64,000 nt of DNA, from NCBI GenBank assembly GCA_964251675.1, contig CAXUKS010000011.1, forward strand, positions 15,177 through 79,176, written 5' to 3'. Position 1 is the first letter of the stretch. Each line of letters starts with the position of its first letter. Below are positions 1-64,000 of the stretch, piece by piece. A program made the translations under genes and the position numbers. Origin of the DNA: an uncultured Armatimonadales bacterium. Its GTDB lineage: Bacteria > Armatimonadota > Armatimonadia > Armatimonadales > Capsulimonadaceae. The notes below the pieces were generated by a model. It did no database searches. It had not been told where the DNA came from and saw nothing but the letters and a program-made list of their open reading frames with translations.

Positions 1-607
1 GATTGGCACTGCCACTGTGTCGGGCGTCCCACTCGTGCTGGGCGTCACCGACTTCCGCTTCATGGGAGGCTCGATGGGGTCTGTCGCGGGCGAAAAGATC
101 GTCCGCGCAATGGAAGCGGGCATTGCCCGCCGCCTGCCGGTTGTGCTGTTCACCGCCTCGGGCGGAGCGCGAATGCAGGAGGGCCTCTTGTCTTTAATGC
201 AGATGGCAAAGACTTCTGCCGCCGCCGCCCGCCTGGCTGAAGCCAGGCTCCCCTACCTTGTCGTAATGACCGATGCCACCATGGCGGGCGTTCTGGCCTC
301 CTATGCGTCGCTCGGCGATATTCACCTGGCCGAGCCGGGCGCGACCATCGGGTTTGCCGGAGCGCGGGTCGTCGCACAGGCCACCGTGCAGAAGCCCCCG
401 GAAGACTATCAAACCGCCGAATGGCAGCTTGCCCACGGCCAGATTGACGCCGTCGTCGCCCGCCGCGATCTCCCGCAGACGCTCGCCACACTGCTGTCCC
501 TGCTGACGGGCCGCCCCGCCGATGTCCCGCTCCATGCCTCCGCGTCCGGCCTGCACGGAACCAATGGCACGCTGACGATTTCAGGTCTGGGGGCGACGCA
601 TGGCTAG
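1..607 (+). CDS. accD: acetyl-CoA carboxylase carboxyltransferase beta subunit, C-terminal part (5' end lies outside window)
   Basis: Frame is open back to the window edge. Translation carries the AccD core FMGGSMGSVAGEKI...LFTASGGARMQEG...MAGVLASYA. Overlaps the accA start by 8 nt. Confidence 0.9.
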   Translation, partial: IGTATVSGVPLVLGVTDFRFMGGSMGSVAGEKIVRAMEAGIARRLPVVLFTASGGARMQEGLLSLMQMAKTSAAAARLAEARLPYLVVMTDATMAGVLASYASLGDIHLAEPGATIGFAGARVVAQATVQKPPEDYQTAEWQLAHGQIDAVVARRDLPQTLATLLSLLTGRPADVPLHASASGLHGTNGTLTISGLGATHG

Positions 608-1592
608 TCCGAATGTCCTGGATTTTGAGAAGTCGATTGCCGAGCTGGACGACAACCTCGCCAAGCTGCGTCAGGTTGTCGCCGACCGGGACAACCCGCA
701 GAACAAGCCCGACCTGCCCGCGCAGATTGCTGATTTAGATAACCATCGGACGGCCCTCGTGTCGCATTTCTTCGCCCGGCTGACGTCGTGGGATAAGGTG
801 CTGCTGGCCCGCCACTTGAAGCGCCCCTACTCGCTGGATTATATCGGCACGATCTTTGAAGACTGGACCGAGCTGCACGGCGACCGCCTCGGGGCCGATG
901 ACGGCGCGATTGTGGCCGGCCTCGCCAAGCTCGACGGCCTGCCGGTGGCCGTGATCGGCCATCAGAAGGGCCGGGACATCAAGCAGCGGCAGTTCCGCAA
1001 CTTCGGCTCCGCCCGCCCCGAAGGCTTCCGCAAAGCCGGGCGCGTGATGGCGATGGCTGCCAAGTTCGGCATCCCGGTGGTCACCCTGGTAGACACCGCC
1101 GCCGCCGCCGCCGACATCGCCGCCGACGAGCGCGGCATCTCGGAGGCTATCGCCCGCTCCATGTACGAGATGTCTGTCCTGCCTGTGCCCATCGTCTCGG
1201 TGATTATCGGCGAAGGCGGCAGCGGCGGCGCTCTGGGCATCGCCGTGGCTGACCGCGTTCTGATGCTGGAACACGCCGTTTACTCGGTCATCCCGCCCGA
1301 AGGCTGCGCGGCGATTTTGTGGCGCGACCCGGAGCGCAAAGCCGATGCCGCCGAGGCTCTCAATTTGACCGCCCAACGCGCCTGCGAGCTGGGCATCATC
1401 GATACCATAATTCCCGAGCCGCTGGGCGGGGCGCACCGCGACTGGGCCGAGTCCGCCGCCAACGTCAAAGAGGCTATTCTGGCCGCCCTGCGCCCCCTGC
1501 GCGACGTGCCAACGCCCGCGCTGCTGGCCCGCCGCTACGAGAAGTTCCGGCGCATTGGGGAGTACACGGAAGGTGGGGCGGGGACCGAATAA
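600..1592 (+). CDS. accA: acetyl-CoA carboxylase carboxyltransferase alpha subunit
   Basis: 330 aa. AccA-type sequence GHQKGRD..RNFG, IIGEGGSGGALG, YSVIPPEGCAAILW. Adjacent to accD. Confidence 0.93.
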   Translation: MASPNVLDFEKSIAELDDNLAKLRQVVADRDNPQNKPDLPAQIADLDNHRTALVSHFFARLTSWDKVLLARHLKRPYSLDYIGTIFEDWTELHGDRLGADDGAIVAGLAKLDGLPVAVIGHQKGRDIKQRQFRNFGSARPEGFRKAGRVMAMAAKFGIPVVTLVDTAAAAADIAADERGISEAIARSMYEMSVLPVPIVSVIIGEGGSGGALGIAVADRVLMLEHAVYSVIPPEGCAAILWRDPERKADAAEALNLTAQRACELGIIDTIIPEPLGGAHRDWAESAANVKEAILAALRPLRDVPTPALLARRYEKFRRIGEYTEGGAGTE

Positions 1593-1653
1593 TGCGCCCG
1601 CCGGACAGCCGAATAGAACGTAGGGGCGGGGTCCCTCCGCTCTTCTCTTCGCG

Positions 1654-1787
1654 CCCCCGGATTGAGATCCGGGGCTATCAAGTGCGATTGTCCGCCTGCG
1701 CGGACATAAGACTGGATATCGTTAAGCGGTTCCTATGTCCACGAAGGTGGACATTCACAACAGCCAGCCCCGGATTTCAATCCGGGG
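1654..1787. repeat. miniature inverted-repeat element, family D (CCCCGGATTGARATCCGGGG terminal hairpins)
   Basis: Left arm ccccggattgagatccggggct...tgtccgcctgcgcggaca. Right arm tgtccacgaaggtggaca...ccccggatttcaatccggggg is its inverted counterpart. A single arm recurs at 19276..19329. Confidence 0.8.
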
Positions 1788-1799
1788 GCAAGTGTCATT

Positions 1800-3116
1800 A
1801 TGCCTCTTAAATACCCACGCCCTAAAGGAACGCACGACCTCTACCCCGGCGCTGCCGCCTGGGAAGACGACAGCCACAAACGCCAGACGCTGGAAGACCG
1901 CTTCCGCGCTCTGTGCCGCCTGTACGGCTACGGCGAAATTCGCACCCCGGTCTTTGAGGCCACCGAGCTGATCACGCGCTCGGTAGGCGAAGAAACCGAC
2001 ATCGTCTCCAAAGAGATGTATACGTTTGAGACCAAAGGCGGCGACTCGCTCACTCTGCGCCCGGAAAGCACCGCGCCGGTCCTGCGGGCCTATGTCCAGA
2101 ACTCTCTCCACGCCCAGGGCGGCGTTGCCAAGCTCTTTTACTGCGCCTCGCACTTTCGCTACGAGCGTCCCCAGAAAGGCCGCTTCCGGCAGCATGAGCA
2201 GTTCGGCGTCGAAGCTCTCGGCACGGACGACCCGGCGCTGGATGCCGAAGTGATCGAGCTGGCCCTGGCCTTCTTCCGCGCTATCGGCATCCGCAATCTG
2301 ACCCTGAAGCTCAACTCGGTCGGCTCCCCGGAGTCCCGCGCCGAGTATTTGGTGGCCCTGAAAGCCTATGTCCTGCCGTTCCTGCCCGAGTTCAGCCCCG
2401 AAGGGCAGGCTAGATACGAGACCAACCCCCTGCGCCTGCTGGATACCAAAAATCCCCGCGAGAACGAGATTCTGGCCGACGCGCCCCTGCTTTCGGACTA
2501 CCTCACCGAAGACGAGCGCACGCACCACGCCACGCTGCTGGGCTATCTGACCGACGCCGGTGTGCCCTTTGTGCAGGACCCGTTTCTCGTGCGTGGCTTC
2601 GATTACTACACCAAAACGGCGTTTGAAATCCAGTCGCCCGATCTCGGCGCCCAGAACGCACTCGGCGGCGGCGGGCGCTACAATCAGCTCGTGGAGCAGA
2701 TCGGCGGCCCGCCCACGCCTGGCATCGGCTTTGGGCTGGGCGTCGAGCGGGCACTGATTGCCTTGCAGGCGTTAAACGTCGATATGCCGCCGCCACCTGC
2801 GCCGACCGCGCAGGTGATCACGCTGGGCGACGCTGCCCGTCCGGCAGGCGTCAAGCTGCTAGCGCAGCTCCGAGCGGCGGGGATCGCCGCCGAGACTGAG
2901 TACGGGGCCAAGTCCATGAAGTCGCAGATGCGGGCGGCAGGCCGCTCCGGCGCGGGCTACGCGATCATCATCGGCGAGGACGAGATCGCGTCCGGCGTGG
3001 TGCAGCTTAAAAGCCTGCGTGATGGCTGGCAGCATAAGGTCCCGCTGGCCGAGGTGGTGGAATGGATGGACGGCGACACGACCCGCCTGCCACCCTCGTC
3101 GGTTCCCCAATCGTGA
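1800..3116 (+). CDS. hisS: histidine--tRNA ligase
   Basis: 438 aa. HisRS class II motifs RPESTAPV, FRYERPQKGRFRQHEQFGVE, GGGRYNQL, plus a C-terminal anticodon-binding domain. Confidence 0.93.
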   Translation: MPLKYPRPKGTHDLYPGAAAWEDDSHKRQTLEDRFRALCRLYGYGEIRTPVFEATELITRSVGEETDIVSKEMYTFETKGGDSLTLRPESTAPVLRAYVQNSLHAQGGVAKLFYCASHFRYERPQKGRFRQHEQFGVEALGTDDPALDAEVIELALAFFRAIGIRNLTLKLNSVGSPESRAEYLVALKAYVLPFLPEFSPEGQARYETNPLRLLDTKNPRENEILADAPLLSDYLTEDERTHHATLLGYLTDAGVPFVQDPFLVRGFDYYTKTAFEIQSPDLGAQNALGGGGRYNQLVEQIGGPPTPGIGFGLGVERALIALQALNVDMPPPPAPTAQVITLGDAARPAGVKLLAQLRAAGIAAETEYGAKSMKSQMRAAGRSGAGYAIIIGEDEIASGVVQLKSLRDGWQHKVPLAEVVEWMDGDTTRLPPSSVPQS

Positions 3117-3622
3117 CGGCGGCGTCCGTGCTGACACTCGCCGCCCGCGCCCTGCACGCCATCGCCCTCGGCCTCTGGCTCGGCGGCCTGATTGCCATTG
3201 GCGCACTGGTTGCCCCGACAGCGTTCCACCTGACCCGCTCCCTGCCTGCATTCGCCGGGGACACGGCCCTGCAGAACGCCGTCGCGGGCGGCGTGGTCGG
3301 CGGCAGCCTCAAGCTGTTCGTCGTGCTGTGCGATGTCTGCGGCGTGCTGCTCCTCTTGACCGGGGCGTTGCTCCTGAAAAGCGCCCCGCGCCGCCCGGCG
3401 CTGGCCTGCCTATCTGTGTCCGCGCTGCTGTTGCTGTCCTCACTGTATCTGGGCCTGTCGCTGACACCCGCGCTAGACGCCGCGCAGGCCCGGAACGACT
3501 TTGCGACTTTTGACGGCCTGCATCATCAGTACGAGCAGATTTCATCGTTTGTGCAGATGCCTCTGCTCCTGCTGCTGGCCGTGCTGGCGGCGTGGCGGGA
3601 TACACCGAGGCCACGGGGCTGA
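3113..3622 (+). CDS. integral membrane protein (DUF4149/TMEM205-like, 4 predicted TM helices)
   Basis: ORF 3062..3622. The GTG at 3113 overlaps the hisS stop (GTGA) and is the preferred start. Translation is hydrophobic with LWLGGLIAIGALVAP. The stop TGA lies in the loop of the first hairpin of repeat A1. Confidence 0.6.
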   Translation: MTAASVLTLAARALHAIALGLWLGGLIAIGALVAPTAFHLTRSLPAFAGDTALQNAVAGGVVGGSLKLFVVLCDVCGVLLLLTGALLLKSAPRRPALACLSVSALLLLSSLYLGLSLTPALDAAQARNDFATFDGLHHQYEQISSFVQMPLLLLLAVLAAWRDTPRPRG

Positions 3623-3744
3623 ACCCCCGTGCTTTATAAGGGCAAGCCCCCGCCTGCGCGGGCGAGGAAATTTAAGAACGTCCTATGCCCGCGCAGGCGG
3701 GGAATTGCACTTCAAAGCACGGGGGTTCAGCCCCGTGTGCCCTC
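3607..3744. repeat. miniature inverted-repeat element, family A copy 1 (CACGGGGCTGAACCCCCGTG terminal hairpins)
   Basis: About 50-bp terminal inverted repeats. Each arm has hairpin 1 (cacgggg/ccccgtg) and hairpin 2 (gcccgcgcaggcgggg). Full copies also at 17978, 37803 and 47739. Confidence 0.85.
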
Positions 3745-3749
3745 AAATT

Positions 3750-4520
3750 ATGACCATCACCGAAGATACACCTGTTGACCTGCCGACACCCTCCGGGCCG
3801 ATGCGGACCTGTATCCTCCGCCCTGCCGCCGAAGGCCGCTATCCGGGGCTGGTGCTGTTCTCAGAAATCTATCAGCTCACTGCCCCGGTGCGCCGTCTGG
3901 CCGCGCTGTTTGCCGGGGCAGGCTACATCGTCGCCGTCCCCGAAGTCTATCACGAGCTGGAGCCTGCCGGGACCGTGCTGGCCTATGATGCGCCCGGCAC
4001 AGACCGGGGCAATACGGACAAAACGGGAAAGTCCGTGGCCACCTACGATGCCGATGCGCGGGCGGTGCTGGACTTTCTCAAGACTCACCCCCACGGGACG
4101 GGGAAACTGGGCACGGTCGGAATGTGCCTCGGCGGACATCTAGCCTTTCGGGCGGCGATGCACCCTGACGTGCAGGCGGGCGTTTGCTTCTATGCCACCG
4201 ACATTCACTCGCGCACGCTTGGCCTCGGCAAGTCCGACAACTCGCTGGACCGGGTGGGGGAGATCAGCGGTGAGCTGCTGATGGTGTTCGGGCGGCAGGA
4301 CCCGCACGTTCCCCGCGAAGGCCGCCGCGTCATCTACGACGCGCTGGCCGAGGCGGACGTTTCCTTTGAGTGGCACGAGTTCAACGCCGCCCATGCGTTC
4401 CTGCGCGACGAGGGCCAACGCTACGACCCGGCGCTTGCCCGCCTCTGCCTGTCGCTGGCTTTTGACCTGCTGGCCCGCCGCCTCGGGGTTGACAGCGAGG
4501 CCGCCCGTATGCTACACTGA
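3750..4520 (+). CDS. dienelactone hydrolase family protein
   Basis: The ATG at 3750 follows the repeat; the upstream part of ORF 3501..4520 only translates repeat DNA. DLH-type nucleophile motif GMCLGGHLA and an alpha/beta-hydrolase layout. Confidence 0.8.
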   Translation: MTITEDTPVDLPTPSGPMRTCILRPAAEGRYPGLVLFSEIYQLTAPVRRLAALFAGAGYIVAVPEVYHELEPAGTVLAYDAPGTDRGNTDKTGKSVATYDADARAVLDFLKTHPHGTGKLGTVGMCLGGHLAFRAAMHPDVQAGVCFYATDIHSRTLGLGKSDNSLDRVGEISGELLMVFGRQDPHVPREGRRVIYDALAEADVSFEWHEFNAAHAFLRDEGQRYDPALARLCLSLAFDLLARRLGVDSEAARMLH

Positions 4521-4580
4521 CCGGTCATTATCCCAGTTTGAAACAAAACGCAGCGCAAACAATCAGGAGCAGATAATTTT

Positions 4581-4832
4581 ATGGCAAGAGTATGTGACAT
4601 CACCGGGCGCAAAGCCCAGGCAGGCCGCTGGACCCGCCACCCGCACTCCGGCTCGTGGGCACACCGCGCCCCGCAAAAGGCCCGCCGCTTCCAGGTCAAC
4701 CTGCAGACCGTGACCGTGCAGACGCCTAAAGGCAAAAAGAAAATCAAAGTCGCCGCCCGGATGTTGACCTCCAAAAACTTCATGGCGATGGTCGCCGGAC
4801 AGAAGCAGCTCCCCGCCCACCTGCTGAAGTAA
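4581..4832 (+). CDS. rpmB: 50S ribosomal protein L28
   Basis: 83 aa. MARVCDITGRKAQAGR..H....R.F.NLQ pattern typical of bL28. SD-like caggag upstream. Confidence 0.85.
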   Translation: MARVCDITGRKAQAGRWTRHPHSGSWAHRAPQKARRFQVNLQTVTVQTPKGKKKIKVAARMLTSKNFMAMVAGQKQLPAHLLK

Positions 4833-4854
4833 GCCTCGCAAAGACACAAACTAA

Positions 4855-4886
4855 GGGCGCGGAAGATAACTCTTCCGCGCCCTTTT
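4855..4886 (+). terminator. rho-independent terminator after rpmB
   Basis: gggcgcggaag-ataact-cttccgcgccc followed by tttt. Confidence 0.7.
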
Positions 4887-4888
4887 GC

Positions 4889-5048
4889 GTGCCGGGGGTG
4901 TAAAAAGCCCCGACAGGGAAGCACCCTTCGGGTGAGGAGCAGATTTGTAGGGGCAGGGCTTGCCCCTGCCCTTCTTTGGCTTCTCTTTGTCCTAATTATC
5001 TTTGTCCGAAGGACACTTCTTTGCCGGGGGTTTTTACACCCCCGGCAC
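4889..5048. repeat. miniature inverted-repeat element, family C copy 1 (GTGCCGGGGGTnTAAAAACCCCCGGCA terminal hairpins)
   Basis: Inverted arms gtgccgggggtgtaaaaagccccgac...cacccttcgggtg and gtccgaaggacac...gccgggggtttttacacccccggcac. Internal hairpin tgtaggggcagggcttgcccctgccc. Same architecture at 20985..21119. Confidence 0.85.
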
Positions 5049-5065
5049 GCAAAAAGGGCGCGGCC

Positions 5066-6343
5066 CTATCCCTTCGTCCGCGCCCCGCCCGAAGAACGCT
5101 TGCGCCAGTCGTCGGGCAGAAGCTGTTCCAGCGTGTCGTCAATCGTGATAATGCCCTGCAAGGCATCTTTGTCGTCCACCACCGGCAGGGCCAGCAGCTT
5201 GTACCGCTCAAACTTGTGCGCGACTTCCTCCACATTGGCATCTAGGCGCACACTGCGGACTTTCGGAATCATAAACTCCGCCACAGGCCGGTCCGGGGCA
5301 GACACTATTAAATCGCGCAGGGAAATGACGCCCACCAGCTTTTCGTCGGTGTCAATCACATACACGTAGTAAATCGTCTCGGCTTCAGGTTCCAACGCAC
5401 GGAGATGATCTATCGTTTGCTGCGCTGTGAAGCCCTCCACAATAGCGACGTACTCGTTGGTCATCAGGCCGCCCGCCGTTTTGTCGTGGTACTCCAGCAG
5501 CTCTTCCACGTCTTCGCGGTCGTCGGCATCCATACGCCCCAGTAAATCCTGACGGGAAGCGCGGTCCATATCCCCAAGAACGTCGGCGGCCTCGTCGGCG
5601 GGCATCTCTTCCAGAATGTCGGCGGCAAACTCGCCGTCCAGGTGCCGCAGCGTTTCCACCTGCACCTGGTCATCCGCTTCCGCCAGCGCATCGGCGGCGG
5701 TCTCTACATCCATCGATTCCAGCACTTCTTTGCGGTGCGCCAGATCCATTTGATTAAGAATATCGCCAATGTCCGCCGGGTGCAGCTTGGCAATCTTTTC
5801 GTGCGAGACTTTCAGCTTTAGCGGCTCGCCCGCGTTGTGGGTCGGCAGGGACTCGACATCGTTCCACGCAATCAGCGTGTCCGGCGGGGAGCCAATATGA
5901 AACAGCCGCCCGATGCCGTGGACCAGCCCTTCCATCCCCAGCCGCCGCAGCAGCCCGCGCACGCCGGGGTCTACGCCGATCAGCGCCAGACCCCCATTGG
6001 GCAGCTTTTCCAGACGAATATCGTTGACTCGCACGACGCGGTAGTCATGGACATCCACAATCTGCTTGTCTAGCACGTCCCGCACGAGCGAAAAGTCCTG
6101 GGCCTGAATTTGATAGGGTCGAATTTCGGGGATAGGGCGGTTGAGGCTGAACTCGCGGGCGTCAGGGTTGAGTGTCAGCGCCTCATAGGGCACAAACAGC
6201 GCCCCGTCTTCGGTTTTGACTTGGTAAGCCGCCACCAGCGGCAGCGGCTCGGCGGGGGTGATGACCACTTCCACCAATTTTCCGAACCGCTCGCCGTCGC
6301 TGTCGTCCACGGTCTTGCCAATAAGCTGTGTGAGATATTCCAT
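5066..6343 (-). CDS. soluble PRC-barrel / MgtE-N / CBS-pair domain protein (no membrane domain)
   Basis: The start at ATG 6343 (MEYLTQLIGK) avoids repeat F1. MgtE intracellular N-domain acidic repeats (MDVETAADALAEADD, EEMPADEAADVLGDMD) are followed by two CBS motifs. No hydrophobic C-terminal transporter domain. Confidence 0.75.
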   Translation of the reverse strand: MEYLTQLIGKTVDDSDGERFGKLVEVVITPAEPLPLVAAYQVKTEDGALFVPYEALTLNPDAREFSLNRPIPEIRPYQIQAQDFSLVRDVLDKQIVDVHDYRVVRVNDIRLEKLPNGGLALIGVDPGVRGLLRRLGMEGLVHGIGRLFHIGSPPDTLIAWNDVESLPTHNAGEPLKLKVSHEKIAKLHPADIGDILNQMDLAHRKEVLESMDVETAADALAEADDQVQVETLRHLDGEFAADILEEMPADEAADVLGDMDRASRQDLLGRMDADDREDVEELLEYHDKTAGGLMTNEYVAIVEGFTAQQTIDHLRALEPEAETIYYVYVIDTDEKLVGVISLRDLIVSAPDRPVAEFMIPKVRSVRLDANVEEVAHKFERYKLLALPVVDDKDALQGIITIDDTLEQLLPDDWRKRSSGGARTKG

Positions 6344-6377
6344 GCGTGTGGCGGCATTATACCTGAAATGGCAGAAA

Positions 6378-6500
6378 ACCCCTCCCGCTCGTTCCTCGCT
6401 CCCTCCCCTGCTAGGGGAGGGCAAAGAGAAGGGCCAGAGAAGATCAGCCCTGTGCCTACTGGCGGTTTAATTCTAACCCTCCCCTAGCAGGGGAGGGGTC
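6378..6500. repeat. inverted-repeat element, family F (CCCTCCCCTGCTAGGGGAGGG hairpins)
   Basis: Hairpin ccctcccctgctaggggaggg at about 6402 and its inverted copy ccctcccctagcaggggaggg at about 6477. The left flank cccctcccgctcgttcctcgct recurs inverted inside the CDS at 22734..22800. Confidence 0.75.
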
Positions 6501-6971
6501 ATACCGCACCGCCACCGCAAGATCGGCGGGCGGCAGGCATTGACGGTCGCTGCAAAACTGATAATGCAGCGTCACCGGCGCGGCCTTGCCCGCCGTCAGG
6601 GCCTGTGTCAGCGTGAAGCGCCGCGTAAATGTTGCTGTCTTCTCGTGATAGGCCACAAGCGTGCCGAACGTCTTATCCATTTTCCTGACCGGCCTGTCCT
6701 CGGTCGTCGCCCCCGTCGGCGTGCCGCCCGGCCACGAAGCAATCCCCGTGGGCACCGGGCCGACGCCGGAAGGAACCGCCGAGTAGAGATGCCAGCGGGG
6801 GTCTATCCTCGCCCGCACCGTGACTGTCACAATTTTGCCCGCCGATGCCGTGCGCGGGCTAATCGTTGCCGTAAACTTGGCCGGAAGCGGCGGAATAGCA
6901 GTGGCCGCTGTCGTCAGCAGAAGCAGGCCGGAGGCGGCGAGAATATGAGCCGTGCGGTGTTGAGTGAGCAT
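6456..6971 (-). CDS. secreted DsbD-N/DsbC-like (thiol:disulfide interchange alpha-domain) protein
   Basis: Signal peptide, WHLYS motif and C-terminal YQFCSDRQCLPP typical of the DsbD N-terminal domain family. The last ~14 codons are encoded by repeat F1. Confidence 0.65.
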   Translation of the reverse strand: MLTQHRTAHILAASGLLLLTTAATAIPPLPAKFTATISPRTASAGKIVTVTVRARIDPRWHLYSAVPSGVGPVPTGIASWPGGTPTGATTEDRPVRKMDKTFGTLVAYHEKTATFTRRFTLTQALTAGKAAPVTLHYQFCSDRQCLPPADLAVAVRYDPSPARGGLELNRQ

Positions 6972-7043
6972 ATTTTTCTTAACCCGCGACTGCTTGTAAT
7001 TAGTTCCATAAAAGATGCGTAGCCTGCTCCTGTCTTATTCTTC

Positions 7044-7104
7044 ACCCGCGCAGGCGGGTTCCAGGCGTCCGCGCCCCCCAGCGAGGGGGTTCAGCCCCTC
7101 GAAA
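7044..7104. repeat. degenerate hairpin-repeat arm (A/B hybrid)
   Basis: acccgcgcaggcgggt followed by cgagggggttcagcccctcg. Same two-hairpin layout as family A, with CGAGGGG in place of CACGGGG. Confidence 0.55.
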
Positions 7105-7225
7105 GATGGCCGCGAAAGTATGATGAAGCATTTATGCAGCTAAGCCACACCATGTTGCCGCGTTTGAAACAATCCGCCTGCGGCGGCGTACTACCCTTCA
7201 GAAGACACGGCGCAGGAGGTGTGAC

Positions 7226-7750
7226 ATGACCATAGGAGATGTTCTGGCGGCGGTGGCCGCTCTGCTGACACTAGGAGCCTCCTGGGGAGCGGCAATTTTG
7301 CTGGCCGCGCTGGCATTTCCAGCGCGGGCGGCGCGGGCGCAAACGCGGCTGACCGAGCACCCCTGGGCCTGCCTGGGCCGGGGCGTGGTGGTGCTGACAG
7401 TCTGCGGCCTGCCCGCGCTGCTGCTGGCGCAGGCGCCGGGGCCGGTCCGCCTGCTGCTTTTGTTTCCGCTGGGCCTGCTGGCAGCGGGGGCGGTGGTCGG
7501 CAGCGCGGCGGCGGTTCGCCTGCTGGCGGGGCGCATTGAGACCGTCGGCTCACCGCTGGCTCCGTTTGCCGCCCTGACCCGTGCCACGTTTCTGTTCGTG
7601 TCTGCGGGCTTTCTGCCGGTATTTGGCTGGTTTCTGGTCCTGCCCGCCGCGCTGCTGCTGGCCCTGGGGGCGGGCCTGCCCGCGCTGCTGCCGGCCCGCA
7701 CCCACGCGCCTGCGTTCGCGGAAACCCTGCTGGCGGAGGCTGCGCCATGA
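7226..7750 (+). CDS. polytopic membrane protein P1 (paralog of 11594..12148)
   Basis: AGGAGG 8 nt upstream. 174 aa, about 4 TM. Stop overlaps the next start (ATGA). Shares ...GR(I/L)....F.AL.R....L and P.FGW.LVL segments with the product of 11594..12148. Confidence 0.65.
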   Translation: MTIGDVLAAVAALLTLGASWGAAILLAALAFPARAARAQTRLTEHPWACLGRGVVVLTVCGLPALLLAQAPGPVRLLLLFPLGLLAAGAVVGSAAAVRLLAGRIETVGSPLAPFAALTRATFLFVSAGFLPVFGWFLVLPAALLLALGAGLPALLPARTHAPAFAETLLAEAAP

Positions 7751-9207
7751 ACACAACGCGACGGCAATTTCTGTGCGCGGGAGCCGCCCTCAGTGCGGGG
7801 CTGCTGACGGGCTGCCAGAGTTTGCAGCAGCGGCTGACCCGGCAAAGCCTGCCGCCGGATGCCCTGCCGCCCCGAACCGTCGCCAGTCTGCCCGCCGTGC
7901 GGCTGCTGAACCGGGCTGCTTATGGCCCGCGTCCCGGTGACATCGCTCTGGTGACGAAGCTGGGCATTCCCGCCTGGGTGGACGCCCAGCTTCAGCCGGA
8001 GACGCTGGCCGAGGACGCCGGGCTGCGGTGGCGTCTGCGGAGCCTGAGCGACTCCCTGAACCCGGACACGGGAACGCTGTTTGACGAAGACGACCAGCGG
8101 CTAATCGGGACGCTTCGGCAGGCGACGCTGCTCCGAGCGGTCTACAGCCGCCGCCAGCTTCAGGAGCGCATGGTGGAGTTCTGGACCGACCACTTTAATA
8201 TCTATGCGTTCAAAGGGCAGGGGCCTCAGCTTAAAGTCGCAGACGACGCACTGACTATCCGCTCCCACGCCCTGGGCCGCTTCCGGGACCTGCTGGGGGC
8301 CTCCGCGCATTCCGCCGCCATGCTGGGCTATCTGGACAACACGGCGAACCGGCGCGGCCTGCCCAACGAAAACTATGCGCGGGAGCTGATGGAGCTGCAC
8401 ACGCTGGGGGTTCACGGCGGGTACACGCAGCAGGATGTCCACGAAGCCGCCCGCTGCCTGTCCGGCTGGACGTATGACACGCACTGGCATCGGGGCCGGT
8501 TCCGCTTTGATGCCAGTGTGCATGACGACGGCGCAAAGCACGTTCTGGGCGTCACCTTCCCGGCAGGCGGCGGCCAAAAAGACGGCGAGCGGCTGCTGGA
8601 CCTGCTGGCGGCGCACCCGGCCACCGCCCGCCATCTGGCCGCGAAGCTTTGCCGCCACTTTCTGGGCGACGCCCCGCAGCCCTGGGTCAGCCGTCTGGCG
8701 GCGATTTATACTCAGAGTGGAGGCGACATCAAAGCCATGCTGCGGCCACTTCTCTTGTCCGAGGACTTACTTCACGCGGCCCCGCTGTTCAAGCGCCCCT
8801 ATGACTACGCCGTCAGCGCCCTGCGTTCCCTCGGCGCGGATACGGACGGTGGCGCGGGCGTGCAGGAGCATCTGGAAGCCATGGGGCAGCCGTCCTTTGG
8901 CTGGCCGATGCCGGATGGCTACCCCGAAAATCAGCAGTCGTGGACCGGGGCGATGGTTCCGCGCTGGAACTTTGCCCTGGCGCTGGCGGGCGGGGCGATT
9001 GAGAACACCGCGCTCGACACACCCGCGCTGTGCGAGGCGGCCCGGCATGCGGGCCTCAGCCCGCACGACGCCGTGCTGCATCTCGCGTTCGGTCCCTCGG
9101 CGGCAGAAGCGGGCGTGACGGACCTGCGCGGGCGGGCGTTGGAATACCCGGATGTGAGCGAGTTTGCTGCTCTGGTCCTGGCCTCGCCCGCATTCGCGTG
9201 GCGATAG
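7747..9207 (+). CDS. DUF1800 domain-containing protein (Tat-signal lipoprotein-like N-terminus)
   Basis: 486 aa. RRQFLCAGAALSAGLLTGC N-terminus. DUF1800-typical WTDHFNIY and RELMELHTLGVHGGYTQQDV segments. Confidence 0.85.
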   Translation: MNTTRRQFLCAGAALSAGLLTGCQSLQQRLTRQSLPPDALPPRTVASLPAVRLLNRAAYGPRPGDIALVTKLGIPAWVDAQLQPETLAEDAGLRWRLRSLSDSLNPDTGTLFDEDDQRLIGTLRQATLLRAVYSRRQLQERMVEFWTDHFNIYAFKGQGPQLKVADDALTIRSHALGRFRDLLGASAHSAAMLGYLDNTANRRGLPNENYARELMELHTLGVHGGYTQQDVHEAARCLSGWTYDTHWHRGRFRFDASVHDDGAKHVLGVTFPAGGGQKDGERLLDLLAAHPATARHLAAKLCRHFLGDAPQPWVSRLAAIYTQSGGDIKAMLRPLLLSEDLLHAAPLFKRPYDYAVSALRSLGADTDGGAGVQEHLEAMGQPSFGWPMPDGYPENQQSWTGAMVPRWNFALALAGGAIENTALDTPALCEAARHAGLSPHDAVLHLAFGPSAAEAGVTDLRGRALEYPDVSEFAALVLASPAFAWR

Positions 9208-9218
9208 GAGAGCTTTCT

Positions 9219-10469
9219 ATGAAAACAACAAGGCGCGGACTGTTTGCGCTCGGCGCACTCTCGGCTCTGGGCTGGGCCAGCGGCGCACGCGGGGCGCTGA
9301 GCGGGGTCAGCCTGACGCCCCATCGGGCCGGGCCGCCGGGAGACACTCTCATTTTCATTTTCCTGCGCGGCGGCGTCGACGGCCTGAGCGTGGTCGTACC
9401 GCATGGGGATGACGATTATTACCGTGCCCGGCCCACGCTGGCACTGGCCCGGCCCGGCGACCGGCAGGGCAAACCGGCGGAGCGGGTGCTGGATTTGGAC
9501 GGCTATTTCGGCCTGCACCCGGCCCTCGCGCCGCTGTGGCCGCTGCACGAGGCGGGGCATCTCGCCGTGGTTCATGCCTGCGGGTCGGGGGACACGACGC
9601 ACTCGCACTTTGAAGCAATGGCGACTGTAGAGCGCGGGGTGTCGCAGGGCGACGGCCCGGCCTCGGGCTGGCTGGCGCGGCATCTGGAGACCGCGCCCTG
9701 GGACAATCCCTCTCCCCTGCGGGCGGTGGCCCTGGGAAGCCTGCTGCCGCAGTCCCTGCGCGGGGAAAGTCGCGCCACGGCCCTGCAAACCACCGCTGAC
9801 CTGCGCCTGCGGTCGCCGTTTGCGGGCGGCACGGATAAGTTCACACGGTCACTTGCGGAGCTGTACGGGCGCGGCGCACTGGCTGAGGCGGGCGGAGAAG
9901 CCCTGTCGGTCCTGAAAACTCTCAGTGCCCTGCCGCCGCTCGGCACGCACAGCGCGTACCCGCCCAACGATCTCGGCGTGGGGCTGCGCCAGACGGCGCG
10001 GCTGATGAAAAGCGGCGTAGGGCTGGAAGCGGTCTGCCTTGACCATAACGGGTATGATACCCATGTTCTTCAGGGCGGAGCGCAGGGGGTGCTGGCCGGG
10101 CTGCTGGCAAGCCTTGCCTCCGGGCTGGCCGCCTTTGCCGCCGACCTCGGCCCGGCCCGGTGGGCGCGGACTACGGTGGTGGTGCTGTCGGAATTCGGGC
10201 GGCGCGTGCCGGAAAATAGTGGCCTCGGAACCGACCACGGCAGCGGCGGCGTCCTGCTTCTGCTGGGCGGGCGTGTCGCGGGCGGGCGGGTCCACGGACA
10301 CTGGCCCGGCTTGGCCGCCAGCAGTTTGGCCGGGCCGGGCGATCTCAAAGTAACAACCGACTACCGGGCCGTGCTGGCCGAAGTGATCACGCGGCGGCTG
10401 GGCAATCCGCACATGTCTGAGATTTTTCCGGGGCTGACGCAGCCCGCGCTGGGAGTGGTTCATGGCTGA
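9219..10469 (+). CDS. DUF1501 domain-containing protein (sulfatase/alkaline-phosphatase-like, Tat signal)
   Basis: Start at ATG 9219 (MKTTRRGLFALGALS) with ggag upstream. YDTH...SEFGRR..EN...GTDHG segments typical of DUF1501. Canonical partner of DUF1800. Confidence 0.85.
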   Translation: MKTTRRGLFALGALSALGWASGARGALSGVSLTPHRAGPPGDTLIFIFLRGGVDGLSVVVPHGDDDYYRARPTLALARPGDRQGKPAERVLDLDGYFGLHPALAPLWPLHEAGHLAVVHACGSGDTTHSHFEAMATVERGVSQGDGPASGWLARHLETAPWDNPSPLRAVALGSLLPQSLRGESRATALQTTADLRLRSPFAGGTDKFTRSLAELYGRGALAEAGGEALSVLKTLSALPPLGTHSAYPPNDLGVGLRQTARLMKSGVGLEAVCLDHNGYDTHVLQGGAQGVLAGLLASLASGLAAFAADLGPARWARTTVVVLSEFGRRVPENSGLGTDHGSGGVLLLLGGRVAGGRVHGHWPGLAASSLAGPGDLKVTTDYRAVLAEVITRRLGNPHMSEIFPGLTQPALGVVHG

Positions 10470-10530
10470 TCTGGCAGCAATTTCATACGGCCTGCGCCGG
10501 ACGGCATCGGCGTGGGGAGGAGCAGCGGCC

Positions 10531-11088
10531 ATGCAGACCAGCGATGAGGCGCTGGCCGAGTGCGTGCGGGCCACCGGCGACACCGCCGCGTTCAGCGTTC
10601 TGGTGACCCGCTACCGCGCCCGTGTGACGGCCCTCGCCCGCCGGATGCTGACTGCTTCGGGCGCCGAGGAAGCGGAAGACGTGGCCCAGGAAACCTTCGT
10701 GGCCGCGTTTGCAGGCCGGGCGGGCTTCCGGCGCGGCGAGCCGTTCCGGCCCTGGCTGTACCGGATTGCCGTCAATCGCTGCCTGGACCGGCTCCGTGCC
10801 CAGACCCGGCGGCCTCTTTCGCTGGACATCCGCGCCGTGCCCGAGCCTGCTTCCTCAGAAGCGGACCCGCTCACTGCTTTGCTGACCGGCGAAGGCCAGC
10901 GTCGCCTGTCGGACGCTGTGGCCGCATTGCCGCCGCGAATGCGGGCGGTGTTCGTGCTGCGCTTTTTGGATGACCTGTCTTATACCGAAATCGCGTCTGC
11001 CACCGGCCTGCCGCTGGGAACCGTGAAAACGCATCTGTCCCGCGCCCGCGCCCTCCTGCGGGCCGCGCTTGCGGACGAGGAAGAGTGA
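10531..11088 (+). CDS. ECF-type RNA polymerase sigma-70 family factor
   Basis: Region 2 (FSVLVTRYRARV...AEDVAQETFV) and region 4 HTH (LSYTEIASATGLPLGTVKTHLSRAR). The ATG at 10531 has GGGGAGGAG upstream. An alternative ATG at 10462 overlaps the DUF1501 stop. Confidence 0.85.
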   Translation: MQTSDEALAECVRATGDTAAFSVLVTRYRARVTALARRMLTASGAEEAEDVAQETFVAAFAGRAGFRRGEPFRPWLYRIAVNRCLDRLRAQTRRPLSLDIRAVPEPASSEADPLTALLTGEGQRRLSDAVAALPPRMRAVFVLRFLDDLSYTEIASATGLPLGTVKTHLSRARALLRAALADEEE

Positions 11089-11639
11089 TGCCCCATCCCC
11101 TGAACTGCTCCGTCGCCCGCGCCTGCATGGATCGAGCTTCGGACGACGGCTTGTCGGCCCCCGATCAGGCACGCCTCGAAGCGCATCTGGCGTTGTGCGA
11201 ACTGTGCCGCCAGGAGTGGGCCACGCAGGTCCGGCTTGATCGGGCCGCCCGGCGCTGGGCCGCGCCTGCCTCCGAAGATGACCCCGGCGCGGCGTTCAAC
11301 GCGCAGGTGCTGGCCCGGATTGCGGCCCTCCCGGCGGCGCGTCCCCCGCTCTGGCTGCCGCTGGCAGTGGCCCTCGCACTGGGGCTTTTGCTGACGTTCC
11401 TGCCTGCAGCAGCGCGGCCCGATCTGGGCTGGCTGACGGCCTCCGCCCGACTCCTGCCAGGCTGGCTGGCAGCGAACCTGTCCGGGCTGCCCGGCGACGC
11501 TGTCGGGCTGCTGACGGCAGGCAGCGGTCACGCGCTTCCCGCCGTCTGGATCTGGGGCATATTAACCGCCGCTGCGCTGACAAACGGCCTGTTTTGCGTG
11601 CGTGCGGCCCGGTCTCAGGCACGGAGGGCACTGCCATAA
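11088..11639 (+). CDS. anti-sigma factor (zf-HC2 type, one TM)
   Basis: Start overlaps the sigma stop (TGATG). N-terminal C..C...H...C..C pattern (HLALCELCRQEW) followed by a membrane segment. Confidence 0.7.
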   Translation: MPHPLNCSVARACMDRASDDGLSAPDQARLEAHLALCELCRQEWATQVRLDRAARRWAAPASEDDPGAAFNAQVLARIAALPAARPPLWLPLAVALALGLLLTFLPAAARPDLGWLTASARLLPGWLAANLSGLPGDAVGLLTAGSGHALPAVWIWGILTAAALTNGLFCVRAARSQARRALP

Positions 11640-12148
11640 CCCAGAACGACCCTGGACGGCTCTTTCTCATTGGCCCCTTGCTGGTGCTGTTTCTGATTGC
11701 CTGTCTGGCGGCGCTGGCCCTGCTGGCCGCGCTGCTGGGGCGCGTCCCGGCGGGCCTGCACGGCGGCGAGCGTGCCGCTGCCCGTTTGGAGCGCGGGGGA
11801 GCGGCCCTGCCGCTCTGGGGGCTGGCCGCCGCGCTGTTCGGGCTGGCGCTGGCCGCCGTGCTGGTCAACATCCACCCGATTGCCCTGCTCGGAATGCTGG
11901 TGTTTGCGGCAATGCTGTGTCTGGGCGCTCTGGGGCTGGGGGTGGCCGCGCAGTCGCTGGGCGGCAGGCTGGGCAATGCGGCGGAAGAGCCAGAGGCGTT
12001 CACGGCTTTGCGGCGCGGCCTGTGGGTGCTGCTCCTGAGCGCCGCCGTTCCCTTTGCCGGCTGGCTGCTTGTCCTGCTGGCTCTGGCGGCAGGCATCGGC
12101 GCGGTGCTGGACACCCTGATCACGCGCAGGCAAGAACCCAACTTGTAG
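11594..12148 (+). CDS. polytopic membrane protein P2 (paralog of 7226..7750); start uncertain
   Basis: 184-aa ORF from TTG 11594, overlapping the anti-sigma gene. Four hydrophobic segments, colinear with P1. Confidence 0.55.
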   Translation: MRACGPVSGTEGTAITQNDPGRLFLIGPLLVLFLIACLAALALLAALLGRVPAGLHGGERAAARLERGGAALPLWGLAAALFGLALAAVLVNIHPIALLGMLVFAAMLCLGALGLGVAAQSLGGRLGNAAEEPEAFTALRRGLWVLLLSAAVPFAGWLLVLLALAAGIGAVLDTLITRRQEPNL

Positions 12149-12230
12149 GGGCGCTGCTTGCTGCGCCCTCTTATCTCTTCCGTATTTATCTGGCTCCCCC
12201 AGAATTGGGGGCGGGGGGCGATCCGGGGCT
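12145..12230. repeat. mosaic of short hairpin modules X (taggggcgctgcttgctgcgccc) and Z (ctcccccagaattgggggcgggggg)
   Basis: Module X recurs at 24046. Module Z recurs at 18134 and 23085. Confidence 0.7.
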
Positions 12231-13034
12231 TCAGTCTTTCATCCTGAACAAAGCGTGGGCCGTGGCCGTGGTAGCCTGCGCGACTTCCTCCACCGTCAGC
12301 CCCTTCGCCCCCGCGACGATTTCGGCGACGGCGGGCAGGTACGACGGCTCGTTGCGCTTGCCGCGCCGGAACTGCGGGGCCAGATACGGACAGTCCGTTT
12401 CCAGCAGCAGCCGCTCCAGTGGGGCAAACGCCACGGCGGCCCGCACGTCCTCGGACTTTTTGAACGTCGCCACGCCCCCGATGCCCAGATAACAGCCCGC
12501 GTCCAGGCAGAGCCGCGCCGTCTCGGTATCTCCCGTAAAGCAGTGCATCACCACCGGGTTCGGCGCGTGGGCGTCTTGCAGCACGGCCAGCGTGTCGGCC
12601 AGCGCCTCGCGGGTGTGGATAATCAGCGGCAGGGTGGGGGACAGAACTGCGGCAAAGGCAATCTGCGCGGCGAAGACTTCCTGCTGACGCGCACGCGGCA
12701 CACTTTCCCAGTGGTAGTCTAATCCGATTTCCCCGTAAGCCGTTACTTTTCCCGCACTGCCCGCGTATAACCCTGTGAGTTCCTGCGCGGCCTCTTCACC
12801 CCATTCATCGGCAGACTCCGGGTGAATGCCAACGGCGGCGTATATCCCGCTGTCGCTGCCCGCCAGCTCTGCCGCCCGGCGGCTGCTCGCCAAATCCCAC
12901 GCGATGCACATCAGGCGCGTGACTCCTGCCGCCTCCGCCCGCGCCCGCACTTCGGGCAAGTCAGCAGCATAGGCGTCGTGGTTGAGGTGGCAGTGTGTGT
13001 CTACAAGTTGTATCATAGGGATAGTATACTTCAA
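12231..13034 (-). CDS. TatD family metal-dependent hydrolase/DNase
   Basis: 267 aa. N-terminal VDTHCHL, and the internal H and D metal ligands of the TatD fold. Confidence 0.88.
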   Translation of the reverse strand: MKYTIPMIQLVDTHCHLNHDAYAADLPEVRARAEAAGVTRLMCIAWDLASSRRAAELAGSDSGIYAAVGIHPESADEWGEEAAQELTGLYAGSAGKVTAYGEIGLDYHWESVPRARQQEVFAAQIAFAAVLSPTLPLIIHTREALADTLAVLQDAHAPNPVVMHCFTGDTETARLCLDAGCYLGIGGVATFKKSEDVRAAVAFAPLERLLLETDCPYLAPQFRRGKRNEPSYLPAVAEIVAGAKGLTVEEVAQATTATAHALFRMKD

Positions 13035-13060
13035 GGGCGAGCGGCTGCTTCCTTATTTCC

Positions 13061-13106
13061 TTCGTCCGAAGGACGCCTTCTCTAGCGAGGGATTTTCAAT
13101 CCCTCG
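13061..13106. repeat. single arm of family B repeat
   Basis: ttcgtccgaaggacgccttctctagcgagggattttcaatccctcg. Same arm as at 39391..39436 and 62771..62814. Confidence 0.75.
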
Positions 13107-13123
13107 GAACTCGCCGGCTTTTA

Positions 13124-13132
13124 TGCTATACT
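13124..13132 (+). promoter_or_regulatory. candidate extended -10 promoter (TGCTATACT) for steA-like operon
   Basis: TGnTATACT lies 10 nt upstream of the GTG start at 13142, in otherwise GC-rich DNA. That spacing would leave almost no 5' leader. The same TGCTATAAT-type motif precedes metH. Confidence 0.35.
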
Positions 13133-13141
13133 TTAAACAGG

Positions 13142-14302
13142 GTGTACCAAAAGAAAGCCACAACAGGAGAAGCCGCCGCCGGGCCGGGGCTGCGCGGACG
13201 CGCCCGCGCTGACCGGCGCACCAAAGCCCTCGCCAAGCGCCTCAAGCCCGGCGACATCGCGGTGATTGACCACGCAGACCTAGATGCGCTGGCCGCGCAT
13301 TCGCTGGCTGAGGCCAGGGTGGCCGCCGTCATCAATGCCCAGCCCTTTGTCAGCGGCAAATATCCCAATCGCGGCCCGGCGGTGCTTGCCAATGCCCATG
13401 TGCCGCTGTTTCAAATGGCCGAGCCAGGGCACTTTGGCCGCGTCCGCGACGGTGCCGCGCTGACAATTGGCACAAATGGGGCGCTGTTTCAGGACGGCAA
13501 GTGTGTGGATGCCCTGACCCGCTGGGACGAAGCCCGGCTGACTGAAGAAACCGCATTGGCGCGGGCCAATCTGGGCGCGGAGCTGGAGAAATTCGCCCGC
13601 AACACGCTGCAGTATCTAGACGCTGACAAGGACCTGCTGCTGGACCCCACCGATGTGCCCGCCCTGCGCCGGGTGAAGATGGCCGGACGGCACGCGCTGG
13701 TCGTCGTGCGCGGCGAAGGCTACAAGGAAGACCTGGGGATGCTGCGCGGCTACCTGCATGATCTGCGGCCTGCCGTGATTGCCGTGGACGGCGGTGCGGA
13801 CGCGCTGCTGGAAATCGGGCAGCGCCCGGACATCATTCTGGGCGACATGGACAGCGTCTCCGACGATGCCCTGCGTTGCGGGGCGCAGCTCATCGTTCAT
13901 GCCTACAAAAACGGCCATGCACCGGGGCTGGAACGGGTGCAGGCGCTCGGTTTGGACGCCGATTTATTTGCCATTCCCGGAACCAGTGAAGACGCGGCCC
14001 TGCTGCTGGCCTATGAACACGGCGCGGCCTTGATTGTCGCGCTGGGCACGCACTCCAATTTAGAAGACTTTCTGGACAAAGGCCGGGCAGGCATGGCAAG
14101 CACGTTTCTGGTGCGCCTGAAAGTCGGCGGGCGGCTGATGGATGCGCGGGGTGTGGACAAAATCTACCAGCCCAAGCCGCCGTTCGGCTACTTTGTCGCC
14201 CTGCTCCTGTGCATCTTGTTTCCGTTCGTCGCTGTGCTGGCTTATTCGCCCACCTGGCGCAACATGGTGGATCTAGCCCGCCTCTGGTGGCGGCTGCATT
14301 AA
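13142..14302 (+). CDS. steA: SteA-like putative cytokinetic ring protein
   Basis: 386 aa. RRTKALAKRLKPGDIAVIDHADLD N-terminus, a thiamine-pyrophosphokinase-like central domain (DIILGDMDSV) and a C-terminal TM helix. This matches the actinobacterial SteA layout. Confidence 0.75.
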   Translation: MYQKKATTGEAAAGPGLRGRARADRRTKALAKRLKPGDIAVIDHADLDALAAHSLAEARVAAVINAQPFVSGKYPNRGPAVLANAHVPLFQMAEPGHFGRVRDGAALTIGTNGALFQDGKCVDALTRWDEARLTEETALARANLGAELEKFARNTLQYLDADKDLLLDPTDVPALRRVKMAGRHALVVVRGEGYKEDLGMLRGYLHDLRPAVIAVDGGADALLEIGQRPDIILGDMDSVSDDALRCGAQLIVHAYKNGHAPGLERVQALGLDADLFAIPGTSEDAALLLAYEHGAALIVALGTHSNLEDFLDKGRAGMASTFLVRLKVGGRLMDARGVDKIYQPKPPFGYFVALLLCILFPFVAVLAYSPTWRNMVDLARLWWRLH

Positions 14303-14323
14303 CCGTAAGCATCTCCTGAACTT

Positions 14324-15199
14324 ATGCTTGACTTTCGCTACCACATCTTTTATCTCGGCCTGATGTTTCTGATGCTGGGCTTTGGCGTCTTTATCGGGGC
14401 CTCGCTGACCGGCCCCGCGCTGGCACGGCGGCAGACGGACGCCATCAAGACCCTGCGCGGGGAGGCCAATCAGGTGGTGCAGGAGCGCGACCAGACCCGT
14501 GACCGCGTCCAAAAAGATGAGGAAGGGCTGAACGCCCTGCGGCCCGCCCTGGTGAAAGGGCTTCTCAAAGGCCGGCACATTGTCGTTATCCAGACCGGTG
14601 ACTATTCCGATGCCACCGAAGCCGCCAGCAGCGCCCTCAGCGATGCCGGGGCGACCGTGACGGCCACGGTGGTGCTGCCCGACAAATGGGAGGCCCTCAG
14701 TCCGGGCCAGCGGGCGATCCTGGCGCAGACGACGGGTGCAGATGCCGACCCTGCTGCCCTGCAAGCGGCCCTCCTGCAAAACCTCGCCACCACGCTGGTT
14801 CACGGGACGGCCGCCGGGCGCGGGGCCGCCGTCCTGCCCGCGCTGCAAACTCAGGGCCTGATGATGATTTCCGGTGATATTTCTGCGCCCTGCGCGCTCT
14901 TTGTTCTGGTCGGCGGGCACACCGACGACGGCAGCGGGCTGGACGCCGCACTCTTGAACGGCTTCGCCGCGCTGACTCCCCGCGTAACCCTGGCAGGCTG
15001 TGAGCCGTACACGGCGGTGGTCTCTTCAGTTCCGGCGTTCCAGGCGGCAGACGTCTCTACGGTGGACTGCGTGGACCTGCCGCTCGGGCAGATTGCGCTG
15101 CCGCTGGTTTTGCAGGGGGACCGGGGCGACTTTGGCCTGAAGTCAACGGCGGACCGGACCCTGCCCGCTCTCCCGGAAACCGGAACGGCGATGCCATGA
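14324..15199 (+). CDS. MctB-like copper-transporter family protein (PF11382-like)
   Basis: N-terminus MLDFRYHIFYLGLMFLMLGFGVFIG and GRHIVVIQTGD....A......AGATVTATVVL are colinear with Rv1698/MctB-family proteins. Confidence 0.7.
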   Translation: MLDFRYHIFYLGLMFLMLGFGVFIGASLTGPALARRQTDAIKTLRGEANQVVQERDQTRDRVQKDEEGLNALRPALVKGLLKGRHIVVIQTGDYSDATEAASSALSDAGATVTATVVLPDKWEALSPGQRAILAQTTGADADPAALQAALLQNLATTLVHGTAAGRGAAVLPALQTQGLMMISGDISAPCALFVLVGGHTDDGSGLDAALLNGFAALTPRVTLAGCEPYTAVVSSVPAFQAADVSTVDCVDLPLGQIALPLVLQGDRGDFGLKSTADRTLPALPETGTAMP

Positions 15200-15903
15200 C
15201 CGACACCCCGCCCCGCATCTGCGCCCTGCTGCCCGCCTACAATGAAGCCGACCGCATTGGCGTCACCATCGCCGCCCTGTTGGCGCGGCCCGAAATCGGC
15301 GAAATTATCGTGGCCGACGACGGCTCCGCCGACGGCACAGCAGAGATTGCCCGCCGTGCCGGGGCCGCGCACGTTCTGACCGGCCAGAACGGCGGCAAAG
15401 GGGCGGCGCTGGCGCTGGCCTACGCTTACGCCCGTGACCGGGCCGACCTCTTTCTGCTGCTGGACGGAGATTTAGGCGCGTCGGCGGGCGAGGCCGTCAA
15501 GCTGCTCCCTGCGGTTTTGGCCGGGACAGCCGACATGACCGTGGGCCTGCTGCCGCCTGACCCGGCGTTTGCCGCGACCGGGCAGTCCGGCGGGCGCGGC
15601 TTCGTGGTGCGTCTCGCCCGGTGGGGCATTCGGCGGCGCACCGGGCAGACCTTCACGCAGCCGCTGTCCGGGCAGCGGGCCGTGCGGCGCGAGGTTTTGG
15701 AAGCACTCGGCGGCACATTTGCGTCAGGCTTCGGGGTGGAAGTCGAGCTGACCGTCCGTGCCCTCCGGGCAGGCTTTCGGGTGCTGGAAGTCCCCACCGA
15801 GTTCCGGCACAAAGTCACCGGCGGCGACTGGGCCAGCGTCCGCCACCGCGCCCGCCAGTTCCGGGACGTCCTGCGGGTGGTGCTGACTTCAGGCGGAGGC
15901 TGA
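15196..15903 (+). CDS. family 2 glycosyltransferase
   Basis: Start overlaps the previous stop (ATGA). LPAYNEADRIG...ADDGSADGT...DGD motifs of the GT-A fold. Confidence 0.85.
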   Translation: MTDTPPRICALLPAYNEADRIGVTIAALLARPEIGEIIVADDGSADGTAEIARRAGAAHVLTGQNGGKGAALALAYAYARDRADLFLLLDGDLGASAGEAVKLLPAVLAGTADMTVGLLPPDPAFAATGQSGGRGFVVRLARWGIRRRTGQTFTQPLSGQRAVRREVLEALGGTFASGFGVEVELTVRALRAGFRVLEVPTEFRHKVTGGDWASVRHRARQFRDVLRVVLTSGGG

Positions 15904-15920
15904 CCATCAGAACGGCTGTG

Positions 15921-16053
15921 CGAGAGGTTAAAACCCCTCGCTATGAGGCGCTTCGCGCCGGGCGGCCATTCGGACAACACACGCAGCCTCCCGCATCCTA
16001 GTCTTATGGCTTCCCGGCGTCTGCGCCTTCCAGCGAGGGGTTTTAACCCCTCG
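15921..16053. repeat. miniature inverted-repeat element, family B variant
   Basis: cgagaggttaaaacccctcgctatgaggcgcttcgcgccggg, and inverted ccggcgtctgcgccttccagcgaggggttttaacccctcg. The right arm is flanked by 16-bp direct repeats. Confidence 0.75.
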
Positions 16054-16084
16054 TCCTTATGGCTTCCTGGCCTTTGAAACAATT

Positions 16085-16858
16085 ATGAGCCTGCTCCGCA
16101 CGCTGACACTCTGGGCACGGGGACACTTTGCCCGCGCCCGCCTGCGCGTCATAGACGGCCCGCGCCGGGGCCGGGTGTTTCCCCTGACGCGGCGGCTGAC
16201 CACGCTGGGCCAGGGCGGGGATATTCCGCTGCCAGACACCCCCAAAGGCGTGACCCTGGAAGCCCTGCCCGCGCACGGGCGGTATCGCCTGCGGGCCTCA
16301 GCCTCGGCTGGCGTGCGCGTTAATGACACTGCCGTGCAGGGGGAAGTCTGGCTGTCAGCGGGAGACCGCCTTCAGATCGGCCCGCACACGCTGCGCTTTG
16401 AAACGCTCACGCCGCCCCCGCCCCGGCAGCGAACCGCCCCGTCCGCCGCCCCGCGTCAAACGACGCTCCCGGACGCGCCGCCGCGCTTTGTCGGGCAGGA
16501 GCTATTCATCCCCGCCCCCGCTCCCACGCCGCCTGCGGCCCCGGTCTTTCAGCCCGATGGGGGCCGTGTCGGCACGCGCCTGATCTGCCTGTCCGGGCCG
16601 TACCGGGGCCAGTCGTTTTCCCTCAGCCATGCCCCGGCCACGATTGGCCGCGTGTCCACGGCCACCATTTCCCTGCCCGCCGATCTGTCCCTGTCGCGCA
16701 CGCACGCCGAAATCGCCTATGTCGGCGGACGCCATCTGCTGTCCGACGGCAGCTCGGTCAACGGCACGGCGGTCAACGACGCGCCGCTCACCGAACCCCT
16801 GCCGCTCGTGCCAGGCGACGTCATCGCGCTCGGAGACACGACGCTGCGCTATGAATAA
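16085..16858 (+). CDS. protein with two FHA domains separated by a Pro-rich linker
   Basis: TLGQGGDIPL...RVNDTAV..EVWLSAGDRLQIGPHTLRF and ATIGRVSTATISL..D.SLSRTHAEI...LSDGSSVNGTAVND...PLVPGDVIALGDTTLRY. Confidence 0.85.
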   Translation: MSLLRTLTLWARGHFARARLRVIDGPRRGRVFPLTRRLTTLGQGGDIPLPDTPKGVTLEALPAHGRYRLRASASAGVRVNDTAVQGEVWLSAGDRLQIGPHTLRFETLTPPPPRQRTAPSAAPRQTTLPDAPPRFVGQELFIPAPAPTPPAAPVFQPDGGRVGTRLICLSGPYRGQSFSLSHAPATIGRVSTATISLPADLSLSRTHAEIAYVGGRHLLSDGSSVNGTAVNDAPLTEPLPLVPGDVIALGDTTLRYE

Positions 16859-16948
16859 TTCATACAACGCCGCCCCTGCAAACTCCGGCCCCTTCTGCCG
16901 ATATAAGCATCAACTGCTCCCAAAAAAGAGACACGGAGACCCCGACTG

Positions 16949-17908
16949 ATGCGCCTTGTGACCCGATCCGATTTTGACGGCCTCATCTGCGCCGTCCTGC
17001 TGAAGCAGGTCGAGCAGATCGACTCTATTCAGTTTGTTCACCCCAAAGACTTGCAGGACGGCAATTTTGAGGTGACCGAAGACGATGTCCTGACCAACGT
17101 GCCGTTTGTGCCCGGCTGCGGCCTCTGGTTTGACCACCACGCTACCGAAGTCGAGCGCATTGTCGGCAAAACCGATTTCCGGGGGGACTGCCGCCTCGCG
17201 CCCTCGGCGGCCCGCGTCGTGTATGACTACTACGGCGGCGCGACCCAGTTCCCCGGCATCGACGAGATGATGACCGAAGTGGACAAAGCCGACTCCGCCC
17301 AGTTCTCCCGCGACGAGATTTTGGACCCCCAGGGCTGGCCCCTGCTGTCGTTCCTGATGGACGCCCGCACCGGTCTTGGCCGCTACAAAGACTACCGCAT
17401 CAGCAACTACCAGCTCATGCACGCCCTCATTGACGCCTGCCGCACCATGCCCATCGACGCCATTCTGGCCCTGCCCGATGTCCAGGAGCGCGTCGTCCGC
17501 TACTTTGAGCAGGACGCCGTCTTCCGTCAGACCGTCACGGACTGCTCCTGGACCGAAGGCAGCGTCGTCATCTCCGACCTGCGCGATGTGGTTCCCATCC
17601 CCTGCGGCAACCGCTTCCTGGTCTATGCCCTGCACCCGGAAACCAGCAACTCCATCTGGATTGTCAACGGCTTCCAGGGCCAGAACTGCGTCTTCGCCTG
17701 CGGCCACTCCATCTTAAACAAATCATCCCAAACCCACATCGGCGCTCTGATGCGTCTCTTCGGCGGCGGCGGCCACGAAGCCGCCGGAACCTGCCAGGTC
17801 CCCCACGAAGACGCCGACGTGACCCTGAAGTCTCTCATCGCCGCCATGAACGCCGACACCCTCCGGGGCAGTGCTGCTGTTGAAAGAACACTCGCCCTCG
17901 CCGCCTGA
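16949..17908 (+). CDS. DHH/DHHA1-superfamily phosphoesterase (exopolyphosphatase-like)
   Basis: 319 aa. N-terminal TRSDFDGLICAVLL, DHH motif (WFDHHATE) and C-terminal GGGGHEAAGT typical of DHHA1. Confidence 0.65.
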   Translation: MRLVTRSDFDGLICAVLLKQVEQIDSIQFVHPKDLQDGNFEVTEDDVLTNVPFVPGCGLWFDHHATEVERIVGKTDFRGDCRLAPSAARVVYDYYGGATQFPGIDEMMTEVDKADSAQFSRDEILDPQGWPLLSFLMDARTGLGRYKDYRISNYQLMHALIDACRTMPIDAILALPDVQERVVRYFEQDAVFRQTVTDCSWTEGSVVISDLRDVVPIPCGNRFLVYALHPETSNSIWIVNGFQGQNCVFACGHSILNKSSQTHIGALMRLFGGGGHEAAGTCQVPHEDADVTLKSLIAAMNADTLRGSAAVERTLALAA

Positions 17909-17977
17909 CCCTGCTCCCACTCCTACTCCCTCTCCTTGCTGAAGGAGAGGGCCGGGGTGAGGTTTCCTTCTGCAAGA

Positions 17978-18127
17978 GGGCACACGGGGCTGAACCCCCA
18001 TGCTTTGAAGAGCAATTCCCCGCCTTCGCGGGCATAAGATATAGGAAAAGCCTCCGCTCTGAAGTCTTCGCCCGCGAAGGCGGGGGCTTGCACTTTTAAA
18101 GCACGGGGGTTCAGCCCCGTGTGCCCT
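17978..18127. repeat. miniature inverted-repeat element, family A copy 2
   Basis: gggcacacggggctgaaccccca...gcccgcgaaggcgggggcttgcacttttaaagcacgggggttcagccccgtgtgccc. Flanked by an F-like hairpin (about 17925..17975) and module Z (18134..18165). Confidence 0.85.
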
Positions 18128-18179
18128 CCTACTCTGGCTCCCCCAGAATTAGGGGCCAGGGGGCCATCCTGTTCCTACT

Positions 18180-18854
18180 TCACCGCCGCTGACGCCTCCG
18201 TCTCTGTCCCACCATCTGCAACCGATGGACCGCCCAGGTAACAAGCAAAGTGGCTAAGATTACTTCCACATTCTGTATCGCTTGGCCCACGAAAAACGGT
18301 GTGTTCAGATAAGAAGAACGTGTGTCTGTTGCACAGAAAAAAGCAAGCCTGCCCCAACAATAGCATGAATAAACGGCTGCCCCAAGTATTGCCCCCGCAA
18401 CTGCCCTTCGCGGGAAGGCTATCGCAGTCATTAGCCCTGCGGCAACAGAGATTATCAACAATGAGAGGCGGTATTTCCATTCAAAAGCAGCTGCCTGAGT
18501 GTGAGACAAAGGATGGCTGAGGGAAGGTTCTATAAACGCTGTGAGAACGAAATAGCTAACTAGAATCAATACTGCTGACGTGCAAGCCGCCGCGCCAAGC
18601 AAGCTGCGCCTGTTCAGCGCCTGCTCCCGCCGCCATGCCTGCACCAAGCTTTCGCCTAATGCGCCCGGCGTCCCGAACTGTGCCAGCGCATCCCGCACCG
18701 CCTCGTCCTCTGTCCGCCCCCTCTCCTGCCCCACAATTACGGCGTTCTCCAAATGCGTCCGCACCTCGCGCAGTTCTTCCGCCCGACGCGGCGCAGGCAA
18801 ACCGGCAAGGTGTGTGACGACTTCTCCCAAGTACGCTTCAAGCAGGCTGTGCAT
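18180..18854 (-). CDS. PadR-associated membrane protein (DUF1700/HAAS-like N-terminal helix domain plus 4 TM)
   Basis: N-terminus LLEAYLGEVVTHLAGLPAPRRAEELREVRTHLE. Overlaps the padR stop by 17 nt. The hydrophobic C-terminal half is visibly more AT-rich than its surroundings. Confidence 0.65.
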   Translation of the reverse strand: MHSLLEAYLGEVVTHLAGLPAPRRAEELREVRTHLENAVIVGQERGRTEDEAVRDALAQFGTPGALGESLVQAWRREQALNRRSLLGAAACTSAVLILVSYFVLTAFIEPSLSHPLSHTQAAAFEWKYRLSLLIISVAAGLMTAIAFPRRAVAGAILGAAVYSCYCWGRLAFFCATDTRSSYLNTPFFVGQAIQNVEVILATLLVTWAVHRLQMVGQRRRRQRR

Positions 18855-19191
18855 GGCCTTCCCCTTTCTCCAACCGCCCCAGAACCGTCTGGATCAGCGC
18901 GGCGTAATCAAACAGGGCACGGGTGCGCCGGGCAGCTTCCTTCGTGCCCGCCTCGGTCAGCGTGTACACCTTGCGGTCCGCGCCTTTCGCCTGGGCTTCC
19001 CACGCGCTGACGACCAGCCCGTCCTGTTCCAGAACGCGCAGGGCCGGATACAGCGTGCCTTCCTTCATGTGCAGAGCGCCTTCACTGAGCCGCTCCACTT
19101 CGCGGGCGATCCCGTAGCCATGCCGGGGGCCGCCGCCCAGCACCGCTAGAACCAGCGCAGACAAATCACCGCTGGGCAAATCGCGCTTCAT
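18838..19191 (-). CDS. PadR family transcriptional regulator
   Basis: Start at ATG 19191 with GGAGG upstream. Winged-helix signature LVLAVLGGGPRHGYGIAREVERLSEGALHMKEGTLYPALRVLEQDGLV. Confidence 0.88.
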   Translation of the reverse strand: MKRDLPSGDLSALVLAVLGGGPRHGYGIAREVERLSEGALHMKEGTLYPALRVLEQDGLVVSAWEAQAKGADRKVYTLTEAGTKEAARRTRALFDYAALIQTVLGRLEKGEGHAQPA

Positions 19192-19195
19192 TATG

Positions 19196-19240
19196 TGCCT
19201 CCAATTTCTTAGTATATTCACTATACTCTAATTATAGAGG
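19196..19240 (-). promoter_or_regulatory. AT-rich padR promoter/operator region with inverted repeat AGTATA-N5-TATACT
   Basis: Minus strand reads TATAAT..TATAGT..TATACT..GGAGG..ATG. Perfect 6-bp inverted repeat at 19211..19227. Confidence 0.45.
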
Positions 19241-19275
19241 TATGTCAAGTAAACTCGGAAAATCCTGTCTGCTCT

Positions 19276-19329
19276 TATGTCCACGAAGGTGGACAATCGC
19301 CCTTTTTAGCCCCAGATTTCAATCTGGGG
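19276..19329. repeat. single arm of family D repeat
   Basis: tatgtccacgaaggtggaca...ccccagatttcaatctgggg matches the right arm of 1654..1787. Confidence 0.75.
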
Positions 19330-19367
19330 ACTGCATAACATTAACTGTTTGGGTGGTAATATGGCCT

Positions 19368-20102
19368 ATGTCCCTCTTTGCCGATGACCCCGCCCTGCCG
19401 CCCGGCCCAACCCTCCCGCCTGACGAGAAAGTGCTGCTGGTCCATGACCGCCTGTGCGGCGAATATCACTGCCCGATCCCGCACTTTCACGAGCTGGACC
19501 CGCTGAGTGAGCTGGTGTCGTCGCTGCTGTCGCACCGCACCAAAAACGCTGACTCCGGGCAGGCGTTTCGCAATCTGCGCGAAGCGTTTCCCGACTGGGC
19601 CGCCGTTCGGGATGCCCCCGTAGCAGACGTTGAAGCCGCGCTGGCCCCCTGCACCTGGCCGGAGCAGAAGGCCCCCCGCGTGCAGGAAGTCCTGCGAAGG
19701 GTGGGGGAGGAGCGAGGGGGACTCAGCGAGCAGTCGCTGGACTTTCTGGAACATCTGCCTGTCCCCGAAGCGCGAGCCTGGCTGGAACAACTCCCCGGTG
19801 TCGGCCCCAAAACCAGCGCCGCCGTGCTGTCGTTCTCGCGCCTGCACCGCCGCGCCCTGCCCGTAGACAGCCACCATCACCGGGTTGCCCAGCGTCTCGG
19901 CCTCATCCCGCAGAGCATGGATGTCGGCCCGGCGCACAAGGTTTTAGAAGCGCAATTGCCCCCGGAATGGACCGCCCAGCAGGTCTACGACAACCACGAA
20001 GTCCTCATGCTGCACGGCCAGCGGTGCTGCTTCTACCAGAACCCGGAGTGCCGCCGCTGCGTGGTCCGGGAGCTGTGCCCCTTCGGACAAAAACGCCTCT
20101 GA
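19368..20102 (+). CDS. endonuclease III-like HhH-GPD base-excision repair protein with 4Fe-4S cluster
   Basis: The start at 19368 avoids the repeat. LPGVGPKTSAAVL helix-hairpin-helix, catalytic D (PVDSHHHRV) and C-terminal C-x6-C-x2-C-x5-C. Confidence 0.8.
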   Translation: MSLFADDPALPPGPTLPPDEKVLLVHDRLCGEYHCPIPHFHELDPLSELVSSLLSHRTKNADSGQAFRNLREAFPDWAAVRDAPVADVEAALAPCTWPEQKAPRVQEVLRRVGEERGGLSEQSLDFLEHLPVPEARAWLEQLPGVGPKTSAAVLSFSRLHRRALPVDSHHHRVAQRLGLIPQSMDVGPAHKVLEAQLPPEWTAQQVYDNHEVLMLHGQRCCFYQNPECRRCVVRELCPFGQKRL

Positions 20103-20181
20103 GAGTTGACTGAATACTCTTTTGCAACAATTCCTATAGGATTTAGGTAGAATACTTGTACTCCTAAATCTGGAAAGAGAG

Positions 20182-20772
20182 ATGCCGCCAATGAGCGCAA
20201 TCGTGGCCGAAATTTTAGACCGCAATCAGGTCTATGTGGAATTGTTTGGAGACAAGGGCGAGCTGGCCCTGCCGCCCGCCCGGCACTTCGCCATCCTGAC
20301 CTGCATGGATGCCCGTCTGGACCCGGCCAAATACGCTGGGCTTGCCGAAGGGGACGCCCACGTCATTCGCAACGCCGGAGGGCGGGCCAGTGATGATGCC
20401 ATCCGGTCGCTGGTCATTTCGTACAAGCTGCTCGGAACAAAAGAGTGGTTCGTCATCCACCACACCGACTGCGGTATGACCCTGTTCACGGATGAGATCA
20501 TGCGCGGCCTGCTGGCGAGCAGCCTGGAAACAGCAACCGTCGATGCTGACGGCTGGCACGATGTCGGCGCGGGACCGGGATCGACCGAGGGGGAGTTTGT
20601 GGACTGGCTGACGATCAAAGACGAGAGTGAGAGCGTTTTGACGGACATCAGGCGCATTCGTAACCACCCGCTCGTGCCCAGCTCTATCCCTATCCACGGC
20701 TACATCTACCATGTCAAAACCGGCCAGCTTAACGAAGTGCCGGGGGCGGCGGAAGCAGGCCGCGCCGGATAA
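20182..20772 (+). CDS. beta-class carbonic anhydrase family protein
   Basis: CMDARL...HTDCGM zinc-ligand pattern (Cys-Asp-Arg / His-x2-Cys) of beta-CA. Confidence 0.8.
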
Positions 20773-20810
20773 GTTTGCCGGGCTTCCTGTCAGACCAGCT
20801 CTCACAGCTT

Positions 20811-20889
20811 CCGTAGACCTCTTGCCTGAGTCAGCCTGGATTGAACTCTGAGACACAAACCGACGCGGGCTTATGCAAGAGGTCTACGG
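20811..20889. other. unique 15-bp perfect inverted repeat with 49-nt loop
   Basis: ccgtagacctcttgc (20811..20825) pairs with gcaagaggtctacgg (20875..20889). Not a member of the repeat families. Confidence 0.6.
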
Positions 20890-20984
20890 CAGTCTCATAC
20901 CCTCTCCTTTAAAGCAGCACCACATCAAGGCGACGCCTGGGTTTATGGTACACCTTGACGTTGCTGCATAATGGACGGGCCAAA

Positions 20985-21119
20985 TGCCGGGGGTATGAAA
21001 ACCCCCGGCAGGGAAGCACCCTTCGGGTGAGGATGTAGGGGTAGGGCTTGCCCCTACCCATCTTTCCTGTCTTTGTCCGAAGGACATTTCCTTGCCGGGG
21101 GTTTCTACACCCCCGGCAC
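20985..21119. repeat. miniature inverted-repeat element, family C copy 2
   Basis: Colinear with 4889..5048, including the internal hairpin tgtaggggtagggcttgcccctaccc and the gtccgaaggaca hairpin. Confidence 0.85.
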
Positions 21120-21297
21120 TCTGATTATGGGACTTATCCAACAACGCCGTACACCTTCGTTGCGTGCTTGCCTGCCGCTCATCCGCCCTTCCCAAAACCG
21201 CCCAATCGTGGTACACTCTGTCTTCTCCGGCCCGTCTTCTTGCTGAAGCAGAGGCCAGCGCGAGTCTGCCTTTCTCCCATCACACAGGAGGCTTTCA

Positions 21298-21906
21298 ATG
21301 CATTACCGCACAAAACTCACCGCCATCATGGCCCCGCTAACCCTCGCCGCCCTTGCCCTCGGCGGCTACGCCTACACCCGTGCCCACGCCGCCCCCACCT
21401 ATCGCCTCGCTAACGGTATTAAAGTCACACCGACTGTCAACCCGCAGGACGAAACGGCACAGCTTCTGGAAGTCAAACGCTGGGACTTTGACATCACCCA
21501 GCCCGACGCCAGCAAACCCCTTTATATCAGCTTTGCCCTGTACGGGAGCGGCAAATTCATCAAAACAATCAGCGGCGGCACGGCGCGATTTCCTCATCCC
21601 ACCGGCACGCCCGAAAAGGGCCCCATCACCACGCATATTTCTCTGGCTTTGCTTCCGCTTGGTGGTTCCGTTTATGCCGCCCATGAGTTGAAATACAAAC
21701 TAACCGTAGGCGGGAGTGGTATTTCAAGCAGTATGCCTAATCCTATCTTTACGGGGAAAAATCTTATTTCAGACGCGCAAGTCATTCCCAATGACAATGC
21801 GGTTATGCTCCTTAGCTCCAATCTTGCAAACTCTACTATCTCAGAAAAAATGGACAACAATGACACCAATCTAGCCCTCAGCATCGCCGAAACCCCGCCC
21901 CGATAA
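21298..21906 (+). CDS. secreted hypothetical protein
   Basis: AGGAGG-like caggaggc upstream and a signal peptide (LTLAALALGGYAYTRAHA). The 3' third is AT-richer. No family recognised. Confidence 0.6.
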   Translation: MHYRTKLTAIMAPLTLAALALGGYAYTRAHAAPTYRLANGIKVTPTVNPQDETAQLLEVKRWDFDITQPDASKPLYISFALYGSGKFIKTISGGTARFPHPTGTPEKGPITTHISLALLPLGGSVYAAHELKYKLTVGGSGISSSMPNPIFTGKNLISDAQVIPNDNAVMLLSSNLANSTISEKMDNNDTNLALSIAETPPR

Positions 21907-21966
21907 ACTCACTTCCCATCCATAAAAAGTGCCGCGAAGCGGTAGTTGTCGGCGTCCGCACCCGTT

Positions 21967-21997
21967 AGCCGTGTCCTTCAGGACATGGCTTTTTTTA
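21967..21997 (+). terminator. rho-independent terminator
   Basis: agccgtgtcc-ttca-ggacatggct followed by ttttttt. Confidence 0.7.
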
Positions 21998-22020
21998 TGG
22001 CGTGCTCACCTGACTGCTCC

Positions 22021-22075
22021 TAATCCTTTCTTTAGGGAGGACCCCGCGAAGCGAAGCAGGGAAGGTAGGTCTTGA
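22021..22075. repeat. hairpin module Y (aatcct..ctttagggaggaccc.g.ga.g...ggtaggtct)
   Basis: Recurs at 23026..23088 and 24075..24131. Confidence 0.65.
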
Positions 22076-22142
22076 CACAGGTTCCCCCAAACCGTCACAA
22101 TGAATCATACGTCTACTATTTATTTAACCAAAGGAACCTACC

Positions 22143-22997
22143 ATGCCCACCACCGACACTGGCAAAGCCATCGCCGCCAGAAACGCCACCACCCACGGAC
22201 TCTTCGCCCGCGACGTCGTCCTCCCCCACCTCGGCGAAGACCCCGCCGGATACCAGACACTCGCTGACGCCCTCGCCCAGCAGCTTGCCCCCCAGAACCT
22301 CCTCGAACACCATTACGTCGAAAAAATCGCCGCCGCCTCCTGGCGACTGCGCCGCCTCCAGCGCTGGCAGGCCCAGCTCTATGAAGACGACACTCTCACC
22401 GAGGACGAGCTATTGAGCCGCCTCGACAAAACCCTGCGCCACGAGACCGCCCTGCACCGCCAGATCGACACCGCCGTCAAGCTGCTCGCCAAAGACGTCC
22501 CTCAGCTCTACGCCCGCCGCGTCCGTGCCCGCGTCCTGGAAGACGCCATGCTGTCCGAGCGCGAGTGTGCCGACTGCTTGGAAGACGACGCCGCGATTTC
22601 GATGGAGGTCCGCAATCGGTTAGGCCGCATCCGCAAAGCCACGGACATCGCCCTGCCCCGTCTCGCCGCCGCCCCGCTCGACACCCTTCCCAGCGACAAC
22701 CCCGAAAATTGTCAAAACGAACCGGCCCCCGCCCCGTCTTCTACTCCTCACCCTCCCCTAACAGGGGAGGGAGCGAGGCACGAGCGGGAGGGGTCTCCTT
22801 CCGAAATCTGCCAAAACGAACCTTCCATCGTGGAGGTAGACTCCCGCACGCACGCGGCTTTTCTGGGCATGAACGAAGTGCGCCGCGTCCACCCGCACGC
22901 CGCCCTGCTGCGCCGCGAAGAGCACCGCGTCATCCACGCCGCCGCCCGCGCCCAGTCCCATCTGGCCGCCCGCCAGCGCGAGGAACTGCTTTTCTGA
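22143..22997 (+). CDS. hypothetical protein carrying an in-frame repeat insertion
   Basis: 284-aa ORF with aaggaa upstream. The N-terminal half is a coherent helical sequence (NATTHGLFARDVV...AASWRLRRLQRWQ). Codons for ...ENCQNEP[33-codon unit]EICQNEP include family F repeat DNA. Confidence 0.55.
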   Translation: MPTTDTGKAIAARNATTHGLFARDVVLPHLGEDPAGYQTLADALAQQLAPQNLLEHHYVEKIAAASWRLRRLQRWQAQLYEDDTLTEDELLSRLDKTLRHETALHRQIDTAVKLLAKDVPQLYARRVRARVLEDAMLSERECADCLEDDAAISMEVRNRLGRIRKATDIALPRLAAAPLDTLPSDNPENCQNEPAPAPSSTPHPPLTGEGARHEREGSPSEICQNEPSIVEVDSRTHAAFLGMNEVRRVHPHAALLRREEHRVIHAAARAQSHLAARQREELLF

Positions 22998-23025
22998 AAC
23001 GCGGTGGCCGTTTGCCAACAGTGGC

Positions 23026-23176
23026 TTAATCCTTTAGGAAGGACCCTGCGAAGCAAAGAATGAGCCAAGCAAAGAGGCAGGTCTCCGGCTCCCCCAGTAT
23101 TGGGGGCGGGGGGGGTGCTCTTCTGCCCGCGAAGGCGGGGAATTGCTCTTCTAAAGCACGGGGGTTCAGCCCCGTG
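23026..23176. repeat. composite of modules Y and Z plus a single family A arm
   Basis: ttaatcctttaggaaggaccctgcgaag..., then ccggctcccccagtattgggggcggggggg, then gcccgcgaaggcggggaattgctcttctaaagcacgggggttcagccccgtg. Confidence 0.75.
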
Positions 23177-23204
23177 ACAACCTTTCGGGTACACTGACAC
23201 CATC

Positions 23205-24047
23205 ATGGACATTCCACAACTGCAATATGAGCCGCTGGTGCGGGCCGCGCTGGCCGAAGACATCGGGCCGGGAGACGTCACCACGACCCTCTGCATTCCC
23301 GCCGGGACACCGGCCACCGCCACCCTACTTGCCAAGCAGCCCGGCACCGTCGCGGGCCTTGCCATTGCCGCACTGGCCTTTCACCTGCTCGACCCCGAGG
23401 CCGTCTGGACCCCGCACGTCCAGGACGGCGACCGGGTGGGGGAGGGGCGGACGCCCCTTGCCACCGTCACCGGCGATGCCCGCGCCCTGCTCACTGCCGA
23501 GCGCGTCGCCCTGAACTTCCTGCAGCGCCTGTCCGGCGTCGCCACCGTCACCGCCCGCTACGCCGCGCTGACAGCAGGGACTCACGCCCGCATCGTGGAC
23601 ACCCGCAAGACCACGCCCGGCCTGCGGATGCTGGAAAAGTACGCCGTTCGGATGGGCGGCGGCTACAACCACCGTATCGGGCTTTATGACTGCGTTTTAA
23701 TCAAAGACAACCACATCAAAGCCGCCGGGGGCATCGGCCCCGCCGTCGCCCGTGCCCGCGCCCACGTTCCGCACACCATGAAAGTGGAAGTCGAAGCTTC
23801 CACGCCCGCCCAGGTGGACGAGGCGCTTCTGGCAGGCGCAGACATCATACTTTTAGACAACATGAACACCGAGACCATGCGCCGGGCCGTGGAGACCATC
23901 GCAGGCCGCGCCATCTCCGAAGCCTCCGGCGGCCTCACCGAGTCCCACGTCGCCGAAGTCGCCGCTACCGGGGTTGACATCCTGAGCATCGGGGCGCTGA
24001 CCCATTCCGCCCCCGCGCTCGACATCTCGCTGGATTTTACCGCATAG
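23205..24047 (+). CDS. nadC: nicotinate-nucleotide diphosphorylase (carboxylating)
   Basis: 280 aa. GDVTT, ERVALNFLQRLSGVAT, DTRKTTPGLR, IKDNHI, MLDN motifs. Confidence 0.93.
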   Translation: MDIPQLQYEPLVRAALAEDIGPGDVTTTLCIPAGTPATATLLAKQPGTVAGLAIAALAFHLLDPEAVWTPHVQDGDRVGEGRTPLATVTGDARALLTAERVALNFLQRLSGVATVTARYAALTAGTHARIVDTRKTTPGLRMLEKYAVRMGGGYNHRIGLYDCVLIKDNHIKAAGGIGPAVARARAHVPHTMKVEVEASTPAQVDEALLAGADIILLDNMNTETMRRAVETIAGRAISEASGGLTESHVAEVAATGVDILSIGALTHSAPALDISLDFTA

Positions 24048-24140
24048 GGGTGCTGCTTGCTGCGCCCTTATCTCTTAATCCTCCCTTTAGGGAGGACCCT
24101 GTGACGAAGGAACAAGGTGGTAGGTCTCCGGGGCTTGGGA
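24046..24140. repeat. mosaic of modules X and Y
   Basis: ataggggtgctgcttgctgcgcccttatctctt plus aatcctccctttagggaggaccctgtgacgaagg...ggtaggtctccgg. Confidence 0.7.
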
Positions 24141-24150
24141 ACAAAAGATT

Positions 24151-24858
24151 ATGACGACTTTCGGCCATCCGCACCGGCACGTCGCCCGGTGCGACTCGAC
24201 CAGCGACCTCGCCCGCGACTGGGCGCGGGATCCGGACGACCCCGCCCTCTCCGGCGCGGTCGTCTCTACTGAATTCCAGTCACGCGGGCGCGGCCAGCGC
24301 GGGCGGGAGTGGGAAGCCGGGCCGGGCGAAAATGCCCTCCAATCGTTCGTCTATCGCCTGCCCGACGGCGCTCCTGCCGGGCCGCTTGGCCTCGTCGCCG
24401 CCGTTGCCGTGGCCGACGCCCTGACCGCGCTTGGCCTTGCGCCCGCGATTAAATGGCCGAATGACATCCTGCTCTCAGGCCGCAAGACGGCGGGCATACT
24501 GGTGGAAGCGTCCGGCCCGGTCGTTATTCTGGGCATCGGCATCAATGTCAACCAGACCGTGTTCGGCGGCGCGGCGGCGTTTGTGACCCCGCCGACCTCC
24601 CTGTGCCTTGAAGCAGGCCGCACGTTTGCCGTTGAAGACGTGCGCGAGGCGCTCTGCCGGGCACTCTCAGTATGGGAGAACAAGTGGCGGCAGGGCGGCT
24701 TTCCCCCTGTGCTGGAAGCCGCCCGACACCGGCTCGCCGTCGGTGCTGCCGTTCGGCGCGGGGCGGAAACAGCGACGCTGGCCGGGCTGGACGACGACGG
24801 CGCGGCCCGTGTCTGCCTGCCGACTGGAACTTTTGCCCGCTGGCAGACGTTAGACTAG
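24151..24858 (+). CDS. birA: biotin--[acetyl-CoA-carboxylase] ligase (group I, no HTH domain)
   Basis: GRGQRGREW motif, KWPNDILLSGRKTAGILVE. Confidence 0.85.
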   Translation: MTTFGHPHRHVARCDSTSDLARDWARDPDDPALSGAVVSTEFQSRGRGQRGREWEAGPGENALQSFVYRLPDGAPAGPLGLVAAVAVADALTALGLAPAIKWPNDILLSGRKTAGILVEASGPVVILGIGINVNQTVFGGAAAFVTPPTSLCLEAGRTFAVEDVREALCRALSVWENKWRQGGFPPVLEAARHRLAVGAAVRRGAETATLAGLDDDGAARVCLPTGTFARWQTLD

Positions 24859-24899
24859 AAGCCCAGCAGCGAGAGGCGCAATAAGCGGCGCAGATAGTG

Positions 24900-24905
24900 T
24901 ATAAT
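24900..24905 (+). promoter_or_regulatory. candidate -10 box TATAAT upstream of small membrane protein gene
   Basis: gtgTATAAT sits about 45 nt upstream of ATG 24952. No clear -35. Confidence 0.25.
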
Positions 24906-24951
24906 AACAGGACGGGCGGCGTTAAAAGCCGCCACGCAAAGGAAACTGGGT

Positions 24952-25176
24952 ATGCTGAAGTCTCGCTGGCTGAGTACCTTCACCGTCATCGGCGCGGTGC
25001 TGATTGTGCTTGGCATCGTTGGCCTGGTTTTCGGGCCAAAATTCATTTATGACCCCGGCCAGCCCGTCACCGGCAAAGAAGGTCTCTGCTACCTGGCCGT
25101 CGGCGTGCTTATGGTCATCAACGGCGTGATGACCCCGGCTCCGGCTGCCGAAAAGACCCCGGCCAAGCGGGAGTAA
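24952..25176 (+). CDS. small membrane protein (2 TM)
   Basis: 74 aa, aaggaa SD, two hydrophobic helices. Confidence 0.55.
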   Translation: MLKSRWLSTFTVIGAVLIVLGIVGLVFGPKFIYDPGQPVTGKEGLCYLAVGVLMVINGVMTPAPAAEKTPAKRE

Positions 25177-25203
25177 CTGTCCCGCACCTGACCACTCTTA
25201 TTG

Positions 25204-25357
25204 ACCGATCTTGTTGGCGTTGCTGCATAAATCCCATAGTCGTGGTTCAGAGTGCCGGGGGTATAAAATATCTTGAAACCCCCGGCATTAAGCTCAGCCG
25301 CCCTCCGGGCGGCACTCGGCACAAGAGCCTTTATGCAACAACACCGATCTTGTTTAC
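25204..25357. repeat. composite inverted-repeat element (outer IR ccgatcttgtt..gttgctgcataaa, inner family C hairpin)
   Basis: Outer arms at 25205..25231 and 25330..25354 are inverted copies. Inner gtgccgggggtataaaatatcttgaaacccccggca and gccgccctccgggcggc hairpins. The gttgctgcataa module also precedes C2 at about 20960. Confidence 0.7.
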
Positions 25358-25375
25358 TGAGGATTAACACGTCTT

Positions 25376-25636
25376 ATGCCATCGGAAGTCATACGCTGCA
25401 CCGACTGCGGAGCCATTTTCAAAGGCGTCCCGGCCTGGCTGTCCACGGCCAGCGTCAAATTTAGCTGCACCAACTGCCCCAAGCGGCCCTCCCGGCTTGC
25501 CCGCTTTGACGCCGCCCCCGCCGCGACACTCATCAAAGCCAAAGACGAGGACGACGACGATCTGGACGCCGTAGAAATCGAGGACCTCGACGACGACGCC
25601 GAGCCAGACCTCGAAGACGACGTCAAAGAGGAATAA
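25376..25636 (+). CDS. small zinc-ribbon protein with poly-acidic C-terminal tail
   Basis: 86 aa, gagga SD, CTDCG...CTNCP, then a D/E-rich tail. Followed by a terminator. Confidence 0.6.
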   Translation: MPSEVIRCTDCGAIFKGVPAWLSTASVKFSCTNCPKRPSRLARFDAAPAATLIKAKDEDDDDLDAVEIEDLDDDAEPDLEDDVKEE

Positions 25637-25649
25637 CCAGACCACAAAC

Positions 25650-25678
25650 AGCCCGGCGCATTTCGCGCCGGGCTTTTC
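25650..25678 (+). terminator. rho-independent terminator
   Basis: gcccggcgc-atttc-gcgccgggc followed by tttt. Confidence 0.75.
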
Positions 25679-25693
25679 TGTCTGCCCTATCCC

Positions 25694-26227
25694 ATGAACC
25701 GTATTTCCATTATTGGCACGACCGGCTCCGGCAAAAGCACTCTGGCGGCGCATCTTGCCCGCACTTTGGATGTCCCCTGCCTCGAGCTGGATGCGATCCA
25801 CTGGCAGCAGCCGGATTGGAACCCGATCAGCCGGGAGCAGTTCCAATCGGAAGTTGCCGAAGCGGTCCGCGCCGAGCGGTGGATCATCGAAGGCGGCTAT
25901 TCCATTGTCCGCCCCCAAATCTGGGCACATGCGGACACCGTAATCTGGCTGGACTACTCGTTTCCCGTCACCCTGAGCCGCCTCCTGCGCCGCACCACCC
26001 GCCGCATTCTCAGCCGCGAGCTTCTCTGGGGCAGCAATTACGAAACTCTGCAAATCGCCCTGTCCCGCGAGTCCATCCTGTGGTGGCTGCTGAAAACCTA
26101 CAAACCAAACCGCACCAAGTTCGCCGCCCAACTCGCACTCCCCGAAAGCCAGCATCTCCAAGTCCACCGCTTTTGCTCGCCCCGGCAGACCCAAGCCTGG
26201 CTTGAAAATCAAACGGCCCGGCGCTAA
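25694..26227 (+). CDS. P-loop NTPase, adenylate-kinase/topology-modulation (FlaR-like) family
   Basis: 177 aa. Walker A IIGTTGSGKST. Short kinase-like fold. Confidence 0.7.
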   Translation: MNRISIIGTTGSGKSTLAAHLARTLDVPCLELDAIHWQQPDWNPISREQFQSEVAEAVRAERWIIEGGYSIVRPQIWAHADTVIWLDYSFPVTLSRLLRRTTRRILSRELLWGSNYETLQIALSRESILWWLLKTYKPNRTKFAAQLALPESQHLQVHRFCSPRQTQAWLENQTARR

Positions 26228-26248
26228 AAGCGCCGGGCCGTTGATTTG
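26208..26248. terminator. bidirectional hairpin terminator between convergent genes
   Basis: aatcaaacggcccggcgc-taaaa-gcgccgggccgttgattt. The stop codon of the + gene lies in the loop. Confidence 0.6.
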
Positions 26249-26253
26249 TCTGC

Positions 26254-29200
26254 CTAATCCAGCGGCTCGGTTTCGCGGGCCGGATCGGCCTCCGCGCCCG
26301 CTTCCGCGCCGGGGGCACGCCCGCCGCCACGGCTGCCGCGTGGGCCGCCGTCATCGTCGCCATTTTTGGGACCGTCGCTGCCGCCATAAGCCAGTGCTTC
26401 AGTGGGGATCTGGCGATGCCAGACCACCCGGCCCAGCCAGTTGGCGAAATCGTCAAACAGCAGGTACACGCTCGGAATGACCAGCAAGGTCAGGAACGTG
26501 GACACGAGGACGCCGCCGACGACCGTGATACCCAGCGGCTGCCGGAAGCCCGCGCCGCGCCCCAGCGCCGCCGCCGTGGGCAGCGTCGCAAAGACAATGG
26601 CAAACGAGGTCATCAGAATAGGCCGCAGGCGGGTAGGAGCCGCTTCTAGAATGGCATCCAGCCGCTTGTAGCCGCGTCCCCGCAGGGTGTTGATATAGTC
26701 CACCATCAGGATGGCGTTCTTGGTGGCGATGCCGTTGAGCATAATGACGCCGATGGCCGTAATCAGCGAGAAGGGCGTCCCTGTCAGCAGCAGCGCAGCC
26801 AGCGCCCCGACCAGCGCCTGCGGCAGCGTCAGCATGACCGACAGCGGATACAGCATATTGTTGAACAGGGCCGCCATCAGCATATACGACAGAATGATCC
26901 CGAGCAAGACGGCCTGGATGAGATAGGGGAACTCATCCTGACTGGTCTGCGCGTCGCCGCCCCAGGTGTAGCTCACCTGTCCCAGCTGCCCCGCATCAGC
27001 CATCTTTTTCAGCTCCGGGTCAACGTTCTTGAACCGGACATTGTTGATTTGCGTGCCCGGCAGCAGGTAGGCCGAGACCGTCACCTGCCGCAGCCGGTTC
27101 AGCCGGTCCACGCGGGTCGGCCCGGCTCCCGTGGTGATGTTGGCGACATCCCCCAGCGGGATCGGATTGCCATTCTGGTAGCCGACTGGAATAGTTCCAA
27201 TCGTATAGATATCGTTCCGGTTTTGATTTGCCAGAATGACATTGATATTGTACTCGTTGGAGTCCTTTGGATCGCGGTACTGTGCCGTGATATTGCCCTG
27301 CAGCGCCGTAGACACTGTGGTTGCCACATCGCTGACGTTCAGGCCGTACTGCGCGGCACGGGTCCGGTCGAGGCGCACCTGGATCTCAGGCTGGCTGGCT
27401 TTGAATGAAATGTCGCTGCCATAGGTCCCCGGCGCCTTGTCCACCACGCCCCGCACGAGCGCAGCGGCATGGAGTATCTGCGTGAAGTCCGTGCCCACGA
27501 GGTTGATGGACAGCGGAGCGCCGCCGCCGCCGAAGCCGTTGACTTCGGACGCCTGGATTTTCAGGCTGCTGCCGTTGCCCGGCACGGTCTGAACAATCTT
27601 GCGGATCTTCTTGGCGACATCCGAGTCCGACTCATCGCGCAGCGTCTCTTCCCCGGAGTGCTTGTTCCAGAACTCGATCTTGTCCAGCGGCGCGGCCTTG
27701 TCGTACAGCGACACCTGAATCTGGGCAAACTGCGTGCCTGAGTCCCCCGATCCCGCACCGCCCGAAGCATTGCGCCCGACCACCGTTTGCAGGTACTTGA
27801 TGTCGCCATCCAGGCTTTTATCTGCCCGAATGCGCCGCTCAATCTCGTCCGTGATCGTCTTTGTGACCGTGAGCGAGGTTCCCGCCGGAGCCTGCACCGT
27901 CACCGAAACCAGGTTCTGGTCCTGCGCGGGCGAGAACCGGAAGCCCAGCTTGGGGAAGATCAGCATCACTGCCGCAACCAGTATCAGGTTGCCGACAATG
28001 ACGACCACCCAGGCCCGTTTCAGGAAGCCCCGCAAAATGTTCCGGTAGAAGTTCTCAAACTTGTGATAGCCCCGGTTGAACCAGCCCGCAAAGCCCGACT
28101 GCCCCTCACCGCTGCTTTCCAGTGACTCGCCCTTCTTGAACCAGCGCGAGGCCAGCATCGGGGTCAGGGTGAACGACACAAACAGCGAGATCAAAACGGC
28201 CACCGAGATGGAAACGCCGAAGGACCGGAAGAACTCGCCGATGATGCCGCCCATGAACGCAATCGGAATAAAGACAACGAGGTCCACGGCGGTCAGCGTC
28301 AGGGCCGCCAGACCGATCTCTGCCCGGCCCGTGATCGCCGCCTCGCGTGGCTCCTGTCCCAGCGCCAGGTGACGCGAGATGTTTTCAATGACGACAATAG
28401 AGTCGTCAATCAGAATGCCAATCGCCAGCGACAGTCCCAGCAGCGTCAGCGAGTTCAGCGTAAAGCCAAACGCCGCAATGGGCAGAAACGTGGCGATGAC
28501 GCAGACCGGGATGGCGATAGCAACAATGATCGTGGCCCGCAGGTTATGCAGGAAAAGGAACACGATCATAACAGCCAGCAGTGCCCCCAGGAACAGCGAT
28601 ACGACCACGTCTTTCAGGTTGTCCCGAACGTTAGTGGAGTCGTCGCGTGTGACCACAAAGCTGACATCGCTCGGCAGGAACTTCTTGACTGCGATGAGCT
28701 GTGCTTTGACGCCGTCAGTGGCTTTAAGCGTGTTGCCGTCACTGGTCTTCTGGATCGTCAGCGTGACCGAATCCTGCCCGTCCAGCGTGCTTTCAACCGT
28801 CCTTTCGACTGTTGTGTCGCTGACGGTGGCAATATCCGCAATCTGCACGGTCTGCCCGCTGCTGCCCTCGGTGGGCGCGGCGTCAGGGTTCTTCGGCAGG
28901 GAGATGGTCAGGTCTTTTAGCTCCTGCACCGAGGCGAACTCGCCCAGAAACCGGATGGACGAATACTTCGTGCTGGTCTGAATGTAGCCTGCGGAGACGT
29001 TCTGGTTGGCATTCTCAATAATCGTGGCAAGCTGCCCGATGGTCAAGCCGTAAGCGGCTAGGCGGTCCGCACGGACCGCCACCCGGATTTCCCGCTGTTC
29101 GCCGCCGGTGACGTTCACCGCCGACACGTCAGGAGCCTGCTGGAGCCGCTCCGAGACGATGTTGTCGGCCAGAACGCGCAGGTCACGCGGGCTTTCGTTG

Positions 29201-29634
29201 CCCTTCATGGCAATATACATGACTGGCTGCGACGAGTTATCCTGCTTGGCAACACTCGGGCTGTCGGCATTGACGGGAAGACGCCTGCGAACCGCATCCA
29301 CCTTCTGCCGCACATCCGCCGCCGCCGTATCCAGGTTGGTCCCGAAGAAGAACGTGCAGCGCACGACCGAGACGCCCGACTGGGAAGTCGAGTCAATTTG
29401 TTTCAGGCCGCTGACGCCGCTGATCGAGTCCTCAATCGGCTTCGTGATCAGCGTTTCCATTTCCTGTGGGTTGGTTCCGGCGTAGGTAGTGTTGACCGAA
29501 ACGACTGGAAAGTCAACTTTCGGGTTCAGCTCTGCCGGCAGTGTCAGGTAGCTGACAAAGCCCAGCACCAGAAACGCCGCCACTATCATTAAAATCGCAA
29601 TCGGGCGGCTGATCGCCAGTTTTGTGACACCCAT
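26254..29634 (-). CDS. RND efflux transporter permease (AcrB/HAE1-like)
   Basis: 1126 aa, 12-TM RND layout with two large periplasmic loops. An extra Gly/Arg/Asp-rich C-terminal tail. Confidence 0.93.
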   Translation of the reverse strand: MGVTKLAISRPIAILMIVAAFLVLGFVSYLTLPAELNPKVDFPVVSVNTTYAGTNPQEMETLITKPIEDSISGVSGLKQIDSTSQSGVSVVRCTFFFGTNLDTAAADVRQKVDAVRRRLPVNADSPSVAKQDNSSQPVMYIAMKGNESPRDLRVLADNIVSERLQQAPDVSAVNVTGGEQREIRVAVRADRLAAYGLTIGQLATIIENANQNVSAGYIQTSTKYSSIRFLGEFASVQELKDLTISLPKNPDAAPTEGSSGQTVQIADIATVSDTTVERTVESTLDGQDSVTLTIQKTSDGNTLKATDGVKAQLIAVKKFLPSDVSFVVTRDDSTNVRDNLKDVVVSLFLGALLAVMIVFLFLHNLRATIIVAIAIPVCVIATFLPIAAFGFTLNSLTLLGLSLAIGILIDDSIVVIENISRHLALGQEPREAAITGRAEIGLAALTLTAVDLVVFIPIAFMGGIIGEFFRSFGVSISVAVLISLFVSFTLTPMLASRWFKKGESLESSGEGQSGFAGWFNRGYHKFENFYRNILRGFLKRAWVVVIVGNLILVAAVMLIFPKLGFRFSPAQDQNLVSVTVQAPAGTSLTVTKTITDEIERRIRADKSLDGDIKYLQTVVGRNASGGAGSGDSGTQFAQIQVSLYDKAAPLDKIEFWNKHSGEETLRDESDSDVAKKIRKIVQTVPGNGSSLKIQASEVNGFGGGGAPLSINLVGTDFTQILHAAALVRGVVDKAPGTYGSDISFKASQPEIQVRLDRTRAAQYGLNVSDVATTVSTALQGNITAQYRDPKDSNEYNINVILANQNRNDIYTIGTIPVGYQNGNPIPLGDVANITTGAGPTRVDRLNRLRQVTVSAYLLPGTQINNVRFKNVDPELKKMADAGQLGQVSYTWGGDAQTSQDEFPYLIQAVLLGIILSYMLMAALFNNMLYPLSVMLTLPQALVGALAALLLTGTPFSLITAIGVIMLNGIATKNAILMVDYINTLRGRGYKRLDAILEAAPTRLRPILMTSFAIVFATLPTAAALGRGAGFRQPLGITVVGGVLVSTFLTLLVIPSVYLLFDDFANWLGRVVWHRQIPTEALAYGGSDGPKNGDDDGGPRGSRGGGRAPGAEAGAEADPARETEPLD

Positions 29635-29735
29635 AGTTTGTCCCTTGCTTCTCCGCTAACAGTGTTTTACACTGACCTGTTAGAAGCCACGGGTTGAAAC
29701 CCGAGGCTTCTGAAATGCTCCGCATAAAAAGTCCG

Positions 29736-31340
29736 CTACTGAGCCGCCTGTGCGCTGCGCTTGCCGCCGTCGACCGGAGCGCCGTCGGCGTCCACGACAG
29801 CAACCTTCTGACCTTTCTTGAGGCCCTGCTGGCCGACGATCACAATGGTCTGACCAGGCTGCAAGCCGCTGGTGATCTGCGCCTGTTTTTGGTTCTGAAT
29901 GCCGATTTTGACCGCCTGCGGCTGGGCCGTGTTGTCCGCGCCAATGATGATGACCTGCTGGGCCGCAGACTGGGTCCCGGCAGCGATTGTCTCGTTGCTG
30001 CTGGTGTTCGGCTGGAAGCCCTGGGTGCTGGCAAGCGGAACCAGCGCATTGGCGGGAACCAGCGTGGCATTGCGGGCCACCCGCGTCACGATACCGCCCC
30101 GCGCAAACATACCGGGGCGCAGCTCGCGGCCAGGGTCATTGATGCTGACGCGCAGGGAAAAGACCCGGTTCGCGGCGCTGGCCGCCGGGTAGACCGCGCT
30201 GACCCGCCCCGAATACTTGCGACCGGGCAGGGCATCTACCTGGACGCTGACCGGGTTGTTGAGGCTGATCCCGGCAAAGTCCGTCTCGCTGATGGTCGGC
30301 TCGTAGTAGACGCTGCCGAGGCCGACTATCCGCATCAGGTTCGTGCCAGGCGAAGCGATCTGCCCTGGTTCCACTTCACGGGCGGCGACGATGCCGTCAA
30401 TCGGCGACCGAATAAAGGCATTGGCGACCTGCTGCTGGTTGAAGGCCAGCGTCGCCTGCTGCTGCCGCACGGCGGCCTGCGCCTGCGTCACGGCGGCCTG
30501 CGCGGCGGCGATGTCCTCCTGCCGGACAGCGATCTGCTGCTGGTTGGCGATGGCGGTTTGCAGATTGGCCTGCTGCTGCTGAAGCTGGGCAAGCGCGGCG
30601 GCCACATCTTCGGTCTGGGCACCGGCTTCCGTCAGCGACAGTGCCTGCTGCGCGTTCCTGTAAGTCTGCTCCTGGACCGTGTAGTTGGTTTGTGCGGTAT
30701 CCAAATCGGCTTTGGCAAGTGCGCCCTGCGCGAAGAGGGTCTTGTTGCGTGTCAGGATAGTCTGGGCGTTGTCCAGATTGGCTTTGGCGAGCAGGACCTG
30801 GCTCCGTCCCTGCAAAATCTGCTGCGGCCGGTTGCCGCCTTTGACCTTCTTGTAGTTCTGGCTGGCTGAGGCCACCTGTGCCCGTGCCTGGGCGACGGCC
30901 TGTTTGGCCGTCTGTACCTGAAGGGTGTAGTTCGTTCTCGCCTGGGACAGCTTTGCCTGGTTGGAGGCCACATTGGACTGCGCCTGGGCGACATTGGCCT
31001 GCGCCTGCCGGACATTGGCCTCAAGGTCCGTCGTGTCCTGCTGGGCCACGATCTGCCCGGCGCTGACTTTCTGCCCTTCCCGGAAGTTGACGGCGATGAT
31101 CCGGCCCGCCGCACGGGCGGAAAGCTGCACATCCTGCAGCGCCTGAATGTTACCGGTGACGGGCACGGTCTGGGTGATGGTTCCGGTCTGCACCGTCGCC
31201 ACCTGCACTGGGACAGCCCCGCCGGGAGCGCCGACGCCGGGCGGTCCGGTCTTCGCTTCTTTTTTGCCGCAGCCTGCGCCCATCAGGGAGCCGGTCAAAA
31301 CTATGCCCGCAAGCAGCGCGGGCTGGAAATGGAATTTCAT
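29736..31340 (-). CDS. RND efflux periplasmic adaptor (MFP) lipoprotein with very long coiled-coil hairpin
   Basis: Start at ATG 31340 (MKFHFQPALLAGIVLTGSLMGAGC lipobox). The longer ORF to 31796 would overlap the OMF gene. Lipoyl/beta-barrel segments flank about 230 aa of Q/A-rich coiled coil. Confidence 0.88.
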   Translation of the reverse strand: MKFHFQPALLAGIVLTGSLMGAGCGKKEAKTGPPGVGAPGGAVPVQVATVQTGTITQTVPVTGNIQALQDVQLSARAAGRIIAVNFREGQKVSAGQIVAQQDTTDLEANVRQAQANVAQAQSNVASNQAKLSQARTNYTLQVQTAKQAVAQARAQVASASQNYKKVKGGNRPQQILQGRSQVLLAKANLDNAQTILTRNKTLFAQGALAKADLDTAQTNYTVQEQTYRNAQQALSLTEAGAQTEDVAAALAQLQQQQANLQTAIANQQQIAVRQEDIAAAQAAVTQAQAAVRQQQATLAFNQQQVANAFIRSPIDGIVAAREVEPGQIASPGTNLMRIVGLGSVYYEPTISETDFAGISLNNPVSVQVDALPGRKYSGRVSAVYPAASAANRVFSLRVSINDPGRELRPGMFARGGIVTRVARNATLVPANALVPLASTQGFQPNTSSNETIAAGTQSAAQQVIIIGADNTAQPQAVKIGIQNQKQAQITSGLQPGQTIVIVGQQGLKKGQKVAVVDADGAPVDGGKRSAQAAQ

Positions 31341-31362
31341 GCTTCTTTGGTGTTTCTTTGTC

Positions 31363-33306
31363 CTAGCGTCCGCCAACGGCGCGGGTGAGCTGCGCCAGAG
31401 AGGTTTGATAGTCATACTGGGCATTGAGCAGATTACTTTGTGCCTGCGCGAGCTGCGCCTGGGCATTGACCACGTCCAGAATGGTTCCAATGCCGTTTTG
31501 GTAGCGCACATTGGCAAGGCGATAGGCTTCATCGGCGGTGGCTGCGCCAACCCCTGCCGAGGAAGCGCGGGTCTGGGCATCGTTGATGTTGGACAGCGCC
31601 TGCCGCACTTCCAGATCGACGTTGAGCCTGAGCTGGTCCCGTGTGATCTCCTGCGTCCGCAGGTCGGACTGGGCGGTGCGGACTTTGGCTTTGGTGGTCC
31701 CGCCGTCATAAAGCGGAATGCCGATGACCGCCGAAACGGCATAGGTCGTGTGCGTGTTGGTGGTGACAGGGCCAGCATAGCCGCCGGTTCCCACAATGCT
31801 CAGCGAGGGCAGCAGGCTCGCTCCGGCAATTTTGATCAGCCGCTGGGCAATCGTGATGTTGCGATCTGCCTGCTGCACTTCGGGCCGCCCAGTCAGCGCG
31901 GCGCGGGTGAGGGCAGTCCGGTCAAATGTCTGGGTGGTCGGCGGCAGGGTCGGCTCCTGAAGCGCAATCGGAGTGTCCTGGTTGAGACCAACAAGGTTGT
32001 TCAAGTTAGCCTGGGACAGCACAAGCGTATTGCGGGCCGACGATAGCTGCTGCTGGGCATTGGAAAGCGTCGTTTGCGCGGTCAGGACATCGTACCGCGC
32101 CGTCGCGCCTGCATCAAAGCGTGCCTGCGCGATCCGCACGCTTTCGGTGTCGGCGGCGACAAGCTGCTCATCCACCCGCACCTGCGCCTGATTACGCAGC
32201 ACGTTAAAGTACGTATTTTTAACTGACAGCGCCGTTTCGTTGGCAATCCGGTCCAGGTCGGTCAGGTAAAAGTCTCGTGTCAGCCGCTCCACATCCTGCG
32301 CGGCGGGCACAAGCTGGAAGATGTCAATGCCCTGGGTGACAGAGACACGGGCGCTGTAGTTGTTGTTGGAGCCGCCCTGGAAGTTATTGTTGAGTGTGCC
32401 GTTGCCAGGCGTCGTCCCCGTGCCGTCACCGTCCGCACGAGGCTGCCGCGCCTGAGAGGCGGCCACTGCATTTGAGCCATTGGCGGCGGGCGACGGCGCT
32501 CCGGCAGCCTGCGCGAGCTGCTGCATCATCGGCGGCAGGTCGGCAGCCTGCACCGAAGATTGCGCGGTGCGAATTTGCGCCGTTGGTCCGGTGGTTCCGA
32601 ATGTACTTCCAGTGGTGCCGGTGCTTCCCGGCGTGCCGCCGGTTCCGGTGGTCCCTGTCGTGCCTAACGTTCCCGTGGTCCCGGTCGTTCCCGTCGTGCC
32701 GCTGTTTCCGGTCGTCCCGGTGGTTCCGGAGCCGCCCACGGTTCCGGTCCCCTGCGGGGTTGTGCCGATAGAAGAGTTCGTACCGTCACTGCTGGTCCCG
32801 GTTCCGCCGCCGCCGCCGCCCGTGAAGCTGCTGGTCGTGCCGCCGCCCTGATCGGTAATGACGGGGATGACACCGCCGCCGGGCAGTGTGCCGGTGGTGT
32901 TGCCGCCGCCTGCCGCCGTGCCGAACGTCTTGGTGCTGGAAAGCGTGTCCACCAGGTCCAGCCGCACCTGCGGCAGCCCGCCTGCGTTGGCCTGATAGAT
33001 GAGCTGCTGGGCCTTGATGACCCGCTCCCGTGCAAGCTGCACGCTGGAATTGTTTTTCAGCGCCAGTCCCAGCACCTGATCCAGCGTCAATGTGCGTGCT
33101 GGTGTTGTGCCCGAAGGGGGGGCAATAGGCGAGGGCGGCAGCGGGGCAAGCGCAGGAATGGGAGCCGCCGTGGGGGCAGGCGCGGGAACTGGCGTGGGAA
33201 CTGGCGCGGTGGGTGTCTGCGCCGACACCTGAGCTGCGGGCAGCGAAAATAAAGCCAGGGTTGCCAGCGGAAAGAGGCTTATGGGCCGCCAGGAAAATCG
33301 TGTCAA
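31363..33306 (-). CDS. TolC-like outer membrane efflux protein with ~190-aa Gly/Thr-rich insertion
   Basis: 647 aa with a signal peptide. The two TolC repeats are recognisable (LTLDQVLGLALKNNSSVQLA..., YDVLTAQTTLSNAQQQL, YDYQTSLAQLTRAVG). The low-complexity block falls between the first pair of beta-strand segments. TTG start. Confidence 0.85.
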   Translation of the reverse strand: MTRFSWRPISLFPLATLALFSLPAAQVSAQTPTAPVPTPVPAPAPTAAPIPALAPLPPSPIAPPSGTTPARTLTLDQVLGLALKNNSSVQLARERVIKAQQLIYQANAGGLPQVRLDLVDTLSSTKTFGTAAGGGNTTGTLPGGGVIPVITDQGGGTTSSFTGGGGGGTGTSSDGTNSSIGTTPQGTGTVGGSGTTGTTGNSGTTGTTGTTGTLGTTGTTGTGGTPGSTGTTGSTFGTTGPTAQIRTAQSSVQAADLPPMMQQLAQAAGAPSPAANGSNAVAASQARQPRADGDGTGTTPGNGTLNNNFQGGSNNNYSARVSVTQGIDIFQLVPAAQDVERLTRDFYLTDLDRIANETALSVKNTYFNVLRNQAQVRVDEQLVAADTESVRIAQARFDAGATARYDVLTAQTTLSNAQQQLSSARNTLVLSQANLNNLVGLNQDTPIALQEPTLPPTTQTFDRTALTRAALTGRPEVQQADRNITIAQRLIKIAGASLLPSLSIVGTGGYAGPVTTNTHTTYAVSAVIGIPLYDGGTTKAKVRTAQSDLRTQEITRDQLRLNVDLEVRQALSNINDAQTRASSAGVGAATADEAYRLANVRYQNGIGTILDVVNAQAQLAQAQSNLLNAQYDYQTSLAQLTRAVGGR

Positions 33307-33596
33307 GAAGCTGTCTCCTCCGTCTTGCCGTTGTCTTGATGCCCGCTGTTTTGAATTTCGTGTTCCAAAGTTTGCAGGTCAGACAAAATAGTCGTCATAA
33401 ACTCACGCAGCGCCTCGATCTTGACCAGCATCAGCCCGCGCTCATGCGGGGCGCCCATAATAAGTATCTTGTCGCCGGTTTCAATGGCGTACTTTTTGCG
33501 AGCTTCCACGGGAATCACGATCTGGCCGCGCTCACCAACCGTTGCCGTGCCATAGAAATGGTCCTTCAAGCTGAATTCTTTGCCGGTCTTGCTCAT
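33303..33596 (-). CDS. AbrB/MazE/SpoVT-type DNA-binding protein
   Basis: 97 aa. VGERGQIVIPVEARKKYAIETGDKILI swapped-hairpin motif. Its stop overlaps the start of the OMF gene. Confidence 0.75.
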   Translation of the reverse strand: MSKTGKEFSLKDHFYGTATVGERGQIVIPVEARKKYAIETGDKILIMGAPHERGLMLVKIEALREFMTTILSDLQTLEHEIQNSGHQDNGKTEETAS

Positions 33597-33788
33597 GGGT
33601 GGATAACCTGTAGGGAATATACTGGGCAGTTATGAAAGCGAAATGAAAACACAAAAATCATGTAAATCATACACATCATACTTATCATTGGCATTATGCG
33701 TGTTTGAACCGGGAATGTCAAGCGGCTTTTGCGGATTGCGGAACTTTGAGAAACGCGGCTTTGTTCAACAAGCAAAGGGGCCAATCCC

Positions 33789-34583
33789 GTGTTTCAGCAT
33801 CTGCGCGAAGACATTCAGACGATTTTTACCAAAGACCCTGCCGCCCGCTCGGTGGCTGAAGTCTTGACCTACGCCGGGTTCTGGGCACTGTTTTTTCACC
33901 GGATTGCCCACCGCTTCTACGGGCGCGGCTGGTTTTTCCCGGCCCGCCTTTTGTCGCAGTATAGCCGCCTGGTCACAAACATCGAAATCCACCCCGGCGC
34001 GACCATCGGGCGGCGCTTTTTTATTGACCACGGCGCGGGCGTCGTGATCGGTGAAACCGCTGTGATTGGCGATGATGTTTTGATGTATCATCAGGTCACG
34101 CTTGGCGGCACGTCGCTGACCAAAACCAAGCGGCATCCGACGGTCGGCAACAACGTCCTGCTCGGCATGGGGGCCAAAGTGCTGGGCAACATCACGGTCG
34201 GCGACGGCGCACGTATTGGCGCTAACGCCGTCGTGACCCGAGACGTTCCCCCGAATACCAGCGTCGTTGGCGTGCCGGGGCGTATTCTGGTGCAGGACGG
34301 CCAGCATATCTCGGAGCGCACCACCGCGCAGGTCATGGACCAGGCCCTCGGCAATGCCGACCCGATGGGCGAGATCATCCGCCGGTCCCTGTCTGAAATT
34401 GAAGATTTGAAGTGCCGCTTGCAGGCCGTCGAGGAAGAACAGCACCCGGACCGCCTCCTGCGTGCCCTGGACACGGTCTGGGGGAAAATCCCCGAAAAGT
34501 CGCTGACCGAGCAGTTCGATGAAATCTGCGCCGATCATTACGCGCTCTCCCCGGAAGAAAACCTGTCCGGCGGAGGCATTTAA
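33789..34583 (+). CDS. cysE: serine O-acetyltransferase
   Basis: GTG start. N-terminal SATase helix domain (DPAARSVAEVLTYAGFWALFFHRIAH) and hexapeptide repeats (IHPGATIGRRFFIDHGAGVVIGETAVIGDDV). Confidence 0.9.
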   Translation: MFQHLREDIQTIFTKDPAARSVAEVLTYAGFWALFFHRIAHRFYGRGWFFPARLLSQYSRLVTNIEIHPGATIGRRFFIDHGAGVVIGETAVIGDDVLMYHQVTLGGTSLTKTKRHPTVGNNVLLGMGAKVLGNITVGDGARIGANAVVTRDVPPNTSVVGVPGRILVQDGQHISERTTAQVMDQALGNADPMGEIIRRSLSEIEDLKCRLQAVEEEQHPDRLLRALDTVWGKIPEKSLTEQFDEICADHYALSPEENLSGGGI

Positions 34584-34584
34584 G

Positions 34585-35493
34585 ATGCGGCTGCCTCGAC
34601 CTCTGCCGCCGGGTGGAACTATCGGCATCGTCAACCCGTCCAGTCCCGTCGAGCCTGATTTGCTGGATGCGGGCATTGCGGCGTTGGAGGCACGCGGTTT
34701 CCGTGTCGTGACTGCTCCGCATGTTCGCGCCCGCGACGGCCATCACGCGGGAACTCCTGCTCACCGTGCCGCAGACTTCACCGCGTTCTATGCTGACCCC
34801 GCCATTGACGCCGTCTGGTGCGCTCGTGGTGGCTCTTCGGCCCTGCGCCTCTGGCCCCTGCTGGAATGGCCGATGCTAGCCGCCCTGCCGCCCAAGATGG
34901 TGATTGGCTACTCGGACACGACTTCTCTTCTAATCCCGCTTGTCCAGAAAGTCGGCACGGTCGCCCTGCACGGCCCGCTGGTTTTTGAGCTGGGCGAGAT
35001 TGCCCCTGACGTGCTGGACTGGCAGTTGAAGCTGCTCCAATCGCCTGAACCCGCCGGACCTGTGCCGGGCCGCGCTGCTGACGTGCTGGTATCCGGCTGG
35101 GCCGAGGGGCCGCTCTGCGGCGGCTGCCTGTCGCTGGTCGCCGCGACGCTCGGCACACCGTATCAGATCGACACACGCGGCAAATTGCTGATCTTAGAAG
35201 ATACTGATGAGGCCCCGCATCGGGTGGAGCGGTATCTGGCGCAGTTCGCCGCCGCCGGGCTGTTCAAGGCCTCTGCCGGGGTCATCTTTGGCACGTCCAC
35301 CGGGGCCGATGACACACGCACCCTGCCCCTGCGCCAGATTTGGGCTGACGCCGTTCTGCCGTTCGGAAAGCCCGCCGTCCTCGGCTTCCCCTTCGGCCAT
35401 GTGACCCCCAACTGCGCCCTGCCTCTCGGCGTTCGCGCCCGCCTCGACGCCGACACCGGGACGCTTACTTTGCTGGAACCGGCGGTGCAATGA
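34585..35493 (+). CDS. ldcA: LD-carboxypeptidase (peptidase S66)
   Basis: ATG at 34585 right after the cysE stop. GGTIGIVNPSS, GYSDTTSL (Ser nucleophile) and a C-terminal E/H-containing domain. Confidence 0.85.
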   Translation: MRLPRPLPPGGTIGIVNPSSPVEPDLLDAGIAALEARGFRVVTAPHVRARDGHHAGTPAHRAADFTAFYADPAIDAVWCARGGSSALRLWPLLEWPMLAALPPKMVIGYSDTTSLLIPLVQKVGTVALHGPLVFELGEIAPDVLDWQLKLLQSPEPAGPVPGRAADVLVSGWAEGPLCGGCLSLVAATLGTPYQIDTRGKLLILEDTDEAPHRVERYLAQFAAAGLFKASAGVIFGTSTGADDTRTLPLRQIWADAVLPFGKPAVLGFPFGHVTPNCALPLGVRARLDADTGTLTLLEPAVQ

Positions 35494-35576
35494 CACGCGA
35501 ACTGCTGCCGTTTTCGCTGGACAGAATGTTTCTTGCCGTGCAGCGAGTGCGGCAAAGGCTGTAACGCGCCTCTGAC

Positions 35577-36074
35577 GTGCTTTCCGAAGCCGGGCTGCTT
35601 TACGCCGTGATTGGGGCAAATGCGGTCATGCTCTGGGTGGAGCAGCACGGCGAAGGCGGCGAGCGCAACACGCCCAACGTCGACTTTCTGGTGCGGCGGG
35701 CTGACCTCCTGCCGGTCACGGCGGCTTTGGAACGTGCCGGGTTCTGCCCGGACCCCGCCCGCCCGGACCTGTTCCGCGACGGCCCGACTGGCAGCCCGCG
35801 TACCCGCCTGCGTCTGCTGTTTGCCGGGGAAAAAGTGCGTGAAACCGACCTGCTGCCAGCCCCGGTGCTGACCGGCCTAGTCACTTTGCAGGGCTTCCCC
35901 GTCCTGCCGCTGGCCGCGCTTGTGCAAGCAACGCTGACGGCATGGCGGCTCGTAGACCGGGTGCATCTTATTGACTTGCTGGAAATAGGTTTGATTGATG
36001 CCTCCTGGGTCACTCGCTACCCGCCCGAACTTGGAGCGCGTCTGCAAATGCTGGTTGACGACCCGGACGGATAA
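35577..36074 (+). CDS. nucleotidyltransferase-fold protein (AbiEii-like); possibly truncated by an in-frame TAA
   Basis: GTG-initiated 165-aa ORF. The 24 codons from ATG 35490 are in the same frame and are interrupted only by TAA at 35562. Confidence 0.5.
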   Translation: MLSEAGLLYAVIGANAVMLWVEQHGEGGERNTPNVDFLVRRADLLPVTAALERAGFCPDPARPDLFRDGPTGSPRTRLRLLFAGEKVRETDLLPAPVLTGLVTLQGFPVLPLAALVQATLTAWRLVDRVHLIDLLEIGLIDASWVTRYPPELGARLQMLVDDPDG

Positions 36075-36105
36075 ATAGGCAGAAATTTGGGGTAAACTAA
36101 GAGAG

Positions 36106-37788
36106 ATGACTAAACAACGCAAGATTTTCCTTTTTTCACTGATTGGCCTCTGCGTGCTGGGCGCGATCATCTACCAGCAGGTACAGAGCGCCAAAGCCGC
36201 CAGCCAGATCAATTACCGTACTGCCGTCGCCACCGACGGCGATGTGACCGATGCCGTGGAAGCCAGCGGCGTGGTGCAGCCGCTGACCACTGTGGATGTC
36301 AAATCACGGGCGGGCGGGCGTCTGATCAAGCTCAATGTCGATGTCGGCTCTCCCATCAAGCCTGGCACGCTGATTGGCCGCATCGATCCCTCCGACACGC
36401 TTTCCGCCTACAACCAATCGCAAGCCGATCTGACCACTGCCCGCGCCCGGCTGTCTCAGACCCAGCAGCAGGCCCGGATGTCCGGCACACAGGATACGCT
36501 TTCCGTGTCCGGAGCGCAGCAGGCCGTGTTGGCCGCGCAGGCCAAGCTGGCCCAGGCGCAGGCGCAGTCCACGGCCCAGCCCGCGCTGACCCAGAGCAGC
36601 ATTGCCCAGGCCAAAGCCAGCCTCGCTGCCGCCACCCAGCAGTACCAGCAGCTTCAGGCCGCCACCAACCCTCAGGCCCGCGCCGCCGCGCAGGCCGACA
36701 ATGCTCAGGCCAAAGCGACTGTCGCTGCCGCCGATGCCGCGTACAGCCGCCAAAATCAGCTTCTCAAAAAAGGATTTGTCGCCCAGCAGGCCGTGGACAC
36801 CGCCCTGGCTGCCCGCGATGTCGCCCGTGCCACACTGGCCCAGACCCAGCAGCGGCTCCAGACCATTGATGCCGACCAGAAAGCCGCCCTCGCCGCCGCT
36901 GCCGCACGGGTCAGCCAGGCCAAAGGCGCACTGGCCTCAGCGCAGGCGGGACGCTACGAAATCGGGACGCGCCAGCAGGATGTGGATGCCGCCCGCGCCG
37001 CGCTCAGTCAGGCGCGGGTGTCTCTGCAAAACGCCCAGGCGGGCCTCATGCAGGGCAGCATCCGGCAGTCCGATATTCAGGCCGCGCAGGCGTCGGTCTC
37101 CAAAGCGCAGGCGGAAGTCAACAACCGCTCGGTGCAGCTTCACGATGCCACGATTTATGCCCCCCGCAGCGGTGTCATTCTGCAAAAGTATGTCGAAGAA
37201 GGCACGATTATCACCAGCGGTCAGTCCCAGTCCTCCGATGGCACGAAAATCGTTCAGATCGGCGATGTCAGCACGCTCTATATTGATGTCAGCGTGGACG
37301 AATCCGATGTCGGCAAAATCCATCTTAACCAGAAAGTGCTGATTGCGCTTGACGCCGTGCCTGATTCCAAGCCCAGTGGCCGCGTCGTTCGCATCGACCC
37401 GCAAGCCATTAACGACCGTGATGTGACTACGGTTCACGTCCGCGTCCAAATCCAGAAGCCTGACTCGGCCATCAAGCCCGGTATGAACGCCACCTGTCAG
37501 TTTATCCTGCGCGATGTGCACAACGTATTAGTCGTTCCCAGCGACGCCGTCAAAGAAGGCCGCGACGGCGCAAACAGCGTGCGCGTGCTCGATAAAGACG
37601 GCAAAGCCGTGGCACGCTCCGTGGAGGTCGGCGTCGTTGGCAGCGACAAGACTGAGATCAAGAAGGGTCTTCAAGCCGGAGACAAAGTGGTTCTCGGCAT
37701 CATCTCCTCCGATGGCGGCGGCGATGGCGGCGGCGGCGATGCCAAAGGCGGCGGGTCTCCCGGTGGCGGGGGACGCGGTGGGCGATAG
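36106..37788 (+). CDS. MacA/HlyD-type periplasmic adaptor with extended coiled coil and Gly-rich tail
   Basis: 560 aa. N-terminal TM anchor, about 245-aa Q/A-rich coiled coil, beta-barrel and MP domains, and a C-terminal GGGDGGGGDAKGGGSPGGGGRGGR tail. Confidence 0.88.
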   Translation: MTKQRKIFLFSLIGLCVLGAIIYQQVQSAKAASQINYRTAVATDGDVTDAVEASGVVQPLTTVDVKSRAGGRLIKLNVDVGSPIKPGTLIGRIDPSDTLSAYNQSQADLTTARARLSQTQQQARMSGTQDTLSVSGAQQAVLAAQAKLAQAQAQSTAQPALTQSSIAQAKASLAAATQQYQQLQAATNPQARAAAQADNAQAKATVAAADAAYSRQNQLLKKGFVAQQAVDTALAARDVARATLAQTQQRLQTIDADQKAALAAAAARVSQAKGALASAQAGRYEIGTRQQDVDAARAALSQARVSLQNAQAGLMQGSIRQSDIQAAQASVSKAQAEVNNRSVQLHDATIYAPRSGVILQKYVEEGTIITSGQSQSSDGTKIVQIGDVSTLYIDVSVDESDVGKIHLNQKVLIALDAVPDSKPSGRVVRIDPQAINDRDVTTVHVRVQIQKPDSAIKPGMNATCQFILRDVHNVLVVPSDAVKEGRDGANSVRVLDKDGKAVARSVEVGVVGSDKTEIKKGLQAGDKVVLGIISSDGGGDGGGGDAKGGGSPGGGGRGGR

Positions 37789-37802
37789 AGCAGCAACGAA
37801 AA

Positions 37803-37936
37803 CACGGGGCTGAACCCCCGTGCTTTAAAAACAAGCCCCCGCCTTCGCGGGCGAAGATAAATGAGGACAGGCACTTCTGATGCCCTTACCCCCGGAATTT
37901 GCCCTTTAAAGCATACGGTTTAGCCCCGTGTGCCCT
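37803..37936. repeat. miniature inverted-repeat element, family A copy 3 (right arm degenerate)
   Basis: cacggggctgaacccccgtgctttaaaaacaagcccccgccttcgcgggcg...gcatacggtttagccccgtgtgccc. Lies between macA-like and macB-like genes. Confidence 0.8.
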
Positions 37937-37955
37937 TTCGGTTAGAAAGCCAGCC

Positions 37956-39290
37956 ATGAGCACACTGCTCCAAAAGCCAGAAATCCAGACGCCTGAACCG
38001 AGTGCGCCCGGGCGGCCTGAAGCCCCCGCGCCGCATCGGTTCCAGAAAAACCGCACGCCTGCGCTGAACCTGAGCGAATGCGTCCACATCGCCCTGCAGG
38101 GGCTGGCCGCCAACAAAATGCGGGCAATGCTGACCATGCTTGGCATTATCATCGGTGTTGGTGCGGTCATCACTATGATTGCCGTGGGGCAGGGGGCGCG
38201 GCAAAAAACGCTGGGCCAGATTCAGGCGCTCGGGACCAATGTCTTGATTATCCAGTCCGGTCAGACCAAATCCGGCGGCGTCTTCGGCGGAGCGGGGTCA
38301 GGCCGCAACATCACGTTTGAGGACCTGGATGCTATTCTCAAAAAATGCCCCGCCGTCGTCGCCGTCACCGGCGAAGACATCACGCAGGCGCAGGTCAAAG
38401 GCGGCAGCACCAACACCAACACTAGTGTGATCGGCATCGGGGCCGACTATGCGGATATTCGCAATTTCACCCTCGCCAATGGCCGCAACTTCACCCAGCG
38501 CGACATTCGGGGCCGCTCGCCGGTCTGCATTCTTGGCGCAAAAGTGGCAACGGACTTCTTCAAAGACAAGTCGCCTCTGGAACAGCGTATTCGCATCAAT
38601 TCCATGTCGTACCGCGTCGTCGGCGTCATGGCCCGCAAAGGGCAGGTCGGCTCGCAGAATGCCGACGATCAGGTGTTTTTGCCCCTCAGCACATTCCAGC
38701 ACAGGCTGGGCCGCTGGTGGTGGCGAGGCCGCGTGGCAACTGCCGACATTCAGGCTGTCAGTGCCGCGCAGATGGACGAGGCAGCCCGTCAGGTCACGGC
38801 CCTGATGCGCCAGCAGCACCGGCGCAAGCCCGAGCAGCCAGATGACATCACGATCAACAACCAGGCCGAAATTGCCGCTGTCGCCGAGCAGACCACGCGC
38901 ACGTTTACCTTCCTGCTGGCCTCCATCGCGGGCGTCTCGCTGCTGGTCGGCGGCATTGGCATTATGAACATCATGCTGGTGTCGGTGACCGAGCGCACCC
39001 GCGAAATCGGCGTTCGCAAGGCCATCGGAGCCAAACGGCGCGACATCCTGTGGCAATTTTTGATTGAAAGCGTTGTGCTGTCACTGCTCGGCGGGGTCAT
39101 TGGCATTGCCCTCGGCACGGGCGGGGCGCTGCTATTGGGCCATTTCAGCAGCGACTACACGCCGATTTTGACTCTACCGCCTGTCTTGCTGGCCTTCGGC
39201 TTCGCGGCTGGAGTCGGCATCTTCTTCGGCTTCTACCCCGCGCAGAAAGCCTCCCGCCTCACGCCGATTGAAGCCCTGCGGCACGAGTAG
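37956..39290 (+). CDS. ABC transporter permease, MacB/FtsX family
   Basis: Start at ATG 37956, after the repeat. MacB_PCD periplasmic domain and a C-terminal FtsX 3-TM module (ERTREIGVRKAIGA). Confidence 0.9.
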   Translation: MSTLLQKPEIQTPEPSAPGRPEAPAPHRFQKNRTPALNLSECVHIALQGLAANKMRAMLTMLGIIIGVGAVITMIAVGQGARQKTLGQIQALGTNVLIIQSGQTKSGGVFGGAGSGRNITFEDLDAILKKCPAVVAVTGEDITQAQVKGGSTNTNTSVIGIGADYADIRNFTLANGRNFTQRDIRGRSPVCILGAKVATDFFKDKSPLEQRIRINSMSYRVVGVMARKGQVGSQNADDQVFLPLSTFQHRLGRWWWRGRVATADIQAVSAAQMDEAARQVTALMRQQHRRKPEQPDDITINNQAEIAAVAEQTTRTFTFLLASIAGVSLLVGGIGIMNIMLVSVTERTREIGVRKAIGAKRRDILWQFLIESVVLSLLGGVIGIALGTGGALLLGHFSSDYTPILTLPPVLLAFGFAAGVGIFFGFYPAQKASRLTPIEALRHE

Positions 39291-39296
39291 CAAGTT

Positions 39297-39436
39297 TGCC
39301 GGGGGTATAAAACCCCCGGCAGGAAGTTCAGTCGCCCTCCGGGCGGAAGAATAAGACGAAGAGACTGCCAATGGCCGCAGGCTCTTCTCTTTCGTCCGCA
39401 GGACGCCTCTCCTAGCGAGGGGTTTTCAACCCCTCG
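39297..39436. repeat. composite: family C arm plus family B arm
   Basis: tgccgggggtataaaacccccggcagg..gtcgccctccgggcgg ... ttcgtccgcaggacgcctctcctagcgaggggttttcaacccctcg. Lies between permease and ATPase genes. Confidence 0.8.
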
Positions 39437-39458
39437 CGCTTTGCCCTGCGTTTTAACT

Positions 39459-40157
39459 ATGATCACACTCACTGACATCACTAAAACCTATCAGACCGGC
39501 AGCATGGCGCTAACGGTCCTCAAGGGCATCACGCTGACCATTGGGGCGGGAGAAATGGTGGCGATTATGGGGCCGTCGGGGTCGGGCAAGTCCACGCTGA
39601 TGAACATTATCGGCTGCCTGGACCAGCCGACTTCGGGGTCCTATGCGCTCGACGGCTTTGAAGTCGCCAATTTGGACGAAAACACGCTGGCCGAAATCCG
39701 CAACGTCACGCTCGGCTTTGTCTTTCAGCAGTTCAACCTGCTGGCCCGCACGACGGCCCTGCGGAACGTGGAGCTGCCACTGATTTACTCAGGGGAGCGG
39801 GACCGCGAGGAAAAGGCCAAGCGGGCACTGGCCCGCGTCGGCCTTTCCGACCGGATGGACCACACCCCCGCGCAGTTGTCCGGCGGCCAGCAGCAGCGCG
39901 TCGCTATTGCCCGCGCCATTGTCAACAACCCGCCCATCCTGTTTGGCGATGAGCCGACCGGTGCTTTGGACAGCCGAACGGGCGAGGAGATTATGGGGAT
40001 TTTTCAGGGCCTGAACAACGAGGGAAAGACAGTCGTTCTCGTGACCCATGAGGAAGACATTGCCGAACATTGCCACCGCATCCTGCGCTTCCGCGATGGC
40101 AACATCGTCAGCGATGAGCCGGTCAAAGACCGGCGGATTGCGCCGGTAGTGGCGTGA
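39459..40157 (+). CDS. ABC transporter ATP-binding protein (MacB/LolD-type)
   Basis: Walker A GPSGSGKST, signature LSGGQQQRVAIARA, Walker B ILFGDEPT. Confidence 0.93.
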   Translation: MITLTDITKTYQTGSMALTVLKGITLTIGAGEMVAIMGPSGSGKSTLMNIIGCLDQPTSGSYALDGFEVANLDENTLAEIRNVTLGFVFQQFNLLARTTALRNVELPLIYSGERDREEKAKRALARVGLSDRMDHTPAQLSGGQQQRVAIARAIVNNPPILFGDEPTGALDSRTGEEIMGIFQGLNNEGKTVVLVTHEEDIAEHCHRILRFRDGNIVSDEPVKDRRIAPVVA

Positions 40158-40176
40158 TGATGACCTATCTATCCCG

Positions 40177-40659
40177 TCATTGCCGAAGACTGTACATATA
40201 CTCCCGGTAGGCTCTCTCCACGGCCTCGTGCCGTTCCCGGTAGAGGGTCAGGGCAGTGGGGCTTGCCACTGGAACGGAACTACCAAGAAGCGAAACCGTT
40301 GCAGAGAGAGTGTCCACGGGCCACTTGAATAGGTGGATACTGAAAAAGTTCGTTACATACCCTGCCGGGTCAGGGCACAGTAGGAATACTTCTATCAAGA
40401 CGCCTTGCTGCCGGTAGGCGCGTTTATGTGAGAACCGCTTTTCTTCAATCTCTTCCGCATTGTCATGCGTCCGCAAAAATCTGTCCAAACCGGAGAAGTC
40501 AACTGCGGGATACAACAGGTCGATATCGAGGTGGGGGCCGGGTGGGCGCAGACCAAACAGCTCTTCTGCCCACCCGCCAAAGGCCCAAACAGGGACCCCC
40601 TCCGTTTCCAATTCCCGGAGCGTGTCAGCCAAAAATTGCCGCGTGTTCCGCTCACACAT
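40177..40659 (-). CDS. nucleotidyltransferase, ANT(2'')-like family
   Basis: GVPVWAFGGWAEELFG.....H.DIDLLYP parallels the LPLWIGGGWAID.....HDDIDLTFP region of aminoglycoside 2''-nucleotidyltransferase. AT-richer than its neighbours. Confidence 0.6.
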   Translation of the reverse strand: MCERNTRQFLADTLRELETEGVPVWAFGGWAEELFGLRPPGPHLDIDLLYPAVDFSGLDRFLRTHDNAEEIEEKRFSHKRAYRQQGVLIEVFLLCPDPAGYVTNFFSIHLFKWPVDTLSATVSLLGSSVPVASPTALTLYRERHEAVERAYREYMYSLRQ

Positions 40660-40662
40660 CGG

Positions 40663-41649
40663 TCAATCCTTCGCCCAGAACATCTCGCCGGGCGGCTCGG
40701 CGATCACCGACGCTTTCAGAGTCTCCATCGCCTTCTTTAAACCCTCTGTCGTGGACATCAGGCTGTCTTCATGCTCAATGGACAGCACATCGTCGTAGCC
40801 AATCATCCGCAGATTAGACACGAAATCCCGCCACCAGCTCAGCGTATGGCCGTAGCCGACGGCGCGGAAGGTCCAGGAGCGGCCCAGTACATCGCCGTAG
40901 GATTTCGTATCCAGCGTGCCGTTAATGGCTGCGTTGTAGGGGTCAATCCGTGTGTCTTTGGCATGGACATGAAAGATGGCCCCTGCCGCGCCCAGATGCC
41001 GGACAGCGGCAATCGGGTCAATGCCCTGCCACCAGAAGTGCGAAGGGTCGAAGTTCGCCCCGATCTGCGGCCCGGCGGCGTCGCGCAGTCTCAGGATAGT
41101 TTCGGGGTTGTAGACCAAGAAGCCCGGATGCGCTTCAATGGCGAACTTGACGTTATGCTCTTTCAGAAAGCGGTTCTGCTTGCGCCAGTAGGGGATAGCG
41201 ACTTTCTTCCACTGGTAGTCTAAAATGTCCCGGAACTCGTCGGGCCAGGCGCAGGTCACCCAGTTCGGGTTCTTGGCGCGGGGGCTGTCGCCGGGGCAGC
41301 CAGAGAAGCCGTTGACCACAGACAGGTCCAACTTCTCCGCCAGCAGAACGGCATTCTCGAATGCTTTGCCGTGCTCCTCGGCGATAGCCCGGTCGGGGTG
41401 CAGCGGGTTGCCATGCACCGAGAGTGAGTCGAGAGTCAGCCCCCGGCTTTCAATCGCGTGACGCAGTTTTTTCCGGGCGCCCTCGTCACTGAGGAGCTTC
41501 TCCACGCCGCCCATGTCATCAAGATGCCGCGAGCCGGGATAGGCTCCCGCGCCGAACTCCACGGCCTGAATGCCGCTTTCGGCGATAATATCCAGCGCCT
41601 CTTCCAGCGGCTTGTCGTGGAACAGCGCCGTAAAAATTCCGATCTTCAT
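40663..41649 (-). CDS. sugar phosphate isomerase/epimerase (xylose isomerase-like TIM barrel)
   Basis: Start at ATG 41649 (MKIGIFTALF). AP-endonuclease-2/TIM-barrel layout with E/D/H metal ligands. The longer ORF to 41835 overlaps the cdd gene region (41723..42175). Confidence 0.8.
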   Translation of the reverse strand: MKIGIFTALFHDKPLEEALDIIAESGIQAVEFGAGAYPGSRHLDDMGGVEKLLSDEGARKKLRHAIESRGLTLDSLSVHGNPLHPDRAIAEEHGKAFENAVLLAEKLDLSVVNGFSGCPGDSPRAKNPNWVTCAWPDEFRDILDYQWKKVAIPYWRKQNRFLKEHNVKFAIEAHPGFLVYNPETILRLRDAAGPQIGANFDPSHFWWQGIDPIAAVRHLGAAGAIFHVHAKDTRIDPYNAAINGTLDTKSYGDVLGRSWTFRAVGYGHTLSWWRDFVSNLRMIGYDDVLSIEHEDSLMSTTEGLKKAMETLKASVIAEPPGEMFWAKD

Positions 41650-41722
41650 TGGGGAAAAGCCTCCATAGTCATTAAGCCGCAGGTTCCACACGCGGGGAGC
41701 ATTTTCCTGCTTTGAGAGCTTT

Positions 41723-42175
41723 TTAGAGCAGCGTGAAATTGTCGGGGAGCAGGTCGGTGATGGACTCCAACGCAGACTCGCCTGCAAAGGTTGCGGACAG
41801 CACCATAATTGGATTGTCAGAGTGCGAGAACTCAATCAGGACCTGACGGCACGCGCCGCAGGGCTTGCACAGGCGCGGGGCGGAGGTGACCACGGCGACC
41901 GCCACAATATCCATGCGGCCATCGGCAATGGCACTGAACACGGCCACCCGCTCGGCGCAGACGGTCAGGCCAAACGACGCATTTTCCACGTTGCAGCCGT
42001 GGTAGATGCTCCCGTCCGCCGTCAGCACGGCGGCCCCCACGCTGAAGTTGGAGTAGGGGGCGTAAGCAGATAACTGTGCGGTGCGAGCTTCGGCCAGCAG
42101 CCGCTCTCGGTGCGTTTCGACTAGCTCACGGCTTGATACTGTCTTTGGTTCAGGCATAATGCGTGCCTTATTCAC
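41723..42175 (-). CDS. cdd: cytidine deaminase
   Basis: CAERVA and PCGACRQVL zinc-binding motifs. An alternative start lies at 42157. Confidence 0.88.
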   Translation of the reverse strand: MNKARIMPEPKTVSSRELVETHRERLLAEARTAQLSAYAPYSNFSVGAAVLTADGSIYHGCNVENASFGLTVCAERVAVFSAIADGRMDIVAVAVVTSAPRLCKPCGACRQVLIEFSHSDNPIMVLSATFAGESALESITDLLPDNFTLL

Positions 42176-42202
42176 CAGGGGCGCGGCGTGTTCCTCCCGC
42201 CC

Positions 42203-42925
42203 TCACTGTTTCAGCCACAGCAGAAACTCGACATTGCCTTCGCTGCCCGCAATCGGGCTGTCCCGGCGGCCTTGCTCCGAGAGGCCCAACGCCTGCGCGG
42301 CGTCCACCACTCGTGCCAGGGCCGCCGCCCGCGCTTTGGGATCGCGCACAACGCCGTTTTTACCCAGATGCGCCGGGCCGACCTCGAACTGCGGCTTGAC
42401 CAGACAGACCAGGTCGCCGCCTTCGCCCAGCAGCGGCAGAAGCGCGGGCAAAATCAGTGTCAGCGAGATAAACGAGACATCCACGACGATGATTTGGAAG
42501 GGGTGGGGGAAGTCGATAGGGGCAAGAGTGCGGGCGTTGACTCCCTCGCGGGAAATGACACGCGGGTCGGCGGCCAGCGCCGGGACCATCTGCCCGTGGC
42601 CGACATCGACGGCATGAACGGAAGAAACGCCCCGCGCCAGCAGGACCTCGGTGAAGCCTCCCGTGGACGCGCCGACGTCCAGAGCACGGCGGCCCGTCAC
42701 GTTGATGCCGAATGACGCCAGTGCGGCGTCCAGCTTGAGCGCCCCGCGTGAGACCCAGCGCGGCCCGGCATCGGCGACGGCCAGCGCGGCATTCTCGGCC
42801 ACATCAAGGCTTGGCTTCACGGCAGCGATGCCAGCCACCGTGACCTCGCCCGCGTCAATCCGCGCCTGCGCCTCGCCCCGGCTGCGGCACAGGCCGCGCT
42901 CCACCAGCGCCTTATCCAGCCGCAC
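42203..42925 (-). CDS. tlyA: TlyA family rRNA (cytidine-2'-O)-methyltransferase
   Basis: S4 domain (RLDKALVERGL..SRGEAQ) and FtsJ-like SAM motif (ALDVGASTGGFTEVLL). Confidence 0.9.
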   Translation of the reverse strand: MRLDKALVERGLCRSRGEAQARIDAGEVTVAGIAAVKPSLDVAENAALAVADAGPRWVSRGALKLDAALASFGINVTGRRALDVGASTGGFTEVLLARGVSSVHAVDVGHGQMVPALAADPRVISREGVNARTLAPIDFPHPFQIIVVDVSFISLTLILPALLPLLGEGGDLVCLVKPQFEVGPAHLGKNGVVRDPKARAAALARVVDAAQALGLSEQGRRDSPIAGSEGNVEFLLWLKQ

Positions 42926-43586
42926 CGGCGGCCATCAGATCGGCAAGGTGCGCGGTGTCGTTCTGGAAAAGAAGCTGTGCGGGCTGCGTGGTGTCAGCGG
43001 GAATGCGGAGCCGTGTCAGAGCGCAGTTGTCCGACCACGGCGGCTTTTCCCAAGAATGTCCGGGGCCGGGGGCAGGCACGCGCAGGAACGCTTCGGTCAG
43101 CCGCCCGACAGTCTCTGCATGGGAAACCACCAGCAGCGTCTCGTCCGTGTCGGCATAGAGACTGAGCAGGGCGTCGCGGACACGCTCGGCGCGGGCATAC
43201 ATCCGCGCATCGTTTTCCAGAGGCGACGGCCACCAGGTCTTGCCGCAGGGAAATGTGCTGCCGAAAAAGGCAAAGGGGAACTGTGCGCGGATGTCCTCGG
43301 GAGACATACCGGGAAACGTCTTGTACCCCGGCCACTTTTCGTTAAAGTATTCGCAGACGTCAGCATACACTTCCGCTCGGAGTTCCGACGCGGTGCAAAA
43401 CGGAGCGACCGTTTCCAGCGCCCGCCGCAGGGGCGATGCGTACACTTTTGTAATGCCTTCGCCGATCAGCCGTCCGGCGGTCAGCCGGGCCTGCTCCCGG
43501 CCCAACAGTGTCAGCGGGCTATCCAGATGATCTGTGAGCTTGATGTTTGCTTCCGACTGCCCGTGCCGCAAAAGAAGAATATCCAT
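42912..43586 (-). CDS. histidine phosphatase (phosphoglycerate mutase) family protein
   Basis: LLLRHGQSEAN catalytic RHG motif and a downstream SH motif (VVSHAE). Confidence 0.85.
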   Translation of the reverse strand: MDILLLRHGQSEANIKLTDHLDSPLTLLGREQARLTAGRLIGEGITKVYASPLRRALETVAPFCTASELRAEVYADVCEYFNEKWPGYKTFPGMSPEDIRAQFPFAFFGSTFPCGKTWWPSPLENDARMYARAERVRDALLSLYADTDETLLVVSHAETVGRLTEAFLRVPAPGPGHSWEKPPWSDNCALTRLRIPADTTQPAQLLFQNDTAHLADLMAAGAAG

Positions 43587-43609
43587 AGGGCAGAAAGTAT
43601 ACCCGATTT

Positions 43610-44335
43610 TTAGCGCTGACTGACCACTTGCTCCAGACCAGAACGGTTGGCAATCACAATCCGGCGGCCCAGAAACTCAATCAGGCCCTGCCGCTTGAAG
43701 TCATTGAGAATCAGCGTCGTCGTCTCGCGGGTGCTGCCAATGACGTTCGCCAGCTCCTGATGCGTCAGTTTGCCGCGCAGTGTCTGCCCGCCCCGCGTGC
43801 CCCGCCCGCCCTGCGTGTCATGCAGCCGCAGCAGCAGCTTCGCCAGTCGTTTGGGGACTTCCAGAAACACGAGGTCTGCTACCTGATCTTCCGCCAGCAG
43901 CCGCCGCTGCGTCACCAGCCGCAGCAGCGCCTGCGTCGCGCCCAGTGAGTGTTCCAGTGCCGCCAGAATGTCGGCGCGACGGAACACCACCACCAGCGAG
44001 TCTTCCAGCGTTTCCGCCATCAGCTCATACGGAGAGTTGGCGTCCAGCAGGCCGGTTTCGCCGAACAGCGCCCCGTCTTCGAGCAGGTACAGGGTCAGCT
44101 CGCGCCCCTGCTCGGAGACGCGGGCGATCTTAACCCGTCCTGAGGCCAAAAGGAACAGAGAATCACCGGGCTGATCCGCAAAATGGATCACCTGTCGGCG
44201 TCGATACTGCCGCTGCTCCGCCAGGCGCTCCAGCCGGTTTAAGGTTTCCTCCGGGAGTGCAGCAAGGGTGGGAGCTTGCTGGAAGTAGGTTGTTAAAGAG
44301 TTCACTATGTTTTTAGGCAGCCTTTCCATGTGCAT
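43610..44335 (-). CDS. Crp/Fnr family transcriptional regulator
   Basis: cNMP-binding beta-roll (LFLLASGRVKIARVSEQGRELTL...FGE) and C-terminal HTH (THQELANVIGSTRETTTLILNDFKRQGLI). Confidence 0.9.
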   Translation of the reverse strand: MHMERLPKNIVNSLTTYFQQAPTLAALPEETLNRLERLAEQRQYRRRQVIHFADQPGDSLFLLASGRVKIARVSEQGRELTLYLLEDGALFGETGLLDANSPYELMAETLEDSLVVVFRRADILAALEHSLGATQALLRLVTQRRLLAEDQVADLVFLEVPKRLAKLLLRLHDTQGGRGTRGGQTLRGKLTHQELANVIGSTRETTTLILNDFKRQGLIEFLGRRIVIANRSGLEQVVSQR

Positions 44336-44537
44336 TCGGGCTTACAGTCTCCAGTATACAGTCATTATGGCCCGCTCGCTCCGGTGAAAGTGCCGGGTTT
44401 TTGAACGTACGATTACAAACTGGTATCTGTAACAGGCAAAACGGAAAGAAAGTCATTAAAAACGCTTTCGTTCCGCTTCTTCCTGTATCTTTATGCAGGA
44501 CGTATGCCAGAAAAGGCTGAATTTGGTAAAACAGGTG

Positions 44538-45005
44538 TTATGCCGGGGGCGGCATCGGGGGTGGGGCCGCTGTGTGTCGGGACAGGGGCGGGCCAAGCAC
44601 TTCCTGAAGGATCACTGCCCGCACCAGATCATCAACATTGCTAAACAGCGGCGCGGCCTGCGGGACACGGGGGACGGGGGGAGCGAGGAGCGGCACGCCC
44701 AGCCGGGAGACTTCTTCGGCCAGCAGGGCTTCTTCCTGGCTGACAAACGTTGCCGCGCTGGTTTTGTACTGCACCGGGGCTGGCATGGGTAGGGGAAGGG
44801 GCGGCTGCCGAAGCAGCGGCACGCTCTGCGGCAGCGTCTGGGATACCTGCGGTGTCGGCGGACCGGCCTCCTGAAGCGGGCCAGGAGGGAGGGGCAAGGC
44901 GTTCGTACCCCCCATCTGTGTGCCGAGCCAGCGCAGCCCCTTGATTACGTTTGAGATAAGCCAGATTAAAATGGCAAACGCAATGGCAATAACTTCAAAC
45001 GACAT
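44538..45005 (-). CDS. membrane-anchored proline-rich protein
   Basis: Start at ATG 45005, 8 nt after the upstream stop. One N-terminal TM, a P-rich linker and the conserved-looking tail LFSNVDDLVRAVILQEVLGPPLSR. Confidence 0.55.
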   Translation of the reverse strand: MSFEVIAIAFAILIWLISNVIKGLRWLGTQMGGTNALPLPPGPLQEAGPPTPQVSQTLPQSVPLLRQPPLPLPMPAPVQYKTSAATFVSQEEALLAEEVSRLGVPLLAPPVPRVPQAAPLFSNVDDLVRAVILQEVLGPPLSRHTAAPPPMPPPA

Positions 45006-45013
45006 TCGCTGTG

Positions 45014-45760
45014 TTACTCCTGTGCCGCACGGGCCAAAATCGCCTGTGCGTTCTTTAAATCCAGTCCTGTGAACGGTGTATTGTCCCGTGTCCACAAATT
45101 GAGCGGTGTCAGCGTCGCCTCCGGGGCAAGCCCCCGGACATGGCCGTCCATAAATAGACAGTTTACCCTACCCGGTGGCCGCTCAAAAATCCAGTGCTTC
45201 GGGAAATGCGCGTACAGCCGCCGCCCCGTACCGGGCAGAAACACGGGGCTGACCATGTTCCAGTCTGCCCCATTCCAGCCGCGCATATCGATAAGCCCTA
45301 TCGTCTGCGCGGGGTTGATAAAGTCCGCCATTGCTGTTGGCTTCTCGGTCGAGTCGGCGAACGCGCCTCTATTTTTGCCGTCCGGCCCTGGCCCCAGACA
45401 GTTAGCCCCGTAAGACTTGGGCAGGTTCTCAGGCAAGTAGCTGTCATTGCGCCTGTCGTCCGGGCACTGGTACACGCCCGTAGATTTCGTATACGGGTAG
45501 AGCGCCTCCCGCCAGCCCTGCCCCGTCGGCGAGACCGTTGGTGGCGGTTCATTGTTGTTGCCCTGCTCATATTGCAGCAGCGCCAGCCCTAGCTGCTTCA
45601 TGTTGCTCCCGCAGGCCGCTCGCATCGCGCCGCTTGCGTCCACCGGCCCCTGAAAGAAGGGAAACATAATGGCGGCGAGCAGAAACAGGCCGCCCAGCAT
45701 CAAAGCGGTGCGAAAGACACTGACAAGCGGGTCCGGCTGCTTTTTGTATGGATGCGGCAT
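45014..45760 (-). CDS. DUF1559-like (prepilin-type, H-X9-DG family) protein with degenerate signature motifs
   Basis: SNMKQLGLALLQYEQ and C-terminal NCLFMDGHV are family-typical. The G-FTLIE prepilin cleavage motif and the H of H-X9-DG are not conserved. Confidence 0.7.
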   Translation of the reverse strand: MPHPYKKQPDPLVSVFRTALMLGGLFLLAAIMFPFFQGPVDASGAMRAACGSNMKQLGLALLQYEQGNNNEPPPTVSPTGQGWREALYPYTKSTGVYQCPDDRRNDSYLPENLPKSYGANCLGPGPDGKNRGAFADSTEKPTAMADFINPAQTIGLIDMRGWNGADWNMVSPVFLPGTGRRLYAHFPKHWIFERPPGRVNCLFMDGHVRGLAPEATLTPLNLWTRDNTPFTGLDLKNAQAILARAAQE

Positions 45761-45792
45761 AATTCAAACTCCTTCTGGCTTTCCGGCTACAG

Positions 45793-45941
45793 AGCCACGG
45801 TTTGCAGAGCCACGGATTAAAATCCGTGGCTGAAGGGCGCAGACGCCGAACGTCCCTGCGGGACGGCAATGCCAGCAAAAATTAACTATCTTATCTTTTG
45901 TCCCGCAGGGACATTCAGCCGCAGGCTCCTCAGCCATGCAT
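45793..45941. repeat. miniature inverted-repeat element, family E (AGCCACGGATTAAAATCCGTGGCT hairpin; GTCCCTGCGGGAC hairpin)
   Basis: Left arm agccacggattaaaatccgtggctgaagggcgcagacgccgaacgtccctgcgggacgg. Inverted right arm tgtcccgcagggacattcagccgcaggctcctcagccatgcatttcaatgcgtggct. Confidence 0.75.
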
Positions 45942-46005
45942 TTCAATGCGTGGCTTCAATGCGTGGCTTCAATGCGTGGCTTCAATGCGTGGCTTCAATG
46001 CGTGG
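45942..46005. repeat. tandem repeat, 13-bp unit TTCAATGCGTGGC x ~4.9
   Basis: Perfect copies start at 45942, 45955, 45968, 45981 and 45994. The unit is the outer half of the family E terminal hairpin. Confidence 0.95.
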
Positions 46006-46142
46006 TTCTGCAACCAACAAGCAAAACCAATTTTAACACTTTCGCCCCTATCCTGCAACTTTTTTGCCGCCCGCGTGTCTTTTCTCTTGCACACACCGTC
46101 AGACACTCTACTCTTTATGCTGCTCTCTATGAGGACATCGCC

Positions 46143-47249
46143 TTGAACAAATCCCTTCTTCTGCTGGCTCTGGCTCCCTCGACTCTGCTGCCCCTTGCGG
46201 GGTGCAGCCACCACAACGCCCCTGTGATGATGGCCCCGCCCGCGCAGATGGTCTCTGCGCCCCAGTCCGGCGTGCAGGTTTACAGCTGGACCGAAGTGCC
46301 CGTGGGTCAGCAGGTCCCCATCAAGCGGGCCGTCTTTGACGGCGGCGGCTATCAGCTCTCTTCGCAGGAAGGCACGATTGTCGTCCCGTTTGCCAATCAG
46401 AATATGTACGTGATGAAGTTCGGGCAGTCCCCGAATGGCACGGAGTATTTCGTCAACAACGGCTCGGTTCCGACCCTGTACCTGCCGTCTAGCGGCTATC
46501 TGGACAACGCCGGGCAGAATGGGGCGCGGTGGTACCCGTTCCCGCAGAATTACAATTACAACGGCCCCGTCTACGTCGGCCTCGCCCCCTCATGGTCTGC
46601 CTATCAGGGCATGGGCTGGTACCCCGGCATGAGTTCCTACGGCGGCTATTACGGCTACAGCCCCCTGAGCATCATCGGGCCGATGGTCGGCCTGCATTTT
46701 CTGATTGGCGGCTCGCCCTACTACGGCTGGAACTCGTACCATTCGTACTACAACTCGCACCCCTACCAGCGTGTCGCCCCCCGCGTCGTCAGCCGGACAG
46801 TGTATAACCAGGCAGCCCGAACGTCTTTCAACCGTGGCACCTCGCTGGGCAGCGGGCGGCGCTTCGGCAGCGCGGGCACAGCCTCTAGCGGCAGGCCGGG
46901 TGGCGGCTTTGGCAGTCGTCCCTCCGGCGGCTCTTTCGGCAGCCGTACGCCGAGCGGATACAGAGGAACCAATCGGGCCACTTCCGGCTCCTTCGGGCGC
47001 AGCCCCTCCGGCTTTGGCGGCTCGTTCGGAGCGGGGCGGCCTTCTGTGTCCGCGCCTGCATCAAGCGCCCCCACCGGCTCCTTCGGCTCAGGTCGGCCCA
47101 CTTCCTCGGGCAACGGCTCGTTTGGCAGTGGTTCTTCCGCCCCCAGCAGCCGTCCTTCCTTCGGGGGCTTTGGCGGCGGCCATTCGTCCTTCGGCGGCCA
47201 TCCGTTTGGCGGGGGGCACTCGTCGTTTGGCGGCGGGCGGCGGCGGTAG
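46143..47249 (+). CDS. lipoprotein with aromatic/Gly-rich core and FG/RG/SG low-complexity C-terminal tail
   Basis: TTG start at 46143, 7 nt after gagga. Lipobox LLPLAGC. The tail from about 46830 repeats GSFGS/GGFG/RPSG motifs and ends GGGRRR. Confidence 0.65.
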   Translation: MNKSLLLLALAPSTLLPLAGCSHHNAPVMMAPPAQMVSAPQSGVQVYSWTEVPVGQQVPIKRAVFDGGGYQLSSQEGTIVVPFANQNMYVMKFGQSPNGTEYFVNNGSVPTLYLPSSGYLDNAGQNGARWYPFPQNYNYNGPVYVGLAPSWSAYQGMGWYPGMSSYGGYYGYSPLSIIGPMVGLHFLIGGSPYYGWNSYHSYYNSHPYQRVAPRVVSRTVYNQAARTSFNRGTSLGSGRRFGSAGTASSGRPGGGFGSRPSGGSFGSRTPSGYRGTNRATSGSFGRSPSGFGGSFGAGRPSVSAPASSAPTGSFGSGRPTSSGNGSFGSGSSAPSSRPSFGGFGGGHSSFGGHPFGGGHSSFGGGRRR

Positions 47250-47270
47250 GTCTCTTTCGGAGGAATAACT

Positions 47271-47720
47271 ATGAACGACATGACGTTTCAGACCGGCGGC
47301 GACTGGGCCACCACGACCCTCTACAACAACGGGTCGGAAGTCCCCGCCGCGCAGCTTTTGGTGCAGCTCGCCGCAGGCCGCGATGATTATGGCGACCCGA
47401 TGCGCGGCGGTGTCGAAAACGGCGCAGAACTGACCGCCTATGTCCGCCCGCAGGAAGCCCCCGAGGAGATTTGGGACATCCTGCCGGGGCGGCTCACACT
47501 GACTTTTCCCGGCCACTCTCTGGTGCTGGAAAACTACCACCCCCGCGTGGACTCCCTGCAAACCCGCGTCTGGTACAACGGGCAGGACGTCACCACGCTG
47601 ATTGTGGAAGTCTTTGTGGATGTCAACGCCCTCGAAGACAGCGTCACGGCGTTTGTCATCGTCTACAAGCCGCATTTTTTCGGCACCGATGAAGCCGTGA
47701 CCTATACGATCGTGGCGTAG
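47271..47720 (+). CDS. hypothetical protein
   Basis: 149 aa. GGAGGA SD 7 nt upstream and a 21-nt gap after the lipoprotein gene. No family recognised. Confidence 0.6.
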   Translation: MNDMTFQTGGDWATTTLYNNGSEVPAAQLLVQLAAGRDDYGDPMRGGVENGAELTAYVRPQEAPEEIWDILPGRLTLTFPGHSLVLENYHPRVDSLQTRVWYNGQDVTTLIVEVFVDVNALEDSVTAFVIVYKPHFFGTDEAVTYTIVA

Positions 47721-47738
47721 AGATAAGCCACATAGGAA

Positions 47739-47869
47739 CACGGGGCTGAACCCCCGTGCTTTGAAGTGCAATTCCCCGCCTTCGCGGGCATAAGAGCAGA
47801 CTGCTCTCAAATTCTTCGCCCGCGAAGGCGGGGGCTTGCCCTTTTAAAGCACGGGGGTTCAGCCCCGTG
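47739..47869. repeat. miniature inverted-repeat element, family A copy 4
   Basis: cacggggctgaacccccgtgctttgaagtgcaattccccgccttcgcgggc ... gcccgcgaaggcgggggcttgcccttttaaagcacgggggttcagccccgtg. Confidence 0.88.
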
Positions 47870-47901
47870 ACTTCCCGTATTTTTCCAGGAGAACCTAACC
47901 T

Positions 47902-48414
47902 ATGTTCGGCAACACCAACGGCGCCGCTGCGCCCGCCCCGTCCCGTCCCGCCGCCTCGGATGTCGCCCGCGTGGAAGGCACGCTCACACAGGTCCTCGTC
48001 AGCGGCGACGGCTCAGACGGCCTGCACATCTTTCTGAACGGCGTACCCGTCCCGACCGGCGACGTGGAAAGCCTGACCGTCGAAATCGTCGCTCCCGGCG
48101 ACAGCGGCTCGAACGGGACCGTCGCCGCTGTTCTGTCCCGCTACGAAACCGGCCCCAATGGCCGCACGCAGCGCGGCGTCTCGCTGCTACCGGGTACGAT
48201 AGAAGTCATCGCACGGGGCCGCCGCGTGGTCGTCACCGGCCTCTCCGAAGGCTCCTTCGATGGCCTCTGGCTCGGCCTCGGCCTCCGCGCCGATGGCACT
48301 TCCAATGAGCTGACCGGCGTGCAGTCGCTGCGCCTCGCCGCCGCACCGGGCCTTCTGGATGCCAAGCTGATCTGGAGCGAAGACGGCAGGACCGAAGACC
48401 TGTTGCCGCAGTAA
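47902..48414 (+). CDS. hypothetical protein
   Basis: 170 aa with an aggaga SD. Composition looks beta-rich. No family recognised. Confidence 0.6.
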   Translation: MFGNTNGAAAPAPSRPAASDVARVEGTLTQVLVSGDGSDGLHIFLNGVPVPTGDVESLTVEIVAPGDSGSNGTVAAVLSRYETGPNGRTQRGVSLLPGTIEVIARGRRVVVTGLSEGSFDGLWLGLGLRADGTSNELTGVQSLRLAAAPGLLDAKLIWSEDGRTEDLLPQ

Positions 48415-48444
48415 TTTCGCGGGTGGCATGCAAAAGGCGGTATA

Positions 48445-48747
48445 ATGGGTGTGACGAAAAAAATAAGTTTTTGGCTGCTTCTCCTGCTGACGGTTCTGCC
48501 TGGTCTCGCCGGGGTTGTCGTTTTTAGCTATTATGCTCTGGTGGATTGGTCAGCCCTTCAAAGCGCTTACGCCCATTTTGAGCAGGTGGCAAGCAAGTCA
48601 CCGGAGATGCGGACAGTGTTTGTGGCGGAAGCAGAACAAAACATTCACCGCCTGAATCTGTTCGCCGATGGGGTGTGGGCCTTGCTGTCCGCCATCTTGG
48701 GAGCCATTGGACTTCATGGCCTGCGTCCGCCATCCAATGCCCGTTGA
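48445..48747 (+). CDS. small membrane protein (2 TM)
   Basis: 100 aa with hydrophobic N- and C-terminal helices. The ATG overlaps a TATAAT hexamer, so the start is uncertain (GTG at 48451 is possible). Confidence 0.5.
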   Translation: MGVTKKISFWLLLLLTVLPGLAGVVVFSYYALVDWSALQSAYAHFEQVASKSPEMRTVFVAEAEQNIHRLNLFADGVWALLSAILGAIGLHGLRPPSNAR

Positions 48748-48790
48748 CAAAAGAACTTTGTCGTTACCGCCCTGTGAGGAGTAACCACGC

Positions 48791-49126
48791 ATGAACGCCC
48801 GTCAAAAGCTTGCCCTGTGGATCGGTATTGCAGTTCTTGGCCTCGTGTGTTTCTTCCCGCCTCAGATCGTTGTGCCGCCGCAGCCGGGGCTGATAGCAAC
48901 TCTGCAATTCCAGCTTGGCGACCCGCAGGCCCACGCCGAAGCTGGGCTATCGGGGCTGCCGTATACGCGGTACTCGTTTTTGTTCAGCCCGCCGCCGGGC
49001 AGCGTCGGCATTGACTGGCAACGATTTTTCCTGCCGTTTGCGTTCGTCCTCGCAGTCACGGCGGGAGCGGTGTGGACCTTGCAAACTAAACGTCTGAGTC
49101 CGCAGGCTCGGTTTCTTGACGAATGA
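48791..49126 (+). CDS. small membrane protein (2 TM)
   Basis: 111 aa with a gaggag SD upstream. Confidence 0.55.
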   Translation: MNARQKLALWIGIAVLGLVCFFPPQIVVPPQPGLIATLQFQLGDPQAHAEAGLSGLPYTRYSFLFSPPPGSVGIDWQRFFLPFAFVLAVTAGAVWTLQTKRLSPQARFLDE

Positions 49127-49210
49127 CGAATTTTGCGAAAACGAATTTGGCGGCAGAAGCCAGCCGTTCAAGCAAAGCACCGGAACGATTCACGCAGAAA
49201 GGATACCATC

Positions 49211-49435
49211 ATGTCAAACATTGCAGCGACGCAGCCTGTGCCGCACACAACCGCTGAGTATGAAGCCGAGTTTGAGCGGATCATGGCTGAGGCCGACAGC
49301 ATCAATGAACAAATGCGCCGAGACCGGGCTGACATTGAGCGTCTCAAGCAGGAAACGCAGGCTATCGCAAAAGACACGGTCAGACTGAAGAATGAAACTC
49401 GGGCCATGCTGGCAGGCATGGGAGTGAAACTTTAG
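49211..49435 (+). CDS. small coiled-coil protein
   Basis: 74 aa from ATG 49211 (aaagga SD). Charged, heptad-like sequence EYEAEFERIMAEADSINEQMRRDRADIERLKQETQAIAKDT. Confidence 0.5.
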   Translation: MSNIAATQPVPHTTAEYEAEFERIMAEADSINEQMRRDRADIERLKQETQAIAKDTVRLKNETRAMLAGMGVKL

Positions 49436-49438
49436 GCC

Positions 49439-49754
49439 ATGTGGAAACAAATTCTTGATCTAGGCAAGCAATATATCTCTTTGGCCCGCAGAACGCAGGA
49501 AAACGAAAAATGACATCAAAGAATTACGTCAGGGCCTCAAAGATGTACGTGAGGATTTGAACGATCTGCGTGAGGAGGTGCGAGGGTTGACGCGGGCTAT
49601 TGAGATTTCTCAGCAAGAATTGCGTTACGACCGGAGCTTGGCGGCTCGTGACCGCGACATGGCGGCGAAGGATCGTGAAAACCTGCTCCTGCGTCTGGAG
49701 CTATATCTGGAGCGGGCCGGGCGCAGCCTGCCGCCCGGTGACGGCGGGCCGTAG
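49439..49754 (+). pseudogene. coiled-coil protein gene split by a +1 frame change at AAA-TGA-C (frameshifted gene or programmed shift)
   Basis: The ATG 49439 ORF (MWKQILDLGKQYISLARRTQENEK) stops at TGA 49511. The +1 frame continues from 49512 as DIKELRQGLKDVREDLNDLREEV... to 49754. That frame has no ATG or GTG start, only the TTG at 49557. Confidence 0.4.
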
Positions 49755-49797
49755 GACAAGTGGGAACCTCCGGGCGGGGGAGAGCGTCTTTCAAGTT

Positions 49798-51678
49798 ATG
49801 AAGCGATTTTTGCGAAAACGAACTTGGATACTCACTGCCCTGTTGCTCACGGCGGCGGGCGCGGGGCGGGCGGACACGACGACCAAGACGCTCGCGCCGG
49901 GGGTGACGCTGACGCAGGAGATTGACCAGAAGACGCCGCTGATTATTAACGTTGTGACGGTGGATTTGACCGCGCCGGGCGTGCGTGTGGGCGTTGGCAT
50001 CGGACAGGACCAGATCAGTGGAGCGGATGCGACCCACGGGCGCGAGGATGTCAGCCGGATTGCGCGGCGCTGGGGGGCGGTGGCGGCGATCAATGCCGAT
50101 TACTTCCCGTACACCGGTGACCCGCTTGGTGTCGGCATTCGCAATGGAGAATTGTTTTCAGAGCCGTTTCTGGGCATCCGGCAGGGCGGGCCACGGGCGA
50201 CCGTGGGGATCGCCCCGGACGGCAAAAGTGTTCTGTTTGATACCCTGGGGTTCCTGGGGGACTTACAGGCGCGGGACGGACAGCGGGCGCTGATTAATGG
50301 TATCAACCGCACCGTGGGCAAGAACGAGATTGTGGCGTTTAGCCGCCTCTATGGCCCGCAGACCGGCAGCAAGCCCGGCAACGTCGAGGCGGTCGTGCGC
50401 GGGGTCAATCTGCCTGTCCGGGCCAACAAGCTGCTGACAGGCCGTGTGGAAAGCGTGCGCGTGGTGCAGACGGCCTCCGAGGTCATTCCCGAAGACGGCG
50501 TGGTGATTTCAGCGGGGCCGGGCACGGGCGCGGATTTTTTGGCGGCGCATCTGCATCCGGGGGACCCTGTCAGCCTCGCGCTGGCCGTGGCCCCGGTGGC
50601 GGACACGCGGGCGGCATTTCAAATCGCCGCTCTGCCGCGCACGGCGGGCGATCTGCCGTCCCGCAGCGGGGCCGCGCTGAACCGGGGAGCCTGGCTGTGG
50701 GCGCAGGTCCCGGAGGCGGTTGGGGGCGGGCCGCGTCTGCTGGTGAATGGGCAGGTCTCGGTGAACTGGGCGGCGGAAGGCTTTGATTCGGGCTTTGCGG
50801 GCGGGCTGAACCCGCGCACCGCCGTGGGGGCCAGCCGCGACGGTCACCGGCTGTATTTGGTGACGGTGGATGGGCGGCAGGCGTTCTCACGCGGCGTGTC
50901 GCTGGCCGGGATGGCGGGTATCTTGAAACGCTATGGCGCATGGAATGCGATCAATTTAGATGGCGGCGGCTCCACGGCGCTGGCGGCGAACGGCCTGACG
51001 GTGTCCAGCCCGCAGGGCGGCGGCAGCGAGCGGCCTGTGGCCGATATGCTGCTGGTCTACAGCACCCGTGCCAAGCAGATTGAGGCTCCCGCCCTGACCG
51101 ACCCCGAAGCCGGACAGGAAGGGGCGGGGGATGCCGCGCCCCAGGCCACCGGGCTGCAGATTGCTGTCCCTGCCGCGTCCCTGCGTGTCGGCAGCGCGGT
51201 TCCGCTGAGCCTGCGGGATGGGGCGCGGACCGTGCCGGGGGCGTCCCCGGACATCATCTGGCAGGGTCCGGCGGGCGGTGTCGGCTTTGTCAATCAGAAG
51301 GGTTACTTGATTACCATGACGCCGGGCACGGGCCGTGTGACGGCCCTCTACAAAGGCCAGATTGTCACTGTGCCCGTGACCGTCGCCGGGGCGACATCCG
51401 CCAGGCCCGTCTACCACCTGGAAGCGCGACTTGTGCTGGACCCCTACAAAATGGAAGGCCGCAGCCAGCTTGCCCTGCGCGTCTTAGACGCCCAGGGCAA
51501 GCCGCAGGCCGGAGCCGCCGTAGCTGTTTCCGTGACAGGCGGCACGGCGGACAAAGACACGTTATTAACCGACAGGGACGGCAGCGCCGTCGTCGGCATC
51601 ACCTGGGCCGCCGGAAAGGGCGGCACGGTGCGCGTCACTTCGGGGACGCTTGCGCCGATCACCCTCACACACTTATGA
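49798..51678 (+). CDS. secreted phosphodiester glycosidase (DUF2233/NAGPA-like) family protein with C-terminal Ig-like domains
   Basis: Start at ATG 49798 with a signal peptide. AINADYF...GPRLLVNG...NLDGGGST segments typical of the family. Confidence 0.75.
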   Translation: MKRFLRKRTWILTALLLTAAGAGRADTTTKTLAPGVTLTQEIDQKTPLIINVVTVDLTAPGVRVGVGIGQDQISGADATHGREDVSRIARRWGAVAAINADYFPYTGDPLGVGIRNGELFSEPFLGIRQGGPRATVGIAPDGKSVLFDTLGFLGDLQARDGQRALINGINRTVGKNEIVAFSRLYGPQTGSKPGNVEAVVRGVNLPVRANKLLTGRVESVRVVQTASEVIPEDGVVISAGPGTGADFLAAHLHPGDPVSLALAVAPVADTRAAFQIAALPRTAGDLPSRSGAALNRGAWLWAQVPEAVGGGPRLLVNGQVSVNWAAEGFDSGFAGGLNPRTAVGASRDGHRLYLVTVDGRQAFSRGVSLAGMAGILKRYGAWNAINLDGGGSTALAANGLTVSSPQGGGSERPVADMLLVYSTRAKQIEAPALTDPEAGQEGAGDAAPQATGLQIAVPAASLRVGSAVPLSLRDGARTVPGASPDIIWQGPAGGVGFVNQKGYLITMTPGTGRVTALYKGQIVTVPVTVAGATSARPVYHLEARLVLDPYKMEGRSQLALRVLDAQGKPQAGAAVAVSVTGGTADKDTLLTDRDGSAVVGITWAAGKGGTVRVTSGTLAPITLTHL

Positions 51679-52412
51679 CAGATTTATTGAAGACGGATTT
51701 ACAAAGTATTATCACGGAAGAGCCTCCGAAGGCCGAACCGAAGCCCGGCCAGCGTTTGGTAACCCTCAAAGACGTGCGCCACGACGCCCGCGTCCGCACC
51801 TATATCACACGCGGCAATGAGCAGATGCAGGCGATTGGATTCACCGAACACGGCCACCGCCATGCGGGAATCGTCTCCACCATCGCCCGCTCCATTTTGA
51901 CCCAGCTCGGCCATTCCGAGCGGGAAGGGGAGCTGGCGGCTATCGCGGGCTACCTGCACGACATGGGCTGCGTCATCAACCGCGTCGGCCATGTGGAGGC
52001 CGGGGCGCTGATGTCCTATACCATCCTGACCGATATGCAGATGCCGCCCGGTGAAATCGCCACGGTCATCGGCGCGGTCGGCAACCATGAGGAGCCGAAC
52101 GGCGTTCCCATCTCGCCCGTCTCCGCCGCCGTCATTCTGGGCGACAAATCCGATGTCCATTTCTCGCGGGTCCAGGAAAAAGACCCCGTCAAATGGGACA
52201 TCCACGACCGCGTCAACTCCGCCGTCCAGAAGTCCTACCTGCACGTCGATTCTGAGGCAAAATCCATCACGCTGGATTTGGACATTGACACGACCCACGC
52301 CAGCGTGACCGAGTACTTTGAAATCTTCGTCCACCGCATGGTCCTCTGCCGCCGCGCCGCCGACAAAATCGGCTGCAAGTTCCACCTCAAAATCAACGGC
52401 GTGAACTTGTAA
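51675..52412 (+). CDS. HD domain-containing phosphohydrolase
   Basis: ATGA overlap with the upstream gene. H...HD metal motif (HGHRHAG...GYLHDMG). Confidence 0.75.
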   Translation: MTDLLKTDLQSIITEEPPKAEPKPGQRLVTLKDVRHDARVRTYITRGNEQMQAIGFTEHGHRHAGIVSTIARSILTQLGHSEREGELAAIAGYLHDMGCVINRVGHVEAGALMSYTILTDMQMPPGEIATVIGAVGNHEEPNGVPISPVSAAVILGDKSDVHFSRVQEKDPVKWDIHDRVNSAVQKSYLHVDSEAKSITLDLDIDTTHASVTEYFEIFVHRMVLCRRAADKIGCKFHLKINGVNL

Positions 52413-52425
52413 GGAGACTGTCTCG

Positions 52426-52827
52426 GTGCGCTCACACGAAACCACGGATGGGATATTGGGGTCACAGCGCAATTTAATCAAGTCCGACGCAGCCGCCCGA
52501 CCCGCAATTATTGCTTTTGTGAAGCAAAAATCGGCAGAGTTTCGAGCCGAAGGCGGCAGGTTTTATGCGCCAAAGATAATGCGCAACTTTGCTTCTTTCA
52601 ATGCTGCCACCAAAACTATCAATTTGTCTCGTTCAGAAATGGCCGACGCCAAACTTGCGGCACTTGTTGAAGAACTTATTCATTTTCAGCAGGCACAAGC
52701 CGCCGGTGTTTTCGGGAAAGAAGGCGGCTGGTTTTGGCGGTATACTTCTCAAGAGTGGCAGGAATTGTACCCCGAACTGGAAGCCGAAGTCGATGAGATA
52801 ATGGCAGCAATGGGCTTCGAGGAATAG
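52426..52827 (+). CDS. hypothetical protein (AT-richer islet gene 1)
   Basis: GTG start 9 nt after AAGGAG. 133 aa. No family recognised. Confidence 0.55.
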   Translation: MRSHETTDGILGSQRNLIKSDAAARPAIIAFVKQKSAEFRAEGGRFYAPKIMRNFASFNAATKTINLSRSEMADAKLAALVEELIHFQQAQAAGVFGKEGGWFWRYTSQEWQELYPELEAEVDEIMAAMGFEE

Positions 52828-52837
52828 AGATTACACT

Positions 52838-53134
52838 ATGCACCCTACATATCGTGAAAGCAGGATGGGCGGCGGCAGCCGAATGTTCAATCCTCGACGG
52901 CATACGCTCCATGATGACGGCTTGCTGACTATCAAAGCCAGCGGCTATGAAGAGGATTGGGAGCATTGGACCGGGTGGCTCACCGTCGCTCCAACAGAAG
53001 CCGATTACGACTTCTGGTACTGGCTGACCTGCATTAAACAAGTGCCAGGTATCATCCATGAAAACGAGTTGGTTGCGTGGAAAATTGAATATATTTCTAG
53101 CCAAAAAGAACTAGTAGAAACCGCTGTCGCCTGA
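52838..53134 (+). CDS. hypothetical Trp-rich small protein (islet gene 2)
   Basis: 98 aa. The stop overlaps the next start (TGATG). Confidence 0.5.
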   Translation: MHPTYRESRMGGGSRMFNPRRHTLHDDGLLTIKASGYEEDWEHWTGWLTVAPTEADYDFWYWLTCIKQVPGIIHENELVAWKIEYISSQKELVETAVA

Positions 53135-53673
53135 TGACAACCTGCAACCCTGCCGCCCTGCTTTTTGGCTCGCCCCAAACATTTGCGGTTGAAGCGGCTA
53201 TTTACCAGCAGACGCCGGAGCATATATTTGGGCATCTGCGCTTTTGGATTGGCGGCGAGTCGGTGGGAGAGTTTGGGCAGAACCTTGTGCTGTGGACGCC
53301 ACTGGTCTTCGTCCGGGACTTTCTTGCCTTTGAGGGCCTGCGTAATCACCCATCGCTTTTCGGCAAAACAGATCGGGAAATCTTGACAATCTGCTATTGG
53401 GCGCTCTACAGCGACGGCAAAGAGTCGGCGGCGGAGGAGGCGTGTTTGCCTTTCCGGCAGTTCGACGACCTGTACCGAAACTTTGAGCTTTGCCCCCGTT
53501 TGTGCCCCTCGCTGGACGGTGACCGGGCCGTCCTGCTGACAGAAGACGAACACGACCGTATTATCTGGCTGCCGCACCGCAAGCGTAAGCCACGCAGCGT
53601 CACTCTGCCGCACGGAGAATGTGTCGCTGCGCTGACTGGCTTCACCGAATGGGCCGAGGCAGCCCACTTATGA
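53134..53673 (+). CDS. hypothetical protein, immunity-protein-like (islet gene 3)
   Basis: 179 aa. The N-terminus FGSPQTFAVEAAI...GHLRFWIGGESVG resembles polymorphic-toxin immunity proteins from memory only. The stop overlaps the ABC gene start (ATGA). Confidence 0.5.
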   Translation: MTTCNPAALLFGSPQTFAVEAAIYQQTPEHIFGHLRFWIGGESVGEFGQNLVLWTPLVFVRDFLAFEGLRNHPSLFGKTDREILTICYWALYSDGKESAAEEACLPFRQFDDLYRNFELCPRLCPSLDGDRAVLLTEDEHDRIIWLPHRKRKPRSVTLPHGECVAALTGFTEWAEAAHL

Positions 53674-55406
53674 CCGAATGGCGGCGGCTGCTGGGGTACC
53701 TGCGGCCTTATCGGGCGCGGATGGCGCTGGTGATCTTTTCTCTGCTGGTGGCAAGCGCCATCGGGCTGGTGTTTCCGCTGGTGGTGGTGCGCCTGCTTGA
53801 AAATGTGCTGCACCAGCCGAGTCTGGCTCCACTCAACCAGCTGACAGGGGCGTTGATCGGGCTGTTTCTGCTGCAAGCTGCGGCGCTGTTTGTGCAGTCG
53901 TACCACTCGTCGTACATCGGCGAGCGGATTGCGCTGGATGTCCGGGCGGGCCTGTACACGCATCTGCACCGGCTGTCGCTGGACTTTTATGCCGACCGGC
54001 GCACGGGCGAGTTGGTGTCCCGGCTGTCGAGCGATGCCACGCTGCTGCGGACGGTGCTGACCAGCAATTTGACCGTGCTGCTCAGCCAGAGCGTGTCGTT
54101 GATCGGCGCGATAGGGATTGTATTTGCCCTGAACACCCGCCTGACACTGTTTATTCTGGCTCTCGTGCCACTGGCGACGGGGCTGGCAGTCGTGTTCGGA
54201 CGGCGGTTTCAAATGCTGAGTACCGAGGTGCAGGACTCGCTGGCGGAGGCGACAGTCGCCGCCGAGGAAGGCCTGTCGGGAGTACGCGTGGTCAAAAGCT
54301 TTGCCCGCGAGGAGTACGAGGCGGGCCGCTACCGGCAGGCGCTGGGAAGCACGTTTGCGCTGACCCTGCGGCTGGCGGCGTTCAGCGCCTCGTTTACCTC
54401 GGGGATGGTGTTTATCGGCTTCAGCACCATCGCGATGATTTTATGGTTCGGCGGCCGCGAAGTGATTGCTGGGCGTCTGTCCCTGCCGATGCTCAGCGGC
54501 TTTTTGGTGTACGGCCTGACCATCGCTGCTGGCATCGGCGGCCTGGCGAACGTCTACGGGCAGGTGCGCGGGGCGATGGGGGCGGTGCGCCGGGTATTTG
54601 AGATTTTGGACACCGTGCCGACAGTTCAGAACGCCCCAAACGCCATCGTGCTGCCGCCTGTGCGCGGTGGCCTTGTCTTAAACAATGTCGGCTTCTCGTA
54701 CACTTCGGGTATCGCCGTCCTGAGCGGTATCAGCCTCACCATCGCGCCCGGCGAGATACTGGCGCTGGTCGGGCCGAGCGGGGCGGGGAAAAGCACCCTG
54801 TTCAATCTCATTCCCCGCTTTTATGACCCCACCGAAGGTCAGATCACTCTGGACGGCGCGAACCTGCGCGGGGTCACGCAGGCCAGCCTGCGCGGCCAGA
54901 TCGGGATTGTGCCGCAGGAGACTCTGCTGTTCGGCGGGACGGTGCGGGAAAATATCGCCTACGGTCGCCTCGGGGCCAGCGAGGGCGAAATTATTGAAGC
55001 GGCCCGTGCGGCCAACGCCGACGGGTTCATCCGGGACCTGCCCGCAGGCTATGAGACGGTCGTGGGGGAGCGCGGCACCAAGCTGTCCGGCGGGCAGCGG
55101 CAGCGGATCGCTATTGCGCGGGCGCTTCTGAAAGACCCGCGCCTGCTGCTGCTGGATGAGGCGACAAGCGCCCTGGATACCGAGTCGGAGTCGCTGGTGC
55201 AGGACGCGCTGGCCCGGCTGATGCAGGGGCGAACAGCGGTCATTATCGCGCATCGCCTCAGCACCGTAAAAATTGCCCACCGCATCGCGGTTCTGGACAA
55301 AGGCCGCCTGGTGGAGCTGGGAACCCACGAGGAGCTGCTGCGGCAGAACCAGCTTTACGCCCGGCTCTACGCCCTGCAATTTCGGGAGGCAAGGCAGCCA
55401 GAGTGA
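53670..55406 (+). CDS. ABC transporter ATP-binding/permease fusion (MsbA-like exporter)
   Basis: Six-TM ABC_membrane domain. Walker A GPSGAGKST, LSGGQRQRIAIARA, LLLDEATSALD. Confidence 0.93.
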   Translation: MTEWRRLLGYLRPYRARMALVIFSLLVASAIGLVFPLVVVRLLENVLHQPSLAPLNQLTGALIGLFLLQAAALFVQSYHSSYIGERIALDVRAGLYTHLHRLSLDFYADRRTGELVSRLSSDATLLRTVLTSNLTVLLSQSVSLIGAIGIVFALNTRLTLFILALVPLATGLAVVFGRRFQMLSTEVQDSLAEATVAAEEGLSGVRVVKSFAREEYEAGRYRQALGSTFALTLRLAAFSASFTSGMVFIGFSTIAMILWFGGREVIAGRLSLPMLSGFLVYGLTIAAGIGGLANVYGQVRGAMGAVRRVFEILDTVPTVQNAPNAIVLPPVRGGLVLNNVGFSYTSGIAVLSGISLTIAPGEILALVGPSGAGKSTLFNLIPRFYDPTEGQITLDGANLRGVTQASLRGQIGIVPQETLLFGGTVRENIAYGRLGASEGEIIEAARAANADGFIRDLPAGYETVVGERGTKLSGGQRQRIAIARALLKDPRLLLLDEATSALDTESESLVQDALARLMQGRTAVIIAHRLSTVKIAHRIAVLDKGRLVELGTHEELLRQNQLYARLYALQFREARQPE

Positions 55407-55411
55407 CAATA

Positions 55412-55439
55412 AGCCCCGGCCAGTGGCCGGGGCTTTTTT
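55412..55439. terminator. hairpin terminator between convergent genes
   Basis: agccccggcc-agt-ggccggggct followed by tttttt on the + strand. Confidence 0.75.
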
Positions 55440-55441
55440 AA

Positions 55442-55594
55442 TTATATTTGATTGGCTTCCGTGGTGGCTGTTTCTTCTTCCGTCACCAGGTTTTCGTCTT
55501 TGGTCCCGCTGTGCGTCGTCGTCGTTTCCGTCCCGCCGTCGGGCGTCTCGTGCGTTTCCGTTGCCTTTGTTTCCGTTGCTTTCTCGTCTGCCAT
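55442..55594 (-). CDS. small acidic Thr/Glu-rich protein
   Basis: 50 aa from ATG 55594, with AAGGAG 7 nt upstream. MADEKATETKATETHETPDGGTETTTTHSG... Confidence 0.45.
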   Translation of the reverse strand: MADEKATETKATETHETPDGGTETTTTHSGTKDENLVTEEETATTEANQI

Positions 55595-55646
55595 TCGTTT
55601 GCTCCTTGCCGTTGTGTAGCTGTCTTTGCCCGGCAAAGACGCCCCG

Positions 55647-56660
55647 CTAAACCTCGCCGCCAACCTGCTGCAAGACAATCGCCGCGCCGCCGTAGATGCC
55701 CGCGTTGTCGCCGAGTTCGGCAGGCAAAATCTGGCAGGTTTTCGCCAGGGACCGAATAGCCGTGGCCGTCGCCGTGCGCCGGATGGGTTCCAGGATTAAC
55801 TCGCCCGCCTGCGCGATGCCGCCGCCAATGACGATCATCTCCGGGTTAAACAGGTTGATCAAATTGGTGACGCACAGCCCGAGATAATAGCCGGTCTCTT
55901 CAAACACCTCGCGGGCGATAGCGTCGCCTTTTTCGGCCTCTTCGGCGATAATCGCGGGCGTCAGCGCGAAGCGGTCATAGTCTACCCGTGCGCCGAGGCT
56001 GGTTTCATAGCCTTCCTGGATTTTGCGGGCGGCCCGCTCTACAATCGCATCGCGCTGGCTTTCGCCTTCCACCGAGCCGAAGGCGCTGTTGCCGCCGCGT
56101 CCGCCGGGATGGATCACCATATGCCCGATCTCACCCGCGCCGCCGTCGTGGCCCTCTAAGAGCCGCCCGTCAATGATAATCCCGCCGCCGATGCCCGTGC
56201 CAAGCGTCACCATGCTCATGTGCCGCACCGAGCGGCCCGCGCCGAAGCGGAACTCGCCGAGCGCGGCCAGGTTGGCGTCGTTGCCGATCTGCACGGGCAC
56301 GCCCAGCGTGGTTTCCACGAGCTTTGCGATGGGAACATCTTTCCACTGGTCTTTGAAGTTCGGCGCCCATTTGACGATGCCTTCCACCGCTTTGACATGG
56401 CCCGGTACGGCGATGCCGACGCCGAGAACGTCCCGCTTGGGAACGTCGGCGGCGGTCAGCGCGGACTCGACGGCCTGGGCGATCTGTGCGGCTGTGTGCG
56501 CGACGCCTTCATTCGCCATCGACGAGATGTTCTCGCTGCGAGCGATCACTTTTTCCGTGTCCCGGTCCAAAACGGCGGCGCGGACATTGGTTCCGCCCAA
56601 ATCCACGCCCACAACGTAGGTCTTGCTTGTCTGTATCTGTTCAGTTTGCTGCTCTGTCAT
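55647..56660 (-). CDS. ROK family sugar kinase (glucokinase-like)
   Basis: VGVDLGGTNVR N-terminal ATP motif. ROK signature region with GAGEIGHM. The Cys-rich zinc motif is not obvious. Confidence 0.85.
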   Translation of the reverse strand: MTEQQTEQIQTSKTYVVGVDLGGTNVRAAVLDRDTEKVIARSENISSMANEGVAHTAAQIAQAVESALTAADVPKRDVLGVGIAVPGHVKAVEGIVKWAPNFKDQWKDVPIAKLVETTLGVPVQIGNDANLAALGEFRFGAGRSVRHMSMVTLGTGIGGGIIIDGRLLEGHDGGAGEIGHMVIHPGGRGGNSAFGSVEGESQRDAIVERAARKIQEGYETSLGARVDYDRFALTPAIIAEEAEKGDAIAREVFEETGYYLGLCVTNLINLFNPEMIVIGGGIAQAGELILEPIRRTATATAIRSLAKTCQILPAELGDNAGIYGGAAIVLQQVGGEV

Positions 56661-56757
56661 GCCTGCCTTGTATCCTTTATCCTGTACGGCGCTCTGAATG
56701 CTGCTTTGTTTCGAAGGAGTGGGGTCTTTGTCCTGCCTGCGAAGCGCAGAGCCTATG

Positions 56758-56766
56758 TGCTATAAT
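56758..56766 (+). promoter_or_regulatory. candidate extended -10 promoter TGCTATAAT upstream of metH
   Basis: Perfect TGnTATAAT 58 nt upstream of ATG 56825. No convincing -35. Confidence 0.4.
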
Positions 56767-56824
56767 CGCTTATTCAGAAACTCTGCGAGAACTACACCGG
56801 CCCTTTGGCTGTTAGAAAACTATT

Positions 56825-59800
56825 ATGGCTGACATTCGGCAATTATTAAAAGAGCGCATCCTGATTCTAGACGGCGCGATGGGCACGATGATCCAGCGTC
56901 ATCGGTTTGAAGAGGTGGACTATCGGGGCGAGCGGTTCCGAGACTTCCCTGCCGACCTCAAAAACAACAACGAGGCGCTGATGCTGGTCCGGCCCGATGT
57001 CATCCAGAACATTCACCGGGAATATCTGGCGGCGGGCGCAGATATTATTGAAACCAATACGTTCAACGCTACCTCTGTCTCGATGGCCGACTTCGGCATG
57101 GAAGATTTAGTCGTGGAAATGAACGCGGTCGCCGCCCGTCTCGCCCGCGAGGCCGCCGACGAGTTCTCCACGCCCGACAAGCCGCGCTTTGTCGCCGGGG
57201 CGCTTGGCCCGCAGACCCGCTCCGCGACGGTCATGGTGGATGCCGAGCATCCCGAGCGGCGCAATGTGACGTTTGACGAACTGCGCGATGCCTACTATGA
57301 GCAGGCAAAGGCGCTGATGGACGGCGGCGTCGATCTGCTTCTGTGCGAGACGACCTTTGACACGCTGAACTTGAAAGCCGCGCTGTTTGCCATCCAGACA
57401 TTGTTTGAAGACGAAGGCCGCGCCCTGCCGATTATGGCCTCGCTGACCATCACGGACCTCGCAGGCGGCAACCTTTCGGGCCAGGACGTGGCCTCCATGT
57501 GGAACTCCATCGCGCACGTCCCGCTGCTGTCGGTCGGCCTAAACTGCGCTCTCGGACCGCAGGAGATGCGGCCCTTTATCGAAGAGCTGTCGAGCATCGC
57601 GCCCGTCTTCGTGTCGGCCTATCCGAACGCTGGGCTGCCCAATCCGATGCTGGAAACCGGCTTTCCCGAAACCCCGGAGTCGCTGGCCCCGCAGCTTGCC
57701 GAATGGGCACAGTCAGGCTGGCTGAACATTGTCGGCGGCTGCTGCGGTACGACGGCGGCGCATATCAAAGCCATCGCCGAAGCCGTGTCGGGATGCGCCC
57801 CCCGGCAGGTTCCAACAATCACCCCCGTGACACGGTTGAACGGCACGCAGCTCTTTACGTGGGGGCCGCACGTCAACTTTGTCAATGTCGGCGAGCGCAC
57901 CAACGTGACGGGTTCGCCCAAGTTCAAGAAGCTGATTTTGGAAGGCAACTACGAAGCCGCGCTGACGGTCGCGCAGCAGCAAGTGGACCAGGGCGCTCAG
58001 GTCGTCGATGTCAACATGGACGAAGGCATGCTCGACGGCGAAGCGGCCATGACCCGCTTCCTGAACCTCATTCAGGGCGAGCCGAATATCAACCCCGTAC
58101 CGATCATGGTAGACAGCTCCAAATGGAGCGTGATTGAAGCGGGCCTGAAATGCCTGCCAGGCAAAGGCATCGTCAACTCGCTGTCGCTCAAAGCGGGCGA
58201 AGAAGACTTTGTCGAGAAAGCCCGGCTCGTGCGCCGCTACGGGGCCGCCGTGGTCGTGATGGCTTTTGACGAGTTGGGGCAGGCGGACACCAAAGAGCGC
58301 AAAGTTGAAATCTGTACCCGCGCCTATAATATCCTGACGCAGCAGGTCGACTTCCCGCCCGAAGACATCATCTTTGACCCGAACATCTTGACCATCGCCA
58401 CAGGCATTGAGGAGCACAACGAGTACGCGATTAACTTCATTGAAGCAACGCGCACCATCAAAGCGACTCTGCCGGGCTGCCATGTTTCCGGCGGCGTGTC
58501 CAACCTTTCGTTCTCGTTCCGGGGCAACAATGTCGTCCGCGAGGCCATGCACACGGCGTTCCTATACCACGCCATTCAGGCCGGGCTGGACACGGGCATT
58601 GTCAATGCCGGGCAGCTTGGGGTCTACGCTGAAATCCCCAAAGACTTACTCGAATTGGTGGAAGATGCGCTGTTCAACAAGCGCCCCGATGCCACCGATA
58701 GGCTTCTAACGTTCGCCGATGCCGTCAAAGGTGACGGCAAAACCGACAAGACAGCCAAAGCCGCCGAAGAATGGCGGGCGGGAAGCGTTGAAGAGCGCCT
58801 GTCGCATTCGCTGGTCAAGGGGCTGACCGATCACATTGAAGCCGACACTGAGGAAGCGCGGCAGAAGTATGCCCGCCCCCTGGAAGTCATTGAAGGGCCG
58901 CTGATGGACGGCATGAACGTCGTCGGCGACCTGTTCGGCTCCGGCAAGATGTTTCTGCCCCAGGTGGTCAAAAGCGCCCGCGTGATGAAGCGGGCCGTCG
59001 CCGTCCTGCTGCCCTACATGGAGGAAGAAAAGCGGCTGTCGGGAGCCTCGCAGGCCCAAGCCAAAGTGCTGATGGCGACGGTCAAGGGCGATGTCCACGA
59101 TATCGGCAAGAACATTGTCGGCGTCGTGCTGGGCTGCAACAACTACGAAGTCATTGACATGGGCGTCATGGTGTCCGCCGAGAAAATCTTGACGGCGGCC
59201 CGTGAGCAGAACGTAGACGTGATTGGCCTCAGCGGCCTGATCACGCCGTCGCTGGATGAGATGGCTTACGTCGCCCGCGAGATGGAGCGCCAGAACTTCA
59301 CCATCCCGCTGCTGATTGGCGGGGCGACCACGAGCCGCGTTCACACGGCAGTCAAAATCGCGCCGTTCTACAAGCAGCCGGTCATTCACGTTCTGGATGC
59401 GTCCCGCGCCGTCGGCGTCGTGTCCAATCTGGTGTCCGATGACCTCAAAGCGCCCTATGTCGCCGAGATCGAGCGGGAGCAGGAAGCGGCCCGCGCCGCG
59501 CACGCGGGCAAGCGCAGCGAAAAGAAGTCGCTGACCCTCGCCGCCGCACGGGCCAACAAAACGCCGATAGTCTGGCGCGAGGAAGACATGGCCCGCCCGT
59601 CGTTCCTGGGGGTTCGCGCCGTCACCAACCTGCCGCTCTCGGAGCTGGTCCCGTTTATCGACTGGTCCCCGTTCTTCCGTGCCTGGGAATTGCACGGCAG
59701 TTTCCCCGCTATCCTGACCGATGAGGTCGTCGGCGAAAGCGCCGCCAAGCTCTATGAAGAGGCCCGCGCCCTGCTGTCCCAGCTTTTGCTGGACAAATCG

Positions 59801-60511
59801 ATCCGGGCCAACGGCGTCTACGGCTTCTTTGCCGCAAACTCCAATGGCGCGGACGACATCACGCTCTATACCGACGACACCCGCGAGGCCGTGCTGACCA
59901 CTATTCATACGCTGCGTCAGCAGGGCGAAAAGTCCGCCGGGGCGGCCAACAAAGCCCTGTCTGACTTCATCGCGCCCCGCGAAACAGGTCTGGCCGATTA
60001 CATGGGCCTGTTTGTCGTCACAGCGGGCATCGGCGTCGAGGAGCTGTCGCGCCATTACAAAGAACAGCTTGACGACTACAATGCCATTATGGTCAGCGCC
60101 CTCGCCGACCGCCTCGCCGAAGCCTTCGCCGAGTACCTGCACAAACAGGTCCGCGATGCCTGCGGCTACGGCTTGTCCGAGGACCTCTCTGCCGAAGACC
60201 TGATCAAAGAGCGTTACCGGGGCATCCGCCCCGCACCCGGCTACCCGGCCTGCCCGGACCACACTGAAAAGCGGACGCTCTTTGACCTGCTGAGTGCCGA
60301 GAAGAACGCGGGCATCTGTCTCACTGAAAGCATGGCAATGATGCCCGCCGCCGCCGTGTCCGGCTTTTACCTGTCGCACCCGGAGGCCAAATACTTCGCC
60401 GTCGGCAAAATCGAGCGCGACCAGGTCGAAGATTACGCCACCCGGAAGGGTATAACGCAAGAAGAAGCGGAACGCTGGCTTGCTCCCGCTCTGAACTACG
60501 ACCCGGAGTAG
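56825..60511 (+). CDS. metH: cobalamin-dependent methionine synthase
   Basis: 1228 aa. Homocysteine-binding (GGCCGT), pterin-binding, B12-binding ([11 protein letters not shown]) and AdoMet activation domains in order. Confidence 0.95.
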
Positions 60512-60516
60512 GCAAT

Positions 60517-61026
60517 ATGAGCATGGAAAAACTAGTTGCTCGTATCGCGGATATGCCAGATTGTCATATTTTGCCTCGGACGGGTCAACCTTTGGTGACC
60601 GGGCCGCATCTGCTGCCTGATGATCTGGTCACGTTCTACGAATTGTGCGGTGGTGCGCTCTTGTTTGAGAATGCAAGCTACTCCACTTCCATTGTTCCGC
60701 CTCAAGAGATGATACCAGCCAATCCGGTCATTAGAGGTGAGAACATTGAAGATGACATCTCTGAAACATGGTATATACTTGCTGACGATCTGAATGGCGA
60801 CTATTTCACCATTGACTTAGGCCGCGAACGCCTGGGCCGCTGCTATGATAGTTTCTGGGATGTTCATGCGATGCCTGGCGACTCCAAAGTTATAGCGACG
60901 TCGTTCACCGATTTCCTAGTTCGAATGCTTAACAACAAAGGACAGCATTGGTACTTCCTACAGCCAGAATTCGTGTCTCTCGGAGACGCCTATGATGAAC
61001 CGGCACCAACAGCTATGAAAGAGTAG
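60517..61026 (+). CDS. SMI1/KNR4 (SUKH-1) family protein
   Basis: 169 aa. LPDDLVTFYELCGGALLF...WYILADDLNGDYFTIDL... pattern of SUKH immunity-type proteins. AT-richer than metH. Confidence 0.65.
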   Translation: MSMEKLVARIADMPDCHILPRTGQPLVTGPHLLPDDLVTFYELCGGALLFENASYSTSIVPPQEMIPANPVIRGENIEDDISETWYILADDLNGDYFTIDLGRERLGRCYDSFWDVHAMPGDSKVIATSFTDFLVRMLNNKGQHWYFLQPEFVSLGDAYDEPAPTAMKE

Positions 61027-61033
61027 GCTCCCT

Positions 61034-61666
61034 ATGTCACAGACAGCCACTGCAACACGCCCTGGTTCCCCTGACGCGCCGCCGAAAATGACCTATGAAG
61101 AGTTCTTGGAATGGGCGGATGAAGATACCCATGCCGAGTGGGTAGGTGGAGAAATTATATATATGAGTCCGGTTTCCAATCGGCATCAAGAAATCAGTTC
61201 TTTTCTGATTCCGTACCTGACAATGTTTGTGCAAGAGCGGCATCTGGGCGTGATACGTTTCGAGTCATTCCAGATGAAGCTCGTATCAAACCTGCCAGGC
61301 CGTGAGCCGGATATTTTGTTCATCTCGAATGCACGAATGGCAGACCTCCAGAACAGCTTTCTGGATGGCCCTGCGGATTTGGTGGTGGAAATAATCAGCC
61401 CCGAAAGTGTGTACCGGGACACGGTGGAAAAGTTTGGCGAATACCAGAGGTCGGGAGTAGGGGAGTACTGGCTGCTGAACCCCATGCAGCGAACAGCGAC
61501 TTTCTTCGTGCGCGGGGAGGATGCAATTTTTCACAGCGTTCCGCCGGATGACGACGGCAGATACCACTCTACTGTGCTGGAAGGTCTTTCGCTTCGCATT
61601 GGATTGTTGTGGCAGTCGCCCCCGCCGACTGTACGCGAGGTGCTGACAGCCTGGGAGGAGCTGTAG
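61034..61666 (+). CDS. Uma2 (DUF820) family restriction-endonuclease-like protein
   Basis: MTYEEFLEW....AEWV.GEI....P....H..I...L, PDILFIS, PADLVVEIISPES, YQRSGVGEYWLLNP. Confidence 0.8.
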   Translation: MSQTATATRPGSPDAPPKMTYEEFLEWADEDTHAEWVGGEIIYMSPVSNRHQEISSFLIPYLTMFVQERHLGVIRFESFQMKLVSNLPGREPDILFISNARMADLQNSFLDGPADLVVEIISPESVYRDTVEKFGEYQRSGVGEYWLLNPMQRTATFFVRGEDAIFHSVPPDDDGRYHSTVLEGLSLRIGLLWQSPPPTVREVLTAWEEL

Positions 61667-61698
61667 GCAATGGTCAACGTGCTTTGTTGTCGTCACCA

Positions 61699-61728
61699 TT
61701 GACAGAACAGGTGTGATTGTGACATAAT
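61699..61728 (+). promoter_or_regulatory. candidate sigma-70-type promoter of the nuo operon
   Basis: TTGACA (61699..61704), an 18-nt spacer, then TGaCATAAT (61720..61728). About 50 nt upstream of nuoA. Confidence 0.5.
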
Positions 61729-61778
61729 TCACAAGAAGGGCGGCCCGAGCCGCCGAGTGATTTTAGAAGGGGACCGCC

Positions 61779-62207
61779 ATGCTGCCAATTGCGCCCGCGC
61801 CCACACCACAAATCTCGGATTACCTCCCGCTGCTGATTATTTTGATTGTCGCTATCGGCCTGGCGTCGGTGCTGGTCGGCCTGTCCTGGATACTTGGCCC
61901 CAAAAAGCCATCGGCGGCGAAGCTAGCCCCCTACGAATGCGGCGTCAGCCCCGTCGGCTCGGCGCGGGAGCGGTTTCCGGTCAAGTTTTATTTGATTGCG
62001 ATGCTGTTTATCGTATTTGACATTGAAACTGTCTTTTTGTATCCCTGGGCGGTGACATTCACGCAATGGGTGAAGCAGCCAGCCCTGACATACGTGCAGG
62101 GACATCAGATGCAGCTTTTTAGCCTCGGCGAGATGATTACGTTTATTGTCATCCTGTTTGTGGGTTATATTTACGTTTGGAAAAAAGGGGCCTTCGAATG
62201 GGAGTAG
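61779..62207 (+). CDS. nuoA: NADH-quinone oxidoreductase subunit A
   Basis: [25 protein letters not shown]. About 15 extra residues before TM3. Confidence 0.9.
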
Positions 62208-62671
62208 AGCAAAACTTAGGTGTTCTGACCGTGCCGCTGAACAAAGTCGTCAACTGGGCACGCCGCAACTCGGTCTGGCCCGCGACCTTTGGCCTGGCCT
62301 GCTGCGCCATTGAAATGATGGGCAGCACCAACTCGCGCAACGACCTGGCCCGGTTCGGCTCGGAAGCGTTCCGCGCCTCGCCCCGGCAGGCGGACCTGAT
62401 GATTGTGGCGGGCCGCGTCTCCAAAAAGATGGCCCCGGTCCTGCGGCAGATTTACGATCAGATGCCCGAGCCGAAGTGGGTCATCTCGATGGGCGACTGC
62501 GCCTCCTGCGGCGGCGTGTTCAACAACTACGCGATTTTGCAGGGCGTAGACCAGATCGTGCCTGTGGACATTTATGTTCCCGGCTGCCCGCCGAACCCGG
62601 ACGCGCTGATTTATGCGATCAATCAGTTGCAGAAGAAAATCGACCGCGAGCATTTCAGCGACACACGGTAG
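62198..62671 (+). CDS. nuoB: NADH-quinone oxidoreductase subunit B
   Basis: Start at ATG 62198. [24 protein letters not shown] cluster N2 ligands. Confidence 0.93.
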
Positions 62672-62687
62672 AGTAGATTAACAAGAT

Positions 62688-62814
62688 CGAGGGGTTAAAA
62701 ACCCCTCGCTAGGAGGGGCGTCCTGCGGACGACAGAGAAGGACCATCCGCTGCAGGCTTCCAACTTCTTCCGTCCGAAGGACGCCTAACCTAGCGAGTAG
62801 TTTTCAACTACTCG
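62688..62814. repeat. miniature inverted-repeat element, family B (CGAGGGGTTAAAAACCCCTCG terminal hairpins)
   Basis: cgaggggttaaaaacccctcgctaggaggggcgtcctgcggacg ... cgtccgaaggacgcctaacctagcgagtagttttcaactactcg. Sits between nuoB and nuoC. Confidence 0.85.
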
Positions 62815-62848
62815 TCTTTCGCCACAAACCGTAGACGAGAACAAAACT

Positions 62849-63454
62849 ATGGACTATGATGTGCGCCTCGGCCTCACGCCGACGGATTTGCAGCTACGCG
62901 AAATTCAGACCAAGCGACCCGATGAGTGGGTGGAGCTGAACCCCGATGACCATGCCGAATTAAGACTCATTCAGGAGCATTTCCCTGGCTCCGTGGTGCA
63001 GACCCGCCTGTTTCGCGGCGAAAAAACCATTGTCATCAAAAAAGACAACGTAGTCGGTATCTGCAAGCTGCTCCGGGACAGCGGCGAGACGAATTACAAC
63101 TACCTGTCGGACATCACCTGCTTCGACCGGCTGGACATCATGGACGAAGATGACGACAAAGAAATGCGCTTTGAAGTCATCTACAATCTGTACTCCATGG
63201 GGACGTTCGGGCGTTTGCGCCTCAAAGCCCAGGTGCATGAGGACGAGGCCGCGATTGACACTGTGGAAGGTGTCTGGCCCAATGCCAATTGGGTGGAGCG
63301 CGAAGTCTACGATATGTTCGGCATTTCGTTCAATAATCACAGCGACCTGCGGCGGATTTTGATGCCCGACGACTGGATCGGCCATCCTCTGCGGAAAGAC
63401 TTCCCCCTCGGCGGCGAGGAAGTCGAGTTCACCTACAACGTCCGCGAGCAGTAG
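62849..63454 (+). CDS. nuoC: NADH-quinone oxidoreductase subunit C
   Basis: 201 aa. [21 protein letters not shown] segment. Confidence 0.9.
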
Positions 63455-63478
63455 GCAAGTTTTAGAAAGCGTACCTCC

Positions 63479-64000
63479 ATGGCAACTCTTGAGCGCGATT
63501 TAATTACCAACACCGAGCCGGACCCGGCATTGATTCAGCGCCTCGGGGCGGGTATCGATGCCGAGCGCGTCCACACCGATGACGGCGATCTAATGATCGT
63601 CAACATGGGGCCGCAGCACCCGTCCACCCACGGCGTTCTGCGCCTTGTGGTGGAGCTGAACGGCGAGAACGTCATGAAGGCCACGCCGCACATCGGCTAT
63701 CTCCATACGGGTCTGGAAAAGACCATGGAGAACATGACGTACTACAAGGCCCTGACCATCACGGACCGGGAAGATTACCTTTCCAACCTGATGAACAACC
63801 TGGCCTACTCGATGGCTGTCGAAAAGCTGATTGACTGCGAAATCCCCCCCCGTGCCCAGCGTCTGCGCTTGATTCTAAACGAACTGGAGCGTATTGCCTC
63901 GCACCTGCTGTGGCTCGGGACGCACGCCCTGGACATCGGGGCAATGACCCTGTTCTTCTATACGTGGCGTGAGCGCGACCAGATTCTGGACATGAAGGAA
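63479..64000 (+). CDS. nuoD: NADH-quinone oxidoreductase subunit D, N-terminal part (3' end outside window)
   Basis: ATG 63479 is open to the window end. My own translation gives MIVNMGPQHPSTHGVLRLVVELNGE...PHIGYLHTGLEK. Not in the ORF track because no stop is reached. Confidence 0.88.
   Translation, partial: MATLERDLITNTEPDPALIQRLGAGIDAERVHTDDGDLMIVNMGPQHPSTHGVLRLVVELNGENVMKATPHIGYLHTGLEKTMENMTYYKALTITDREDYLSNLMNNLAYSMAVEKLIDCEIPPRAQRLRLILNELERIASHLLWLGTHALDIGAMTLFFYTWRERDQILDMKE

Follow-up and report, generated by a model that had tools for sequence, protein, structure and literature searches.

About 28 arms, each made up of two or three hairpins, are distributed among 17 intergenic loci of the window, the 64,000-nucleotide stretch of DNA analysed here. 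Their common design raises the question of what these elements are and how they spread. The earlier note estimated some 20 repeat-bearing loci, a number that is approached once the further repeat families F, G, H and I are added to the 17.

Architecture of the arms

The five arm sequences quoted in the earlier note, representing families A to E, were all found in the window (Table 1). The outer hairpin (hairpin 1) has a stem of 7-11 bp and a conserved A/T-rich loop (YTGAAM or TTAAAA); it is followed, after a linker, by a short inner hairpin (hairpin 2) of the form (G)YCCRC-CTKC-GYGGR(C), and some arms have a third hairpin. The common two-hairpin design is real: a descriptor that asks for a perfectly paired stem (7 bp or more, AT-rich loop), a spacer of 4-25 nt and a second stem (5 bp or more, loop of 3-5 nt) matches the window 24 times, versus 1.8 +/- 1.3 (maximum 6) in 40 first-order Markov simulations. 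As single-stranded DNA, the arms fold into the predicted hairpins 1 and 2, with z-scores of -2.5 to -5.5 for nine out of ten arms and -1.1 for the remaining one. The count of two hairpins per arm holds for most of them but not for the E arm and the 7035-7104 arm, which form three each. The 47736-47872 A pair and the D pair each fold into a single long hairpin. The stems vary in a compensated way, as had been proposed: among 92 A arms, the counts in hairpin 2 are 47 UA and 43 CG at pair 39-56, 87 GC and 4 AU at pair 44-51, and 90 CG and 2 UA at pair 45-50.

Arms occur both as inverted pairs and as singletons, in agreement with the earlier description. The singletons are real, but the A arm at 37800, counted among them, has a decayed partner. 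The scores in Table 1 come from R1, a covariance model built from A arms only.

Table 1 Hairpin arms and related elements in the window (positions of the whole stretch; + and - are strands)
Element	Position	Arms or parts	Hairpin 1	Scores
A pair	3609-3740	3609-3672 (+, type 1) facing 3678-3740 (-, type 2)	3612-3631, 3718-3737	R1 83.9, 78.9 bits
A pair	17980-18124	17980-18042 (+, type 2) facing 18061-18124 (-, type 1)	17983-18002 (imperfect), 18102-18121	R1 72.7, 86.3 bits
A single arm, type 2	23116-23179	(-)	23157-23176	R1 85.1 bits
A arm and decayed partner	37800-37933	37800-37861 (+, type 1), 37873-37933 (-)	37803-37822	R1 77.9, 17.7 bits
A pair	47736-47872	47736-47798 (+, type 2) facing 47809-47872 (-, type 1)	47739-47758, 47850-47869	R1 79.4, 87.6 bits; fold -66.2 kcal/mol, z = -13.9
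D pair	1652-1790	1652-1714 (+) facing 1728-1790 (-)	1655-1674, 1768-1787	R1 39.3, 29.0 bits; fold z = -8.9
D single arm	19270-19332	(-)	19310-19329	R1 38.3 bits
Three-hairpin hybrid arm	7035-7104	(-)		R1 34.5 bits
B single arm	13055-13109	(-)	13086-13106	R1 15.6 bits, E-value 0.007; fold z = -3.4
Two B' arms	15918-16056	15918-15976 (+), 15999-16056 (-)		R1 5.4, 13.2 bits
Heterologous facing pair	39296-39439	C arm 39296-39353 (+), B arm 39385-39439 (-)	39297-39321 (C), 39415-39437 (B)	R1 14.3, 13.6 bits
B pair	62685-62817	62685-62739 (+) facing 62763-62817 (-)	62688-62708, 62794-62814	R1 8.6, 4.7 bits; fold z = -7.0
C pair	4889-5047	4889-4938 (+) facing 4995-5047 (-)	5022-5047	R1 8.4 bits
E three-hairpin arm	45805-45912	45805-45870 (+)	45808-45831	fold -22.2 kcal/mol, z = -5.3; no R1 match
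Isolated E-like hairpin 1	29684-29732	(+)		R1 16.1 bits, E-value 0.0055
TIR/TSD MITE, copy 1	20948-21157	TIRs 20957-20971, 21134-21148; C pair 20985-21119; H element 21035-21059	20985-21010, 21093-21118 (C)	exact 9-mer duplication and TIRs; C pair R1 11.7, 5.5 bits
TIR/TSD MITE, copy 2	25207-25354	TIRs 25216-25230, 25331-25345; C arm 25252-25319		exact 9-mer duplication and TIRs; C arm R1 7.4 bits

The elements occupy various intergenic settings. The 3609-3740 A pair fills the gap between the end of the upstream ORF (3622) and the probable start, near 3753, of a dienelactone hydrolase gene, and the C/B pair fills the one between an FtsX-type permease gene and an ABC ATPase gene. The 17980-18124 A pair lies between convergent genes, the single B arm between divergent genes (TatD and SteA-like), the single D arm in the divergent PadR/HhH-GPD intergenic region and the single A arm 26 nt upstream of a quinolinate phosphoribosyltransferase gene.

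Kinship between arm families

The earlier note regarded the families as unrelated-looking, a view that does not hold, since they are partly homologous. The A-only model gives strong scores to D arms (29-39 bits), and A and D have the linker and tail in common. The hairpins of the D pair are CCCCGGAT-loop-ATCCGGGG and GTCCGC/GTCCAC...GCGGAC/GTGGAC. The 7035-7104 arm is an A/B hybrid: its hairpin 1 joins a B-type stem to an A-type loop (CGAGGGG-CTGAAC-CCCCTCG), followed by a middle hairpin (GGCG-CGGA-CGCC) and an A-type hairpin 2 (CCCGCCTGCGCGGG). A middle hairpin is also common to B' and E: the inner hairpins at 15918-16056 are of the GGCGC-TTC-GCGCC and GGCG-CAGA-CGCC types, and the E arm is made up of AGCCACGGAT-TAAA-ATCCGTGGCT, GGCG-CAGA-CGCC and GTCCC-TGC-GGGAC, with a remnant of a facing partner (GTCCCGCAGGGAC) at 45900-45912. 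The isolated E-like hairpin 1 (AGCCACGGG-TTGAAA-CCCGAGGCT) has no clear hairpin 2. The B pair has unequal hairpin 1 stems (CGAGGGG vs CGAGTAG), and its fold keeps both local hairpins 1 while the linkers and hairpins 2 pair with each other. The 4889-5047 C pair has a GTAG-type REP (H element, 4947-4973) at its centre. The idea that one structural model could recover all families is thus borne out for D, but B and C arms are hit weakly (E-values from 0.007 to 8) and the E arm is missed.

Pairing, distribution and turnover

Searching with an exact 18-mer of the A hairpin 1 brought up 120 metagenomic loci, and R1 detected 207 arms across the window and 99 related loci (100 sources), so the arms are not confined to the window; many of the loci selected by an arm derive from a small number of related metagenomes and are hence dependent on one another. 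Full pairs are asymmetric: a "type 1" arm is joined to a "type 2" arm in 37 of the 42 facing pairs, when random pairing would give about half, and both orientations occur. The flanking genes are co-directional for 20 pairs, convergent for 7 and divergent for 4, and the orientation of the pairs relative to transcription shows no bias (11 vs 9).

Arm presence differs between genomes that are about 88% identical. The comparison of relatives that the earlier note called for shows that orthologous sites in two of them, L082 and L083, differ in arm content. The 17980-18124 pair is absent downstream of the orthologous gene in both, where the neighbouring gene also differs. The site of the single D arm is empty in L083 and is occupied in L082 by another paired element, 240 nt long, and the B' region has a 75% match in L082 (11864-12007) within a 224-nt stretch that is missing from L083. 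In these comparisons, no clean target duplication was seen at sites of arm gain or loss, and none of the sites yielded a precise junction of excision or insertion.

The arms could also be structures selected by the host, such as mRNA 3' stabilisers, terminators or sites for nucleoid or regulatory proteins, spread by recombination and only incidentally close to the transposases described below. REPs have been co-opted for such roles in other bacteria (PMC3337134); arms often begin 7-15 nt past a stop codon and finish 10-30 nt ahead of the next start codon, and the single A arm has few mismatches with its orthologous copy in L082, being more conserved than the flanking genes (83-84% identical by blastn). 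Nevertheless, pairs are also found in divergent promoter regions and are randomly oriented relative to transcription, in the first 20 kb no A, B or D hairpin 1 was called terminator-like and no T tract comes after these stems, and no Rfam family matches. Together with the regular association reported below, this makes the host-selected scenario quite improbable.

IS200-like transposases beside the arms

As the earlier note stated, the window contains no mobilising gene: its approximately 60 predicted proteins include no match to a transposase or integrase Pfam family, and tblastn detected no Y1 transposase. The search that it suggested for an IS200/RAYT-like TnpA did uncover Y1 transposase genes flanked by arms in related contigs. 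Among loci chosen by arm sequence only, tblastn identified Y1 ORFs beside arms in six (L085, L101, L111, L122, L126 and L182). Five of these six belong to a group of HUH proteins of about 140-150 aa with a Y---Q--HH signature (motifs DHVH, WQ and YIENQKQHH), and the sixth, from L122, is a canonical IS200 TnpA. The L182 gene has a pair on either side, the two being arranged in mirror symmetry. The transposases score 77-95 bits with Pfam Y1_Tnp and 72-82 bits with the NCBIfam IS200/IS605 model (cutoff 55), and do not reach the cutoff of 80 of the RAYT equivalog (21-29 bits). By published motifs and length, rather than by the authors' profile, they appear to match "subclass 1.2", whose members were published as REP-less (PMC6006769).

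Homologues fetched by protein similarity alone provided an independent test, with ten genes in seven loci (L205, L206, L207 with three genes, L208, L209, L211 with two, and L212). At least an inner hairpin adjoins all ten genes, and six have arms scored by R1 (18-86 bits) on both sides. The K paralog of L207 is a seventh gene with flanking arms, recognised by eye only; the repeats flanking the L211 genes are arm-like hairpins likewise identified by eye, with no model scores, and the L212 gene has upstream an inner hairpin only. The usual layout is a pair upstream, the gene, then an arm in reverse orientation downstream. In L209 the sole two strong R1 matches in 20 kb are the two beside the gene. 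Arms thus flank every such transposase gene examined, in a family-specific manner among paralogs, for which chance proximity does not account.

Each of the three L207 paralogs has a different arm family at its flanks: A for one, a three-hairpin E/B'-like family for another and K for the third. Relative to the A-type reference P0155, other A-type proteins are 66-72% identical, D-type proteins 51-54%, the three-hairpin paralog 42%, and K and a "second group" 32%. Paralogous transposases with distinct arm families would explain why one genome harbours several families that have one design and compensated stems. Yet, in L101 the A hairpin 1 18-mer heads elements flanking a transposase that is just 32% identical, and therefore stem identity is not strictly tied to the protein clade. 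The E arm of the window has the three-hairpin layout of the arms beside tnpA paralog 1 of L207, a look-alike layout and the only tie of the E family to a transposase; the loci covered gave no cognate transposase for the B and C families.

These genes and their arms might simply be multi-copy autonomous insertion sequences of the IS200 family, the pairs being deletion derivatives similar to the palindrome-associated transposable elements of IS200/IS605, rather than a domesticated, single-copy, RAYT-like system. The NCBIfam score, the identity of the closest solved relatives (IS608 TnpA and ISDra2 TnpA), the likeness of type 1 and type 2 arms to distinct left and right ends, and the bracketing of the gene by one of each would all fit. 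However, L205, L207 and L208, three genomes with transposases that are 54-71% identical to each other, all carry the gene at the same position between argF and argG; within a genome, paralogs reach only 32-42% identity to the A-type copy; no near-identical gene copies or tnpB partner were seen in any locus; and arms far outnumber genes, whose protein clusters are mostly limited to one to four contigs. Ordinary insertion sequences are accordingly an unlikely explanation.

Arms within TIR/TSD MITEs

The earlier note called the pairs MITE-like, and two C-bearing elements of the window are true MITEs with terminal repeats and target duplications. They have 15-bp TIRs (GGCGTTGYTGCATAA), also present in one L082 element, and perfect 9-bp duplications: GTACACCTT at 20948-20956 and 21149-21157 in copy 1, GATCTTGTT at 25207-25215 and 25346-25354 in copy 2. 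Since all three TIR elements contain C-type or other hairpin arms, the arms in general could be envisaged as classical MITEs moved by the transposase of a DDE-type insertion sequence. This is highly improbable: the A, B and D pairs, the other C arms and the tnpA-adjacent arms have neither these TIRs nor flank duplications, the TIR occurs only three times in the approximately 0.94 Mb sampled versus more than 200 arms, and within the MITE the hairpin arms resemble cargo or nested insertions. The C arms inside these elements rather imply a second route of spread, via a DDE-type enzyme.

Origin of the arms

The arms are likely to be end modules of REPIN/REPtron-like non-autonomous mobile repeats, driven by the IS200-like transposase. 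The unit would consist of two non-identical inverted arms, types 1 and 2 resembling a left and a right end, and singletons would be solo or decayed units. Encoding nothing, the units would depend for their movement, as folded single-stranded DNA, on small, single-copy HUH Y1 transposases of the IS200-like subclass acting in trans; the genes of these transposases are themselves flanked by the same arms. Such mobilisation, together with the binding and cleavage of hairpins, the single-stranded route and the action in trans, is inferred by analogy with IS200/IS605 TnpA and TnpA(REP). The multi-family architecture, unfamiliar to the earlier note, is already described: a genome with a REPIN-RAYT or REPtron arrangement has several REP/REPIN families, each of which flanks its own Y1 transposase (PMC3337134, PMC6006769). 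The new features are the transposase type and the arm form, as the system would use a transposase subclass previously reported without such repeats.

Arms of the window and their folded structure

All the arms quoted in the earlier note were found where it had placed them, and the window carries about 28 arms at 17 intergenic loci within its 64 kb. A descriptor made of hairpin 1, linker and hairpin 2 matched 24 sites in the window, against 1.8 ± 1.3 (maximum 6) in forty first-order Markov simulations. When folded as single-stranded DNA, each arm forms hairpin 1 and hairpin 2, with three hairpins in the E arm and in the arm at 7035-7104. The fold z-scores of nine out of ten arms lie between -2.5 and -5.5; that of the remaining arm is -1.1. 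The facing arms of the A pair 47733-47876 fold together into a single long hairpin (-66 kcal/mol, z = -13.9), as do those of the D pair (z = -8.9). The fold of the B pair (z = -7.0) shows local outer hairpins around a paired core, and these two outer hairpins are retained because the hairpin stems differ.

The window is chromosomal DNA of about 62% G+C, with housekeeping genes (AccA, HisRS, ribosomal protein L28, TatD, nadC, an AcrB-type pump, ABC transporters and nuo genes) and no tRNA genes. The absence of a mobilising gene claimed in the earlier note was borne out, as no transposase or integrase domain was found among the roughly 60 predicted proteins and tblastn for a Y1 transposase was negative. 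Rfam 15 gave no match over the window at gathering thresholds, and its permissive mode returned generic long-hairpin or microRNA-like noise far below threshold. Two other identities were considered and rejected. The first is that of intrinsic terminators: within positions 1-20000, no A, B or D hairpin 1 scores as terminator-like; the sites that do so include the H elements and the true terminator at 4853-4884. The second, suspected from the GC content and the mosaic repeats, is that of the Deinococcus SNRs: the proteins of the window are closest to Armatimonadota (Capsulimonas, Chthonomonadaceae), one of them with about 72-80% identity to these relatives. A genome scan with a MetH-like protein, too conserved to be informative, gave at best 65% identity, in unrelated phyla, and exact look-ups of two window proteins returned no match.

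Constraint and asymmetry of the A arms

In hairpin 2 of 92 A arms, the paired cells amount to 99.5%, against 34-65% when the partner column is slid. The pair 39-56 lies across a conserved C-C mismatch; 47 arms have UA there and 43 have CG. At 44-51, GC is found in 87 arms and AU in four, and at 45-50, CG in 90 and UA in two. The changes in hairpin 2 are compensated and speak for an arm structure under constraint, although this is supportive rather than decisive since the covariation may reflect few independent events. Across all loci, the inner hairpin and both loops vary least, and the outer stem varies most.

The 39-56 change distinguishes two arm types, respectively type 1 (...GCAAGCC-CCCGCC..GCGGGC-GAAGA) and type 2 (...GCAAYTC-CCCGCC..GCGGGC-ATAAGA). 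A type 1 arm is combined with a type 2 arm in 37 of the 42 facing pairs from related loci, so the unit is asymmetric and resembles in this an element whose left end differs from its right end. As a separate observation, some A arms (L175, L170, L102, L106; L133, L145, L169) have nested 22-32-nt insertions of two recurring kinds in the loop of hairpin 2, and this loop may be an insertion target for other small elements.

Relations among the arm families

The description of the families as unrelated-looking did not hold, as several of them have modules in common. The linker (CTTTAGAAGTGCRATT), the tail (CATAAGAGCAGAC) and the shape of hairpin 2 are common to A and D, B' and E share the middle hairpin GGCG-CAGA-CGCC, and the arm at 7035-7104 is a hybrid made up of a B stem, an A loop, a middle hairpin of this kind and an A-type hairpin 2. 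A covariance model (the A-only model) was built from 92 distinct A arms of the window and the metagenomic loci and was used to search the window with filters off (see table). The idea that a single structural model would hit all the families stands in part: the A, D and hybrid arms are firmly recovered and the B and C arms weakly, but the E arm is missed. The same model showed that the 'single' A arm at 37800 has a decayed partner, and picked up an E-like hairpin that stands alone at 29684.

Distribution, gain and loss

The possibility that the elements are confined to the window, which the earlier note had proposed to check, is contradicted by their wide distribution: 100 sources, of which 99 are related loci and one is the window, contain 207 arms according to the A-only model. 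A search with the 18-mer of the A hairpin 1 brought up 120 metagenomic loci, most of them in rock metagenomes, and the density of the repeats in Armatimonadota-like genomes is about one per 2-4 kb.

Presence/absence differences at orthologous sites were also observed. Two related contigs, L082 and L083, share about 88% identity; they differ in their arms from each other and from the window. The PadR/HhH-GPD spacer contains a D arm in the window and a different paired element of 240 nt in L082, and is empty in L083; an A arm 3' of the HhH-GPD gene is present only in L083 and one B-type pair only in L082. No clean target duplication was seen at the arm differences among these three sequences. 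The A arm at 23116 is orthologous in L082, with few base differences, and its flanking genes have 83-84% blastn identity. Among near-identical contig pairs, no clean insertion junction of an A-E unit was found, only a 124-nt MITE and a 0.74-kb insertion, both unrelated. Pairs are found in all three kinds of intergenic region (co-directional, convergent and divergent), and their orientation is not biased with respect to transcription.

Y1 transposase genes beside the arms

In six loci chosen solely by the arm 18-mer, tblastn with approximate sequences of the IS608 and ISDra2 TnpA revealed Y1 transposase ORFs (tnpA) adjoining the arms. When the ORFs were clustered across loci in search of recurrent neighbours, the largest cluster included the transposase ORFs. 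A regular expression for the RAYT motifs (HUH plus Y..NP) gave no match, because the enzyme has Y---Q and not Y---NP, and no ORFs flanked by GTAG-type REPs, which would be RAYT candidates, were found.

Five of the six genes (all but that of L122) form a distinct group characterized by the motifs HFVWxTWxR, DHVHLL, FxWQGxY and YIENQKQHHADGxLW. Their proteins score 77-95 bits against Pfam PF01797 (Y1_Tnp) and 72-82 bits against NCBIfam NF033573 (IS200/IS605, cutoff 55), and fall far below the cutoff of the RAYT model NCBIfam NF047646 (21-29 bits, cutoff 80). The nearest solved structures are the IS608 and ISDra2 TnpA, and the E. coli RAYT structure is absent from the PDB matches. The sixth gene (L122, 575-1051) encodes a canonical IS200-type TnpA (NCBIfam, 123 bits) directly adjoining an A pair; an ordinary IS200 may here have landed within a repeat or next to it.

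At L182, mirror-symmetric pairs stand one on either side of tnpA. L085 and L111 have a pair on one side of the gene and a single arm on the other, and L126 has a pair on the sole side preserved by its contig. Short tandem repeats adjoin some of the tnpA-flanking pairs (see table). Their unit is half of the hairpin 1 stem with adjacent bases in L182, L208 and L205, and a different one in L085 (CTCACAACGCCTACGG). Such repeats could be footprints of repeated cleavage and joining.

Loci chosen by their protein

A second sample was meant to avoid selection on the arms. A search with the L111 protein was followed by exact protein look-up of six homologs (43-81% identity to the query, long contigs preferred), which yielded ten genes at seven loci (see table). 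At least the inner hairpin lies beside all ten genes. Arms on both sides are scored by the A-only model for six of them, and a seventh, the L207 paralog flanked by the further arm family K, was recognized by eye. The arms flanking the L209 gene are the only two strong matches of the A-only model in 20 kb. Neither tnpB nor a near-identical duplicate of the gene was seen in any examined locus.

The three paralogs of L207 are flanked by three arm families, and the two that are not of A type have 32-42% identity to the one that is. How similar a protein is to P0155, the A-type reference, follows the arm family. The gene is found at the argF-argG position in L205, L207 and L208, with A-type arms in two of the genomes and D-type arms in the third. 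The L207 paralogs (4098-4544, 6230-6673 and 10001-10423) are interleaved with argJ, argB, argD, argF, argG and argH. The combination of low copy number, conserved position, diverged paralogs and a flanking repeat family proper to each gene corresponds to the signature of REPtrons and REPIN-RAYT systems (PMC3337134, PMC6006769).

The pairing of stems and enzymes has exceptions. The hairpin 1 18-mer also heads a different element of about 150 nt (L098-L101, L110, L135, L141, L144, L148, L155, L156, L159, L162, L165 and L178), whose two arms differ in the stems of hairpins 1 and 2 and have complementary linkers. In L101, a Y1 transposase with only 32% identity to the A-type enzyme lies between two of these elements, which are in direct orientation. 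Since the A 18-mer also occurs beside this divergent transposase, the stems are not uniquely tied to enzyme clades.

MITEs and other repeats

Two elements of the window have 15-bp terminal inverted repeats (GGCGTTGYTGCATAA) and perfect 9-bp duplications, with C arms inside (see table); a third copy (L082, 13874-14109) contains another hairpin family. These are true MITEs and represent a second route of spread, in which the hairpin arms seem to travel as cargo or to have inserted into the MITE. A DDE-type MITE was also considered for the A, B and D pairs and the tnpA-adjoining arms, and was rejected because they have no terminal inverted repeat with a fixed-length duplication.

Further repeats occupy the same intergenic DNA. 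The F copy at 17928 is conserved 3' of the orthologous gene in L083. The G motif also occurs in L176 (768-892), inside a 124-nt insertion without counterpart in the 98%-identical L149; its inverted repeats (AGTGTGTATAAAAAG) and TTAG duplication identify this insertion as another MITE family. The H family has many copies in the related loci L085-L204, with stem variants such as GTAGGGGCGCGATTYATCGCGCCC and GTAGGGGCAGGGCTTGCCCCTGCCC. H elements have the look of canonical REPs, and many of them sit in the middle of an A or C pair, which suggests that a classical RAYT system coexists in these genomes. Finally, a perfect 13-nt tandem repeat of five copies (TTCAATGCGTGGC, 45942-46006) lies at the very start of the ORF 45936-47249, which has no Pfam match.

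Arms, repeats and transposase-flanking elements (window coordinates unless a locus is named; bits and E-values from the A-only model)
Feature	Location	Description
A arms		73-88 bits
D arms		29-39 bits, E = 1e-6 to 2e-9
Hybrid arm	7035-7104	34.5 bits
B arms		4.7-15.6 bits, E = 0.007 to 8
C arms		5.5-14.3 bits, E = 0.016 to 5
E arm		no match
MITE	20957-21148 (with duplications 20948-21157)	duplication GTACACCTT
MITE	25216-25345 (with duplications 25207-25354)	duplication GATCTTGTT
F hairpins	6401-6421, 6477-6497, 22751-22771, 17928-17951	CCCTCCCCT-N3-AGGGGAGGG, variant CCCTCTCCTT
G motif	12189-12218, 18133-18162, 23084-23113	CTGGCTCCCCCAGAATTGGGGGCGGGGGG
H family	4947-4973, 12145-12170, 21035-21059 (-); variant 24046-24070	GTAG and 8-10-bp palindrome
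I family		one further repeat in the intergenic DNA
Tandem repeats	L182 6880-6935, 7660-7700; L208 9725-9750, 9885-9955; L205 9945-9975; L085 3625-3700	adjoin tnpA-flanking pairs
Protein-selected gene	L205, L206, L207 (gene at 10001)	A pair upstream, A arm or pair downstream
Protein-selected gene	L208	D pair upstream, D arm downstream
Protein-selected gene	L207, first paralog	three-hairpin arms
Protein-selected gene	L207, second paralog	further arm family, K
Protein-selected gene	L209 (43% identical, 68% G+C)	arm each side; new 11-bp stem; loops TTGAAA, CTTC; hairpin 2 GCCCGC-CTTC-GCGGGC
Protein-selected genes	L211 (51% G+C, two tandem paralogs)	flanked by TTTTAA-loop hairpins and GTCCAC-CTWC-GTGGAC; by eye, unscored
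Protein-selected gene	L212 (71% G+C)	only GTCCGC-CTTC-GCGGAC, upstream

Comparison with known systems

The earlier note knew of no described element with such a multi-family architecture, but in principle it is the known REPIN-RAYT or REPtron arrangement (PMC3337134, PMC6006769), in which REP doublets occur with TnpA(REP) (PMC3116915, PMC3337134, PMC6006769, PMC8266576). In both cases, short palindromic units are dispersed at high copy number in intergenic DNA, as inverted doublets that form a single long hairpin or as singlets, some of them decaying. Several families coexist per genome, each flanking its own low-copy Y1 HUH gene (seen here in related genomes); no target duplication is seen and the transposase gene is apparently vertically inherited. 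Nevertheless, the enzyme found here has Y---Q--HH (YIENQKQHH) instead of the Y---NP of class 2 TnpA(REP). The A-E arms also lack the 5' GT[AG]G foot of canonical REPs, the inner flank of hairpin 1 being CTTTA, CTAG or CTAA. They contain two or three hairpins instead of one, and a unit consistently joins arms of two types.

The nearest protein family is that of IS200/IS605 (by the NCBIfam model and by the IS608 and ISDra2 TnpA), with which the enzyme shares the DHVH and Y---Q motifs. Hairpin-bearing, non-identical ends and no visible target duplication are features in common with both IS200/IS605 and palindrome-associated transposable elements. Contrary to IS200/IS605, no tnpB partner was seen at the examined loci, both ends follow one design in inverted orientation, the gene is apparently low-copy, with a conserved chromosomal position and diverged paralogs, and the non-autonomous units vastly outnumber the genes.

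Among Y1 transposases, the subclass 1.2 of Quentin et al. is described by DH[IV]H, Y---Q--HH and WQ, a median of 148 aa, low copy number and non-IS-like behaviour, mostly in Cyanobacteria and Bacteroidetes, and was published without REP association (PMC6006769). The motifs DHVHLL, (F)xWQG and YIENQKQHH, the length (138-160 aa) and the low copy number of our enzymes agree with this subclass, as judged from the alignment. Yet, arms flank every examined gene and the same arms are dispersed, and the hosts are Armatimonadota relatives and other uncultured lineages. Bertels et al. reported a RAYT-like IS200 Group 3 with abundant flanking 16-mers and no duplicates (PMC5581495), which may be the same group as the Y---Q--HH enzymes.

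The modular palindrome mosaics, with hybrid and nested copies and several families per genome, also recall the BIMEs of E. coli and the SNRs of D. radiodurans (PMC1978522, PMC11276467). Nevertheless, there is no sequence relationship and the organism is not Deinococcus, the SNRs having been compared by description only. A literature search found no account of such repeats in Armatimonadota.

Interpretation

On sequence grounds, the best reading of the arms is that they terminate non-autonomous units, which IS200-like Y1 transposases would handle. These units are similar to REPINs, or to an insertion sequence of which the left and right ends alone are left. If it acts like the TnpA of IS200/IS605 and TnpA(REP), the enzyme would recognise the folded single-stranded hairpins, and would cut and rejoin them without producing duplications (PMC6006769, PMC8266576). 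The system is different from known REPtrons in its IS200-like Y---Q--HH enzyme, its lack of a GT[AG]G foot, its arm of two or three hairpins and its fixed type 1/type 2 asymmetry.

In bacteria, REPs and REPINs provide the principal known example of mobile repeats that are long-lived and passed on vertically. To our knowledge, they have so far been tied to class 2 TnpA(REP)/RAYT and, canonically, to GTAG-footed palindromes. We consider the chances about even that the subclass 1.2 enzymes mobilise dispersed repeats of their own, GTAG-less, asymmetric and with two or three hairpins, with several co-diverging pairs of enzyme and repeat coexisting in one genome; they would then make up a second, independent REPIN-like system on the IS200 side, located in some lineages within the arginine biosynthesis cluster. 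The matter is of moderate interest for specialists of HUH transposases and bacterial repeats, and is relevant to the annotation and assembly of Armatimonadota-like genomes. If the link holds, the paralogous sets of enzymes and hairpins, in which the loops are conserved and the stems changed, would be natural material on how HUH enzymes read folded single-stranded DNA. It would also give a function to an orphan IS200-like subclass, and would mean that domestication with a repeat population arose, or persisted, on the IS200 side.
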